From contig OZ245819.1 of assembly GCA_965228485.1 (NCBI GenBank), positions 600,001 to 632,000 of the forward strand: a stretch of 32,000 nucleotides of DNA, given 5' to 3'. A program made the translations under genes and the position numbers. Every line of letters starts with the position of its first letter. Within the stretch, counting starts at the first letter, position 1. Of the stretch, positions 1-32,000 are shown one piece after another. Under the pieces are notes generated by a model. That model did not search any database. It had not been told where the DNA came from and saw only the letters and a program-made list of their open reading frames with translations. The DNA is from Candidatus Saccharimonadota bacterium. GTDB lineage: Bacteria > Patescibacteriota > Gracilibacteria > UBA4473.

Positions 1-193
1 TGGTTTTTTTCTTATCAGGTGAGACTTCATAAGTTGGCATAAAAGTGCCTCCCTCAATATCAATATTCATATTTTTTTTGGGAAGATCTCGAACATGACC
101 AAAAGAAGATTTTACAATAAAATCTTTTCCCAAAAACTTTTCTATCGTTTTGGCTTTCGCTGGCGACTCCACAATCACTAAATTTTTCGACAT
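1..193 (-). CDS. topA: DNA topoisomerase I, N-terminal fragment (gene runs off the left edge)
   Basis: Reverse translation from the ATG (complement of 191-193) gives [40 protein letters not shown]... This is the Toprim N-terminus typical of bacterial type IA topoisomerase I (VESPAKA...GHxRDLP). Confidence 0.8.
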
Positions 194-308
194 ATACACA
201 AGCTAAGTGCTAAAAGTTATACTGGCAAACAATACGCTACCAAAAATTTTCTCACAGATGGTAAGGGAGTTTTTGATATCTGTCGAGTCTTAATTTTTGA
301 AGATAGTT

Positions 309-1190
309 CTAAGACCGTTTTTCTAAAGGCGCTGAAGCCAGCTTTGGAAGTTCTGATTCGTACTCAAGAATAGATTTTATTCTCGCTCGAGAAATAAGCG
401 CCTGAGTCAGAACCTCATCCTGAGGTTCCAGCTCTTCACTATTCCCTTCAAAAAATATTTTTTTAAAATCCTCTTTTAAACGTTGTGGATTATTTAATCC
501 TCTCCTAAAGATTTTTGGTAAAATTGCAGAATCAACTCCAGATTGGGTTAATGAGTCATTTAATACGCCTGTTTGAGTAAAAATAGATTGAAGGTTTTTA
601 GTCATTTTTTCTGCCTCATCTTCACGATCAAATCCTGTCGTAAAAAGAATCGCCTGAATAATATCTATAAGCTTAACAAAATTTTCTGTAATAAACTCTG
701 ATCCGCGACTTTTCTTATGGATTTCGTATTTTAAATACCGATCCGCCATCTCGGCATCCCACTGACGAAGAATCGCTCTTCCTGATAAAGACTCTAACTT
801 TCCTTTGGCTACCTGGCGTGCATGACTTTGCGCATTTTTTTCAAATAATGGAACGTCCCCACGACGAAGTTCCCCAATGTCATGCGTTGCACATAATTCA
901 TAAAATAATTCACGATCTACCACCCCTTCTAGTTCTGGCCAGATTTCATCTAAAAAATACTCCCCCAATTGAATCATCGCTACTACATGATGCGAATCAC
1001 TTTCCATAAGATAGTCACCTCCCAAATCCCCAAATCGATGAACTCCAGACATATACTGGAAAAACACCTCTTGATCTCGCCTTGAAATATTCAATCCTTC
1101 CGCAAAAAACTGCTGAGCCCTATCTGATAAAGATTGAAAGTAAACTGAGGAATCAAAATCTTCTCGTCCCTCTAAATCAGAAATGCCCAT
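309..1190 (-). CDS. HD-domain phosphohydrolase (YfbR-like 5'-nucleotidase family candidate)
   Basis: 293-aa ORF with an H...HD...D metal-binding pattern: SDSHHVVAMIQL ... CATHDIGELRRGDVPLFEKN. This resembles the HD_3/YfbR signature HDxxExxxGDxP. Confidence 0.55.
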   Translation of the reverse strand: MGISDLEGREDFDSSVYFQSLSDRAQQFFAEGLNISRRDQEVFFQYMSGVHRFGDLGGDYLMESDSHHVVAMIQLGEYFLDEIWPELEGVVDRELFYELCATHDIGELRRGDVPLFEKNAQSHARQVAKGKLESLSGRAILRQWDAEMADRYLKYEIHKKSRGSEFITENFVKLIDIIQAILFTTGFDREDEAEKMTKNLQSIFTQTGVLNDSLTQSGVDSAILPKIFRRGLNNPQRLKEDFKKIFFEGNSEELEPQDEVLTQALISRARIKSILEYESELPKLASAPLEKRS

Positions 1191-1342
1191 ACATTTTTAA
1201 TTTTAAATTAATAACTTTTTAAAATTAAAAATAAAAAAGTCAATTAAACCTTTTCTAAAATTTACAACAAAAAGTCCAAAAAGGATTTTAGATGAAAATC
1301 CTTTAGTGATATATACTGGGTTTAAATATAAACAAAAAACAA

Positions 1343-2620
1343 ATGTTCGTGCCTCGATATTGCCTTGGACTCGTAAGCTGCTTGCTGCTTACGGGATGTT
1401 TTCAGATTTCCGTAGAAGAAAAAATTAACAAAGATGGAACTTCTATTATCACCATAAATACTGATGTAAGTGCCATGCTTAATATGGCAGAAGGCATTGC
1501 TGGAGGATTTAGTTATAAAAGCTGTAGTGATCCGAAGCTTCTTGAAAAATATCAGGTCGAATCTCTCAATTCTCCTGCTAAAATCATTGAAACCAAAGTT
1601 ATCACTAAAGAAATAAATTGTGAAGTTGCCGCAGACGGACAAGTTAAAATTACAACTACCCAAACCACCACTTCTGACAAACCCAATAATACTAATGATA
1701 ATCCTTTTGCCTCTCTAGCTAATTTAGGAGGAGGACTCACGGTAACCCAAAGCGCAGAAAGCTGTAGTGATAAATATCTTTTAGAACAATATGATACCGA
1801 TCAATTTCCTGTTACGAGTATTCAGGAAAAAACTAACATCACAGAAATATCTTGCGAAGAGACTGACGAGAACGTTTCCATAAAATCAACTACCGTTGAC
1901 CCGGAAACTGGAAAATCTCAAGGAAGTTTTTCACAAAGTTTTAGTAAACCCAAAGAACCAACCGTAACCGAAGGACAAGACCAGTGTCAAGAAAATAAAG
2001 GGGATATGAATTTATCCGCATTAGAGGTTATTTCTTGTGAATCTCCAGAACCAGGGGTAGCGATCATGACACTCAAAAGAGAAAATACTGAAATTATGGA
2101 AAAAGTTGGGAACGATGTTGTTTATGATCTCCAATATTCCATCAATCCTGTAGATGATAAAGTTGAGAGTTCTAATAATAGTGGGACCGATATTACCCAA
2201 ATGGGAGACCCCGAAGCTTTTGGAATGAAATTTACTTACAAACTAGTGTCTCCTTGGGAAATCACCGAACACACCGCAGGAGAAAAAATCGACGATAATA
2301 CTCTAGAAATCAACTTACTGAAACATCCAAAAGACCAACCCATGAAAGTCACCTTTAAAGACGCAGCAAAAGATATTAAACCGTATAAAGGGCTGCCAAT
2401 AAAATGGAAAATGAGAGTTATCGACTATCTAAAAGAAGTAGATAAAAAATTGAAACAGAGTGAAACCTCGGCAGAGAAGAAGACTAAATATTTAACACTG
2501 CTATCTGAAAAATTTAAAAAATGGTCTGGGGAAAACAAGAGTAAAAATATGATTACAGACTTCGCTATTAAAAAGATTAATTTTTTGGAAGAAAAGCATG
2601 GTACTGTAGACGAAAATTAA
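1343..2620 (+). CDS. Lipoprotein of unknown function with internal Cys-containing repeats
   Basis: The N-terminus MFVPRYCLGLVSCLLLTGC has a lipobox (LLTG|C). Three related modules are present (SCSDPKLLEKYQ...EINCE, SCSDKYLLEQYD...EISCE, QCQENKG...VISCE). The sequence is Thr/Ser/Asn-rich. Confidence 0.7.
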   Translation: MFVPRYCLGLVSCLLLTGCFQISVEEKINKDGTSIITINTDVSAMLNMAEGIAGGFSYKSCSDPKLLEKYQVESLNSPAKIIETKVITKEINCEVAADGQVKITTTQTTTSDKPNNTNDNPFASLANLGGGLTVTQSAESCSDKYLLEQYDTDQFPVTSIQEKTNITEISCEETDENVSIKSTTVDPETGKSQGSFSQSFSKPKEPTVTEGQDQCQENKGDMNLSALEVISCESPEPGVAIMTLKRENTEIMEKVGNDVVYDLQYSINPVDDKVESSNNSGTDITQMGDPEAFGMKFTYKLVSPWEITEHTAGEKIDDNTLEINLLKHPKDQPMKVTFKDAAKDIKPYKGLPIKWKMRVIDYLKEVDKKLKQSETSAEKKTKYLTLLSEKFKKWSGENKSKNMITDFAIKKINFLEEKHGTVDEN

Positions 2621-2676
2621 TTTTATTTTAATTATCAATTATGTTAAAATGATCTGAAAACTAAAATTCAAAATAA

Positions 2677-4350
2677 ATGAAACTCAAACAAAACACCATT
2701 TCGTTCGCCTTACTATTAATGTTTCCCCCCATTGCCCTGGCTCAAGAAGCTGCAGATTATGTCCCAGAAGATGAGGGAGGAAACACTATTGTTCAAAATC
2801 AGATTATTACTGGAAATAACTCCCAAAGTCCTGAAATGATTATGCATCAAGGAGGATTAAGACTTTATTATCACGATGACAGTGGAATAAAAATGGCCAA
2901 CTGTTCAGGAGATAATAACTGTAGTGGAGTTCAGACCGTTATTAATAAAGGTAGTTTTGCATTTTTAGGAGACCCAACAGTTATTTTACAAGGAAATTCT
3001 TATCTTATGTTCATGACGGGAGTGGCCTCTGGAGATGACCCAGCTACAGATAATAATCGAAAGCTCTATTATAGTACTTCCAATTCTAATAGTGGTACTA
3101 CCTGGTCAACGCCTCAGCTACTGGCGAACACTCATGAAAAGCCTTCTGTAACTTCTGCAAATGGAACTTTATATCTTTATGCTTCTAAAAATAGTGATAC
3201 GAGTAAAGTAGACCGACTTACCCTTTCTTCTAACGGCAGCAGCGTTACTAACACAAGCGCTGTAAGTATTGATAATGCAAATTTATACGGATATTATTCC
3301 AATGTTCATGTAAGATTTAATACTTCATCAAATAAGTTCCAAATTCTCTCTGACCGAATCACCTCTAGTGGAGAGTCAGTTATTGATTACTTTGAAAGTG
3401 ATAATGGAACCGCCTGGAATATTATTTTAGAAAGAGCCATCGAACGACAGGAAAATTTTAAGGTAACAACTCCAACCACTCATCCGAACAACTTTGAATT
3501 AACTTATTTTGCCGCTAGTGCTACTGGAAACACCAATTTTAATATTTTAAATCAAGCATGGGAAGTCCCTGTTGACATAGACAACGGGGAAAATGCCGAT
3601 GCAGGAAGCTTTTCTGAAGGGAATGAGGATACAACTGTTACCGATCCAAATGCTCCAACGTATGAATATTCTGGTTCAACTGGCCCTAGTGGTTCAGACT
3701 CATCTTCTGGATCATCTGATACAGGGACAAACTTTCCAACAGACGGAGGTGTATCAAGTTGCCCATCAACCGCTACCGCTGTGAAATGTGGAGAAGATCA
3801 AAGAATTGATTTTACGGTACGAAGAGATGAAAATGGATGTTTCCTCCCTCCTCAATGTGTGGACAAAGAGGAATCATCTTCTAGCAACCCTTTTTCGGCC
3901 CTTATGGGTGGCCCTGGATTATTTTCTCTCTTTCAAGAGAAAAGTACCAATGAAGATCATGCCGATAGTGATTCAGGTAAAACTACCGAGAAAGCCGCAG
4001 CCGAAACAGAAAGAAAAACTTATTCGACCTTTAATCGAAGGTCTCTACTCTCCAATAGAGATAGGAGTACCGCTACCCGAACACAAAGTCTTCGATCAAG
4101 AATTCAAAGCTTAAAATTCGGACTTTCTTCTCAAAAATCATCAAAAAGCAGTGAAGACGAAGAAAGAAGCGAAGCAACAGCCCCAAAGGCAAATAGCACC
4201 GCTAATCGGTTAAAGGCTATGAAAACGGGACGAACCAGTGAGCGTTACAATTTCTTTACTCGACGTTCTGGCACAGGAAATCCAAAAAGTCCTACAAACC
4301 GAAGTCGAAGAAGTTCACACTACGGAGGATATAAAGTATATGAAAACTAA
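2677..4350 (+). CDS. Secreted protein with degenerate BNR/Asp-box motifs and a Ser/Arg-rich basic tail
   Basis: Signal peptide MKLKQNTISFALLLMFPPIALA|QEA. Two Asp-box-like motifs (NSNSGTTW, ESDNGTAW) suggest a beta-propeller. A 4-Cys module follows (CPSTATAVKCGEDQ...GCFLPPQC). The last ~110 aa are rich in R/S/K/T. Confidence 0.6.
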   Translation: MKLKQNTISFALLLMFPPIALAQEAADYVPEDEGGNTIVQNQIITGNNSQSPEMIMHQGGLRLYYHDDSGIKMANCSGDNNCSGVQTVINKGSFAFLGDPTVILQGNSYLMFMTGVASGDDPATDNNRKLYYSTSNSNSGTTWSTPQLLANTHEKPSVTSANGTLYLYASKNSDTSKVDRLTLSSNGSSVTNTSAVSIDNANLYGYYSNVHVRFNTSSNKFQILSDRITSSGESVIDYFESDNGTAWNIILERAIERQENFKVTTPTTHPNNFELTYFAASATGNTNFNILNQAWEVPVDIDNGENADAGSFSEGNEDTTVTDPNAPTYEYSGSTGPSGSDSSSGSSDTGTNFPTDGGVSSCPSTATAVKCGEDQRIDFTVRRDENGCFLPPQCVDKEESSSSNPFSALMGGPGLFSLFQEKSTNEDHADSDSGKTTEKAAAETERKTYSTFNRRSLLSNRDRSTATRTQSLRSRIQSLKFGLSSQKSSKSSEDEERSEATAPKANSTANRLKAMKTGRTSERYNFFTRRSGTGNPKSPTNRSRRSSHYGGYKVYEN

Positions 4351-5135
4351 AACTCTAGCATAACTGGACAATGGTCACTTCCCATTTGCTCAGTTAAATA
4401 CTCTATATTTTCAATATTGGAAAAGAATTGATTATCAACAAAAAAATAGTCAATTCTCCATCCTACATTACGGCTTCTAGCACGGCTAATCAGATGCCAC
4501 CAAGAATAAGTATCTCTTTTTTCTGGAAAAGTTTTCCTCCATACATCAATCCACTCCTCTTTAACCCAACGATCGAGCCAAGCTCTTTCGTCTGGATGAA
4601 AACCAATAACCCCATCATTATCCTTTGGACGTGCTAAATCTATCTCATTATGAGCACAATTCACATCTCCAGCCCAAATACATTCTATCCCCTCTGAACG
4701 TATTTTATTTACATAGTCCAAAAATTTTTCATAAAAAACGAGTTTCGAATCCCATGCCTCAAGAGATTTCCCCCCATTAGGAAAATAAATTCCCAAAATG
4801 GCAAAACGTTTTGAGCCGTAAGTAAAATCTATTCTGCCGATACGCCCTTCATCATTGACAGGATCTTCTGGCATACCAGAAGTAAATCGAACTTGCTTTA
4901 ATGGCAGTTCTTTTTTGAACCAGATAGAAATCCCAGAATAACCAGCCTTTTCTGCAGAATGATAAAACTTCTCATACTCTGGATACACATTATCGAGGAA
5001 TTCAACCTGCTCAGGTTTTGACTTGGTCTCCTGCATCAAAAATATATCCGGCGAGTAATCATCTAAAAATTGCCCTAGGGCTTCTTTTCTTTCTACCGCT
5101 CTCAAACCATTTACATTCCAAGAAATTATTCTCAT
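4347..5135 (-). CDS. xth: Exodeoxyribonuclease III
   Basis: MRIISWNVNGLRA..., QETK, GDVNCAHNEIDL and SDHCPVMLEF are canonical ExoIII/AP-endonuclease motifs. The TAG stop overlaps the TAA of the convergent gene by 4 nt. Confidence 0.9.
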   Translation of the reverse strand: MRIISWNVNGLRAVERKEALGQFLDDYSPDIFLMQETKSKPEQVEFLDNVYPEYEKFYHSAEKAGYSGISIWFKKELPLKQVRFTSGMPEDPVNDEGRIGRIDFTYGSKRFAILGIYFPNGGKSLEAWDSKLVFYEKFLDYVNKIRSEGIECIWAGDVNCAHNEIDLARPKDNDGVIGFHPDERAWLDRWVKEEWIDVWRKTFPEKRDTYSWWHLISRARSRNVGWRIDYFFVDNQFFSNIENIEYLTEQMGSDHCPVMLEF

Positions 5136-5590
5136 GAAGTTAACCGTTTAGGTGAAAAGGGAGAACAACAAATAGAAACCCGTGAAGAAAACACATTCAC
5201 CAAATGTAGTGGATGCTGAGTCTTAATGCGCTTTAAGTGGTTAAAATCTCTTTTGTGATACGGTCGCCCATGTCGAAAAAAACACCAAAGCATGTAACCT
5301 AAGACATCTCCGAAAAGGTGAAATACTCCCAAGAAATAATGACGATCTAAGTTTCCAAAGTCACAGTGTAATTCAACAAATTCATCAAATTTAACCGCAT
5401 GAAAGTGAAAAAAACGTTGAGCACTTCTCCAACTTTTTCTTTTCATATGAAAAACTGTTTTTGTTGGATAAAAAAGATGCTGAATCTTTTCAAAGTCTCG
5501 CTCATGAATAATCACGTGAGTCTTCCACTTAAAGTAAGAATCAATTTTATGTGCTTCTAAAAATCTCCATAAATCCCGAAAACTCATCAA
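5132..5590 (-). CDS. Hypothetical His-rich basic protein
   Basis: 152-aa ORF whose TGA stop overlaps the xth start in an ATGA junction, suggesting translational coupling. No domain recognised. Confidence 0.45.
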   Translation of the reverse strand: MMSFRDLWRFLEAHKIDSYFKWKTHVIIHERDFEKIQHLFYPTKTVFHMKRKSWRSAQRFFHFHAVKFDEFVELHCDFGNLDRHYFLGVFHLFGDVLGYMLWCFFRHGRPYHKRDFNHLKRIKTQHPLHLVNVFSSRVSICCSPFSPKRLTS

Positions 5591-5641
5591 CCTTCATTTT
5601 AAAGAGCCAGTTCCAAATCCAAAACTTTTTATAAAGTTTTA

Positions 5642-6235
5642 TTAGCCAATATGTTTTCTGAGAGTTTCGATAAGCTCTGGAAAATCTGGCTGCAAGAAAT
5701 GATTACGATCCGTAAAAACCCTTAATACTGCTTTAGGAATAATTTGGTGATATTTTTCCACATCTGAAAAATCAACCACAAAATCATCTCTTGAGTGATA
5801 AAGATAAATATTCTCAATTGACTGCAATCGATCAAAATCTTTCCCGAGTTCAAATCCTCCTGGACAGCCATAACACCCCGCAACAAGGTGTAAGGAGTTT
5901 ATAGTCACAGGAAAATCATTTTCACTAAGGTATTTAACCAAAAAATTAGCGCCCAAACTCCAACCAACTAAATCTACTCTCTGATCAAAAAGATTAAATT
6001 GCTCTTCAAAGTGTTTTTTCCAAGTAAGGTACTTAGCATTGTACTTTCCTGGCATTTTCAAGCTCAGCACCTCAAACTCGTCTAAATTATTGGCAAGAGC
6101 CTCTGGCCATTTTGCTGGTTTTACCTGCCAAAATTTCAGTCGCTTCCAAAATAAATTCTGCCAACAAGAAATCACCCCTTTCTCCCAAGAATCAAAAGCC
6201 TCTCCTCCGTGTATATAAATTAACTGTTTTTTCAT
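5642..6235 (-). CDS. Alpha/beta-fold serine hydrolase (YdeN/RBBP9-like)
   Basis: 197 aa with the nucleophile elbow VGWSLG, then an Asp (HSRDDFVVDF) and a His (DRNHF) in the order expected for a Ser-Asp-His triad. It starts 2 nt after the upstream gene's stop. Confidence 0.65.
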   Translation of the reverse strand: MKKQLIYIHGGEAFDSWEKGVISCWQNLFWKRLKFWQVKPAKWPEALANNLDEFEVLSLKMPGKYNAKYLTWKKHFEEQFNLFDQRVDLVGWSLGANFLVKYLSENDFPVTINSLHLVAGCYGCPGGFELGKDFDRLQSIENIYLYHSRDDFVVDFSDVEKYHQIIPKAVLRVFTDRNHFLQPDFPELIETLRKHIG

Positions 6236-6237
6236 CC

Positions 6238-7317
6238 TTATCGACTACGAAGCTCTGTCACATAATGTGCTAAAATCTCACAGAAATCGGCTACAGCTTG
6301 ATCAGTTAAAAACTTATGCAGACTGATACGAATTGGATACTGCCAATCAGAATCTGATTCAATATATTTTATGTATTCGGTTGGAACCATTATATCGGAG
6401 GTACAAGCCGATCCGATAGAAACACATATCGACTCTTCTCGAGACAAAACGGTCATTAGCTCTCCGCCTCTGACACCTTTAAATGCCACGTTAATCATTC
6501 CTTCAACCGTTGGAACGCTCTCATCATGGAACTTAGAATCTCCAATATTTTGTTTAATAAAATTTTTTATCACTTCTTCCCACTTAGAAAACTGAGAAGT
6601 ATACACGGCTTTATCTTCTTCCCATATTTCAAAAGCCATGGCAGCCCCAGATACCAAATAGGGACTTTTGGTATGACTATCCTTTGAAATAACTGCAAAA
6701 TTTTCTGGGTTTTTTAGATACAGCACACCAATATGCTTTGGTCCATAGAATTTTTGAGGAGTAAAGACCGCTGCATCTACCAAAGAGAGGTTTGGCTTAA
6801 TTCCTTTAGCGAAAGATTGTGAACAGTCAGACAATATTAGGACGTTTGGAAAACGGTCTCTGAGTTTTTTAACATCATAGATTCTTCCCGTTTCAGAGTT
6901 TGCCTCCATAAGACAAACCAGTTTTGCGTTATGAGAAACCTCAGTAAAAGATACAGGGTCAAATTGATTCTCAAGCAAAACTTCATCTGCAATAGAGGAA
7001 TGCTCAGCTTTTGATGCCCAAGTAAATTCCCCCCATTTACTGTCTGGATTCTCCAATAAAAAACGTCGATTGCATTCCTGGATAAAACGCCGATTAGCAT
7101 CTGTTCCTGAATAAACGATACTTAGCTGCTCCCAATTACAGCCAAGGACTTTAGCCATTTTTTTTAGTCCTTGATCAATAATCTGTTGAGACTCAAATCC
7201 CGCTACATGTTTTGAATTATTATTCCCAGGAATATCTAAGGTTTCCAGTATAGCTTGTTTAACTTTTGGATCTAAAGGTGTAGAGGCGGCTGAGTCAAAG
7301 TAGGTTTGCAAGTTCAT
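6238..7317 (-). CDS. Class V aminotransferase / cysteine desulfurase-like (NifS/IscS family)
   Basis: YFDSAASTPLDPKV N-terminus, NSETG, DCSQ, the PLP-lysine context PQKFYGPKHIGVLY, and an active-site loop SIGSACTS (compare SSGSACTS of IscS/NifS). Confidence 0.75.
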   Translation of the reverse strand: MNLQTYFDSAASTPLDPKVKQAILETLDIPGNNNSKHVAGFESQQIIDQGLKKMAKVLGCNWEQLSIVYSGTDANRRFIQECNRRFLLENPDSKWGEFTWASKAEHSSIADEVLLENQFDPVSFTEVSHNAKLVCLMEANSETGRIYDVKKLRDRFPNVLILSDCSQSFAKGIKPNLSLVDAAVFTPQKFYGPKHIGVLYLKNPENFAVISKDSHTKSPYLVSGAAMAFEIWEEDKAVYTSQFSKWEEVIKNFIKQNIGDSKFHDESVPTVEGMINVAFKGVRGGELMTVLSREESICVSIGSACTSDIMVPTEYIKYIESDSDWQYPIRISLHKFLTDQAVADFCEILAHYVTELRSR

Positions 7318-7480
7318 AGTAAATATCAGAGATAAGGTAGTAAAAAATTAAAAATTAAAAAACCCTATTTCCAAGAAAACTTCACTTTTCAGTAACAAAT
7401 TGATCAAGAATACATTAAATCTTCCTGATGCATTAAAGACTTTTCATTGGTAGAATTGAAAATCATACAAAAAAACACAA

Positions 7481-8026
7481 ATGAAAATACAACAGAAATC
7501 ATTTACACAACTATCTACAGAATATGAATGGAAAACAATAGTAGATAAAAAGGGATTTAAAGCCGAAGATTCTCAATTGGTTTTTGCGTTTGGCTATGGT
7601 GAATTTTTAGCATCGGAAAAAACATTTCTCAAATAAAAGATTTTTACCCCAAAGTTAGCTGTTCAACAGCGCGAGAAATTCTTAGTACAGAAGTTTATGA
7701 AAAAAGCATTCTTACGACGGACATAAATTCTTCAAAAACACAGATAGAAGTACTTCACAGTACTAAGAAATTATTAATATAACACTCAAAGAAAAAAACA
7801 GGAAGTTTTATGCGAGATAACCGATAACGGTTTTGGAATTCCCAAATCTCAACAAAATAAATTTTTCACAAAATTTTTTAGAGCTGAAAATGTTGTTAAA
7901 AGTTCTATTGATGGTTCTGGATTAGGCCCCTACATGGTCAAATCTATCATAGAAGCCTCTGGTAGACATGTTGGATTTAAATCTAAAGAAGGTGTTGGGA
8001 TCACCTTTTATTTCACACTTCCTTAA
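7481..8026 (+). pseudogene. Decayed FIST-domain sensor histidine kinase remnant
   Basis: Three short reading-frame fragments. (1) 7481-7636: MKIQQKSFTQLSTEYEWKTIVDKKGFKAEDSQLVFAFGYGEFLASEKTFLK*. (2) A shifted frame: IKDFYPKVSCSTAREILSTEVYEKSI..., continuing a FIST_N-like pattern. (3) 7784-8026: EVLCEITDNGFGIPKSQQNKFFTKFFRAEN...DGSGLGPYMVKSIIEASGRHVGFKSKEGVGITFYFTLP*, which is the G1/G2 end of an HATPase_c domain. No H-box or N-box lies between them. Confidence 0.6.
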
Positions 8027-8067
8027 CTCCTAGAAAAATAGGTGACACTACAGATGAAGACTCATGA

Positions 8068-8697
8068 TTATTTTGTCTTCCTGGCCAAAATGGTGTAATT
8101 CCTTTCTTCAAATTTTTTTGCCTCTAAAACTTCAAAACCAGCACTTTTTAGAAGTCTTTCCAGCTCATACTCTGGAACATTTCGATAAGTCCGCAAATGA
8201 CGTTCTTTCCCAAAGGGAATAATCCAATTTTTAGTAAATGTCCGACCTCTCCAGAAGTTTGACCAAAAATATTTTTCTGGCAGCACCCAAGTAGTTATAA
8301 AAACATGTCCCCCTGGTTTTAAGACTCTCAAAATTTCATTTAAACATCTTTTTTGGGAAGACTTGTCTAATAAATGATGAAAAGCTGCAATTGATATAAT
8401 CCAATCAAAATTATCTGACCCAAAAGGCAGTCCTACTCCAAAATTACCTTTAAAAAAAGCATCTTTAGGAAAAATCTTGCGAGCAATATCAAGTAATCCC
8501 TGAGATAAATCTAAACCAAAGTAATCCCCTTCTCGAATTAAAGTATTAGGTAAAAACTTACGTAGCCTACCATTGCCACACCCCAAATCCAAGACTCTCT
8601 CTCCCTTCTTTATAAGAGGGAAAAACATCTCAAACTCTGGCCAGCTTCTGTCCCGAGTATCAGAAAACTCTTTAGCGAAAGCATCATATTCTGACAT
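8068..8697 (-). CDS. Class I SAM-dependent methyltransferase (Trm9-like architecture)
   Basis: YDAFAKEFSDTRDRSWPEF followed by motif I VLDLGCGNGR and the post-I/II motifs (LKPGGHVFITTW). Confidence 0.75.
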   Translation of the reverse strand: MSEYDAFAKEFSDTRDRSWPEFEMFFPLIKKGERVLDLGCGNGRLRKFLPNTLIREGDYFGLDLSQGLLDIARKIFPKDAFFKGNFGVGLPFGSDNFDWIISIAAFHHLLDKSSQKRCLNEILRVLKPGGHVFITTWVLPEKYFWSNFWRGRTFTKNWIIPFGKERHLRTYRNVPEYELERLLKSAGFEVLEAKKFEERNYTILARKTK

Positions 8698-8719
8698 ATC
8701 TACACTATATATGGAAGTC

Positions 8720-10834
8720 TTACTGATGGAAGTTAAAATAACTACATCGATGACGACAACGTTTTTGTTTTTGATGTACTTCTTGATCTAGCTCGGCATA
8801 AATTTTTTCAGAAATGAATCCTTTTTCTAAAAATTCCTTTTCTAGTTCTCGTTCTCTCTCTAAACAAGATCTTTCTGCCATTGCTGTTCTTAGAGGAATT
8901 ACAATGTCTGGAAACTCTCTCTCAATTGTATCCATTTTTGTTTCTGCATTTTTATTCCACCCACGATAACGTTCTATAATTTTTCTAGTAACCTCACAAT
9001 TTTTAAAAACGGGATGATCTTTCTTTAGCTTTTCCAAATCATAAACGACCTTCCAACTCGCAATTCTCCGAGCTCTATAGTGCTGAAGTCGAGCCTTAAT
9101 TCTTGTATCTCTTAGAATTTCAAAACATCGTTCTCCAGGTTTTTCAAATCCCATTTTTTTAAGGCTTGAAGCCAACCAGTGTGTTTTTGGTACCAGTGGA
9201 GCATACTGGTTCGAAGCTTTTCTTTCATCTGGTAGTATATCGTGATCTAGACGATCTGTTTGTCTCAAAATACTACTCTGCAATACAACAAATCTATCTT
9301 CTGAAATTTCTTCCATTGCAAAAAGTTTTCGATAGGTTTTCATTTCGATCCCTAGCGCAAAATGCGTAAGAACTTTTTCTAGTTCTCTGGCATCATTGGC
9401 AATCATTTTCTTCATTTTTCCAAAGTCTTTGAGACACTGTTCATGCTGAGCATCATACTGTGCTTTTAATTTTTTATGAATTGGCTCAGATATATATTTT
9501 CTCTCTAACATAGAGTCTAGATATTTGATGATATCTTCATTAATAATCAGACGCGCCTCACTACTCTGGAATTTTTCCGACTGTGTAAAATCTACAATAC
9601 GGAATTTTCTCAAAAGCCATCCAATAGTCGTCGCATTCAAAATAAAACTTGCCAAGATCACTCCAGCCGTCATAGCTTGCAATTCATGAGCATAAACATA
9701 ACTATCTGGAATCATCAATACTGCTGCCGCCCCTAGAGCCCCTCGTATTCCTCCCCAAGCTATAATAGTTTGTTCAGAAAACTTTGTTTTAATTCTGTTG
9801 TTTGAAAATAAATTCACAAAACCGAGCACTATAAAGACCGAAATAAAACGACCAATAAAAAGTGTTAAAATTACAGACAGCAAAATAAGCCAACTATAGT
9901 CCAGTAATTGTGCTTCCCCAAGCTTCAATCCCAGCAACATAAACACTAGAGCATTTGAAAGAAATCCCAGAAAATTCCAAATTTCTGAGAAAGATTTGTT
10001 AAATTGTGGTTTAAGTTTCCGTCTTCCAAAATTCCCCATTACAAGCCCCGCCGCCATGGTAGCGAGAATCCCTGAAACGCCTAAAACTCCCTCTGCAACC
10101 AAGAAAGCCATATGGGCCAGAACTAGACTTAAAGTTAATCGAACTCCTTTGTTTTCTGCATGAGCAATGGCTGAAGAGAAAACCACTCCAAAGATAATAC
10201 CAACCGCCAATCCTAAAAACAGAGAAGAAAGTAAATCCAATCCTTGCCAAGCAATTGATTCCACCGTAAAAGTAACGGCTACACCAGTAATCGCTAACTT
10301 TAAAAAGAATTGGAAAAATACCAGAGAAGTTCCATCATTAATCAAACTTTCTCCATCAACAATAGTCGAAAGTTTTTTCGGGGCTTTTAGCTCCTTAAAA
10401 ACAGCCAAAACCGCTACTGGATCTGTCGCGGAAATTAAGGCTCCAAATAAAAGACTCGCGGTCCAATCCCATCCAGCAATGAAGTGTAACCCTGAAGCTA
10501 CAATCATCATGGACAAAATAAGTCCAATAGTCGAAAGACTTATGACTTCTCGAATAACTCCCTGAAAGGTTCTAAAATTAAGATGATAGGCCGACTCAAA
10601 AATTAGCGTCGGCAGAAAAACATAAAAAATAATAGCGGGAGAAAAATCAACGGTATGTAAAAAATGAGAAAAACCAAAGACTTCTCCCAAATATCCAAGA
10701 CCAAGTCCTGATATCAAAAGCCCCACTGCAAAAGGAGCTTTTAAACGTTTACAAAACGCATGAATCACGGTTGCCAGTGTAAGTAACGTACACATAGCGA
10801 GCGCTCCGTAGAGAAGTAGGTGATGATCATGCAT
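8720..10834 (-). CDS. CPA1-family Na+/H+ (cation:proton) antiporter, NhaP-type, with a long cytoplasmic C-terminal domain
   Basis: Polytopic N-terminal ~410 aa containing ATDPVAVLAVFKELKAPKKLSTIVDGESLINDGTSLVFF, the NHE/NhaP signature. The C-terminal ~290 aa are hydrophilic and helical. Confidence 0.85.
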   Translation of the reverse strand: MHDHHLLLYGALAMCTLLTLATVIHAFCKRLKAPFAVGLLISGLGLGYLGEVFGFSHFLHTVDFSPAIIFYVFLPTLIFESAYHLNFRTFQGVIREVISLSTIGLILSMMIVASGLHFIAGWDWTASLLFGALISATDPVAVLAVFKELKAPKKLSTIVDGESLINDGTSLVFFQFFLKLAITGVAVTFTVESIAWQGLDLLSSLFLGLAVGIIFGVVFSSAIAHAENKGVRLTLSLVLAHMAFLVAEGVLGVSGILATMAAGLVMGNFGRRKLKPQFNKSFSEIWNFLGFLSNALVFMLLGLKLGEAQLLDYSWLILLSVILTLFIGRFISVFIVLGFVNLFSNNRIKTKFSEQTIIAWGGIRGALGAAAVLMIPDSYVYAHELQAMTAGVILASFILNATTIGWLLRKFRIVDFTQSEKFQSSEARLIINEDIIKYLDSMLERKYISEPIHKKLKAQYDAQHEQCLKDFGKMKKMIANDARELEKVLTHFALGIEMKTYRKLFAMEEISEDRFVVLQSSILRQTDRLDHDILPDERKASNQYAPLVPKTHWLASSLKKMGFEKPGERCFEILRDTRIKARLQHYRARRIASWKVVYDLEKLKKDHPVFKNCEVTRKIIERYRGWNKNAETKMDTIEREFPDIVIPLRTAMAERSCLERERELEKEFLEKGFISEKIYAELDQEVHQKQKRCRHRCSYFNFHQ

Positions 10835-10997
10835 TTTAGTAAAATCCTTTTAAATATTTTCTAAAATTGCGCAAGGTCTATTTTTTAAATATTAGTAAAC
10901 TATCGCGATTGGCGCTGCTTATCAATTTTAGATTGTTTTATCTTTTATATTTTTTTTTGAAGATTATAATTCCATTTGTTCTGAAAATTTTAAAATA

Positions 10998-12296
10998 ATG
11001 ATTGATATTATTGCCCTTCTAATCTTTGGTTTGGCCTTTATATTTATTATTTTTGAACCTTTCGAAAAGTCTATTATTGCCATGCTAGGAGCGCTTCTCA
11101 TGATTATTGTAGGAGTCTTAGATCCTCACCATGCGCTTTTAGCCATTGAATGGGAAACCATATTTCTTCTCTTGGGGATGATGCTGCTAGTTAATATGGC
11201 CAGCACAAGTGGGATTCTAGACTGGCTAAATGTGCATATAGCCACTTACACCAGAGGAAATCCACTAGCTATATTTATCTTCTTTTCATTAATAACAGCT
11301 GTTCTTTCTGCCTTTCTTGATAACGTTACTACCGTAATTTTGATCGTTCCAATCACCATCGCACTTCTTCAGGGAATGGGCAAGGATCCAAAACTTTATG
11401 TATTAGCTGAAATATTGTTTTCCAATGTTGGTGGGGCCCTAACTCTTATTGGGGATCCTCCCAATATTATCATCGGTGGAGCTAGTGGATTCACCTTTTT
11501 GGATTTTATGAAAAATCTATGGATTCCTATTTCGATAAGCATATTATTTCTATTTAGCTTCTTTTTTTGGCGATTTAGAAATGAATTTAAGCCTATTAAT
11601 ACGAACCTTGTTGAAAGTCACTTAGCAGCTATTTTGATCGAGAAAATTAAGCATCAATTCCTACGTCGAACTCTAAATAAACTTTTTATTATAAAAGTTT
11701 CCGTCGTTCTGGGCTGTACGATTTTAGGTTTTATGCTACAAGAACATACACATATCCCCGCCTTTGTTGTAGCACTCTTAGGGGGAATCACCCTCAGTAT
11801 CGTCAGTGCAAAACAAGTAGATATACATAAGGCTTATGCAAATGTTGAGTGGACAACACTCTTCTTCTTTATGGGACTTTTTATGATGGTCGCTGGAGTA
11901 GAAGAAACTGGGATTCTTGAATCATTGAGCCACTGGATGGTTGGAATTACCAACAATAAACTGGAATTAGCTTTATTGATTCTTTGGGTTGCAGGACTGG
12001 TTTCAATGGTTCTTGATAATATTCCTTTTGTGGCTGTTATGATTCCTGTAATTTTAGGCATTCAAAAAGAAATGGGAGAAAGTGAGACTGAAATACTTTG
12101 GTGGGCACTCTCCCTCGGAGCTTGCTTAGGAGGGAATGGAACTCTTGTTGGGGCTTCTGCTAATGTCGTTTCAGCAAATCTAGCTCGTAAAAATGGAGTA
12201 GAAATATCTTTTCTTGAATACACTAAGTTTGCCTTCCCATTAACTATCTGCCTTCTCCTTATTTGTAGTATATTTTTGTATTTTGTTATTACCTAA
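10998..12296 (+). CDS. ArsB/NhaD-superfamily (CitMHS-like) anion/ion permease
   Basis: 432-aa polytopic protein with SAFLDNVTTVILIVPITIAL and LVSMVLDNIPFVAVMIPV pseudo-repeat motifs, typical of the ArsB/NhaD/YbiR permease fold. Confidence 0.75.
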   Translation: MIDIIALLIFGLAFIFIIFEPFEKSIIAMLGALLMIIVGVLDPHHALLAIEWETIFLLLGMMLLVNMASTSGILDWLNVHIATYTRGNPLAIFIFFSLITAVLSAFLDNVTTVILIVPITIALLQGMGKDPKLYVLAEILFSNVGGALTLIGDPPNIIIGGASGFTFLDFMKNLWIPISISILFLFSFFFWRFRNEFKPINTNLVESHLAAILIEKIKHQFLRRTLNKLFIIKVSVVLGCTILGFMLQEHTHIPAFVVALLGGITLSIVSAKQVDIHKAYANVEWTTLFFFMGLFMMVAGVEETGILESLSHWMVGITNNKLELALLILWVAGLVSMVLDNIPFVAVMIPVILGIQKEMGESETEILWWALSLGACLGGNGTLVGASANVVSANLARKNGVEISFLEYTKFAFPLTICLLLICSIFLYFVIT

Positions 12297-12298
12297 AA

Positions 12299-13234
12299 AT
12301 GACAGGACACGTTAAAGACTCCGTCAGTGATCGTTACTCAAAACTTCTATTAGAGCTGGAAACTGATTGTGGCACGACTGATCTAACTACTATTGTTTTT
12401 AAAACATTACTTGTCTCGATCCAAAATTTAAAAGTTACAAATCTTAGAATATTCAAAGAGGAACTTGATGAGATTTACAAAAAATTATCTCATACCAAAC
12501 CACGCTTTGGAATCATTAATTACTATTTAAATCAACTAAGAGCTATTTGGGAAGGTGATTTTGCTGACAAGGAAGAATTGAGAGATATGTTGGTTGAAAA
12601 TATTAAAAAAAATTTGGAGGAGATACAAAAAAATAAACAGGATGTTCTTAATCATGTTGAAGAACTAAACACAGAAAGAAAAACTATTCTCATTTATGAC
12701 CACAGTCATACTATTCACAACATTCTTGAACATTTATTCAAAGAGAAACAACAAAAATTCAAAGTTATTATTGGTGAACAAGATTATCAAAAAACTCACG
12801 AAAATATTGAAGTTCTTCATCAAATTGGAATTCCCTTCCAGGTTGTTCCGGACTACATGCTTTGTCATATCCACGAAAACATTGATATGGTATTTTTAGG
12901 TGCTACAACACTAAAAGATACTATGACTTTTGTTATGGATCCAGGAACCTATGGACTCGTTTCTCAATTCAACAGTTTTAATATTCCTTGTTATCTATTT
13001 TGTTGTACCAATAAATTCAGTCTGTGGAACTCAAAACATCAAGATGAATTGTCTTTTAAAAAAGATAACCGATTGCACCCTCATAAATCCATTGAATACG
13101 AACGACTAAAGTATTCTCATGACAGAGTCAATGCTGAAAAATTCACGGCTATTGTAACGGATGAAGGTATATTCACTCCCCAAGAAATTAAAAAACTCTT
13201 CAAGCATAAATTTGAAGCTTTTGGTCATGAATAA
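12299..13234 (+). CDS. eIF-2B alpha/beta/delta-family protein (sugar-phosphate isomerase-like; divergent)
   Basis: The core ILIYDHSHTIHNILEHL...FKVIIGEQDYQKTHENIEVLHQIGIPFQVVPDYMLCHIHENIDMVFLGATTLKD follows the IF-2B family pattern (ILTHxNS...V.V.ExRP...G...L...GI....I.D......VD.V.vGA). It starts 2 nt after the permease stop. Confidence 0.5.
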   Translation: MTGHVKDSVSDRYSKLLLELETDCGTTDLTTIVFKTLLVSIQNLKVTNLRIFKEELDEIYKKLSHTKPRFGIINYYLNQLRAIWEGDFADKEELRDMLVENIKKNLEEIQKNKQDVLNHVEELNTERKTILIYDHSHTIHNILEHLFKEKQQKFKVIIGEQDYQKTHENIEVLHQIGIPFQVVPDYMLCHIHENIDMVFLGATTLKDTMTFVMDPGTYGLVSQFNSFNIPCYLFCCTNKFSLWNSKHQDELSFKKDNRLHPHKSIEYERLKYSHDRVNAEKFTAIVTDEGIFTPQEIKKLFKHKFEAFGHE

Positions 13235-13245
13235 GTATTCTTAAT

Positions 13246-13998
13246 TTATGCAAAAATTTCAAAACTGGATTTTCCAACCACACCACAGTTTTCCCACTGA
13301 CACGCATCTTTTCCATCAATCGTCACTTCGGTCCAACCATCACTAAGAGTTTTATGAGCTGTTTTACCACGGGCAACAATTGGTTCAATACATAATGTCA
13401 TTCCTGCTTTGAGCTTCATCCCTTCTCCCATTTTCCCATAATTCAAAACATATGGATCTTCGTGCATTTGATAGCCAACACCATGTCCCGTAAATTCCTT
13501 AACAATACTATATCCCGCTTCTTCTACTGTTCTCTGAATAATATATCCAATATCTCCCAAGGTATTACCTTCTACCGCTTTTTCACATCCTGCCTCAAGA
13601 GCACGTTTAACCGTTTGACTAAAACGGGCCCTTTCTGGATCCGCTTCATCACCACCAACGACCACTGTGAAGGCCGCATCAGTAATTAAATCTTTATAAA
13701 TCACTCCACAATCAACAGAAATAATATCACCATTTTGAAGAGCTCTGCCATCGGGAATTCCATGAACAATTTCTGAATTGATCATGGTACATAAAGTTGC
13801 AGGAAATCCATGAAATCCTTTAAAAGCAGGAACTCCTCCAGAATTTCTAATGAGTGTTTCAGCCTTTTTATCCAGTTCTAACAGTGTTACCCCTTCCTCT
13901 ATTGAATCTTTTACAATCTGATGCGCTGCCTGTAGAATTTTTCCCCCATCACGCATGATCTGGATTTCAGCTTCCGTCTTGGGGATAATATTACCCAT
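13246..13998 (-). CDS. map: Methionine aminopeptidase, type I
   Basis: Full-length MetAP-I with the metal ligands in context (ISVDCG, ITDAAFT, FTGHGVG, LCIEP, CQWEN). Confidence 0.92.
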   Translation of the reverse strand: MGNIIPKTEAEIQIMRDGGKILQAAHQIVKDSIEEGVTLLELDKKAETLIRNSGGVPAFKGFHGFPATLCTMINSEIVHGIPDGRALQNGDIISVDCGVIYKDLITDAAFTVVVGGDEADPERARFSQTVKRALEAGCEKAVEGNTLGDIGYIIQRTVEEAGYSIVKEFTGHGVGYQMHEDPYVLNYGKMGEGMKLKAGMTLCIEPIVARGKTAHKTLSDGWTEVTIDGKDACQWENCGVVGKSSFEIFA

Positions 13999-14001
13999 GG
14001 T

Positions 14002-14628
14002 TTAGGCTAAATCTAAAGCTTTACAAACCTCCTTTGTTACTTGGTCTAAATCTTGGTCTCCATTTACAGCAATTAATTTACCATCAGATTTATATCCTTC
14101 AATAACGGGTACGGTAAACTGCTCAAAGTTTTCTATCCTCTTTTGTATAGCCACAATATTATCATCCGCTCGACCTTCAATTTTCCCTCTCTCCAATAAT
14201 CGTGCAACCGCAACATCTGTTGAAAGTTCAATCTCTAGAGCAAGGAATTCTCTTCCTGCTTTTTCTAGTTCTTCCGAAAGTGTCTCCTGTTGTTCTATCG
14301 ATCGAGGAATCCCATCAAAGATCACGGGAGTTGAAGCGTCAAGGTTACTGAGAAAATCGGCAACAATCTCCATTACAATTTCATTTGGAACAAGGTCTCC
14401 ACAAGAAGTAATCTCTTTCACTTTCTGTCCTAAATCACTTTCTTCCTCTGCCATCGCTCTTAAAGCTCCCCCTGTTTCAAAAATCTTATAACCATATTTT
14501 TTAGCAAGTATTTTCCCCTGTGTTCCTTTCCCTGACCCCTGACGACCAATAAGAATAATATCTTTCATACGTTTTTTAGTATTCAAAAACGGCCACATCT
14601 TAATCCATTTTAAAATTTTTTCACGCAT
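14002..14628 (-). CDS. adk: Adenylate kinase (short-LID type)
   Basis: P-loop IILIGRQGSGKGTQ, then GGALR, and a short LID (GRADDN...KRI). The longest ORF starts at 14628. A start at MKDIILIG (14568) fits family N-termini better, so the true start is uncertain. Confidence 0.88.
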   Translation of the reverse strand: MREKILKWIKMWPFLNTKKRMKDIILIGRQGSGKGTQGKILAKKYGYKIFETGGALRAMAEEESDLGQKVKEITSCGDLVPNEIVMEIVADFLSNLDASTPVIFDGIPRSIEQQETLSEELEKAGREFLALEIELSTDVAVARLLERGKIEGRADDNIVAIQKRIENFEQFTVPVIEGYKSDGKLIAVNGDQDLDQVTKEVCKALDLA

Positions 14629-14690
14629 TTTTTACCAATAATAAAAGTCGAGCTTTACGAGGATTTTCCGACTCGCTAGAATGATACTAA

Positions 14691-15821
14691 ATGAAATACA
14701 AAAAAATACTAATCACGAGTGGAATCTACTGTTGTTTAATCTCAAGTATTGCCCTAGCGGCACTTCCAGAAAAAAGTGATACGACCAGTATTCCACCAAG
14801 AGATAAAACTGAAAACAACACCCTAAGCGTTCAAGAGTTTAATCAGATTTTAGGAACTCTCAGAGGCATTTTTAATTGGAATAAGTCTGGTCAAACACAG
14901 ATTGGTATTAACGATAGCACCCCTGATGAAGATCTCACATTAGATGTAGATGGAAAAATTGGAGCTGAATATTTTTGTGATGAAAGAGGAGAAAGCTGTA
15001 TCAAAGCTGGGAAATGGACTGTTTCAGGAGACAGCACTAAGCCAACGCCCTCTCAAGGGGAATCCAAAACAGAAACTTCTCAAGCCGCAGAATGCCAGAT
15101 TCGATATAGAGTAAAAGTTGGAAGCCGAGTTTCAGACTGGGTAGAAACTGGGGGAAATAGAATTCCTGAAGGACCATGGATAACTTTTAATAATACCGAA
15201 AAAGAAGTTTGTGCCGATAGAGGCTGTGGAATACAAATGGGGATCAAATGTCAAAAGGCAGAGAAAAACCCAAATCCAACCTCTTGTCAGGCTCGATATC
15301 GACTCTTCAATCCAAACAATACCGCTACTGATAGTGGATGGGTAACCACTCCTCGATCAGAAGAAATTGCTTGGCAAGATGGAGAATGGCTCGAATTCCA
15401 AGACTGGAAAAACTGGTGGTGGCAGACGGGCTTGCAGTGTCAATCAGAAGAAACCACTTGTCGGCTGAGCTATAAAACCCGAGACGAAAAATATGATTCC
15501 GATTGGGTAACCACGACTCTTACTCAAAATAAAATATGGGCTGACGGAAGTGCTCAACATCTTGAGTCAGATCGAGATCGTCCTTGTGACGGAATTCTTG
15601 GCTGTGGAATAAAACTCCGTCTACATTGTACGGAAAAAGATCATGTACCAAAAATTCCTATTTATCTCTGTCCACGAGAAAAATCTGCCAATTGTACTTC
15701 AACCTGCCAAGGGCAACTATCGGCGGACCCTACATGCGTCCTTACAAAAAACCAAGGAGAAGAATATTGTAGTGCTACTGAAACTAAAAACTGTAGTCCA
15801 CTAGGACATCTCGTTCGTTAA
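14691..15821 (+). CDS. Secreted Cys-rich protein with three ~55-aa repeats
   Basis: Signal peptide MKYKKILITSGIYCCLISSIALA|A. There are three modules of the form C-x-[IAL]-[RS]-Y-[RK]...[SD]-x-W-V-[ET]-T...C (aa 135-187, 199-250, 257-313), then a further Cys-rich C-terminus. Confidence 0.65.
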   Translation: MKYKKILITSGIYCCLISSIALAALPEKSDTTSIPPRDKTENNTLSVQEFNQILGTLRGIFNWNKSGQTQIGINDSTPDEDLTLDVDGKIGAEYFCDERGESCIKAGKWTVSGDSTKPTPSQGESKTETSQAAECQIRYRVKVGSRVSDWVETGGNRIPEGPWITFNNTEKEVCADRGCGIQMGIKCQKAEKNPNPTSCQARYRLFNPNNTATDSGWVTTPRSEEIAWQDGEWLEFQDWKNWWWQTGLQCQSEETTCRLSYKTRDEKYDSDWVTTTLTQNKIWADGSAQHLESDRDRPCDGILGCGIKLRLHCTEKDHVPKIPIYLCPREKSANCTSTCQGQLSADPTCVLTKNQGEEYCSATETKNCSPLGHLVR

Positions 15822-16450
15822 TCTTGCCACCAATTCTGAGGATCATCGTGAAAACGCTTTAGACTTTCAAACTGCTCTGTATCAATCACATTTTCATCCT
15901 GTAAAGCTTGAGCAATTTCATCAAAATTTGTCAGTGTCAAAATTTCTAAATTAGCACTTTTAGCATTTTCTAGTGACAATGGAGTACTCCATGTGAAGAT
16001 TGCACAAATAGTACTGACTGTTGCCTCCAGTTCATTTCTCAGAGCTTCTGCTGATTTGATAGAACTTCCTGCTGTTGAGATAGCATCTTCTACAACCAAT
16101 ACGTTGGGCTTTTCTATTTTTACCGTTCCTTCCACCATTTTTCCTGCCCCGTGACCTTTTGGTTTAGAGCGAACATAAAGCATCGGTTTCTCAGTTTCTT
16201 GTGCTACAAATGAAGCCCAAGGAATTCCTGCTGTTGCCGTACCAGCAACCACATCAGACTCAAGAGAGTTTTGATTTATCAAAGAAAGAAACCCCTCTAA
16301 AACCTGATTTCGTGCTTCAGGAATACCTATTAACTCTCGGCAATCACAATAGATTGGAGATTTAATACCCGAAGTCCATACAAATGGATCTTCAAAATTT
16401 ACTCTTACAATCTCATTTTTTACCAAAAGCCGAGCTATATCTTTCATCAT
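15818..16450 (-). CDS. pyrE: Orotate phosphoribosyltransferase
   Basis: FVWTSGIKSPIYCDCR and the PRPP-binding loop VLVVEDAISTAGSSI, at ~210 aa, match the PyrE pattern. Confidence 0.85.
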   Translation of the reverse strand: MMKDIARLLVKNEIVRVNFEDPFVWTSGIKSPIYCDCRELIGIPEARNQVLEGFLSLINQNSLESDVVAGTATAGIPWASFVAQETEKPMLYVRSKPKGHGAGKMVEGTVKIEKPNVLVVEDAISTAGSSIKSAEALRNELEATVSTICAIFTWSTPLSLENAKSANLEILTLTNFDEIAQALQDENVIDTEQFESLKRFHDDPQNWWQD

Positions 16451-16502
16451 TAAGCATCATAATAATCTCCAAATACAAAATCAAACTCAAGCCTACAATC
16501 TT

Positions 16503-19355
16503 CTACTCCGTTTTTGGAGCCGTTTCTTCAGGCGAAACTGGAGCCAATGATTTATCTGAAGTTGCCGCTTGTGCAATAGTTGTTCCGACTGGTGCTTCTG
16601 CTGGTGCTTCAGGTTTATCGGTTAATAATTGGTCTGGGACCGTCGGATCTTTTTTAGCGGCATCTTCAATAGCGCTTAAATTTCCAATTCCCATTCGTGC
16701 TTCGATTTCAGCATCTACAAATTCTTTCTTACGACCGTATTTCATCCGAGAATATTTATGAATAATCTCCGCAATTTTCCAGTTCTTCAATGTTGGGTCG
16801 TACAACGTCTCCATAGAGAACGGCCGCGAAGTAGTATTATTAATATTTAGCTTGATGTAGGCTTTATAATTCGCAATTCCAAGAATGTCCTGCTGAGATA
16901 ATGATGGAGAATATTCTTTTTCTAAGTATTCAGCATCATCCGCCCCGACTTTAAAACTCATCATTGTTCCCACATTCCCAAATACGGCATCTCGAATTTT
17001 TGAATCTTTTTGTCCAACCGCTACTCCTCCAGCAGATTCTGATAACTGAGCGATGTACTGATGGGCCATGATAAGATTTAATCGGTACTTACGAGCCTCA
17101 GAAAGGATAGCCGCAAAAGTATCGGTCGCAAAATTCTGAAACTCATCCACATAGAGGTAAAAATCTTTCCGTTCATCCGCCGGTTGATCCACCCGACTCA
17201 TTGCCGCCTGATTGATTTTCGCCACCATAATCAACCCTAAAAGCTGGGCATTAATAGCTCCTATTCGCCCTTTCGAAAGATTGATTAAAAGTACTTTTTG
17301 ATTATCCATAGCTTCACGTACATTAAAGGCTGATTTTGTCTGTCCAATGATGTTACGCATAGTCGTGTTCGTCACGAATGGACCAAATTTAGAAGTGAAG
17401 TACGGAATCATTTCTTGTTTTTCTCGGTCTCCAGTATTCGCCATTTCATTTTCCCAGAAGGCTCTTACGACTGGATTTTTTACCTTAGAAACTTTGTAAC
17501 GCTGAAAATCATCATCAATAAACAACCGTGGAATATCAATAAGGGTCGCGCCTTCCTCTTCGTCTGACATAAGCGTCAAACAACCATTACGAAAGTAATG
17601 CTGAATACGTGGACCAAAGATTTCATTTCCGAAAAGCTTGATGAAGATTTCCATGGCATCAAGCGAAGCTCTATCTTGCTCTTCTTCGGTTTTGGCCTCA
17701 AGCACATTAAGTCCCATTGGACGATCTCGATCCCCTGGATCGAAAACAACAATATCTTTGGCTCGTTCTTTAGGTGTACAAGAAAGCACATCTTCTACAA
17801 GATCACCATGAGGATCAATCACACAGACACCCTCTCCCGCATGAACATCCTGCCAAGCCATATTCCACAAGAGCACCGATTTCCCCGAACCAGATTTCCC
17901 CACTACATAGGTATGTCTCGTACGATCGTTTCGGAGCATATGCACTAACCGTTCTTCTCCCCGATAAACATTTTTACCAAGGATAACCCCTTCTTGTGGC
18001 AGATTAATAGGGGGTGGTAGTACTTTGTAATCCATCCAACGAATGGTTGGAATACGGTTATAACGAGCATCTGGAAAATGGAAAATTGTTCCAAGCTCTT
18101 CAGAAGCCAGAATAGAATTAAATTCAAAAAGATTACTCAATCTTAATCGGTAATTGTGATGAATAATCGGACTATTAATTTTATTGATAAAAAAGATTCG
18201 TCGATTTTCAAAATAGTTTTTCCCCTTACCTTTAAAAGCATTGAAGGCAACAAAAATACCATTCAAAATTTCCTGACATTTGTCGGGACCATGAGGAGTA
18301 GAAACCATCACTCGGGTAATCGTGTCAAACCCAGATTGAAGCGCTTTCTCCCCAATAGCTTTAGCTACCTCTTCTTCAGACTGCAGCATTCGAACGTAAC
18401 TATCTCCCCCACTGGCGCCTGGAGCATTTGTTCCTCCGTCAACCGCTGGATCATATCCAGTCATCATAACTTTTGGTAGCCACCAAATAGCACTTAAAAT
18501 TGGTCCAATAATCGGAACATCTAAATGACCTTTTTTCTTTTTCCCTTTGAATAGTCGAGTTCCTTCTTTCTGAGCTTTTTTTCTCCATCTTTTTGATTTT
18601 GGATGAATCACCATTTGAACCACAGCTTTTTCAGACTTATCCAGCTTAGAAAAAGAATTGGCCACCTCATTAAGGGCATCATCTTCTAGATTTTTATAAG
18701 TCTGAATTGGATACCAAAAATCCTCTTTTGTATAAAGATAAAACCCATTCACATAAGCATTATTTGTTTTAAGATCGATACGCTTATCTTTTGGGATTTC
18801 TTCAATTTCAGCTGATTCATAAAAAGAAGTTACCAGCTTCTGAATAATTGATTTGTAATAAGGATCACAAACAATTACAAAACTCAATTCTTGTTCCTCA
18901 AATTGAAGCTCAAATGAAATCTGAGGTTTCCCCCAAATCCAACGCTTAATAAAAACATTGTAGAGATTCAAGTCACGTGTCTCATGAAGTGCTCGATAAA
19001 ACTGTTCCGCTTTTCCTATCTGTTCTTTGAAATCTTTATCGGTCCGTTTTTCATTATCTAATTTCGAATCATTCTTTGGAAGAATTACTCTCATATGAAT
19101 TAATCGCCCCTCTTCTTTTCGATCGTGGATATACCGTATAGTGAAACGGATTAACACGAAAAGTGTATAGATATCTAAAGCTAAAAACACTCCATGAGTA
19201 ATAATCTGCCACCACTCCATTTGAGCATTAATTGTCGACCAAGGATCAGCTTCCGTAAACCATGCCGTAATCAACAAAAAAGCCAAGCGCATTCGATATG
19301 CACTTCGGGCAATTATGCCAATTCTGAGCAAGATTATTTTTAGGAGTGTTCCCAT
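16503..19355 (-). CDS. Membrane-anchored VirD4/TraD/TraG-like (type IV coupling protein-like) P-loop ATPase
   Basis: Two N-terminal hydrophobic helices and a ~400-aa domain I do not recognise. Walker A VVGKSGSGKSVLL lies at nt 17877-17900. Walker B is FYLYVDEFQNF, followed by ARKYRLNLIMAHQYIAQL, as in the TraD/VirD4/FtsK-HerA clade. The C-terminal tail is disordered, acidic and Pro/Ala-rich. Confidence 0.75.
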   Translation of the reverse strand: MGTLLKIILLRIGIIARSAYRMRLAFLLITAWFTEADPWSTINAQMEWWQIITHGVFLALDIYTLFVLIRFTIRYIHDRKEEGRLIHMRVILPKNDSKLDNEKRTDKDFKEQIGKAEQFYRALHETRDLNLYNVFIKRWIWGKPQISFELQFEEQELSFVIVCDPYYKSIIQKLVTSFYESAEIEEIPKDKRIDLKTNNAYVNGFYLYTKEDFWYPIQTYKNLEDDALNEVANSFSKLDKSEKAVVQMVIHPKSKRWRKKAQKEGTRLFKGKKKKGHLDVPIIGPILSAIWWLPKVMMTGYDPAVDGGTNAPGASGGDSYVRMLQSEEEVAKAIGEKALQSGFDTITRVMVSTPHGPDKCQEILNGIFVAFNAFKGKGKNYFENRRIFFINKINSPIIHHNYRLRLSNLFEFNSILASEELGTIFHFPDARYNRIPTIRWMDYKVLPPPINLPQEGVILGKNVYRGEERLVHMLRNDRTRHTYVVGKSGSGKSVLLWNMAWQDVHAGEGVCVIDPHGDLVEDVLSCTPKERAKDIVVFDPGDRDRPMGLNVLEAKTEEEQDRASLDAMEIFIKLFGNEIFGPRIQHYFRNGCLTLMSDEEEGATLIDIPRLFIDDDFQRYKVSKVKNPVVRAFWENEMANTGDREKQEMIPYFTSKFGPFVTNTTMRNIIGQTKSAFNVREAMDNQKVLLINLSKGRIGAINAQLLGLIMVAKINQAAMSRVDQPADERKDFYLYVDEFQNFATDTFAAILSEARKYRLNLIMAHQYIAQLSESAGGVAVGQKDSKIRDAVFGNVGTMMSFKVGADDAEYLEKEYSPSLSQQDILGIANYKAYIKLNINNTTSRPFSMETLYDPTLKNWKIAEIIHKYSRMKYGRKKEFVDAEIEARMGIGNLSAIEDAAKKDPTVPDQLLTDKPEAPAEAPVGTTIAQAATSDKSLAPVSPEETAPKTE

Positions 19356-19372
19356 GTGAATAAAATCCCTTA

Positions 19373-19401
19373 ATTATAATGCATTTTAAGGCTTTTTTCA
19401 A
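19373..19401 (-). promoter_or_regulatory. Sigma-70-type promoter for the ATPase gene (TTGAAA-N17-TATAAT)
   Basis: The minus strand reads TTGAAAaaagccttaaaatgcatTATAAT. The -10 element ends 17 nt upstream of the ATG at 19355. Confidence 0.45.
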
Positions 19402-19423
19402 TGGAAAGCTCTAGACAAACAAC

Positions 19424-19458
19424 AAAAAAACCAGATTTGATACTAAACCTGGTTTTTT
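19424..19458 (-). terminator. Rho-independent terminator after the 1437-aa gene
   Basis: Minus-strand RNA has the stem CCAGGUUU, loop agtatc, stem AAAUCUGG (one G-U pair), then U7. It lies 19 nt downstream of the stop at 19477. Confidence 0.6.
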
Positions 19459-19476
19459 GTAAAAATTTGAGACTTT

Positions 19477-22400
19477 TTATCCTTGAACCTCTTCTCTCCA
19501 ATCAGTTCCAAGGAATTGCTCTAGAATTGGAGGCGTTGCCTCAAGTAGTCGAAGGTCAAAATTAACGACTAAACTTGGCTCTGGAACAGGGAATCCGTTG
19601 GCATCCACTGGCGCTACCGAAGTATCTCCAATGTATTTTCGGAAACTCAACAAGTGCGCTAGATTACCGATAAGATTTCCTGAAACATTAAGTTGTTTAT
19701 CAGAAATGTCATCATTCTTGGCCTTAATTTGTCCTCGTTCCACTAGGAATGTACCATGAATTTCTTCAACATTTTTATCAATCAATATATCTCCATCTTG
19801 TACTACAAAAGCTACAAAGTGAGGACTCGGAATATTATTGAAGTCGCTATTGATGATAAGATCACCATTTTCAACAATGAATGTTACACTTCGAGTAAGG
19901 CCTGCAATATTCACAGAATCTAAATCCAGATCTCCATTGTAGAAGTAAACTCCTGATTCATACTCATGTGTTCGGAAGTTATTTCCAAAAGCACTTTGTG
20001 TTTGAGTATTTTGATTTAGATTTTCATAGAAATCGTTATTATCAACGTTCTGAAAGTTCCCAAGCTCATCAAATTCGTCCATCGTTAGTACGTCTGGCAC
20101 AAACAAGTTGTTATCACTCATGATTTCACTAATTGTTTGTGGTTTCCCTGTTACTTTTTCGGCCTGAGAAGACTGAATTCCTACATTCCCCGCTTTGGCT
20201 CGAATAAATGGTCTGATAATTTGAACCTGAGCGCTTGAACCGAGTGAAGAGATACTTCGAACGTACTGCTCCAGAGTCGGAGGTGTACAAGCATTATCTC
20301 CAATACCAATTCGTTTAAATCCTGTGGCACTTGTAGCTCGATTTCTGTACGTGTACTCAATCACCGCAAAGGCTACATTTTTAAGTTGAGAAGTATCTTT
20401 TTCAGACGCTAGAGCTGTATTCATATCATAATGAACTTTGTATTGTGCAAACCCTGCATTGTTCAGATCGCCAATTTCAGTTGAAGTAAGCGTTCTTTCA
20501 AAGTAATCTTTATCTTCGGCACAGTTCCCTGGTTTACCACACCATCTCCAAGTGGCATTATCATCTCCATCAATAATTCCGTGTCGATTCCAGATATTCC
20601 CAGATTCCTCTGGGATCATCATGTCGTAGACTTTGATTTTCCCCGTTAGAATTTCGTAAGCCGTTTTATCAAAGTTAAGATTATCAACCGTAATTTCGTA
20701 GGTAACAATGTCTGATTTAGATACGGTGATTTTTTTCACTAGAGAGCCACTATCATTATTTTTTACCTGTTTATTAATCGTTGCTCCAACATTGAAACAC
20801 TCTGGACAATCTCCTACTGGCTCACAAGGAGTTGGCGGATGTGGAGGCTGGATAGTGCCACATTGTGCGGCAATTTCTGCTGAGGTAGGAGAAGCAAATG
20901 GATCAATAACTCCTCCAATATTAGCTCCACAGAGCTTAAGGTCTTGATTTTCTGCCCAATCCAATACACAAGATCGTTCTCGAGTATTAGCCGTATTTCG
21001 TGGTTCTGTATTTCCTACTACACAATTCCGGTATGACTGCCATAGAGGATCACTCGGATCTTCTACTGGCCGACGGTTTGTACATTGTTGTGCTCCAGTA
21101 TTTGGATGGATAGTACACGTTCCTACTCGTGGAATAGTGTCTCCACTACCCCCTCCTGTATCAATCGTTACATTACTTGGATCTTCATCATTTACTTGTG
21201 GATCTCCATTTACTGGATCTCCTGTTACTCGAGCGATATTTGTGAAAGCTGAAGTAACATTTTCTAACTCACAAACGTAAGTGAATGACTCATTTGAATC
21301 GAATATCCCATCCGCATTGCCAGTGGCTTGAATCAATGGCAATGTTTGAGCGGCTGTTCGCTCACAGTCTGGAGCGAGTAGATCCGTCACAATTACATTT
21401 GTAAGGCTTTCGGTTCCATCATTAGTAACCTTAATGGTAAAGGTGGCTGTTCCGCCTCCTACTGGCATTTCTTGGGTATCATGCCCATCACTATCAGGAG
21501 TTCCTGGAGTTGAGTCATCTTTATCAATATCAATAGAAGGTCCTGTTGGATTTCCTGGGATAACCACTTCTGTTGGATCGGTATCATTTACGATTTGATC
21601 ATCTACCACAGATTCCCCTGTAACCGTTGCTGTATTCGTATAAGAGTCTGTTACATTTGTATCTTCACAGGTATAAGTAAACGATTCTCCTGGATCGAAA
21701 ATATTATCTCGATTCCCAACCGCTTGGATCAATGGTAAAGCTTGAGCGATAGTTCGAGCACAGTTTGGTTCTCTCCCATCGTCAATTCGTACATTCTTAA
21801 GTCCTTCACTTCCCGTATTTGTTACCTGAATCGTAAAGATTGCTGTTCCTCCACGAGCGACTCGTTGAGTATCATCTCCATCTGTATCTGGATCTCCTGG
21901 AGTCGAGTCATCTTTGTCGATTTCAATAGCTGGAGCATCCTCTACCCTTACCTCTGTTGGATCTTCATCGGTAACTGTTGTACCAGAGCCAACTCCAACC
22001 CCACTTACTTGAGAATCATTATCCCCATCAACAAATGTTGTCGTTTGTACATTCTCTTTCGTACAAGTGTAAGAGAATGAATTTCCTGGAGAAAGAACAT
22101 TGTCACCATTTTCAACGGCTTGAATTAGTGGAAGTGTCTGAGCGGCTGTTCGAGCACAATCAGTAGCTTCCGCATCAGTAATAACAATATCTCGAAGTCC
22201 TTCTGTTCCGGTATTGGTTACTTTAATCGTAAAGGTCGCTGTTCCTCCTGGAACGACTACCTGTGTATCATCTCCATCATTATCGGCTGTTCCCGGAGTT
22301 GAATCATCTTTATCAATTTTGATATCTGGTCCTGCTGGTGGTCCTACAACCACTTCTGTAGGGTCAGTATCCGTTACTTTTGTTGTATCATCATACGTAG

Positions 22401-23790
22401 ATATTCCTTCTGTATAAGCTACATTTGTATAACTAGCTGTTACGTTTGTATCCTGACAGGCGTAAGTAAACGACTCTCCTGGATCGAAAATATTGTCTCG
22501 ATTTCCAATCGCTTGAATCAATGGTAGTGCTTGGGCAACTGTTCGAGCACAACTTGGTGCTAAAGTATCGTTAACCAACACATCTTTTAATCCAGTTTCT
22601 CCATCGTTAGTTACTTTGATAGTAAAGTTTGCCGTTCCTCCAACTTCAACTCGCTGAGTATCATGGCCATCATTGTCAGGCGTTCCTGGAGTTGAGTCAT
22701 CTTTATCAATTTTGATTGAAGGATTTGGTTTTCGAATATTAACGGTATCACCACAAAGGTTACGGCTATCTGGATTCTTAATATTACATCTTAATGTCGC
22801 TCCATCATTTGCCGACATTGGAATAGTAATTAGTTTATTTCCGTTAGCAGAGACTGTTTCATCAATATTAACACCTGTTCCAGATCCTCCACATACAAGT
22901 TTACTTCCTGATTCTAAATCTTGAGTTCTCCAAGTAAATCGTACTTGTTCTCCAGCAATAACTTCATCTTTATTAAATTCTGCTTCTTGACAGCTTGGCT
23001 GCGCATCAACAATTTTAAAGTACATTACTACCACTCGAGAATTCCCAGCTGAACCAGCAACATCTCCTAAATTAACCCTAGCTGTTTTCGCGCTAGGTCG
23101 ACTTGAAGAAACAGTTTGATGTGACCAGTTGGTATTCCCATTTGTCTGACAAGTTCCATAAAGACTGTGTCCTGGTGGATAATAATCTGGAAAATTTCTC
23201 TTACCAACCGTCGTTCTTTGAAACTCTAAATCAAAAGTCCCTCCCCCCTGAAGACGAAGATCTACAATATCATTAATTACCTGAGGATTAGCATTACTTG
23301 CTGCAATACTCGACACCACCTTTCTAGGATCGCTCCAGTCTACAGTTACGGTTGTATTTCGCGCATGGTTGATTCCACCACAACCCTGATTAGCATTATT
23401 ATGCACATACGTAAACACACGAATAACATCTCCTTTTCGAAGATTGGTTAATGTATGTTTATAAACCCTCGGGGCATCAGTATTTTTTGCCGCAGTAACA
23501 AAATCCCTCTCATCATCCAAATTCCCAAGCCCATTAGAAGCAATATATGCCGCTCGTTGACTATCTGAAATTGTCCAAGGCATATGTCCTCTAACCTGAG
23601 GAAGCCACGGCTGATTATGAATTAGATTAAATTGAACAGAATTCCCAATACCACTATTTACATTAATCCCATTAACTCGTTTATTAGATCGGTTATTAGG
23701 AAAAAAATCACCTGACCCAGCATACGTTGCGGTGGGCAAGAAAATAGATAGCACTAGGCTAGCGGCAACCGTTTTAAAACATCTCATCAT
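19477..23790 (-). CDS. Giant secreted surface protein with four DUF11-type (conserved repeat domain) repeats
   Basis: Signal peptide MMRCFKTVAASLVLSIFLPTATYA|GS. Four ~131-aa repeats start xIxIDKDDSTPGxxDxDGxDTQ and contain GGTAxFTIKVTNxG (the DUF11 hallmark) plus a Cys pair. A Cys-rich region follows, then a C-terminal ~180-aa domain. No LPXTG motif or TM anchor was seen. Confidence 0.8.
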   Translation of the reverse strand: MMRCFKTVAASLVLSIFLPTATYAGSGDFFPNNRSNKRVNGINVNSGIGNSVQFNLIHNQPWLPQVRGHMPWTISDSQRAAYIASNGLGNLDDERDFVTAAKNTDAPRVYKHTLTNLRKGDVIRVFTYVHNNANQGCGGINHARNTTVTVDWSDPRKVVSSIAASNANPQVINDIVDLRLQGGGTFDLEFQRTTVGKRNFPDYYPPGHSLYGTCQTNGNTNWSHQTVSSSRPSAKTARVNLGDVAGSAGNSRVVVMYFKIVDAQPSCQEAEFNKDEVIAGEQVRFTWRTQDLESGSKLVCGGSGTGVNIDETVSANGNKLITIPMSANDGATLRCNIKNPDSRNLCGDTVNIRKPNPSIKIDKDDSTPGTPDNDGHDTQRVEVGGTANFTIKVTNDGETGLKDVLVNDTLAPSCARTVAQALPLIQAIGNRDNIFDPGESFTYACQDTNVTASYTNVAYTEGISTYDDTTKVTDTDPTEVVVGPPAGPDIKIDKDDSTPGTADNDGDDTQVVVPGGTATFTIKVTNTGTEGLRDIVITDAEATDCARTAAQTLPLIQAVENGDNVLSPGNSFSYTCTKENVQTTTFVDGDNDSQVSGVGVGSGTTVTDEDPTEVRVEDAPAIEIDKDDSTPGDPDTDGDDTQRVARGGTAIFTIQVTNTGSEGLKNVRIDDGREPNCARTIAQALPLIQAVGNRDNIFDPGESFTYTCEDTNVTDSYTNTATVTGESVVDDQIVNDTDPTEVVIPGNPTGPSIDIDKDDSTPGTPDSDGHDTQEMPVGGGTATFTIKVTNDGTESLTNVIVTDLLAPDCERTAAQTLPLIQATGNADGIFDSNESFTYVCELENVTSAFTNIARVTGDPVNGDPQVNDEDPSNVTIDTGGGSGDTIPRVGTCTIHPNTGAQQCTNRRPVEDPSDPLWQSYRNCVVGNTEPRNTANTRERSCVLDWAENQDLKLCGANIGGVIDPFASPTSAEIAAQCGTIQPPHPPTPCEPVGDCPECFNVGATINKQVKNNDSGSLVKKITVSKSDIVTYEITVDNLNFDKTAYEILTGKIKVYDMMIPEESGNIWNRHGIIDGDDNATWRWCGKPGNCAEDKDYFERTLTSTEIGDLNNAGFAQYKVHYDMNTALASEKDTSQLKNVAFAVIEYTYRNRATSATGFKRIGIGDNACTPPTLEQYVRSISSLGSSAQVQIIRPFIRAKAGNVGIQSSQAEKVTGKPQTISEIMSDNNLFVPDVLTMDEFDELGNFQNVDNNDFYENLNQNTQTQSAFGNNFRTHEYESGVYFYNGDLDLDSVNIAGLTRSVTFIVENGDLIINSDFNNIPSPHFVAFVVQDGDILIDKNVEEIHGTFLVERGQIKAKNDDISDKQLNVSGNLIGNLAHLLSFRKYIGDTSVAPVDANGFPVPEPSLVVNFDLRLLEATPPILEQFLGTDWREEVQG
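21142..22719 (-). repeat. Four tandem ~393-nt coding repeats (DUF11 modules) with an A-B-A-B relationship
   Basis: Repeats start at aa 358, 489, 621 and 752. Repeats 1 and 3 share ARTxAQALPLIQAxGNRDNIFDPGESFTYxCxDTNVTxSYTN. Repeats 2 and 4 share RTAAQTLPLIQA. Confidence 0.85.
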
Positions 23791-23817
23791 AGGTGGATTA
23801 ATTTAGATTTTTGAGAT

Positions 23818-23967
23818 TTAAAGTATTTCTTGAATAGATTCATGTGGAGCAGGCTGAATATTCAGCTCTGGAGGTAAAATCACAGGTCTTGTAAAGTAAT
23901 AAATTAGACCCGCGGCAATTAATACCAATACAATGAATCCGATAAGAGCGTTCTTTTTATTTTTCAT
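23818..23967 (-). CDS. 49-aa single-pass membrane peptide upstream of the giant gene
   Basis: MKNKKNALIGFIVLVLIAAGLIYYFTRPVILPPELNIQPAPHESIQEIL*. It is too short for the ORF track. It has a basic N-terminus and one TM helix, lies 27 nt upstream of the giant gene and just downstream of a strong promoter-like site. Confidence 0.45.
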   Translation of the reverse strand: MKNKKNALIGFIVLVLIAAGLIYYFTRPVILPPELNIQPAPHESIQEIL

Positions 23968-23988
23968 GGAATTTTATTTATTCTGACT

Positions 23989-24017
23989 ATTTTACCACAG
24001 ATTCTATCACTTCGCAA
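23989..24017 (-). promoter_or_regulatory. Extended -10 promoter (TTGCGA-N17-TAAAAT with TGTGG upstream)
   Basis: The minus strand reads TTGCGAagtgatagaatcTGTGGTAAAAT. The -10 element ends 21 nt upstream of the small-ORF ATG. Confidence 0.45.
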
Positions 24018-24092
24018 CCAAAGTCTCAATCCGTATTTTGTCCAATATCTTTATATTTGTATATTACATTTTTTGTTTTTGTCAAATATTAT

Positions 24093-24124
24093 AAAAAAAA
24101 CCTTCAATTTCTTGAAGGTTTTTT
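24093..24124 (-). terminator. Rho-independent (bidirectional-looking) terminator after the Hint-domain gene
   Basis: Perfect 9-bp stem AACCTTCAA / TTGAAGGTT with loop TTTC. It is flanked by an A8 run on one side and a T-run on the other. It lies ~25 nt downstream of the TGA-TAA stop. Confidence 0.65.
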
Positions 24125-24148
24125 ACTTTTCTACTTATCTCAGTATTA

Positions 24149-27100
24149 TCAGGCGCCTGTTCCAGCTCCGTCACCACTATCCCCACTATCACCGCTATCT
24201 CCACTACCATCTCCACTAGCGGCTCCTTTATTATGGACGAGAACTCCATCAGCATAGAATGTATGATAATTCTCAATAGAGCTTAGATTGTACACCTGTA
24301 CTTCTCCAGACACTACTTCTAGACTTTCTACTTCTACCAGACTCCCATCTGATAGATGTAGTTTATCTCCAGTTTCTAGTAGTTCTGCTTCTACTTCATG
24401 TTCTGATAGAGCTTTTTCTGGTGAAATAGCCGTCCATCCAGTGTATCCACTCGCTTTAGTTGCATAGATTGGATGATTCTCTGTTACATTTAGAACTCCT
24501 CCGTTAACTACACAGTAACCTTCGGCCTTTGGAGCGTGAGTAGCTAAGACTTTAGCTTCTTTTTGTTCTCCAGATTCTTCATCATAAGCTACTACTGTAT
24601 CCCCTACCACTACATCTTCAATATTCTTTTGAGTTCCATCCGCCATTGATACTTTTGTTCCAGCTACAAAACAATTACCACTATCTCCACTATCACTATC
24701 TCCACTATCTCCACTATCACTATCTCCACTATCTCCACTATCACTATCTCCACTATCTCCACTATCACTATCTCCACTGTCACCATCTCTACCACCTCCA
24801 TCGCCACGAGGATCTGGCACGATTACAACATTTGGATCAACAACACGACCTCTTTGTTCTCCATATCGATTAATTACGGTCGTAGTACAGTATGGTCCTG
24901 GAACTCCACATGGAAGTCCTGTTCGGATAAAGTTATATCCTTCAGGAATATCTGGCATTGGTTCATCTAATTCAAGTAGTCCTAATTCATCATATTTACA
25001 TCGAATAAGTCCTTGAGTATCGATTGCTCTCATTCCTCCATAGGAATCTTGAACATAGAGCCATCGATTCATTTCTCGCTTGGCAGCGGTTTGTCCATAG
25101 TCACTTTTGATCATTTCATCAAAAGACTCAAAAGTTCTAACGGTCTTAGAACCATCCGGAGTAGTAATTGTTACCTCCCAACCACCTTTAACCGCTTGTC
25201 CTTCCACTACATTTGTTACTCGAGCTCGCTCTCCTCTCGTAGTATCAATATTGATATAAGAGAAACTTCCTCGATCCTCAATTTCTTTTTGAGCCGCTGA
25301 ACGTACAGCTTCAACTTTTTCTGGAGCTTGTCGCCCAAATTCTTGCCAGGCTTCATCCACCGTCCCAATATATCCTTGAGCCCTTCTTCTTGCCCAATCA
25401 ATTTTTAGCGTTCGAACTTCTGCATCTTTTCGAGATTGTTCTTCGGCTTCATTATAATTATCTTTGAAGTTTTGGAACCATTCTCGTGGTTCAACTGTTA
25501 CTTTTCCAGTTTCCCCATTCATCACTGGTTGGAATAGACGATCTAGTAACTGTCGACTTGGTCGTACCGTAGCTTTCCCTGAAGCCAGTAGTCCACTAAT
25601 TTTGTCTCGACTAATTTCCCCAGCTGAGGGTTCCCATACTTGTCCTACAACCCTAGTAGCTCCTCGAGTACGAGTAACTCCATCAAAAGTTGTTCCTGTA
25701 TATCGTTCTCGCCCAGTACTAATATGCTGACCACTCTCTCTTACTCGTGTAGTTTGAGAGTAGCTGTCTGTATAGTGATGAGTATAAGTATCAGTTCGTG
25801 TTTTGAAGATATGAAATCGTCCACCAAGACGATTATCAATCGTCATTAGCTCACCATCAACCTCGTAGTTTAGGTCTGGAAAACCGATAGTTGTATTGGT
25901 GTAATCTTCGATAGCACTTTTCCAGTGATCAAGATATTTTAGATCTTTACCATCATCTAAACCTCGTTCTTGAACAATCTTAACAATTTCATCGGCTTTC
26001 TCTTCGTAGGCCTGTCGCATTGATTGAACAATCTCTGGAAGTTTAGCATTGAGTTCGATGGTCGTTCCATCTTTAGAATAATGTCCTGCAAATTCTGCAA
26101 GTTTCAGAATTAGATCTGCATCAATTTTACCATCTTGAGGTGTATTGAACCCAAAGTAAGTGAGGGCACCTTCTAAATTCCCAATGGCATCAGGACTCAT
26201 CCCTACTAGACCTTTTATAACCTCCTTCAGTTCTGGCCTAGATTTTAGTAGATCAGAAAGTTCAGAATTTGGAGATTCATAGTTTTTCAGAGCTTCTGTT
26301 GATTTAGCACCAAAAACTCCATCTGGATTTGCACCAATGGCTTCTTGAATAGCTCGAACTGCTTTATTTAATGCCACCCGAGTTCCTCCGCCAATGACTC
26401 CATCAACTTCAATATCTGGATCAATAAGTTCGTTAATAGCTCGTTGCAAGGCTTCTGGATCATCTGTTTTTCCTGTTTTCACATAATCCAAAATAACTTT
26501 CCAAGAACTTGGTACTTCTTTTCCAGCTTCTAGCTCTTTGATAAGTTCTTCTGTTCGTTTATCTAGATCCGCATCTCTTTCTGGATTATCTTTATCTGGG
26601 GCTTCTGTTTCCACTGGTTTAGCAGGGGCTTCATAATTTTCACCATTTCCAACCTTAGCCTCTGGGCGAAGATGTCTGAGAGTATAAGCGTAAACTCTAA
26701 AGGCTTCTCGAGTTTTACCTCCGAAGTCTTTATCTACTGTTAAAGCTTTAATCCCTTTAAGTTCTGATCGTACTTCTGCTGGAACTTTGTACAGTTTTCC
26801 ATCCGGACCTGTAAAAGTATCTTTAACTTCCCCTGTCTCTTCTACAAAGAACATAGCATTAAAAGCTTCTTGGAAAGCTCCAATATTTTCAGCTAAGTCT
26901 TCACTTACAAAACCAAAAGGTTTTAAAGCTTCTGCTAATTTGGCTTTAGCAGCTTCTGTATTATCGTTAAGATCATTTATACGAGTTTCTCCAACTTGTA
27001 GATTGGCTTTATCACGTTGAAATAATAGGTCTCCTCCGGCTTTGGCACCTATTACTTGATCGAGTGTTAGATGACCAAATTTTCCTTCAATTAAATGAAT

Positions 27101-27484
27101 AATTAGATCATCAAGTCCAACCCCCTCTGAGTTAAGATGATTCTCAAAATCATTAAAACTACTATTAAAAAGGCCATCTGGATCTAAGACATCTTCCAAA
27201 GACTGCTTAATAGATAGTTTTCCTTCCTTGATTTCAAACATTTCATCAATTCGAGTAGATCGAATATGATCACGAGCACTATCTGGCATATCATTTCCAA
27301 ACCAATCTAATGGGTTTGAAGATTCATTATTGTCAACAAGCTCTTGTAATTTCGTAAGCTCTGCTGCCACATCGCCTTTGATAGAGTCTAGCTTGGTATG
27401 ATCAAGCTCTGGAGATTCTGGACCTCCCGCCAAGAAAATATACTTGGCCTTTAGTTCGTTGCCGGTTTTTTGGAGAAATTTCAT
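24149..27484 (-). CDS. Large acidic protein: shared N-terminal motif + peptidoglycan-binding-like module + (D/S/G) repeats + C-terminal Hint (bacterial intein-like) domain
   Basis: I place the start at MKFLQKTG (27484). The track's TTG at 27538 coincides with the -35 box, and the ATG at 27511 lies inside TATAATGG. A PG_binding_1-like segment is present: ALQRAINELIDPDIEVDGVIGGGTRVALNKAVRAIQEAIGANPDGVFGAKSTEALKNY. The Hint domain runs CFVAGTKV...TENHP...VLVHN. No signal peptide or TM helix was seen. Confidence 0.8.
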   Translation of the reverse strand: MKFLQKTGNELKAKYIFLAGGPESPELDHTKLDSIKGDVAAELTKLQELVDNNESSNPLDWFGNDMPDSARDHIRSTRIDEMFEIKEGKLSIKQSLEDVLDPDGLFNSSFNDFENHLNSEGVGLDDLIIHLIEGKFGHLTLDQVIGAKAGGDLLFQRDKANLQVGETRINDLNDNTEAAKAKLAEALKPFGFVSEDLAENIGAFQEAFNAMFFVEETGEVKDTFTGPDGKLYKVPAEVRSELKGIKALTVDKDFGGKTREAFRVYAYTLRHLRPEAKVGNGENYEAPAKPVETEAPDKDNPERDADLDKRTEELIKELEAGKEVPSSWKVILDYVKTGKTDDPEALQRAINELIDPDIEVDGVIGGGTRVALNKAVRAIQEAIGANPDGVFGAKSTEALKNYESPNSELSDLLKSRPELKEVIKGLVGMSPDAIGNLEGALTYFGFNTPQDGKIDADLILKLAEFAGHYSKDGTTIELNAKLPEIVQSMRQAYEEKADEIVKIVQERGLDDGKDLKYLDHWKSAIEDYTNTTIGFPDLNYEVDGELMTIDNRLGGRFHIFKTRTDTYTHHYTDSYSQTTRVRESGQHISTGRERYTGTTFDGVTRTRGATRVVGQVWEPSAGEISRDKISGLLASGKATVRPSRQLLDRLFQPVMNGETGKVTVEPREWFQNFKDNYNEAEEQSRKDAEVRTLKIDWARRRAQGYIGTVDEAWQEFGRQAPEKVEAVRSAAQKEIEDRGSFSYINIDTTRGERARVTNVVEGQAVKGGWEVTITTPDGSKTVRTFESFDEMIKSDYGQTAAKREMNRWLYVQDSYGGMRAIDTQGLIRCKYDELGLLELDEPMPDIPEGYNFIRTGLPCGVPGPYCTTTVINRYGEQRGRVVDPNVVIVPDPRGDGGGRDGDSGDSDSGDSGDSDSGDSGDSDSGDSGDSDSGDSGNCFVAGTKVSMADGTQKNIEDVVVGDTVVAYDEESGEQKEAKVLATHAPKAEGYCVVNGGVLNVTENHPIYATKASGYTGWTAISPEKALSEHEVEAELLETGDKLHLSDGSLVEVESLEVVSGEVQVYNLSSIENYHTFYADGVLVHNKGAASGDGSGDSGDSGDSGDGAGTGA
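24230..24673 (-). other. Hint / bacterial intein-like (BIL) domain, 148 aa
   Basis: Block A Cys1 (N|CFVAGTKVSMADG), block B TxxH (VTENHPIY), and terminal blocks YNLSSIENYHTFYADGVLVHN|K. There is no endonuclease insert. The +1 residue is Lys, and only 26 aa (a Gly/Ser/Asp tail) follow. Confidence 0.8.
24678..24787 (-). repeat. Perfect 24-nt tandem repeat (~4.5 copies) encoding (SGDSGDSD)n
   Basis: The plus strand reads ctccactatctccactatcactat, iterated without a mismatch. It is in-frame (8 codons per unit) and sits immediately upstream of the Hint Cys1. Confidence 0.9.
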
Positions 27485-27509
27485 AACATTAAAATTGAAA
27501 AATCCGACC

Positions 27510-27538
27510 ATTATACCACAGAAGGAAGAAAAAATCAA
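27510..27538 (-). promoter_or_regulatory. Extended -10 promoter of the Hint-domain gene (TTGATT-N17-TATAAT, TGTGG upstream)
   Basis: The minus strand reads TTGATTttttcttccttcTGTGGTATAATgg. The -10 element ends 25 nt upstream of the ATG at 27484. Confidence 0.5.
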
Positions 27539-27589
27539 ATGACAAATTTTATACCAAACACAAATCGGGAAAAGAGTCGTTTTTAGTCA

Positions 27590-27618
27590 TTGATTTTAGA
27601 TTAAAAATATGTTAAAAT
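27590..27618 (+). promoter_or_regulatory. Promoter of the 894-aa gene (TTGATT-N17-TAAAAT with TG at -14/-15)
   Basis: TTGATTttagattaaaaatatgtTAAAAT. The -10 element ends 25 nt upstream of the ATG at 27644. It is divergent from the previous promoter. Confidence 0.4.
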
Positions 27619-27643
27619 CCTAGGATTTTGTGTATTTATATTA

Positions 27644-30328
27644 ATGAAGTTTTGGCCTCTCAGTCACAACAACACCGATACTCGATGGATATTCAATGGT
27701 CCACCGGGAGCGGCTAGTGGACCCAGTGAAGGCATAAATCTTGAAAGACTCGAAAAAGAGGAAGCAATAAGAAATACTGAATCTGCCCTCGCAGAACTAC
27801 AGTCACGAGTAGAAACTGAAAACGGAGTGGAAAATCTGAGCTTAGATGAAAAGTTAGATATTCTTATCAGGATAGCAAGAAACGAAGCTATATATGATGA
27901 TGAGGAAGATAGCAGAGGGAGGCTAGCCCAGGCACGAGACTGGGTTGGTTCGGGACTGGAAGGGGTAAGCGATATATCCAAACATATTGGACTCGGGGGG
28001 TTTGAAGGATTTACACGTTCAGCTCAGGAAGCCACGGATCTCTCAACAGAAGCTTATGTGATTTCGATTCTAAAAGACGACGTCGTCTTAACTCGTTTTC
28101 TCTCTGAGCACCAAGAGGACTCTTTTAATCTCTTTACTGATCGAGTTGGAGATAATACCTATAGAACTAAGCTTTTTGGTAACAAAAATTTAGAAGCCAA
28201 TGCAAATTTCATGGAACTACTCTCTCCAGCTCCAGAAAATAGGTACCTAGAAATAAATGGAACTCATTTTGTTCGAACTCCTCACGGTTATGCTGCCTTT
28301 TTCCCAAAATCAGAAGTTGGAAAAAGAGCGAAGATTGAGTCTACTACCGTTTTTAAAACTTCATCATCTTTAACACCCGAGTCTCCAGAAGCAGAAAGTT
28401 TAGTAAATTTAAAAAAAAATAATCCTTTTTTTAGAAATATAGAAAGTGGGGCTTCAGTTGCTGTACTTGAACAGAGACGAAAATTCAATTTTCATACTTC
28501 TCAAACCTGGAAAAGACTAGCAGATGAACTCAAAGAGTCTTTTAAAGATAGTCCTACTTTCCCGGAAATGGCAGATACTATTCCCGAATCATTTAAAGTG
28601 TTTCTAGATGGAAATTTTTATGCTAAAAATTTAATAACAGCATCAACACAAACAACTGCAAACATCGAAGTAATAGGAATTACAGAAGCATTATTCGCAA
28701 CAGATGAACCACATATTTTTAGAGAAAAAATTACAAAAGCAATTGGACTTATTGCAAAGCACCTAAAAGAAAAAATTGACACACTGAGTAAAAAAGCAAA
28801 AGAAGAAAAAGACCCAGAAAAAAAGAAAGAGTTACAAGAACAGTCAGAGCAAATTTCTAACAATATCCCTAAAATATTTGGAACTATTCAAGAATTTATC
28901 ACCGATGAATTAGAGAACAATAGCGCAGCTATGAATGCTAATGAAAAACTATTTTCACGAGAATTCCCAGACCTACCACCAGAAAGTATTAATACATTTT
29001 TAACTGAGTTCGATACAGAAATAAAAGACCTTATGGAAAGTAAGGAACTAACAGAGGGTGAAGCCATGCATATTGCAGGAACATTATTTGGAAAAATACT
29101 GGGAAGTAATCTTGAAGGCACTTTAGAAGATTATCCACACATAAAAAACCTTGTGTTAGCACGTATCAACATCATAACGAAAGAATATGGAATTACGTCT
29201 CTCTCTAAATCTGCCGAAGTAATACAACAGGAATATGAAATAGCGAGAGACCTAAATGATCCTAGTAGTCCTGTTTCTCAAATTGCTGCAGAATTGGGAA
29301 TCGATCCAAAAACAGAACTTTCCCTAGAAGACCTTGAGGCTATTGCTGCAAAACTTAAAGAAAAATACGAAGCTGCTGAAAAAGCTAATAAAGAAGGCGT
29401 AGGGATCCCAACACCTGTAATTACAAAATATCTAAGAAGTTATGAAAACTTCTTAGGAAAAGTCGCCAGACTTCGAGCCGCTCGTAGAGAGGCTGCAGAA
29501 GCTAGAGACGAAGCGATTACAGTCGAAAGAAATACTGAAACTATAATCCCAGAATTGGAAAATATTTTTGATCCTGAAACACCAGAAGGAAAAAGATTTC
29601 ATGAAACTGTAGATATATCTGCGGAGTATATTCGTGAATATGCAGCCCAAAATAATGGAGCTATCCCACCAGACTTTACGAGTGAAAAATTTAATGAAAT
29701 AAGTACTCGATTAGAAGCCGGAGAAAGTCCTGAATCTATCCGACTATCTCTTGGACTCAAATCTCAGACATCTTCTCCAGAGTCTATTTCTGGACAATAT
29801 TTATCTCCACGGGCTATTCCTGCTGGGGCGACCAATGCAAGAACTCTAGAAAATGGAAATTTAGCCTTCGATGCGGGATCAACAACAATCGAAGTAGATA
29901 GCACCACCAATCCTCCAAGCATGTTCCCTCACGGAACAGAAGGTCTACAGCGTGAATGGATGACTATGCCAGCAACCGCTAAAAATGTACTGGCAATACA
30001 AATTGGTGGGGCGGTAATGAGTGCCAGTGTGGAAGATGGTCAAGAAGGACTAGGATTGATGTTTAGAAAAATGGGACGAGAAAAGTTCCAGATTTTACTC
30101 AGAAACCTTTCTTTCCCAAGAATGGGAAGACTGCTTCAGCCAAAAGAAGAAGAGGGGCTTCAGGCTATAAAAAACCAATTTGGAAGCATTGATATTATTT
30201 TCGAAAAACTGGGACTCCTTCGTGAAGACGGCCAAGCCGCTCCCGAAAATGTCGATGCCCGTACATCTGAACAATTTTTCAATATTCTTACCAGCGCAGC
30301 CGTTGGAAACTTCAAGTCTCTTGAGTAA
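27644..30328 (+). CDS. 894-aa acidic, helical protein of unknown function with the shared N-terminal motif
   Basis: Long uninterrupted ORF with normal coding texture. The N-terminus is MKFWPLSHNNTDTRWIFNGPPGAASGPS. It has Glu/Lys-rich coiled-coil-like stretches. No signal peptide, TM helix or recognisable domain was seen. Confidence 0.75.
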   Translation: MKFWPLSHNNTDTRWIFNGPPGAASGPSEGINLERLEKEEAIRNTESALAELQSRVETENGVENLSLDEKLDILIRIARNEAIYDDEEDSRGRLAQARDWVGSGLEGVSDISKHIGLGGFEGFTRSAQEATDLSTEAYVISILKDDVVLTRFLSEHQEDSFNLFTDRVGDNTYRTKLFGNKNLEANANFMELLSPAPENRYLEINGTHFVRTPHGYAAFFPKSEVGKRAKIESTTVFKTSSSLTPESPEAESLVNLKKNNPFFRNIESGASVAVLEQRRKFNFHTSQTWKRLADELKESFKDSPTFPEMADTIPESFKVFLDGNFYAKNLITASTQTTANIEVIGITEALFATDEPHIFREKITKAIGLIAKHLKEKIDTLSKKAKEEKDPEKKKELQEQSEQISNNIPKIFGTIQEFITDELENNSAAMNANEKLFSREFPDLPPESINTFLTEFDTEIKDLMESKELTEGEAMHIAGTLFGKILGSNLEGTLEDYPHIKNLVLARINIITKEYGITSLSKSAEVIQQEYEIARDLNDPSSPVSQIAAELGIDPKTELSLEDLEAIAAKLKEKYEAAEKANKEGVGIPTPVITKYLRSYENFLGKVARLRAARREAAEARDEAITVERNTETIIPELENIFDPETPEGKRFHETVDISAEYIREYAAQNNGAIPPDFTSEKFNEISTRLEAGESPESIRLSLGLKSQTSSPESISGQYLSPRAIPAGATNARTLENGNLAFDAGSTTIEVDSTTNPPSMFPHGTEGLQREWMTMPATAKNVLAIQIGGAVMSASVEDGQEGLGLMFRKMGREKFQILLRNLSFPRMGRLLQPKEEEGLQAIKNQFGSIDIIFEKLGLLREDGQAAPENVDARTSEQFFNILTSAAVGNFKSLE

Positions 30329-30342
30329 TAAGACAGAAGCAT

Positions 30343-30371
30343 TTCAAAAAAACATTAATCTGTGGTATAAT
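30343..30371 (+). promoter_or_regulatory. Extended -10 promoter of the third large gene (TTCAAA-N17-TATAAT, TGTGG upstream)
   Basis: TTCAAAaaaacattaatcTGTGGTATAATgg, followed by GAGGA 3 nt before the ATG at 30394. Confidence 0.45.
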
Positions 30372-30393
30372 GGAGAGATTTTTTTGAGGAACA

Positions 30394-32000
30394 ATGCAAA
30401 AGTGGTGGCAGTTTCCCAACTCTGAAATCCGATCAAAATTTTGTTTTGAAGTCGGAGGTGGCCCTGGATCTCATACAGATTCTGGGGCAGAAACTGTTAG
30501 AGCTACAAGTAATGATGCAAAAACTGAAACCACGGAGGATATCGCGGGTATATTTGACCGAATTTCTGGCGCGCTAAAACCAGAAGAAATGAGCGAAGAA
30601 ACCAAAGATAAATTGGCTGAAAATAAAACTTACTTTCAATCTAAAGAATCCGAAATACAACAGGAAATTGATAAAAACAATCAACAAATTTCGACTTATC
30701 AAGAAGAAGTAGAAACTCTTCAAACAGAAAAACAAAGTCTAGAAGAAACCAATGATGCAGATGCTGAATCAAATATCATTCTTGGACTCATGCCAAATAG
30801 TCATGAAGAGTTTATGAATTTTGTGAAAACAAATCGCCCTTCTTCTGATGAAATCCGAAACTATCTACAAAGTGATGCTCTAGAAGATGTAAGCGATGAA
30901 CAGATTCAAGCCGTACTACCACTAGCAAGCCAAATGGTTACCAAACTTAATAAGATTGATGAAATTACGAAACAGATCAAAGAAAAAAAAGCTGAAATAG
31001 CAAAATTAGAAGCTATTAACCAAAAAAAACAAGAAGAGAAAAAAGCGAATTTAGAAACCGCCACTACATCGTTTCAGAGAATTGTAGAGGCAAATATAAA
31101 ACCTGATGCTGAGGATTTAGATGGTAAAAGTGCTGAAGAATTAGAAGATCTTCAACGAAACAGAACTCAGGCTATTTGGGCAGTACATAATCGTATTGCT
31201 GAGTCTATCAGATCAGGAGAACTCCCAGAACCAACCCAGCAAACTCTCATTAGTAATTTAAAGAAACTAGAACATTCAGAAGTTACAACCCAAGAGGAGG
31301 CTCTTACCATGATTTTAGCTGGAGTTGAAGGGGTTACCGCTGAAGAATTAAAAGCCTCTCCATACTTTGCTGATATACAAACAAAGCTAAATCTCATGGG
31401 AGAACGAAGCACTGTCAGAACAGAGAGTGATACACGTCCAGAGGAAACCACTACTGACACAGAAACCGAAGATCCACTGAAAGGTCATGAAACTTTCGGC
31501 CCAGACATGGAAGGTTTTTATCAAGAAAAAGCTGTAGAAAAAACTGGCGAAATTTGGGATGCTCACAATGAAATTGCAGAAATGATACGTGAGACGGAAT
31601 TATCTCCAGAGGCTCAACAAAAAATTATTGCGAATATCAAAAAACTCGAATACTACCCAGGGGCTACAGAAGAAGAATTTATCGCTATTGTACTTGCGGG
31701 AGTCGAGGGGGTAACCGCCGAAGAATTAAAGGCTTCTCCTTATTTTGCCAGACTTCAAGAAAAATTAACGCTTATAAAACAACGAAATGATATCCAAGTC
31801 AAAATGACCGAAGTTCAAAAGGCAAAGGTCCTTAGAAATATAAGTAATCTCGTCGAGATTTTTGTTACTAACGATGAGTTCTTTGCTGGCAATATTGCTC
31901 CTGAAACAAGGGCAAAGCTTAATGCCTTAAAACAACAAATTGATAGTGGTGCAGAAATTGATTTTCAAGAAGCTTCTACACTTATTACTCAGGTTATCAA
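30394..32000 (+). CDS. Large acidic coiled-coil-like protein (more than 535 aa, 3' end outside the window) with the shared N-terminal motif and an internal 76-aa duplication
   Basis: My own translation from ATG 30394 stays open to nt 32000. It is absent from the ORF track because no stop is reached. The sequence starts MQKWWQFPNSEIRSKFCFEVGGGPGSHTD..., with Glu/Lys/Gln-rich heptad-like stretches. Confidence 0.75.
   Translation, partial: MQKWWQFPNSEIRSKFCFEVGGGPGSHTDSGAETVRATSNDAKTETTEDIAGIFDRISGALKPEEMSEETKDKLAENKTYFQSKESEIQQEIDKNNQQISTYQEEVETLQTEKQSLEETNDADAESNIILGLMPNSHEEFMNFVKTNRPSSDEIRNYLQSDALEDVSDEQIQAVLPLASQMVTKLNKIDEITKQIKEKKAEIAKLEAINQKKQEEKKANLETATTSFQRIVEANIKPDAEDLDGKSAEELEDLQRNRTQAIWAVHNRIAESIRSGELPEPTQQTLISNLKKLEHSEVTTQEEALTMILAGVEGVTAEELKASPYFADIQTKLNLMGERSTVRTESDTRPEETTTDTETEDPLKGHETFGPDMEGFYQEKAVEKTGEIWDAHNEIAEMIRETELSPEAQQKIIANIKKLEYYPGATEEEFIAIVLAGVEGVTAEELKASPYFARLQEKLTLIKQRNDIQVKMTEVQKAKVLRNISNLVEIFVTNDEFFAGNIAPETRAKLNALKQQIDSGAEIDFQEASTLITQVI
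31171..31776 (+). repeat. Two copies of a 76-aa module, 126 aa (378 nt) apart
   Basis: Copy 1 (31171-31398): AIWAVHNRIAESIRSGELPEPTQQTLISNLKKLEH...ILAGVEGVTAEELKASPYFADIQTKLNLM. Copy 2 (31549-31776): EIWDAHNEIAEMIRETELSPEAQQKIIANIKKLEY...VLAGVEGVTAEELKASPYFARLQEKLTLI. Confidence 0.85.

What the first reader, a model, noticed from the sequence alone, without database searches (positions are those of the whole stretch)
16503..32000. Candidate undescribed export / cell-surface locus: orphan T4CP-like ATPase, giant DUF11 protein and three signal-less giant acidic proteins
Half of the window is occupied by five very large genes (950, 1437, ~1111, 894 and more than 535 aa) plus a 49-aa membrane peptide. 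They are organised as at least five transcription units with promoter-like sites and two clean terminators. Only the ATPase has a recognisable catalytic core. The giant protein is clearly Sec-exported and adhesin-like. The other three have no signal peptide or TM helix, yet one of them carries modules that normally act outside the cytoplasm (a PG-binding-like repeat and a Hint autoprocessing domain). All three share an N-terminal motif. No VirB4, VirB6, relaxase, integrase or pilin gene lies in the window, so this is not a recognisable conjugation or T4SS operon. T4SS-like ATPases and large surface proteins are known to matter for host-dependent lifestyles in reduced-genome Patescibacteria. 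Whether this locus is such a system is my inference.
Basis: partly seen in the sequence, partly recalled or inferred. Interest (0 to 1): 0.85.

Follow-up and report, generated by a model that had tools for sequence, protein, structure and literature searches.

The report
Adhesin island beside conserved membrane ATPase
In an uncultivated ultra-small (Patescibacteria) bacterium, a giant Sec-exported adhesin, a small membrane peptide and three fast-evolving proteins that share a previously undescribed N-terminal tag sit beside a widely conserved VirB4/VirD4-type membrane ATPase; relatives keep this gene neighbourhood, but nothing yet shows that it works as an export machine.

Summary
All six genes, the domains and the shared N-terminal motif are confirmed.

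- **ATPase.** It is not special to this locus. It is 52-77% identical across at least 478 matches in Peregrinibacteria/Gracilibacteria genomes. Orphan T4CPs in Patescibacteria are already published. In 22 distant relatives it sits between glyS and an adjacent or overlapping LCP wall-ligase gene. New here: its DUF8128 domain folds like the VirB4 N-terminal domain.
- **Giant protein.** It is an ordinary CLIPPER/DUF11 fibrillar adhesin. Its 550-aa C-terminal module and its position (small anchored peptide, then giant, then ATPase) are kept in about 15 related lineages. The genes overlap in some of these. In this window they are separated by a terminator and a promoter.
- **P4/P5/P6.** They belong to an undescribed set of at least 21 signal-less proteins (196-1395 aa) that share the tag MKF-x8-14-[RK]-aromatic-aliphatic-aromatic followed by a Gly/Pro-rich stretch. 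P4-type members repeatedly carry PG_binding_1. P5 and P6 are paralogues. These genes usually cluster beside the adhesin, but three distant P5 homologues lie in housekeeping contexts with no ATPase or giant nearby.

Best reading: a clade-specific surface and attachment island. A dedicated new export route is possible but unproven.

The parts
16503..19355 (-). Membrane ATPase of the VirB4/T4CP superfamily, 950 aa. Layout: two N-terminal TM helices (19134-19355), a DUF8128 VirB4-NTD-like domain (18006-19133), and a TrwB-like P-loop domain with an all-alpha insertion (16686-18005).
   Evidence: Pfam and NCBIfam hits to T4CP families. Walker A G486-S493 and Walker B D737-E738 are invariant in 60 homologues. 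AF2 model pLDDT 76.5. Foldseek: TrwK/VirB4 aligns over the full length and TrwB over the ATPase domain only. The DUF8128-only model hits only TrwK/VirB4.
19373..19401 (-). Promoter-like site of the ATPase gene (TTGAAA, 17 nt spacer, TATAAT; 11 of 12 matches)
19425..19458 (-). Intrinsic-terminator-like hairpin (14-bp stem) after the giant gene. It separates the giant from the ATPase.
19477..23790 (-). Sec-exported fibrillar adhesin, 1437 aa. Layout: signal peptide (23719-23790), an N-terminal region with no domain match, 4 CLIPPER/DUF11 stalk repeats (about 21151-22728), and a clade-specific C-terminal module of about 550 aa (19480-21153).
   Evidence: CLIPPER literature PMC12617251
23818..23967 (-). 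49-aa peptide anchored by an N-terminal TM segment. It lies 27 nt upstream of the giant and is probably co-transcribed with it. Homologous or analogous TM peptides or lipoproteins precede the giant in 11 related loci.
24001..24029 (-). Promoter-like site for pep49 plus the giant. A TGTGGTAAAATAG extended -10 element lies just downstream at 23987-23999.
24095..24124 (+). Terminator-like hairpin (13-bp stem, flanked by A and T runs) just downstream of the P4 stop codon
24149..27484 (-). P4, 1111 aa, acidic and without a signal peptide. Layout: N-terminal tag (27410-27484), PG_binding_1 (26294-26464), a (GDS)n linker (24674-24808), a bacterial intein-like Hint domain (24230-24673), and a 26-aa acidic tail (24152-24229).
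27510..27538 (-). P4 promoter-like site. Its extended -10 element TGTGGTATAATGG is identical to that of P6.
27590..27618 (+). P5 promoter-like site
27644..30328 (+). P5, 894 aa, acidic and without a signal peptide. It has the N-terminal tag (27644-27718), a conserved 'LFTD...VRTPxGY' region and a family C-terminal domain. It founds an undescribed family.
30343..30371 (+). P6 promoter-like site (extended -10 element TGTGGTATAATGG)
30394..32000 (+). P6, cut off by the window end (full length 877 aa, P0126). It is a paralogue of P5: they share a C-terminal region of about 280 aa at 35% identity, E 1e-28. It carries the N-terminal tag.

Best explanation
The right half of the window is a clade-specific cell-surface (probably host-attachment) gene neighbourhood on the chromosome of a Peregrinibacteria/Altimarinota-type Patescibacteria bacterium. 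It is not an operon and not a recognisable secretion machine.

**Conserved core.** A small N-terminally anchored peptide or lipoprotein, then a Sec-exported CLIPPER/DUF11 fibrillar adhesin with a family-specific C-terminal module of about 550 aa, then a membrane ATPase. The ATPase has two TM helices, a VirB4-NTD-like DUF8128 domain and a TrwB-like P-loop domain with an all-alpha insertion.

**Variable shell.** One to four fast-evolving acidic proteins without signal peptides. Their only common feature is an N-terminal tag of about 25 aa (M-K-[FLY]-[LWFI], 8-14 residues, [RK], aromatic, aliphatic, aromatic, then a Gly/Pro-rich stretch) followed by a short helix.
- P4-type members add PG_binding_1. 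Here P4 also has a bacterial intein-like autoprocessing domain inserted in its acidic tail.
- P5/P6-type members share a conserved C-terminal domain.

**What is shown.** Gene content, domains, conservation of the neighbourhood, and the tag.

**What is inferred.**
1. The adhesin leaves the cell by the Sec pathway. Because it has no sorting motif, it is tethered through the co-transcribed small peptide and/or its C-terminal module.
2. The tag is a shared recognition peptide. It brings the otherwise unrelated proteins to one partner, for Sec-independent delivery to the wall or surface, or for docking there. This would explain peptidoglycan-binding domains in proteins that have no signal peptide.
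3. The ATPase is a class-wide enzyme with a broader envelope-related or macromolecule-translocating job. It may or may not be that partner.
For: **Neighbourhood**
- The giant with the same C-terminal module lies directly upstream of the ATPase in about 15 lineages. The gap is -4 to 18 nt in L018, L015 and L090, and 106-186 nt in the window's subclade.
- Reverse search from the giant: the ATPase is downstream in 4 of 4 loci.
- A small TM peptide or lipoprotein precedes the giant in 11 of 14 related loci checked (not found in L009, L012, L018), as pep49 does in the window.

**Tag**
- It occurs in 21 proteins from at least 11 genomes.
- A regex matched only four ORFs of 971, all signal-less proteins of 711-1395 aa.
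- The cross-genome HMM ranks P5, P4 and P6 on top of the window ORFs.
- It is present in 7 of 9 P5 homologues found independently by their protein bodies.
- Four tagged genes lie beside a lipoprotein gene and the start of the giant in L094.

**Wall link**
- PG_binding_1 recurs in P4-type members: window 25.4 bits; L091 33.9 bits; L085 precomputed; L095 20.4 bits, below the curated cut-off of 23.
- A weak (sub-threshold, 20.8 vs 23.4 bits) YkuD-like L,D-transpeptidase match lies inside the island in L088.

**Components of known kinds**
- Hint domain: closest solved structure is the bacterial intein-like domain 2LWY (1e-8). Catalytic residues are present.
- Adhesin: CLIPPER domains are the stalk of fibrillar adhesins (PMC12617251). 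Large variable extracellular proteins are known in Peribacteria (PMC4736985).
- ATPase as a core gene. An LCP gene follows it directly (-155 to +156 nt by longest ORFs; most overlap or lie within 14 nt) in 22 loci.
Against: - There are no expression, localisation or interaction data.
- In the window the genes have their own promoters, and two terminators separate the units.
- pyrE downstream of the ATPase is conserved in most of the close relatives too, so some of the linkage may be phylogenetic inertia.
- Tagged proteins are seen only in the subclade whose ATPase is at least 70% identical. The L015/L018 lineage has peptide (L015 only; none found in L018), giant and ATPase without them.
- Three distant P5 homologues lie in housekeeping contexts.
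- Most loci were sampled around the ATPase, so proximity is partly built into the sampling.
- The tag is weak (6-14 bits out of sample) and could not be searched at database scale.
- PG_binding_1 also occurs in signal-less phage endolysins.
Confidence: 0.5

Rival explanations
1. A dedicated, previously undescribed protein-export system. The VirB4/T4CP-like ATPase recognises the N-terminal tag and drives P4/P5/P6-type proteins across the membrane. The small peptide and the giant act as accessory or conduit components. This would be functionally analogous to T7SSb (EssC plus LXG substrates) or to T4CP-dependent effector export.
For: - Signal-less proteins carry peptidoglycan-binding and bacterial intein-like domains that normally act outside the cell.
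- Otherwise unrelated protein bodies share the tag.
- Tagged genes cluster beside a hexameric-translocase-type ATPase.
- The giant and ATPase genes overlap or nearly touch in L018, L015 and L009.
- Tag variants look genome-specific, for example GRF[IV]xF in both L088 proteins.
Against: - The ATPase is 52-77% identical across at least 478 matches. Tagged proteins were found only in one small subclade.
- Elsewhere the ATPase is paired with an LCP gene.
- Full-length homologues occur in Bacillus phages and plasmids that show no such substrates.
- Known T4CP signals are C-terminal (my own knowledge of the family).
- The genes are separate transcription units here.
- Some P5 homologues are unlinked to the ATPase.
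- No channel component (VirB6-like or EssB-like) was found.
Confidence: 0.12
2. No functional connection. The ATPase does something unrelated, such as DNA uptake or translocation, or envelope-polymer export together with LCP. P4, P5 and P6 are cytoplasmic proteins whose shared N-terminus is a small structural or regulatory element. The adjacency is inherited gene order in a region that tolerates insertions between dnaJ and the adhesin.
For: - Each gene has its own promoter, and there are terminators.
- pyrE, adk and map are conserved alongside in the closest relatives.
- The island's content varies: P4 is absent in L004 and L084, and all tagged genes are absent in L015 and L018.
- The P5 family also occurs beside thrC or thiI.
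- There are weak NCBIfam hits to the archaeal DNA-import ATPases CedB and CedD.
- The ATPase is paired with LCP in distant relatives.
Against: - PG_binding_1 recurs in P4-type members of four genomes.
- The giant and ATPase genes overlap in some lineages.
- Up to four tagged genes pack against the lipoprotein and the giant.
- The divergent P4-type/P5-type gene pair recurs (window, L088, L091, L094).
Confidence: 0.25
3. Remnant of a mobile element (ICE, conjugative plasmid or prophage). The coupling-protein gene and its cargo survive after the rest of the T4SS was lost.
For: - The ATPase has homologues at 20-30% identity on Bacillus and Streptomyces plasmids and in Bacillus phages, and it matches phrog_5156.
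- P4 carries an intein-like element.
Against: - The gene is vertically inherited. It lies in a syntenic housekeeping context across the class.
- The window has no integrase, relaxase or tRNA gene.
- GC content is even at 0.33-0.43 across the window.
- The paper on the Patescibacteria T4SS likewise finds chromosomal T4CPs without relaxases.
Confidence: 0.03
4. P4 is a polymorphic toxin or effector of the PT-HINT type, and the island is a toxin and immunity cassette.
For: - PT-HINT is the best Pfam hit for the P4 C-terminus (2.9e-9).
- The paralogues are hypervariable.
Against: - Only a 26-aa Gly/Asp/Ser tail follows the Hint domain, so there is no toxin domain.
- The homologue L001_778 has the same acidic tail without any Hint domain, so the Hint looks like an insertion.
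- No small immunity-like gene follows. The next feature is a terminator.
Confidence: 0.05

Closest known systems
Orphan VirD4-type coupling proteins (T4CP) of Patescibacteria (Quinonero-Coronel et al. 2025, PMC12102498)
   Same: - It is chromosomal and has no relaxase. It is not near virB4.
- It hits the same T4CP profiles (PF02534, PF10412).
- The authors already suggested it has been exapted for another function.
   Different: - The paper does not describe the DUF8128 VirB4-NTD-like domain.
- It does not describe the fixed adhesin neighbour, the pairing with LCP, or the tagged proteins.
VirB4 (TrwK of plasmid R388; PDB 7O43, 8RTD)
   Same: - Two-domain layout: an N-terminal domain plus a RecA-like C-terminal domain.
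- Foldseek aligns it over the full length (E 2e-12).
- The DUF8128-only model hits only TrwK (E 1e-4, TM-score normalised to the query 0.40-0.47).
   Different: - There is no sequence-level VirB4 (PF03135) match.
- The C-terminal domain profiles are T4CP-like, with an all-alpha insertion.
- It has its own two-TM anchor.
- It has no VirB3, VirB6 or VirB8 neighbours.
CLIPPER/DUF11 fibrillar adhesins (PMC12617251) and the large variable extracellular proteins of Peribacteria (PMC4736985)
   Same: - Signal peptide, tandem CLIPPER stalk repeats and variable repeat number.
- Rich in cysteine (27 Cys).
- Varies at strain and lineage level.
   Different: - No recognised adhesive tip or sorting/anchor domain.
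- Instead it has an unannotated, clade-specific C-terminal module of 550 aa.
- It has a conserved small-peptide partner gene.
Bacterial intein-like (BIL) / PT-HINT domains
   Same: - Hint-family sequence match with Cys1, TxxH and a C-terminal HN.
- The +1 residue is not a nucleophile (Lys).
- It sits in a hypervariable protein.
   Different: - No toxin or other cargo lies downstream.
- It is inserted in a low-complexity acidic tail.
- Autocleavage was not tested.
T7SSb (EssC ATPase, small membrane proteins, LXG/WXG substrates): functional analogy only
   Same: - A membrane-anchored FtsK/HerA-superfamily ATPase.
- Neighbouring signal-less, helical, polymorphic proteins that share an N-terminal module.
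   Different: - No WXG100 protein, and no EssC architecture with several P-loop domains.
- No EssA, EssB or EsaA homologues.
- The tag is about 25 aa and strand-like, not a helical LXG domain of about 200 aa.

Membership tests
Type IV coupling protein (VirD4/TraG/TraD/TrwB) | N-terminal transmembrane anchor (usually 2 TM helices) | tested here: met
   The Kyte-Doolittle scan flags one TM-like segment, starting at residue 50 (mean 2.06). AF2 models long helices at 2-33 and 48-84. The first TM segment is inferred from the model and from reading the sequence.
Type IV coupling protein (VirD4/TraG/TraD/TrwB) | P-loop nucleotide-binding domain with Walker A and B motifs and an inserted all-alpha domain | tested here: met
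   - GKSGSGKS at 486-493 and DE at 737-738 are invariant.
- The model has a helical insertion at about 557-670.
- PF10412 2.5e-8.
- TrwB aligns with TM-score normalised to the target of 0.57-0.63.
Type IV coupling protein (VirD4/TraG/TraD/TrwB) | Score above curated family thresholds | tested here: inconclusive
   Pfam PF02534 scores 35.2 bits against a cut-off of 20.1, which passes. The NCBIfam TraD and VirD4 models are far below their cut-offs (46.5 against 366; 40.2 against 250).
Type IV coupling protein (VirD4/TraG/TraD/TrwB) | Works with a relaxase or a VirB-type channel encoded in the same element | tested here: not met
   None is present in the window or in the related loci whose genes were annotated or scanned with Pfam (L001, L084-L086 and the window). 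A distant virB4 cluster elsewhere in the genome could not be checked.
VirB4 ATPase | N-terminal domain plus C-terminal domain architecture | tested here: inconclusive
   There is fold-level similarity only. TrwK is the top hit both for the full model (E 2e-12, about 950 columns) and for the DUF8128-only model (the top 13 hits are all TrwK, TM-score normalised to the query 0.40-0.47). The tool does not give target residue ranges. Model pLDDT is 71-76.
VirB4 ATPase | Sequence match to the CagE/TrbE/VirB4 family, with VirB3/VirB6/VirB8 neighbours | tested here: not met
   No such Pfam hit at E of 0.1 or less. The only VirB4-type NCBIfam hit is TraC-F-type at 13.3 bits against a cut-off of 567. 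No such neighbours.
Fibrillar adhesin with CLIPPER (DUF11) stalk | Signal peptide and tandem CLIPPER repeats | tested here: met
   N-terminal hydrophobic leader ending in ...ATYAGS. PF01345 scores 69.3 bits with 4 stretches, and TIGR01451 scores 51.6 bits.
Fibrillar adhesin with CLIPPER (DUF11) stalk | Recognised anchoring or sorting domain (LPXTG, OmpA-like, C-terminal TM and so on) | tested here: not met
   No C-terminal hydrophobic segment. The C-terminal 560 aa match no Pfam family or PDB sequence.
Bacterial intein-like (BIL) / Hint autoprocessing domain | Hint-family sequence match with Cys1, TxxH and a terminal HN | tested here: met
   PF07591 scores 37.7 against a cut-off of 27.7. 2LWY matches at 1e-8. 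C938, T1001/H1004 and H1084-N1085 are present, and the +1 residue is K1086. Cleavage activity was not tested.
PT-HINT polymorphic toxin | Toxin domain C-terminal to the Hint domain, with an immunity gene downstream | tested here: not met
   Only a 26-aa low-complexity tail follows, and then a terminator.
Double-glycine leader / peptidase-containing ABC exporter (PCAT) substrates | GG at positions -2 and -1 with hydrophobic residues at -4, -7 and -12, and a C39-peptidase ABC exporter nearby | tested here: not met
   Many tags lack GG (L021, L091_952, L004_943). Position -4 is often Glu (P6, P0128, P0129). No Peptidase_C39 or ABC exporter appears in the annotated loci.
T7SS (EssC/EccC plus WXG100/LXG) | FtsK-like ATPase with several P-loop domains, and WXG100 or LXG substrates | tested here: not met
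   The ATPase has a single P-loop domain. There are no WXG or LXG Pfam hits in P4, P5 or P6.

The most novel reading that the evidence does not exclude
The MKF...[RK]-aromatic-aliphatic-aromatic N-terminal tag is a new Sec-independent targeting signal. The DUF8128 VirB4/T4CP-like ATPase, together with the small anchored peptide and the adhesin, forms a minimal, previously undescribed export or surface-display system. Peregrinibacteria-type Patescibacteria would use it to place fast-evolving wall-binding and effector-like proteins at the contact site with a host.
Probability: 0.12. Interest if true: 0.85.

Novelty: new variant of a known kind. Interest (0 to 1): 0.55.

Why it matters
Patescibacteria make up a large share of bacterial diversity and mostly live attached to other cells. 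How they build their attachment surface, and what their many orphan T4CP-like ATPases do, are open questions.

This locus offers three concrete handles:
1. A conserved gene triplet (small peptide, adhesin, ATPase) that ties the orphan ATPase to the cell surface in one clade and to an LCP wall-polymer ligase in another.
2. Fold-level evidence that the ATPase keeps a VirB4-like N-terminal domain, which bears on how VirB4 and T4CP diverged.
3. An unannotated family of signal-less, peptidoglycan-binding or otherwise unknown proteins united only by an N-terminal tag. Such a pattern is expected for a targeting signal.

If the tag proves to be an export or docking signal, it would let one list candidate host-interaction proteins in these uncultivated genomes by sequence alone. 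If it does not, the locus is an ordinary variable surface-protein island.

Tried and rejected
**Searches that failed or could not be run**
- Extending the contig. The look-up of encoding contigs does not hold this genome's proteins and the genome is not among the GTDB representatives returned. The right flank was inferred from relatives instead. P6 is 877 aa. In L004 dnaJ follows the P6-like gene, and in L095 (which has no P6-like gene) it follows the P5-like gene. No VirB4-like or VirB6-like gene is seen.
- Word-index homologue searches for P5 and for P4 residues 1-925 found nothing beyond self. Only the exhaustive phmmer search found P5 relatives.
- A database-scale search with the tag itself was judged unworkable. 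True members score only 6-14 bits out of sample, while about 28-30 bits would be needed in 1.8 billion sequences.
- Both structure-prediction jobs went to the ATPase, so no model of the P5 family, of P4, or of the giant's C-terminal module was made. In hindsight that was a poor allocation.

**Ideas tested and dropped**
- A common C-terminal domain between P5 and L004_711/943: not significant.
- Tag as a double-glycine leader, prepilin signal, Tat signal or lipobox: rejected on sequence. There is no consistent GG spacing, no hydrophobic stretch, no RR motif and no Cys.
- T7SS-like system, ICE or prophage, and polymorphic toxin: see the rival explanations and membership tests.
- A hydrophobic N-terminal extension of P4 from the TTG at 27538: rejected, because the codon lies inside the -35 box and homologues start at MKF.
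- Large signal-less acidic proteins as a general neighbour of the ATPase in distant clades: only sporadic, for example L033_1215 and L023_655.
- Promoter and terminator counts are not above shuffled sequence, so only their positions are informative.

Full report
**1. What is in the window**

- ATPase: 16503-19355(-), 950 aa.
- Giant: 19477-23790(-), 1437 aa.
- pep49: 23818-23967(-).
- P4: 24149-27484(-), 1111 aa.
- P5: 27644-30328(+), 894 aa.
- P6: 30394 to beyond 32000(+).

Pfam and NCBIfam confirm the domains. The ATPase hits T4CP-type families. The giant has four CLIPPER/DUF11 stretches and a signal peptide. P4 has PG_binding_1 and a Hint domain. P5 and P6 hit nothing.

P4, P5 and P6 are acidic (pI 4.6-4.9) and have no hydrophobic segment.

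The left half of the window holds housekeeping genes: pyrE, adk, map, a Na/H exchanger, a CitMHS transporter, an IF-2B-like gene, csd, xth and others. Three unannotated secreted proteins sit among them. There are no tRNA or Rfam hits. GC content is even across the window.

The organism belongs to the Patescibacteria group and uses the standard genetic code. The closest ATPase matches are MAGs labelled Altimarinota, Peribacteria or Gracilibacteria.

**2. Transcription units**

The best promoter-like sites sit in the intergenic regions upstream of the ATPase, pep49 plus the giant, P4, P5 and P6. Long-stem terminators follow the giant (19458-19425) and P4 (24095-24124). Overall counts do not exceed shuffled sequence, so only the positions carry information.

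P4 and P6 share an identical 13-nt extended -10 element, TGTGGTATAATGG. pep49 has a variant with two mismatches. About 0.6 matches at up to two mismatches would be expected by chance.

The TTG that would give P4 a hydrophobic extension lies inside its -35 box, and homologues start at MKF. So in this genome the giant and the ATPase are not one operon.

**3. The ATPase**

*Distribution.* It is one of the best-conserved proteins in this lineage. 713 proteins scored E of 1e-5 or better, and the top 120 are 58-77% identical over about 900 residues. At least 478 matching stretches occur in species-representative genomes.

*Prior work.* The literature already reports 5,713 VirD4-type T4CP homologues in 2,918 Patescibacteria genomes. 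Only 148 lie near virB4. The Southlakia copy is not essential for epibiotic growth (PMC12102498). 'Orphan T4CP' is therefore known.

*New anatomy.*
- The full AF2 model (pLDDT 76.5) matches TrwK/VirB4 over about 950 columns (E 2e-12).
- The same model matches TrwB only over the P-loop domain.
- A model of the DUF8128 domain alone (residues 75-450; pTM 0.71) hits TrwK/VirB4 chains as its 13 best matches. It hits no other P-loop ATPase.
- I therefore read DUF8128 as a VirB4-NTD-like domain. This rests on the hit pattern, because the tool gives no target residue ranges.
- Sequence profiles of the C-terminal half remain T4CP-like and include the all-alpha insertion.

*Homologues on mobile elements.* Full-length homologues exist in large Bacillus phages: phage G gp156, phage JL and phrog_5156 at 1.8e-73. 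'DUF87' proteins on Bacillus and Streptomyces plasmids also match.

**4. Context of the ATPase across relatives**

I called ORFs in 83 loci and compared them.

*Distant clade (ATPase 52-58% identical).* The neighbours are dtd, glyS, then the ATPase, then an LCP (LytR_cpsA_psr, 5.4e-37) gene, then a dnaQ-like exonuclease. The LCP gene directly follows the ATPase in 22 loci (gaps -155 to +156 nt by longest ORFs; it overlaps or lies within 14 nt in most).

*Close clade (64% identity or more).*
- A giant signal-peptide protein lies directly upstream on the same strand in most loci.
- An HMM of the window giant's last 560 residues shows that this is one orthologous adhesin in about 15 lineages. Its repeat number varies widely (1100-3049 aa), but its C-terminal module is fixed.
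- The gap to the ATPase is -4 nt in L018, 18 nt in L015 and L090, an overlap in L009, and 106-186 nt in the window's subclade.
- Starting from the giant instead (metagenome scan), 4 of 4 loci have the ATPase downstream.
- A small N-terminally anchored peptide or lipoprotein (49-92 aa) directly precedes the giant in 11 of 14 related loci checked, as pep49 does in the window. pep49 is clearly homologous to the 53-aa peptides of L004 and L084.

*Caveat.* pyrE downstream is conserved in most of the close relatives too. Some close relatives lack the giant altogether: L010, L011, L014, L086 and L019.

**5. The giant**

It is a typical fibrillar adhesin. CLIPPER (formerly DUF11) domains are isopeptide-stabilised stalk modules of surface adhesins (PMC12617251). 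Large, variable, cysteine-rich extracellular proteins are a described feature of Peribacteria genomes (PMC4736985).

What is unusual is that it has no recognisable anchor. Its conserved C-terminal module of 550 aa has no Pfam or PDB match. I infer, without a test, that this module and/or the co-transcribed small peptide tethers it to the cell.

**6. P4, P5 and P6**

*Homologues.* P5 and P4 have no homologues in the word-indexed search. The exhaustive search of 1.84 billion representatives found nine P5 relatives. One of them, P0126, is the full-length P6 of this genome (877 aa). It shares a C-terminal domain of about 280 aa with P5 (35% identity, E 1e-28), so P5 and P6 are paralogues.

*The tag is kept in independently found relatives.* Seven of the nine relatives carry the N-terminal motif, although they were found through their protein bodies. 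The family also keeps an 'LFTD...VRTPxGY' region and the C-terminal domain. It has no Pfam or PDB match.

*Extent of the tag.*
- Together with neighbours in related loci, I count 21 tagged proteins of 196-1395 aa from at least 11 genomes.
- The consensus is M-K-[FLY]-[LWFI], 8-14 residues, [RK], [FWY], [IVLC], [FWY], then a Gly/Pro-rich stretch, an acidic linker and a short helix.
- A regex matched only four ORFs of 971, all large signal-less proteins.
- No further member appeared among 1078 ORFs scanned with the HMM, apart from the truncated L084 P6-like ORF.

*P4-type members.* These are the window P4, L001_778, L052, L085_1070, L091_952 and L095_753. They are unrelated to the P5 type beyond the N-terminal region. 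They repeatedly carry PG_binding_1.

*The P4 Hint domain.* Its closest solved relative is a bacterial intein-like domain (2LWY, 1e-8). It has all cleavage residues but Lys at the +1 position. It looks like an insertion in the acidic (GDS)n tail, because L001_778 has the tail without it. No toxin domain follows.

**7. Where the tagged genes lie**

*Beside the peptide and the giant.*
- In the window, L001/L088, L004, L084, L052, L087, L094 and L095 they flank the peptide-giant(-ATPase) core. Often a P4-type and a P5-type gene form a divergent pair.
- L094 has four tagged genes in 7 kb next to the lipoprotein gene and the start of the giant.
- L095 and L004 show dnaJ as the far boundary of the island.
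- L088 has a weak, sub-threshold YkuD-like L,D-transpeptidase match inside it.

*Elsewhere.*
- The L015/L018 lineage has the giant and ATPase without tagged genes; a small peptide precedes the giant in L015 but none was found in L018.
- The more distant P5 homologues P0127, P0129 and P0130 lie beside thrC or thiI in housekeeping contexts. No ATPase or giant is present in the sequence available: 10 kb on both sides in L092, 10 kb upstream in L097, and about 2 kb in L096.

Most loci were fetched around the ATPase, so proximity is partly built into the sampling. A whole-genome census is needed.

**8. Reading**

*Shown.*
- A conserved, clade-specific surface-gene neighbourhood.
- A core ATPase of the VirB4/T4CP superfamily with recurrent envelope-related partners (the adhesin in one clade, LCP in another).
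- A new N-terminal tag shared by otherwise unrelated, fast-evolving, signal-less proteins, some of which carry peptidoglycan-binding domains.

*Inferred.*
- The tag is a targeting or docking signal.
- The small peptide tethers the adhesin.
- The ATPase takes part.

Because the ATPase is universal in the class and the tagged proteins are not, its primary function cannot be to export them. A dedicated export system therefore remains a minority reading (about 0.12).

A double-glycine leader, a prepilin signal, a Tat signal, a T7SS, a mobile element and a polymorphic toxin were each tested against their defining features. None was met (see the membership tests).

**9. Verdict**

The ATPase and the adhesin are members of known kinds. 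The conserved triplet, the VirB4-like N-terminal domain and the tag family are new details. They amount to a new variant, not a new kind of system. Interest is moderate (0.55): the finding gives a concrete, testable hypothesis for uncultivated organisms, but the evidence is contextual only.

Noticed in passing
L036-L082 (22 loci), e.g. L058:9866-13730: In the more distant Peregrinibacteria (ATPase 52-58% identical), an LCP-family (LytR_cpsA_psr, 5.4e-37) gene follows the ATPase gene on the same strand. By longest ORFs it overlaps or lies within 14 nt of the ATPase in most of the 22 loci (range -155 to +156 nt). dtd and glyS lie upstream. This suggests an operon that links this orphan ATPase to attachment of wall polymers.
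   Followed up: partly
window 16503-19355; Bacillus phage G gp156, phage JL, phrog_5156: Full-length homologues of the ATPase (TM anchor, DUF8128, P-loop domain) occur in large Bacillus phages. 'DUF87' proteins on Bacillus and Streptomyces plasmids also match. Scores: phrog_5156 1.8e-73; Foldseek against BFVD 2.6e-38. Their function in phages is unknown.
   Followed up: partly
window 10998-13234: A CitMHS/ArsB-type transporter gene and an IF-2B-family (MtnA-like) gene lie between the Na/H exchanger and map. In the syntenic relatives L001 and L004, map and the exchanger are adjacent. This looks like a local insertion.
   Followed up: no
window 14691-15821: A 376-aa secreted protein with 20 cysteines and no Pfam match. 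It is kept (about 34% identity) beside pyrE in L001, L004, L084, L088 and L089.
   Followed up: no
window 7318-8067: A stretch of about 750 nt between csd and the methyltransferase gene with no ORF of 60 aa or more and no tRNA or Rfam hit. The two genes are separated by only about 50 nt in L001. It may be a decayed gene or an unannotated element.
   Followed up: no
window 27508-27520(-) and 30361-30373(+); 23987-23999(-): P4 and P6 have an identical 13-nt extended -10 element (TGTGGTATAATGG) about 20 nt before the ATG. pep49 has a variant with two mismatches. This may reflect co-regulation or a duplicated 5' region.
   Followed up: partly
window 31300-31800 (P6 residues about 305-325 and 435-455): P6 has an internal duplication: the sequence 'LAGVEGVTAEELKASPYFA' occurs twice about 130 residues apart, within a larger repeated module.
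   Followed up: no
L073:15912-18503: A second, TM-anchored paralogue of the ATPase (863 aa) lies 3.4 kb downstream of the first copy in one Peregrinibacteria contig.
   Followed up: no
L086:14149-22754 and L085:4838-9727, 12786-17102: Other giant genes of a different kind lie near the ATPase in relatives. They are 1627 aa, at least 2372 aa, 1629 aa and 1438 aa, and carry Laminin_G_3, Peptidase_S74 or fn3-like domains. The region seems to be a general hotspot for large proteins, several of them with predicted signal peptides.
   Followed up: no
L015:12787-14640, L018:12815-14623: In the lineage where the giant and ATPase genes overlap or nearly touch, a secreted Laminin_G_3 (ConA-like lectin) protein of about 600 aa abuts or overlaps the 3' end of the ATPase gene. 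This gives a tight three-gene unit: adhesin, ATPase, lectin.
   Followed up: partly

Follow-up and report, generated by a model that had tools for sequence, protein, structure and literature searches.

The minus-strand gene at nt 24149–27484 of the 32,000-nt stretch analyzed here (the window) encodes a 1111-aa protein that ends in a Hint domain. Judged by its sequence and predicted fold, this terminal domain is probably an active type-A bacterial intein-like (BIL) HINT domain in a Hedgehog-like position, acting on the part of the protein ahead of it and removing itself. The fold and family assignment, the catalytic residues, the conservation, and the gene context are directly supported; that the reaction takes place, and with which acceptor, is what we infer. 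What makes the case of interest is predicted type-A BIL chemistry that is placed as in Hedgehog proteins and has no cargo behind it. The domain is clearly constrained, unlike the freely evolving remainder of the protein, and its locus is a conserved one in an episymbiotic-type bacterium. Knowledge of BIL domains goes back to 2003, but, as far as we are aware, little has been established about what they do in bacteria.

A Hint domain at the end of an orphan protein

The features of the gene and its neighborhood, in window positions, are as follows.

24149–27484, minus strand: gene of the 1111-aa Hint-terminated protein (ORF list; ATG at 27484, stop TGA at 24149–24151)
27510–27518, minus strand: extended −10 promoter element TGGTATAAT, read from the sequence as a consensus match only, 25 nt 5′ of the ATG
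24815–27484, minus strand: fast-evolving N-terminal orphan part of ~890 aa (the "cargo"), with no homologs in word-index or PDB searches and only weak collinear patches shared with the ortholog P0015
26294–26464, minus strand: PG_binding_1 (peptidoglycan-binding), aa 359–415 of the TTG-initiated ORF (Pfam PF01471, 25.3 bits, cut-off 23)
24815–25078, minus strand: Cys-containing module ahead of the Hint domain, weakly conserved in the orthologs (phmmer, BLASTP, alignment A2)
24674–24814, minus strand: 47-aa Asp/Ser/Gly linker, DPRGDGGGRDG(DSGDSDSG)x4 DSGN, preceding the Hint domain
24230–24673, minus strand: 148-aa HINT/type-A BIL-like domain (Pfam, PDB, profile, AlphaFold2, Foldseek)
24227–24229, minus strand: +1 Lys, kept in three of three orthologs
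24152–24229, minus strand: 26-aa Gly/Ser/Asp tail (C-extein) KGAASGDGSGDSGDSGDSGDGAGTGA; ortholog tails are 26 and 28 aa
24146–24151, minus strand: tandem stops TGA-TAA (TGA 24149–24151, in-frame TAA 24146–24148)
24095–24124, strand not assigned: 13-bp hairpin with flanking A-run and T-run, resembling a bidirectional intrinsic terminator
23818–23967, minus strand: small ORF of 49 aa with a single TM segment; the orthologous loci have a small ORF at the equivalent spot
19477–23790, minus strand: 1437-aa signal-peptide protein with DUF11/CLIPPER repeats (Pfam); conserved neighbor
16503–19355, minus strand: 950-aa membrane-anchored VirD4/TraD-like coupling ATPase (Pfam, NCBIfam); conserved neighbor
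27644–30328, plus strand: 894-aa orphan protein, divergently transcribed; conserved neighbor

A longer ORF opens at an upstream TTG (24149–27538, minus strand) and supplies the residue numbers used below (Cys956 and so on). Because the extended −10 box falls within the TTG extension, the real start should be the ATG at 27484, giving 1111 aa. Genetic code 25, with TGA read as Gly, is unlikely, as no long ORF is interrupted by TGA; even under that code, a single Gly would be added before the TAA.

The earlier note, made from the letters alone, had described a ~1111-aa ORF closing in TGA-TAA and a terminator, with a 47-aa Asp/Ser/Gly linker, a complete 148-aa Hint fold (Cys1, TxxH, terminal His-Asn, no homing-endonuclease insert), a +1 residue that is Lys rather than Cys, Ser, or Thr, and a tail of only 26 aa; all of these hold at the positions listed above. 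Cys1 lies at nt 24671–24673 and the terminal Asn at 24230–24232. Block B reads T-E-N-H, block F VYNL...YHTFYA, and block G H-N, the domain ending in ...LVHN. The missing endonuclease insert is expected because this is a 148-aa mini domain. Within the window there is no second Hint domain, and no domain follows the 26-aa tail.

Sequence searches and structure prediction agree on the fold. PT-HINT (PF07591) is the top Pfam match (37.7–43 bits, cut-off 27.7; E = 7e-11 at 43 bits); the Pfam Hint model scores 35.5 bits (cut-off 29.7) and TIGR01443 intein_Cterm 17.9 bits (cut-off 15.6). The best single-sequence match in the PDB is chain 2LWY, a "bacterial intein-like domain" (E = 4e-11). The AlphaFold2 model has a mean pLDDT of 93.4; its first 10-residue block, which includes seven N-flank residues, averages 70 vs. 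94–98 for the domain core, and the modeled tail stretch falls below 50 at its end. Foldseek ranks BIL2 (TM ~0.8) and 2LWY first, then inteins and Hedgehog.

A profile of 36 relatives gives the same order against the PDB: Tetrahymena BIL2 (E = 1e-25), the C. thermocellum BIL 2LWY (2e-22), the PT-HINT protein 8W20 (8e-19), classical inteins (1e-11 to 1e-5, the best of them at 3.5e-11), and Hedgehog (5e-5). The alignment of these 36 sequences (A1) shows no variation at Cys1, at the block-B His-Pro, or at the terminal Asn; conservation reaches at least 90% at the block-B Thr and at the penultimate His. In sequence profile and fold prediction alike, the domain comes closest to type-A BIL domains, a class marked by an intein-like C-terminal His-Asn (PMC4031507, PMC7765530). 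It combines a HINT fold, a Cys nucleophile with TxxH, the terminal His-Asn, and a non-nucleophilic +1 residue, and it sits in a variable region with flexible, low-complexity flanks, behind an N-terminal part that is unalignable even between positional orthologs. The proposal that the domain resembles BIL domains is borne out, with type A as the closest subtype.

Neighboring classes fit less well. A canonical class 1 intein, already discounted in the earlier note, is rejected on the +1 Lys, the lack of a conserved host site (extein homologs were not found), and a C-extein that is a 26-aa low-complexity tail. The terminal His-Asn and an intein_Cterm score above cut-off speak against a type-B BIL. 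A Hog-Hint assignment fails on the profile (5e-5 vs. 1e-25 for BIL2), and only a disordered tail, with no sterol- or adduct-recognition region, follows the domain. The PF07591 match is above cut-off, yet there is neither a C-terminal toxin nor a downstream immunity gene, as a polymorphic-toxin pretoxin-HINT would have.

Conservation at orthologous loci and in the wider family

The sequence ahead of the Hint domain behaves very differently from the domain itself. A word-index search with the whole protein gave no match, its candidate list being saturated by low-complexity words; the same search and a PDB search with the N-terminal 890 aa returned no homologs and no PDB relatives, respectively. 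An exact-sequence look-up of the protein matched no public contig. Two positional orthologs were available at loci L029 and L030 in two other assemblies. Their terminal Hint domains are ~70% identical to that of the window, similar to the 72% of the VirD4-like ATPase, whereas the rest of the protein is beyond alignment among the three and the N-terminal 800 aa essentially unalignable. In the pre-Hint module, the phmmer match to P0015 reaches back to query residue 802, and BLASTP finds 29% identity over 58 aa. The 47-aa linker, encoded by a 24-nt tandem repeat (24678–24785; 4.5 copies, 97% matches by TRF), has no counterpart in either ortholog, and the ortholog tails resemble the window tail in composition, with low identity. 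A predicted cell-wall-binding module occurs ahead of the Hint domain in all three orthologs: PG_binding_1 in the window protein and in P0157 (32 bits), and SH3_3 in its place in P0015.

Both orthologs end like the window protein, after the Hint domain and a short tail, at TAA stops. The earlier note's claim of no downstream cargo is therefore upheld, in the orthologs as well, and an assembly artifact or frameshift hiding a further domain is rejected on these two independent endings.

Gene order is common to the three loci: Hint protein, small ORF, giant DUF11/CLIPPER surface protein, VirD4-like ATPase. The small ORFs of the orthologous loci are lipoprotein-like and not homologous to the 49-aa ORF of the window. 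Compared with L029, the DUF11/CLIPPER protein is 39% identical to a 1715-aa protein and the VirD4-like ATPase 72% identical to a 992-aa protein; the 894-aa orphan shares 29% identity over 781 aa with a 932-aa protein that is likewise divergent there. The 894-aa orphan has no Pfam match, Sec signal, or TM segment. Genome and metagenome scans did not show the arrangement beyond these loci. An adenylate kinase genome scan groups the window with Peribacteria/Gracilibacteria-class CPR genomes; none of the 26 loci from that scan has a Hint domain, and three of them hold a VirD4-like gene (42% identical) in a different arrangement. A metagenome scan with the ortholog alignment gave 80 Hint loci, with no further ortholog (identity at most 44%) and no VirD4/DUF11 synteny. 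Matches in a cultured-phage collection were confined to classical helicase inteins (~32% identity).

A terminal Hint domain without cargo is common among relatives, not exceptional: the last Hint domain lies within 40 aa of the C-terminus in 61 of 154 related proteins. Two-thirds of these 154 carry 2–7 tandem Hint domains, sometimes back to back with "VHNK(GG)CF" junctions, and P0025 and P0030 consist of little beyond a signal peptide, Hint domains, and linkers. Across 310 related Hint domains, Cys1 is present in 302, the His-Asn end in 279, and Lys at +1 in 193 (62%); for the 61 terminal ones, the corresponding counts are 60, 50, and 35. In this wider family, the tail is often just one Lys. 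The two flanks of one Hint domain are alike in composition (cosine 0.58 vs. 0.47 for random pairs, ~7 sd), and the Hint-coding segment is flanked in frame by imperfect direct repeats of linker-coding DNA. Named members of the group with cargo-less terminal domains and a +1 Lys belong to CPR, to DPANN, and to other bacteria.

The predicted reaction and its acceptor

Type-A BILs form an N-terminal thioester and cleave C-terminally by Asn cyclization; ligation through the freed amine is possible, and cleavage products dominate (PMC4031507). In the window protein, Cys956 would, after folding, attack the Asn955–Cys956 bond, and an N-to-S acyl shift aided by the block-B Thr-x-x-His would leave the ~937-aa N-terminal part attached by a thioester only. 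Asn1103, aided by His1102, would cyclize and cut off the Lys-led 26-aa tail. Three candidate acceptors could resolve the thioester: water, which would simply release the N-terminal part; the amine of the tail's Lys, which would amount to BIL-type "splicing," with two Asp/Ser/Gly segments rejoined and the Hint domain discarded; or an outside amine. Overall, the Hint domain would be removed, in one turnover and with no energy input, from a predicted peptidoglycan-binding protein that lacks a Sec signal and belongs to a Peribacteria-like CPR bacterium. Self-release and Hedgehog-like transfer, the two functional ideas of the earlier note, are still the leading candidates.

A type-A BIL that stands at the C-terminus without cargo and is still constrained would have to act on the N-terminal part, by release, maturation, or ligation. 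Some observations weigh against autoprocessing as the explanation. A cargo of 1–28 residues gives C-terminal cleavage no evident benefit. A disposable appendage could be deleted cheaply by a stop in the linker; that the Hint domain is kept argues that it does more than leave. Block F carries Asn where class-1 inteins have Asp, which we count against this explanation, although 2LWY also has Asn there. Finally, sequence prediction finds neither a Sec signal nor a TM segment that would place the 1111-aa protein in the cell. If release is all that happens, the protein would be a modest addition to the catalog of self-cleaving modules.

The alternative that survives best, although we consider it unlikely, makes the domain a built-in ligase, or "self-sortase": the Cys1 thioester would pass to an amine outside the protein instead of to water or the tail. 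Acceptors might be found in peptidoglycan (a stem-peptide Lys or DAP, or a cross-bridge), among lipid head groups, or among proteins on the host cell. This would fix the peptidoglycan-binding N-terminal part covalently, with neither ATP nor a sortase needed. The cell-wall-binding module in all three orthologs fits such a role, as does the Asp/Ser/Gly stalk that abuts the reactive bond in the window protein; staphylococcal surface proteins have SD-repeat stalks ahead of their LPXTG sorting signal. Other products of the locus are of surface and transfer types (DUF11/CLIPPER, VirD4-like), and a functional analogy exists in B. subtilis, where efficient conjugation requires a thioester-domain adhesin (PMC8092201). 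BIL2, the closest solved relative by profile, passes its N-extein to Lys ε-amines of several substrates as isopeptide bonds without ATP, a precedent for the Hedgehog-like transfer raised in the earlier note (PMC8616854). Against this stand the lack of a recognizable export signal, the absence of the stalk repeat from the orthologs, and the far weaker match of transfer-only Hedgehog domains to the profile (5e-5). Strong conservation of His-Asn and the +1 Lys would also be unneeded for pure N-terminal transfer. If ligation did occur, it would provide a new sortase-independent route for fixing proteins to cell walls or hosts, and possibly a compact new tool for Lys protein ligation.

Extending the ligase idea to a whole class is, in our estimate, quite unlikely. 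Cargo-less terminal BILs with a conserved +1 Lys would then be built-in, ATP-independent ligases that join surface or host-interaction proteins to an amine acceptor, perhaps on own or host peptidoglycan, on another subunit, or on a protein of the host surface. Such a class would mean sortase-free anchoring or adhesion, tied here to a VirD4-like/DUF11 host-interaction locus.

We regard as improbable that the domain is a selfish or neutral intein-like passenger, a mini element that duplicates in the low-complexity linkers of nonessential surface proteins and splices itself out without benefit. The tandem Hint domains of two-thirds of the relatives, the near absence of other sequence in P0025 and P0030, the in-frame linker-DNA repeats, and the similar flanks fit such an element. 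However, with just a 26-aa tail behind the domain, loss of splicing or an early stop would carry little cost, so decay or loss would be expected; instead, the Hint domain is kept ~70% identical, with all catalytic residues, at three diverged loci with unalignable N-termini. There is also no homing endonuclease.

An export-linked module has a similarly small chance of being correct: the acidic disordered C-tail, with or without the Hint domain, would be the signal for the adjacent VirD4-like ATPase, with the Hint domain excising itself together with the signal after transfer. Type IV secretion substrates usually bear C-terminal unstructured signals, the VirD4-like gene is a conserved neighbor, and tail length is conserved (26, 26, and 28 aa). 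Neither the Hint protein nor the 894-aa orphan has a Sec signal or a TM segment, although the former contains a peptidoglycan-binding domain. On the other side, VirB4, VirB6, and other channel genes were not found in the window, and in the wider family the tail is often a lone Lys.

Relation to known systems

Among the systems compared, the C. thermocellum BIL 2LWY shares with the window domain the HINT fold, Cys1, TxxH, His-Asn, a non-nucleophilic +1 residue, the lack of an endonuclease, and a variable host protein. Here, however, no folded unit comes after the Hint domain, whose C-flank is a 26-aa low-complexity stretch and whose +1 residue is a conserved Lys; the gene belongs to a CPR bacterium and lies in a conserved VirD4/DUF11 locus. 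BIL2 of the Tetrahymena thermophila BUBL protein (PDB 6Y75/6TMM) is the best profile and fold match. It differs in being eukaryotic and in standing between two ubiquitin-like domains, with Ubl cargo, whereas the window domain follows a ~937-aa peptidoglycan-binding orphan and precedes a short disordered tail.

Pretoxin HINT domains, such as that of the Streptomyces umbrella-toxin protein (PDB 8W20, PMC11062931), share the PT-HINT family that is the top Pfam match here. They precede a C-terminal toxin followed by an immunity gene, whereas here no toxin follows and the small ORF is unconserved in sequence. With Hedgehog and Hog proteins, the window protein would share a C-terminal Hint domain acting on N-terminal cargo through a Cys thioester; it differs in a far weaker sequence and fold match, in lacking a sterol-recognition region, and in having the intein-type His-Asn. 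LPXTG sortase anchoring offers a functional analogy only: a Cys thioester at the end of a surface-protein stalk, resolvable by an amine. There is no homology, and the window protein, as the substrate, would itself form the thioester, turning over only once.

Layout of the Hint gene

The earlier note described a chain of about 1,111 residues ending in a complete Hint domain, and the sequence bore this out element by element:

24149–27538, minus: Hint-protein ORF read from an upstream TTG start
27510–27518, minus: extended −10 box TGGTATAAT, within the TTG extension, 25 nt 5′ of the ATG at 27484
24671–24673, minus: Hint Cys1 codon
24230–24232, minus: codon of the terminal Hint Asn
Directly N-terminal of the Hint domain, minus: 47-aa linker DPRGDGGGRDG(DSGDSDSG)x4 DSGN
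24678–24785, minus: linker-coding 24-nt tandem repeat, 4.5 copies, 97% matches
C-terminal of the Hint domain, minus: 26-aa Gly/Ser/Asp tail
24095–24124, 3′ of the tandem stops: 13-bp hairpin with A and T runs either side

Because the extended −10 box falls within the TTG extension, we take the protein as 1,111 aa from ATG 27484; the Cys1 and terminal Asn positions delimit a 148-aa Hint domain. Block B (the TxxH motif) reads T-E-N-H-P, the terminus L-V-H-N, and the +1 residue is Lys. The ORF then runs through the tail to TGA, an in-frame TAA, and the hairpin.

Imperfect direct repeats of Asp/Ser/Gly-coding DNA bracket the Hint-coding segment (24157–24217 versus 24661–24790), with 65–79% identity over 34 nt. 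They lie 477 nt apart and are therefore in frame, so the Hint could be deleted cleanly if they recombined. TGA terminates only two of the window's 19 ORFs (5132–5134 and 24149–24151), each followed by an in-frame TAA (two codons later in one, immediate in the other). As a stop codon, TGA may be avoided or leaky in this lineage. The long ORFs of the window contain no in-frame TGA, which makes genetic code 25 unlikely.

Orthologues and the conserved locus

A phmmer search run exhaustively over 1.8 billion representatives returned 8,295 hits, of which the best 150 all aligned via the Hint region only. Two positional orthologues, P0015 and P0016 (full-length form P0157), also share a short Cys-containing module preceding the Hint, and in both the Hint is followed by Lys and a closing Gly/Ser/Ala/acidic tail of 26 or 28 aa. 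The window's gene order recurs on their contigs. The conserved cluster (window 16503–30328; orthologue loci L029, 76–18490, and L030) comprises:

Member 1: divergent ~900-aa orphan
Member 2: Hint protein
Member 3: small ORF
Member 4: giant signal-peptide protein with DUF11/CLIPPER repeats
Member 5: VirD4-like ATPase, membrane-anchored at the N-terminus (DUF8128 in L029)
Member 6: phosphoribosyltransferase

Neither VirB4 nor VirB6 turned up near the cluster. From adenylate kinase neighbors, the host was judged a Peribacteria/Gracilibacteria-class CPR bacterium.

Identity between window and orthologues is 72% for the VirD4-like proteins and 70% for the Hint domains. Of the first ~800 residues of the Hint proteins, just two weak patches can be aligned; that region had no other homologues in the search and no PDB relative. 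So while the remainder of the protein evolves fast, the Hint is conserved; it is real rather than artefactual, and under selection. The variable part carries a cell-wall-binding module in all three orthologues—PG_binding_1 in the window and P0157, SH3_3 in P0015—and no Sec signal or transmembrane segment was found in any of the three.

A weak N-terminal pattern, MK[FS]..N..[GK][RK][FWY][IV].F ... LxxLQxxVE, is common to the Hint protein, its orthologues, and the divergent orphan (window 27305–27484, minus, and 27644–27826, plus; L029 76–2874, minus, and 5947–8490, plus). The orphan, like the Hint proteins, has neither a Sec signal nor a transmembrane segment, and the pattern could be a common non-Sec targeting leader. 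The window's signal-peptide protein (1,437 aa; 19477–23790, minus) carries several DUF11 repeats and has no LPXTG-type end; DUF11 is CLIPPER in current Pfam, with intramolecular isopeptide bonds predicted (PMC12617251).

Kind of Hint and its wider family

Pfam scored the Hint region above cut-off for PT-HINT (43 bits; cut-off 27.7) and Hint (35.5; 29.7), and below it for Intein_splicing. The best single-sequence PDB match was 2LWY, a Clostridium thermocellum bacterial intein-like (BIL) domain (E = 4e-11), with Tetrahymena BUBL BIL2 second. A profile of 36 related domains placed BIL2 first (1e-25), ahead of 2LWY (2e-22), the 8W20 Hint of a Streptomyces umbrella-toxin protein (8e-19; PMC11062931), classical inteins (3.5e-11 to 1e-5), and Hedgehog (5e-5). 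An AlphaFold2 model from the same alignment (mean pLDDT 93.4; low confidence confined to a few outermost flank residues at both ends) gave a Foldseek order against the PDB of BIL2 (TM about 0.8), 2LWY, mini-inteins, and Hedgehog.

Five features define type-A BILs in reviews: HINT motifs, a C-terminal His-Asn, absence of a +1 nucleophile, absence of an endonuclease, and a site in a variable stretch of a bacterial protein that is itself not conserved (PMC4031507, PMC7765530, PMC5874633). Every such feature readable from sequence holds here, and we place the domain among the type-A BILs within the HINT superfamily, in line with the earlier reading of a BIL-like domain rather than a canonical splicing intein. 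Canonical intein, type-B BIL, Hog domain, and pretoxin Hint were each rejected, the domain departing from each on a defining feature.

Among 156 related proteins, 154 have at least one complete Hint domain. The 310 complete domains mapped have Cys1 in 302 and terminal His-Asn in 279, with +1 Lys in 193 and Arg in 19. Two to seven complete domains occur in 104 of the 154 proteins, some abutting through "VHNK(GG)CF" junctions. Among P0007, P0025, P0030, and others, some are almost entirely tandem Hint domains, with up to seven complete copies, and joints in some are just "K", "KGG", or "KC"; others have a signal peptide and two Hint domains with Gly- or Asp-rich linkers in between. In P0025 and P0030, signal peptide, Hint domains, and such linkers make up nearly the whole protein. 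Accompanying domains are of extracellular types (e.g., Big_9, Cadherin_4, SH3_3), and NCBI-named members are from Candidatus Moranbacteria (CPR), Nanoarchaeota (DPANN), and Mucilaginibacter.

The rarity that the earlier note implied for a cargo-less terminal Hint was not supported: in 61 of 154 proteins no more than 40 aa follow the last Hint (no more than 5 aa in 31), and two such ends checked at the DNA level were true stops. These 61 terminal domains keep Cys1 in 60 and HN in 50. An independent set of 80 metagenomic loci agrees: of 74 closed ORFs, 19 stop no more than 40 aa past the last Hint that the profile detected. In about 19 others, a C-terminal extension of about 140–150 aa opens with a Hint-like "CFxAGT" and by eye looks like a second, more divergent Hint. 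The layout is thus recurrent, not an oddity of the window's gene. A separate C-terminal bacterial Hint-like subgroup is on record (PMC2362128); our literature search found no paper treating Hint domains jointly with the Candidate Phyla Radiation.

The RefSeq name of P0011 (WP_377022980.1, Mucilaginibacter angelicae, 4,119 aa), "Hint domain-containing homing endonuclease," looks like over-annotation because the matched parts are mini Hint domains of the BIL-like branch. In a recurrent marine metagenome group (L056–L064, L073, and others), a single Hint precedes a conserved C-terminal module of ~115 aa (VHNKGGGGGKIVCTMMNERYGFGSFRNKIW...), a Hint-plus-cargo layout.

Proposed chemistry and known systems

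The domain has, in conserved form, every residue that intein steps one (Cys1, Thr-x-x-His) and three (His-Asn) require, so type-A BIL chemistry is expected: acyl shift, Asn cyclization, then hydrolysis or ligation via the freed amine (PMC4031507). An N-to-S acyl shift at Asn955–Cys956 (numbered from the TTG) would be followed by Asn1103 cyclization, freeing the Lys-led tail; the thioester would then either hydrolyze or pass to the freed amine, which would ligate the two flanks. Judged from these residues, the Hint probably removes itself from the ~937-aa peptidoglycan-binding part, with water, the protein's own Lys tail, or an external amine as candidate acyl acceptors. Even proteins whose "C-extein" is a single Lys retain His-Asn and a basic +1 residue, which suggests that the C-terminal reaction, and perhaps the Lys too, matters. 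BIL2, the closest solved relative, forms an isopeptide bond through a Lys ε-amine and, needing no ATP, can pass the N-extein on to several substrates (PMC8616854).

Passage of the acyl group to a putative external amine is less likely, though attractive in view of the wall-binding cargo part, the Asp/Ser/Gly stalk right before the reactive bond in the window, and the surface and transfer-type proteins encoded at the locus. We give little credence to a purely selfish element: tandem Hint arrays and the repeat-flanked coding segment fit it, but long-term retention where loss would be cheap fits poorly. Equally improbable is a C-terminal export module recognized by the VirD4-like ATPase, which would account for the absent Sec signal and conserved tail length, but other secretion-channel genes were not found in the window.

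The main interest is a clean, conserved test case for the role of cargo-less terminal BILs. Among known systems, the pretoxin model PT-HINT also matches the window's domain; described BIL and pretoxin contexts differ from its protein in architecture. The architectural likeness is to Hedgehog, in which the Hint likewise comes last and can act solely on the part that precedes it.

Follow-up and report, generated by a model that had tools for sequence, protein, structure and literature searches.

A short N-terminal motif shared by large proteins of Gracilibacteria-type Patescibacteria is probably a recognition or export tag

Why do three neighbouring large proteins (P1, P2 and P3) of an uncultured patescibacterium with a tiny genome share their first ~22 residues? 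In the window, the 32,000-nucleotide stretch of DNA analysed here, the motif was found at the starts of P1 (positions 27410 to 27484, minus strand; MKFLQKTGNELKAKYIFLAGGPESP), P2 (27644 to 27718, plus strand; MKFWPLSHNNTDTRWIFNGPPGAAS) and P3 (30394 to 30471, plus strand; MQKWWQFPNSEIRSKFCFEVGGGPGS), exactly matching the three peptides quoted in an earlier sequence-only reading. That reading described the proteins as giant, whereas sizes of 700–1400 aa make the carriers of this motif large. It also proposed that the motif is an export or recognition tag. Our comparisons support this in part: the motif is probably a recognition or export tag of a new kind, and the best interpretation is a shared recognition tag that would probably serve Sec-independent export or surface docking. 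The general form of the motif is M-K-Φ-Φ, a polar stretch that usually contains Asn, and then [KR]-aromatic-[IVLC]-[FYW]; the aromatic core is followed by a Pro within 2–6 residues and a P/G/S-rich linker.

The earlier reading had left room for chance similarity among the three N-termini. Anchored BLOSUM62 scores over the first 26 aa were 27 (P1–P2), 40 (P1–P3) and 28 (P2–P3), so that every pair outscored all 986 background N-termini, which came from other ORFs of the window and 86 related loci (maximum of 19–22 by the same score). The only higher null match for P1 was its own ORF translated from an upstream ATG. When leave-one-class-out HMMs were scored against 989 background N-termini, the P1-class and P2-class members ranked above all background (8–13 bits vs. 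a background maximum of 6–8 bits). The P3 class reached only the top 4–5% (rank 40–50 of about 990), and with the window sequences left out the cross-class support for P3 was weak. An HMM of all 10 sequences gave 26–35 bits for members and 13 bits for the best non-member in six-frame translations of 1.47 Mb; its weakest member, L088, was at background level once left out of the model.

Further motif-bearing proteins were found in related genomes, and the motif was kept among orthologues. On six other contigs, all Gracilibacteria/Peribacteria-like, the motif stood at residue 1 of seven additional large proteins. These further carriers (L001a, L001b, L081a, the frameshifted L081b, L047, L017, P0124/L087 and L088) are encoded by ORFs of 711–1395 aa. 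Public databases contain extremely few members of the family; only about 10 carriers, on 7 contigs, are known. The syntenic protein of L047 (MKFLNKLSAVGKTNFVFLKFGPSSS) and the body homologues P0124 and L088 retained the P1 motif. Orthologues of P2 also had it (L001a, MKFIFWQDIKKKNTKWVYQQPLGAP; L081a, MKFSFWQELKNINTRRLYQQAPSGP), and the P3 orthologue L001b begins with MKALKSTPNLLVESKFCWNLPPPGG. The genomic location of motif genes varied between genomes (L017, L087), which would be expected of a portable tag.

If the true start codons lay elsewhere, as the earlier reading had considered, the motif would not be part of the proteins, but the sequence places it at the real N-terminus. The start codons are secure because five motif genes have no other start codon between the preceding stop and the ATG, and the remaining five have a conserved TGnTAYAAT box 22–27 nt before it. 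Upstream of P1, the TATAAT of an extended -10 promoter (27509 to 27520, minus strand; TGTGGTATAATG) ends 25 nt before the ATG, and the in-frame upstream ATG falls within this box; the same architecture was found in L047, L017 and L087. The extended -10 promoter of P3 (30361 to 30372, plus strand; TGTGGTATAATG) is identical to that of P1, and an in-frame TGA stop lies 3 codons upstream of the P3 start. The ATG of P2 is the first start codon past an in-frame stop, and a candidate extended -10 element (27608 to 27618, plus strand; TATGTTAAAAT), read from the sequence, ends 25 nt before it.

This promoter spacing, the missing Shine-Dalgarno sequence in most motif genes and the recurrence of ATGAAATTT (MKF) would also fit a constraint on mRNA or translation initiation, acting on the opening codons of transcripts that have short leaders and no Shine-Dalgarno sequence, and not on the peptide. 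We consider this very improbable. Across cross-class pairs, 71 of 123 identical residues were encoded by different codons (nucleotide identity of 0.35), which argues for selection at the protein level, and the conserved core lies at codons 13–22, past the initiation region. The motif is thus located at the real N-terminus, selected at the protein level and retained while the protein bodies diverge.

The motif lacks the features of Sec, Tat and prepilin leaders, as the earlier reading had stated. No Sec signal peptide was found in the seven carriers scanned (7/7 with a maximum Kyte-Doolittle 19-residue mean of ≤0.62 in the first 50 aa). A Tat signal was absent from 10 N-termini (seven scanned and three read), with RR present only in L081a and an h-region in none. 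Direct reading found neither a lipobox nor a type IV prepilin leader, and the sole N-terminal Cys, residue 17 of the P3 class, lies outside any lipobox.

Two details of the originally described motif had to be revised. The Asn thought to be invariant at position 9 moves between residues 5 and 14 in the relatives, although all 10 tags have an Asn somewhere in this range. The Gly-Gly near residue 20 is not conserved either; the conserved element is the Pro past the aromatic core. Only the P1 and P3 tags of the window contain GG, and the other tags have QQPLGAP, QQAPSGP, QQAEP, QSTAP, KFGPSS, NGPPG or QEAP at this site. The earlier reading had raised the alternative of a double-glycine leader, which a C39-peptidase ABC exporter (PCAT) would cleave. 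Such leaders are likewise non-hydrophobic N-terminal stretches of ~20–25 residues, and in two of the three window copies the motif closes with Gly-Gly at residues 20–22. However, this idea fails because GG is missing in P2, L001a, L081a, L017, L047, P0124 and L088, and because no ABC/C39 gene was found among the 21 largest ORFs of the window, which include all those of ≥150 aa. In addition, the LSxxELxxIxGG pattern is absent, and the 700–1400-aa proteins are 10–50 times the size of typical GG-leader substrates, PCAT cargo being small peptides. Already contradicted by the orthologue sequences, a double-glycine leader is scarcely credible.

P1 (24149 to 27484, minus strand; 1111 aa) consists of the tag, an acidic region, a PG_binding_1 domain (~aa 274–400, Pfam), a conserved core with the Cys motif QGLIRC...GYNFIRTGLPCG, (SGD)n repeats, a bacterial intein-like (BIL)/Hint domain (aa 929–1085) and a 26-aa SGD tail. 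The Hint domain matched PF07591 (2.9e-9) and PF01079 (2e-7) in Pfam and the BIL domain of PDB entry 2lwy (1e-8), and, as is characteristic of BIL/Hint domains, it opens with an N-terminal Cys (CFVAGTKV) and closes with His-Asn (LVHN). PG_binding_1 and three conserved Cys residues are common to P1-class proteins, and the body of P1 has relatives in P0124 and P0125. P1 has domains typical of extracytoplasmic proteins, and the PG-binding and bacterial-intein-like domains suggest that it functions outside the cell. It should be noted that PG-binding domains are also found on proteins released via lysis or holins. No hydrophobic segment was found in P1, and none of the three P1-body homologues had a Sec signal replacing the tag.

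P2 (27644 to 30328, plus strand; 894 aa) is acidic, had no match in Pfam, NCBIfam or PHROG, and matched only itself among 5.8e9 clusters. Its middle region is homologous to L001a (1e-7), and its C-terminal ~190 aa are a divergent copy of a domain common to P2- and P3-class proteins. P3 (30394 to 32000, plus strand; >535 aa), also acidic, continues past the window end, has a duplicated ~100-aa module that includes LAGVEGVTAEELKASPYFA, and is homologous to P3-like genes in L081 and L001 (tblastn, 1e-37 and 2e-6). The N-terminal regions of the carriers likewise gave no Pfam, NCBIfam or PHROG match, and so showed no recognised trafficking domain (LXG, TPS, PAAR, RHS etc.).

The similarity had been described as confined to the N-terminus. 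This holds between the P1 class and the P2/P3 class, for which the sole hhalign profile-profile match was columns 1–22 against columns 1–22. However, P2 and P3 orthologues share a C-terminal domain of ~130 aa (L001a vs. L001b, 43% identity over 130 aa, E = 2e-27). By this sequence relationship the P2- and P3-class proteins are demonstrably paralogues, and part of their N-terminal similarity is therefore plain common descent. Could the motif then be the best-kept remnant of a single, highly divergent paralogous family, with an internal role such as self-association, folding nucleation or intracellular anchoring? The copy of the shared domain in P2 is consistent with this, all carriers are large and acidic and lack Pfam matches, and restriction to a narrow clade fits a young family. 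Nevertheless, at least two carrier families show no other detectable similarity, and P1 and its syntenic counterpart in L047 align only over residues 1–29 (41% identity). Furthermore, the motif is fixed at residue 1 and runs into a flexible P/G/S linker, an arrangement typical of tags and not of domain cores, and AlphaFold2 showed the motif packed against nothing, at low confidence. We regard the family remnant as a serious alternative, if a rather unlikely one.

The genes around P1 offered candidate partners. A 49-aa single-pass membrane protein (23818 to 23967, minus strand) is encoded directly upstream of a 1437-aa fibrillar adhesin (19477 to 23790, minus strand) that has a normal Sec signal as well as CLIPPER (DUF11/DUF7507) repeats. 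Obvious Sec signals, unlike anything in the motif carriers, were also seen in several other window ORFs. The slot of the 49-aa protein is occupied in relatives by a small TM protein or lipoprotein, with positional counterparts at L081 4339–4500 and L082 42–242 and lipoprotein-like ones at L002 1972–2250 and L088 4701–4940. CLIPPER domains make Lys-Asn/Asp isopeptide bonds (PMC12617251), and the motif might accordingly be a docking peptide that adds a beta-strand to the adhesin or another envelope protein, perhaps locked through its Asn, and thus be a handle for surface display after export. The alternating aromatic/aliphatic residues and flexible linker resemble donor-strand peptides (chaperone-usher N-terminal extensions) and SpyTag-like isopeptide tags. 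Gene order agrees: a P1-class gene lies directly upstream of the small membrane protein or lipoprotein gene and the adhesin gene in the window and L088/L089, the adhesin gene directly follows the P1-class gene in L047, and a P2-class gene adjoins the adhesin gene divergently in L001 and L081. However, this case is purely circumstantial, the Asn varies in position, and in L017 and L087 the motif occurs with no adhesin gene nearby. Export would still have to be explained, since donor-strand and SpyTag-like peptides act after Sec export and the motif carriers have no Sec signal. Such docking is accordingly improbable.

Further along the minus strand lies the gene for a membrane-anchored VirD4/TraG-like coupling-protein ATPase of 950 aa (16503 to 19355; DUF8128, TrwB_AAD_bind and T4SS-DNA_transf), which had been suggested to recognise the motif as a secretion signal. 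The ATPase belongs to the FtsK/HerA/VirD4 translocase superfamily and is encoded 5–11 kb from the motif genes in the window, L001, L047 and L081. In Patescibacteria, most genes for coupling-protein homologues do not lie near virB4, and the proteins may have been recruited to other functions (PMC12102498). However, recognition by this ATPase is unsupported, because the ATPase is far more widespread than the motif and motif genes also occur away from it. The ATPase was found at >500 genome loci (52–77% identity), whereas only the four closest relatives (L001, L017, L047 and L081) of the 86 ATPase-anchored loci fetched had the motif; distant ATPase loci had neighbours with Sec signals and no motif. 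No ATPase gene lies within reach of the motif genes in L087 and L088/L089, and housekeeping genes separate the two in L017. The signals of known VirD4 substrates are C-terminal or internal (charged tails, BID, XVIPCD, TSA/TSB), whereas the motif is N-terminal, and the window has no VirB4 or channel genes. We therefore judge a signal read by this ATPase to have a low probability.

Other secretion systems offered partial parallels. The polymorphic toxin and effector trafficking modules (LXG of T7SSb, MIX/FIX/PAAR of T6SS, TPS of two-partner secretion) also combine a conserved N-terminus with fast-diverging bodies, and P1 has a pretoxin-HINT-type (BIL) domain. However, those modules are folded domains of 100–300 aa and not a ~22-residue linear motif, and the Hint domain of P1 is followed by its SGD tail and not by a toxin domain. 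An immunity gene was not identified either: the sole ORF downstream of P1 encodes the 49-aa TM protein, whose place upstream of the adhesin is conserved. The N-terminal signals that load cargo into extracellular contractile injection systems, like those of type III secretion, are also short, non-hydrophobic and apparently disordered and occur on unrelated cargo, but they have little or no consensus. No T3SS, T5SS, T6SS, T7SS or injection-system genes were seen here, and no machine co-varied with the motif in the loci compared.

The proposed tag has thus stood as a conserved, N-terminal, non-Sec motif selected at the protein level; its double-glycine version has fallen away, and its ATPase version is unsupported. 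We tentatively favour, at a little less than an even chance, a lineage-specific tag of ~22 residues that presents unrelated large proteins to one shared non-Sec partner, plausibly for export or surface display. The tag would consist of two aromatic/hydrophobic patches flanking a polar, Asn-containing stretch, followed by the flexible Pro/Gly/Ser-rich linker. Its carriers are few, all of them fast-evolving and acidic, and they belong to one narrow clade of Gracilibacteria/Peribacteria-like Patescibacteria. Otherwise unrelated carriers would be handed to a common binding partner, whose existence we infer, and would bypass the Sec pathway; export or cell-surface display would be the most plausible service of this partner, with export as the presumed outcome. 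AlphaFold2 gave no structural support for a tag, modelling the first 30 residues as low-confidence coil (pLDDT ~53).

In a bolder proposal, which we consider unlikely, the motif would address proteins to a hitherto unknown Sec-independent export or surface-display route, by which Gracilibacteria-type Patescibacteria deploy fast-evolving, wall-binding proteins that interact with hosts. Such a route might involve the conserved cluster of the small membrane protein, the CLIPPER adhesin and the DUF8128 VirD4-like ATPase; VirD4-like ATPases of Patescibacteria have no assigned role (PMC12102498). The general importance may be small, because the motif is so far found only in a handful of rare genomes. 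Little is known about how Patescibacteria, which are ultra-small and depend on hosts, bring large proteins to their own surface or to a host. If the proposal is true, a portable peptide on otherwise unrelated, rapidly evolving large proteins would mark the cargo of the route, phylogenetic profiling or interaction prediction could lead to the machine, and the tag could double as a search key for the host-interaction proteins of this lineage.

The N-terminal peptides of three adjacent large proteins, P1, P2 and P3, were found exactly where the sequence-only reading had placed them: at 27484 to 27410 on the minus strand for P1 (1111 aa), and on the plus strand at 27644-27718 for P2 (894 aa) and 30394-30471 for P3 (more than 535 aa, running past the window end). 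Transcription of P1 diverges from that of P2 and P3. In anchored global BLOSUM62 alignments of the first 26 residues, the three pairs scored 27, 40 and 28, compared with best scores of 19-22 when 986 further ORF N-termini, drawn from the window and 86 related loci, served as background, which rules out the chance similarity that the earlier reading had allowed for. The members also stood clear of background when 1.47 Mb were scanned in six frames. A 10-sequence HMM gave them 26-35 bits, with everything else in the six-frame translation at or below 13 bits, and a loose regular expression matched 9 of the 10 members versus 4 of 989 background N-termini. In general, the motif reads M-K-Φ-Φ, a polar stretch usually containing Asn, [KRN]-[WFYRL]-[IVLC]-[FYW], a Pro within 2-6 residues, and a P/G/S/A-rich linker. 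The P-loop (Walker A) reading of its 'IF..GPPG' segment was rejected, since no GK[ST] follows.

As a non-circular test, leave-class-out HMMs were scored on the 989 background N-termini. Members of the P1 and P2 classes outranked the entire background, the P3 class fell only within its top 4-5%, and the tag of locus L088 scored at background level. Run without anchoring on every six-frame segment, the test lost all power (held-out members, 1-6 bits). Even at best, held-out members stayed under 13 bits, well short of what a search of a library of 1.84e9 proteins would demand. The link of P3 to the motif thus depends mainly on its strong pairwise similarity to P1 and P2 of the window and on its paralogy with P2. 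Between classes, 71 of 123 identical residues (Met and Trp excluded) are encoded by different codons and nucleotide identity is 0.35 overall, indicating that selection acts on the peptide. An explanation of the conservation at the mRNA level is contradicted by this codon usage.

In P2, P3, the P2 orthologues of loci L001 and L081, and the P3 orthologue of L001, no other start codon separates the motif ATG from the preceding in-frame stop. In P1, an in-frame ATG nine codons upstream falls within a perfect extended -10 box, TGTGGTATAATG (27520-27509, minus strand), and the same 12-mer precedes P3 (30361-30372, plus strand). Related genes in L047, L017, L087 and L001 (the P3 orthologue) likewise have a TGnTAYAAT box with the ATG 22-27 nt downstream. 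The position of the first starts and the conserved boxes therefore uphold the motif as the translated, true N-terminus. A near-copy of the box, TGTGGTAAAATA, lies at 23988-23999 (minus strand) before a string of genes for a small membrane protein, an adhesin and an ATPase. The boxes of P1, P3 and this string are only ~20-27 nt from the start codons, mostly without an obvious Shine-Dalgarno sequence, implying very short 5' leaders.

The motif is kept in orthologues and relatives, which were sampled from 80 genome loci around ATPase homologues and from further contig look-ups. On the Altimarinota chromosome locus L001, the P2 orthologue begins MKFIFWQDIKKKNTKWVYQQPLGAP and the P3 orthologue MKALKSTPNLLVESKFCWNLPPPGG; the P2 orthologue of L081 begins MKFSFWQELKNINTRRLYQQAPSGP. 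The P3 orthologue of L081 begins identically, yet a 1-nt insertion (1195-1225, minus strand; AAATTCCTGCTGG compared with AAATTCTGCTGG in L001) shifts its frame within the motif. Because coverage of this contig is 1.9x, the frameshift is probably an assembly error and not the mark of a pseudogene. A 963-aa protein of L047 occupies the place of P1, with the adhesin gene downstream on the same strand, and begins MKFLNKLSAVGKTNFVFLKFGPSSS; a 1395-aa protein of L017 begins MKYLLQRNRISARFIYQQAEP.

An exhaustive HMMER search with P1 residues 1-935 returned two true body homologues. P0124 of contig L087 (E = 5e-28) has its real start at MKILRNQVTLNRFRLIYQSTAPSSAP, 25 nt downstream of the box TGGTACAATGG. 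P0125 of contig L088 (E = 3e-27) belongs to an organism in which TGA is recoded, and its ORF, extended upstream, reaches MFTLLRNFRAMFMLTVANYQEAP, which matches the motif less well. It should be noted that the database start of P0124 is too early by 26 codons, so that the gene call runs into the upstream 5-FTHF cyclo-ligase gene (L087, 1332-1410), whereas the promoter-supported start puts the motif at residue 1; the database translation of P0125 begins 12 codons too late. Automated start calls may therefore mask the motif in database searches. About 10 carrier proteins are known, spread over 7 contigs. The P1-class C-terminal motif gave no matches in two metagenome scans, a search of 5.8e9 protein clusters with P2 of the window found only P2 itself, the contig index had no entry for this P2, and a P2/P3 profile search of databases returned only two of the profile's own input sequences.

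The P1-class homologue in L088 (1731-4655) and L089, both JGI BBAY66/67 contigs, contains many in-frame TGA codons that are read through, so TGA is recoded there (Gracilibacteria-type code), unlike in the window organism. For the window an alternative code was rejected: TAA or TAG ends 17 of 19 ORFs, no ORF is interrupted by an in-frame TGA, and P1, which terminates in TGA, has a TAG one codon further on, so the standard code was kept. Across the 32 kb, G+C content is ~38%, and housekeeping genes (adenylate kinase, methionine aminopeptidase, an IF-2B-family protein, a phosphoribosyltransferase-family protein and others) occur along with genes for several large envelope-related proteins.

The sequence-only reading had confined the similarity to the extreme N-terminus, and this holds between the P1 class and the P2/P3 class. 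Their sole profile-profile match joined columns 1-22 to columns 1-22 (E = 0.074 in a single comparison), and the alignment of P1 with the syntenic L047 protein was restricted to residues 1-29. It does not hold between P2 and P3. The P2 and P3 orthologues of L001 have a ~130-aa C-terminal domain in common (43% identity, E = 2e-27), of which P2 of the window carries a divergent copy, and P2 and P3 are therefore paralogues. The domain spans ~130-190 aa (window 29741-30325, plus strand; L001 1151-1650 and 3352-3850, minus strand), bears the signature GSAQFT.KF..GFMGIG...R....MR.IGG..W.I.L, and had no Pfam, NCBIfam or PHROG match; AlphaFold2 gave no usable model of it from three sequences (pLDDT 34). 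Motif-carrying proteins evolve extremely fast, P2 orthologues being ~23% identical where the ATPase is 75-77% identical. The main rival to a recognition role sees in the motif simply the best-conserved stretch of a divergent paralogous family, serving some function within the proteins themselves; we consider this somewhat less likely than a recognition role.

P1 contains PG_binding_1 repeats (Pfam; HMMER matches on residues 318-425), and its conserved core terminates in a three-Cys motif, QGLIRC...GYNF.R.GLPCG..G..C, followed by (SGD)n repeats and a bacterial intein-like (BIL)/Hint domain. In this last region, residues ~895-1111 (window 24149-24700, minus strand), the Hint domain extends from CFVAGTKV to LVHN with a Lys after HN. 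(SGD)n repeats flank the Hint domain on both sides, with a 24-nt tandem array at 24678-24785. No toxin domain was found after it, the tail being only 26 residues, and in appearance the domain is a module for autoprocessing or ligation rather than a splicing intein or pretoxin release module. P2 and P3 are acidic and matched no known family in Pfam, NCBIfam or PHROG. P3 contains a ~100-aa module twice (residues ~248-486; window 31135-31850, plus strand), the copies being 47% identical overall. Both share the same 19-residue core, LAGVEGVTAEELKASPYFA, whose 57 coding nucleotides differ between the copies at 12 positions, all synonymous, which points to strong purifying selection on this core; it is recognisable in the P3-like protein of L081 too. 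PHROG matches were confined to two parts of P1, the PG-binding and Hint regions, and gave no support to a phage origin.

Extracytoplasmic proteins typically have such features as PG-binding domains, BIL domains and conserved Cys residues. P1-P3 have no hydrophobic segment of the Sec/Tat or membrane-anchor type, and a Sec signal is missing from all three P1-body homologues. Within the first 50 residues, the highest 19-residue Kyte-Doolittle mean does not exceed 0.24 in P1-P3 or 0.62 across all seven members tested, in agreement with the earlier view that the motif is not hydrophobic enough for Sec or Tat. Together, the extracytoplasmic-type domains of P1 and its Sec-less body homologues form the main argument, an indirect one, that the tag substitutes for a Sec signal. 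The proposed analogy to double-glycine leaders is contradicted by the orthologue sequences. Within the first 50 aa, AlphaFold2 placed a coil and then a helix from residue 32 (pLDDT 56), giving no support to a beta-hairpin guessed from the residue pattern. This low-confidence model fits a linear motif that would fold upon binding, without being evidence for it.

On the minus strand, P1 is followed by a single-pass membrane protein of 49 aa (23818-23967), a CLIPPER/DUF11 adhesin of 1437 aa that has a normal Sec signal, and a VirD4/TraG-like ATPase with DUF8128 (16503-19355), whose relatives (52-77% identity) are annotated from Candidatus Gracilibacteria, Peregrinibacteria, Peribacteria and 'Altimarinota' MAGs. 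These matches place the organism within that group of Patescibacteria. The string of small membrane protein or lipoprotein (49-92 aa), giant Sec-secreted adhesin and ATPase (window 16503-23967, minus strand) recurs. The small ORF and then the adhesin are also found in L081, L082, L002 and L088/L089, and L001 and L047 have only the adhesin immediately before the ATPase. A large Sec-signal protein lies immediately upstream of the ATPase in ~10 of 59 informative loci, all from closer relatives. This recurrence hints that the orphan coupling-protein ATPase is functionally tied to adhesin biogenesis. A Cys-rich secreted protein of ~375 aa with internal repeats (e.g., CGIQMGIKC and CGIKLRLHC) and no Pfam match is encoded at 14691-15821 (plus strand) and is also kept near the ATPase in L081 (12954-14078, minus strand).

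That the VirD4-like ATPase reads the tag is conceivable. However, the ATPase is much more widespread than the motif, and motif genes are also found apart from it: four housekeeping genes separate the two in L017, the motif gene of L087 lies between genes for a folate enzyme and malic enzyme, and no ATPase follows the adhesin in L088/L089. According to a published survey, the VirD4-like genes of Patescibacteria mostly lie away from virB4 and may have been co-opted for other roles (PMC12102498). Docking of the carriers to the adhesin is an attractive but speculative alternative.

None of the signal families tested matches the motif, and the literature searched contains no description of it and no mention of DUF8128. 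It is best classed with the short N-terminal recognition peptides on secreted or effector proteins, and would be categorically new only if a dedicated machine were found; its rarity limits its present importance. Our results support an N-terminal tag that is real, is restricted to one lineage and functions as a peptide. As a tentative best reading, somewhat short of probable, it is the shared recognition element of a Sec-independent route, and would mark its carriers for common export or display.
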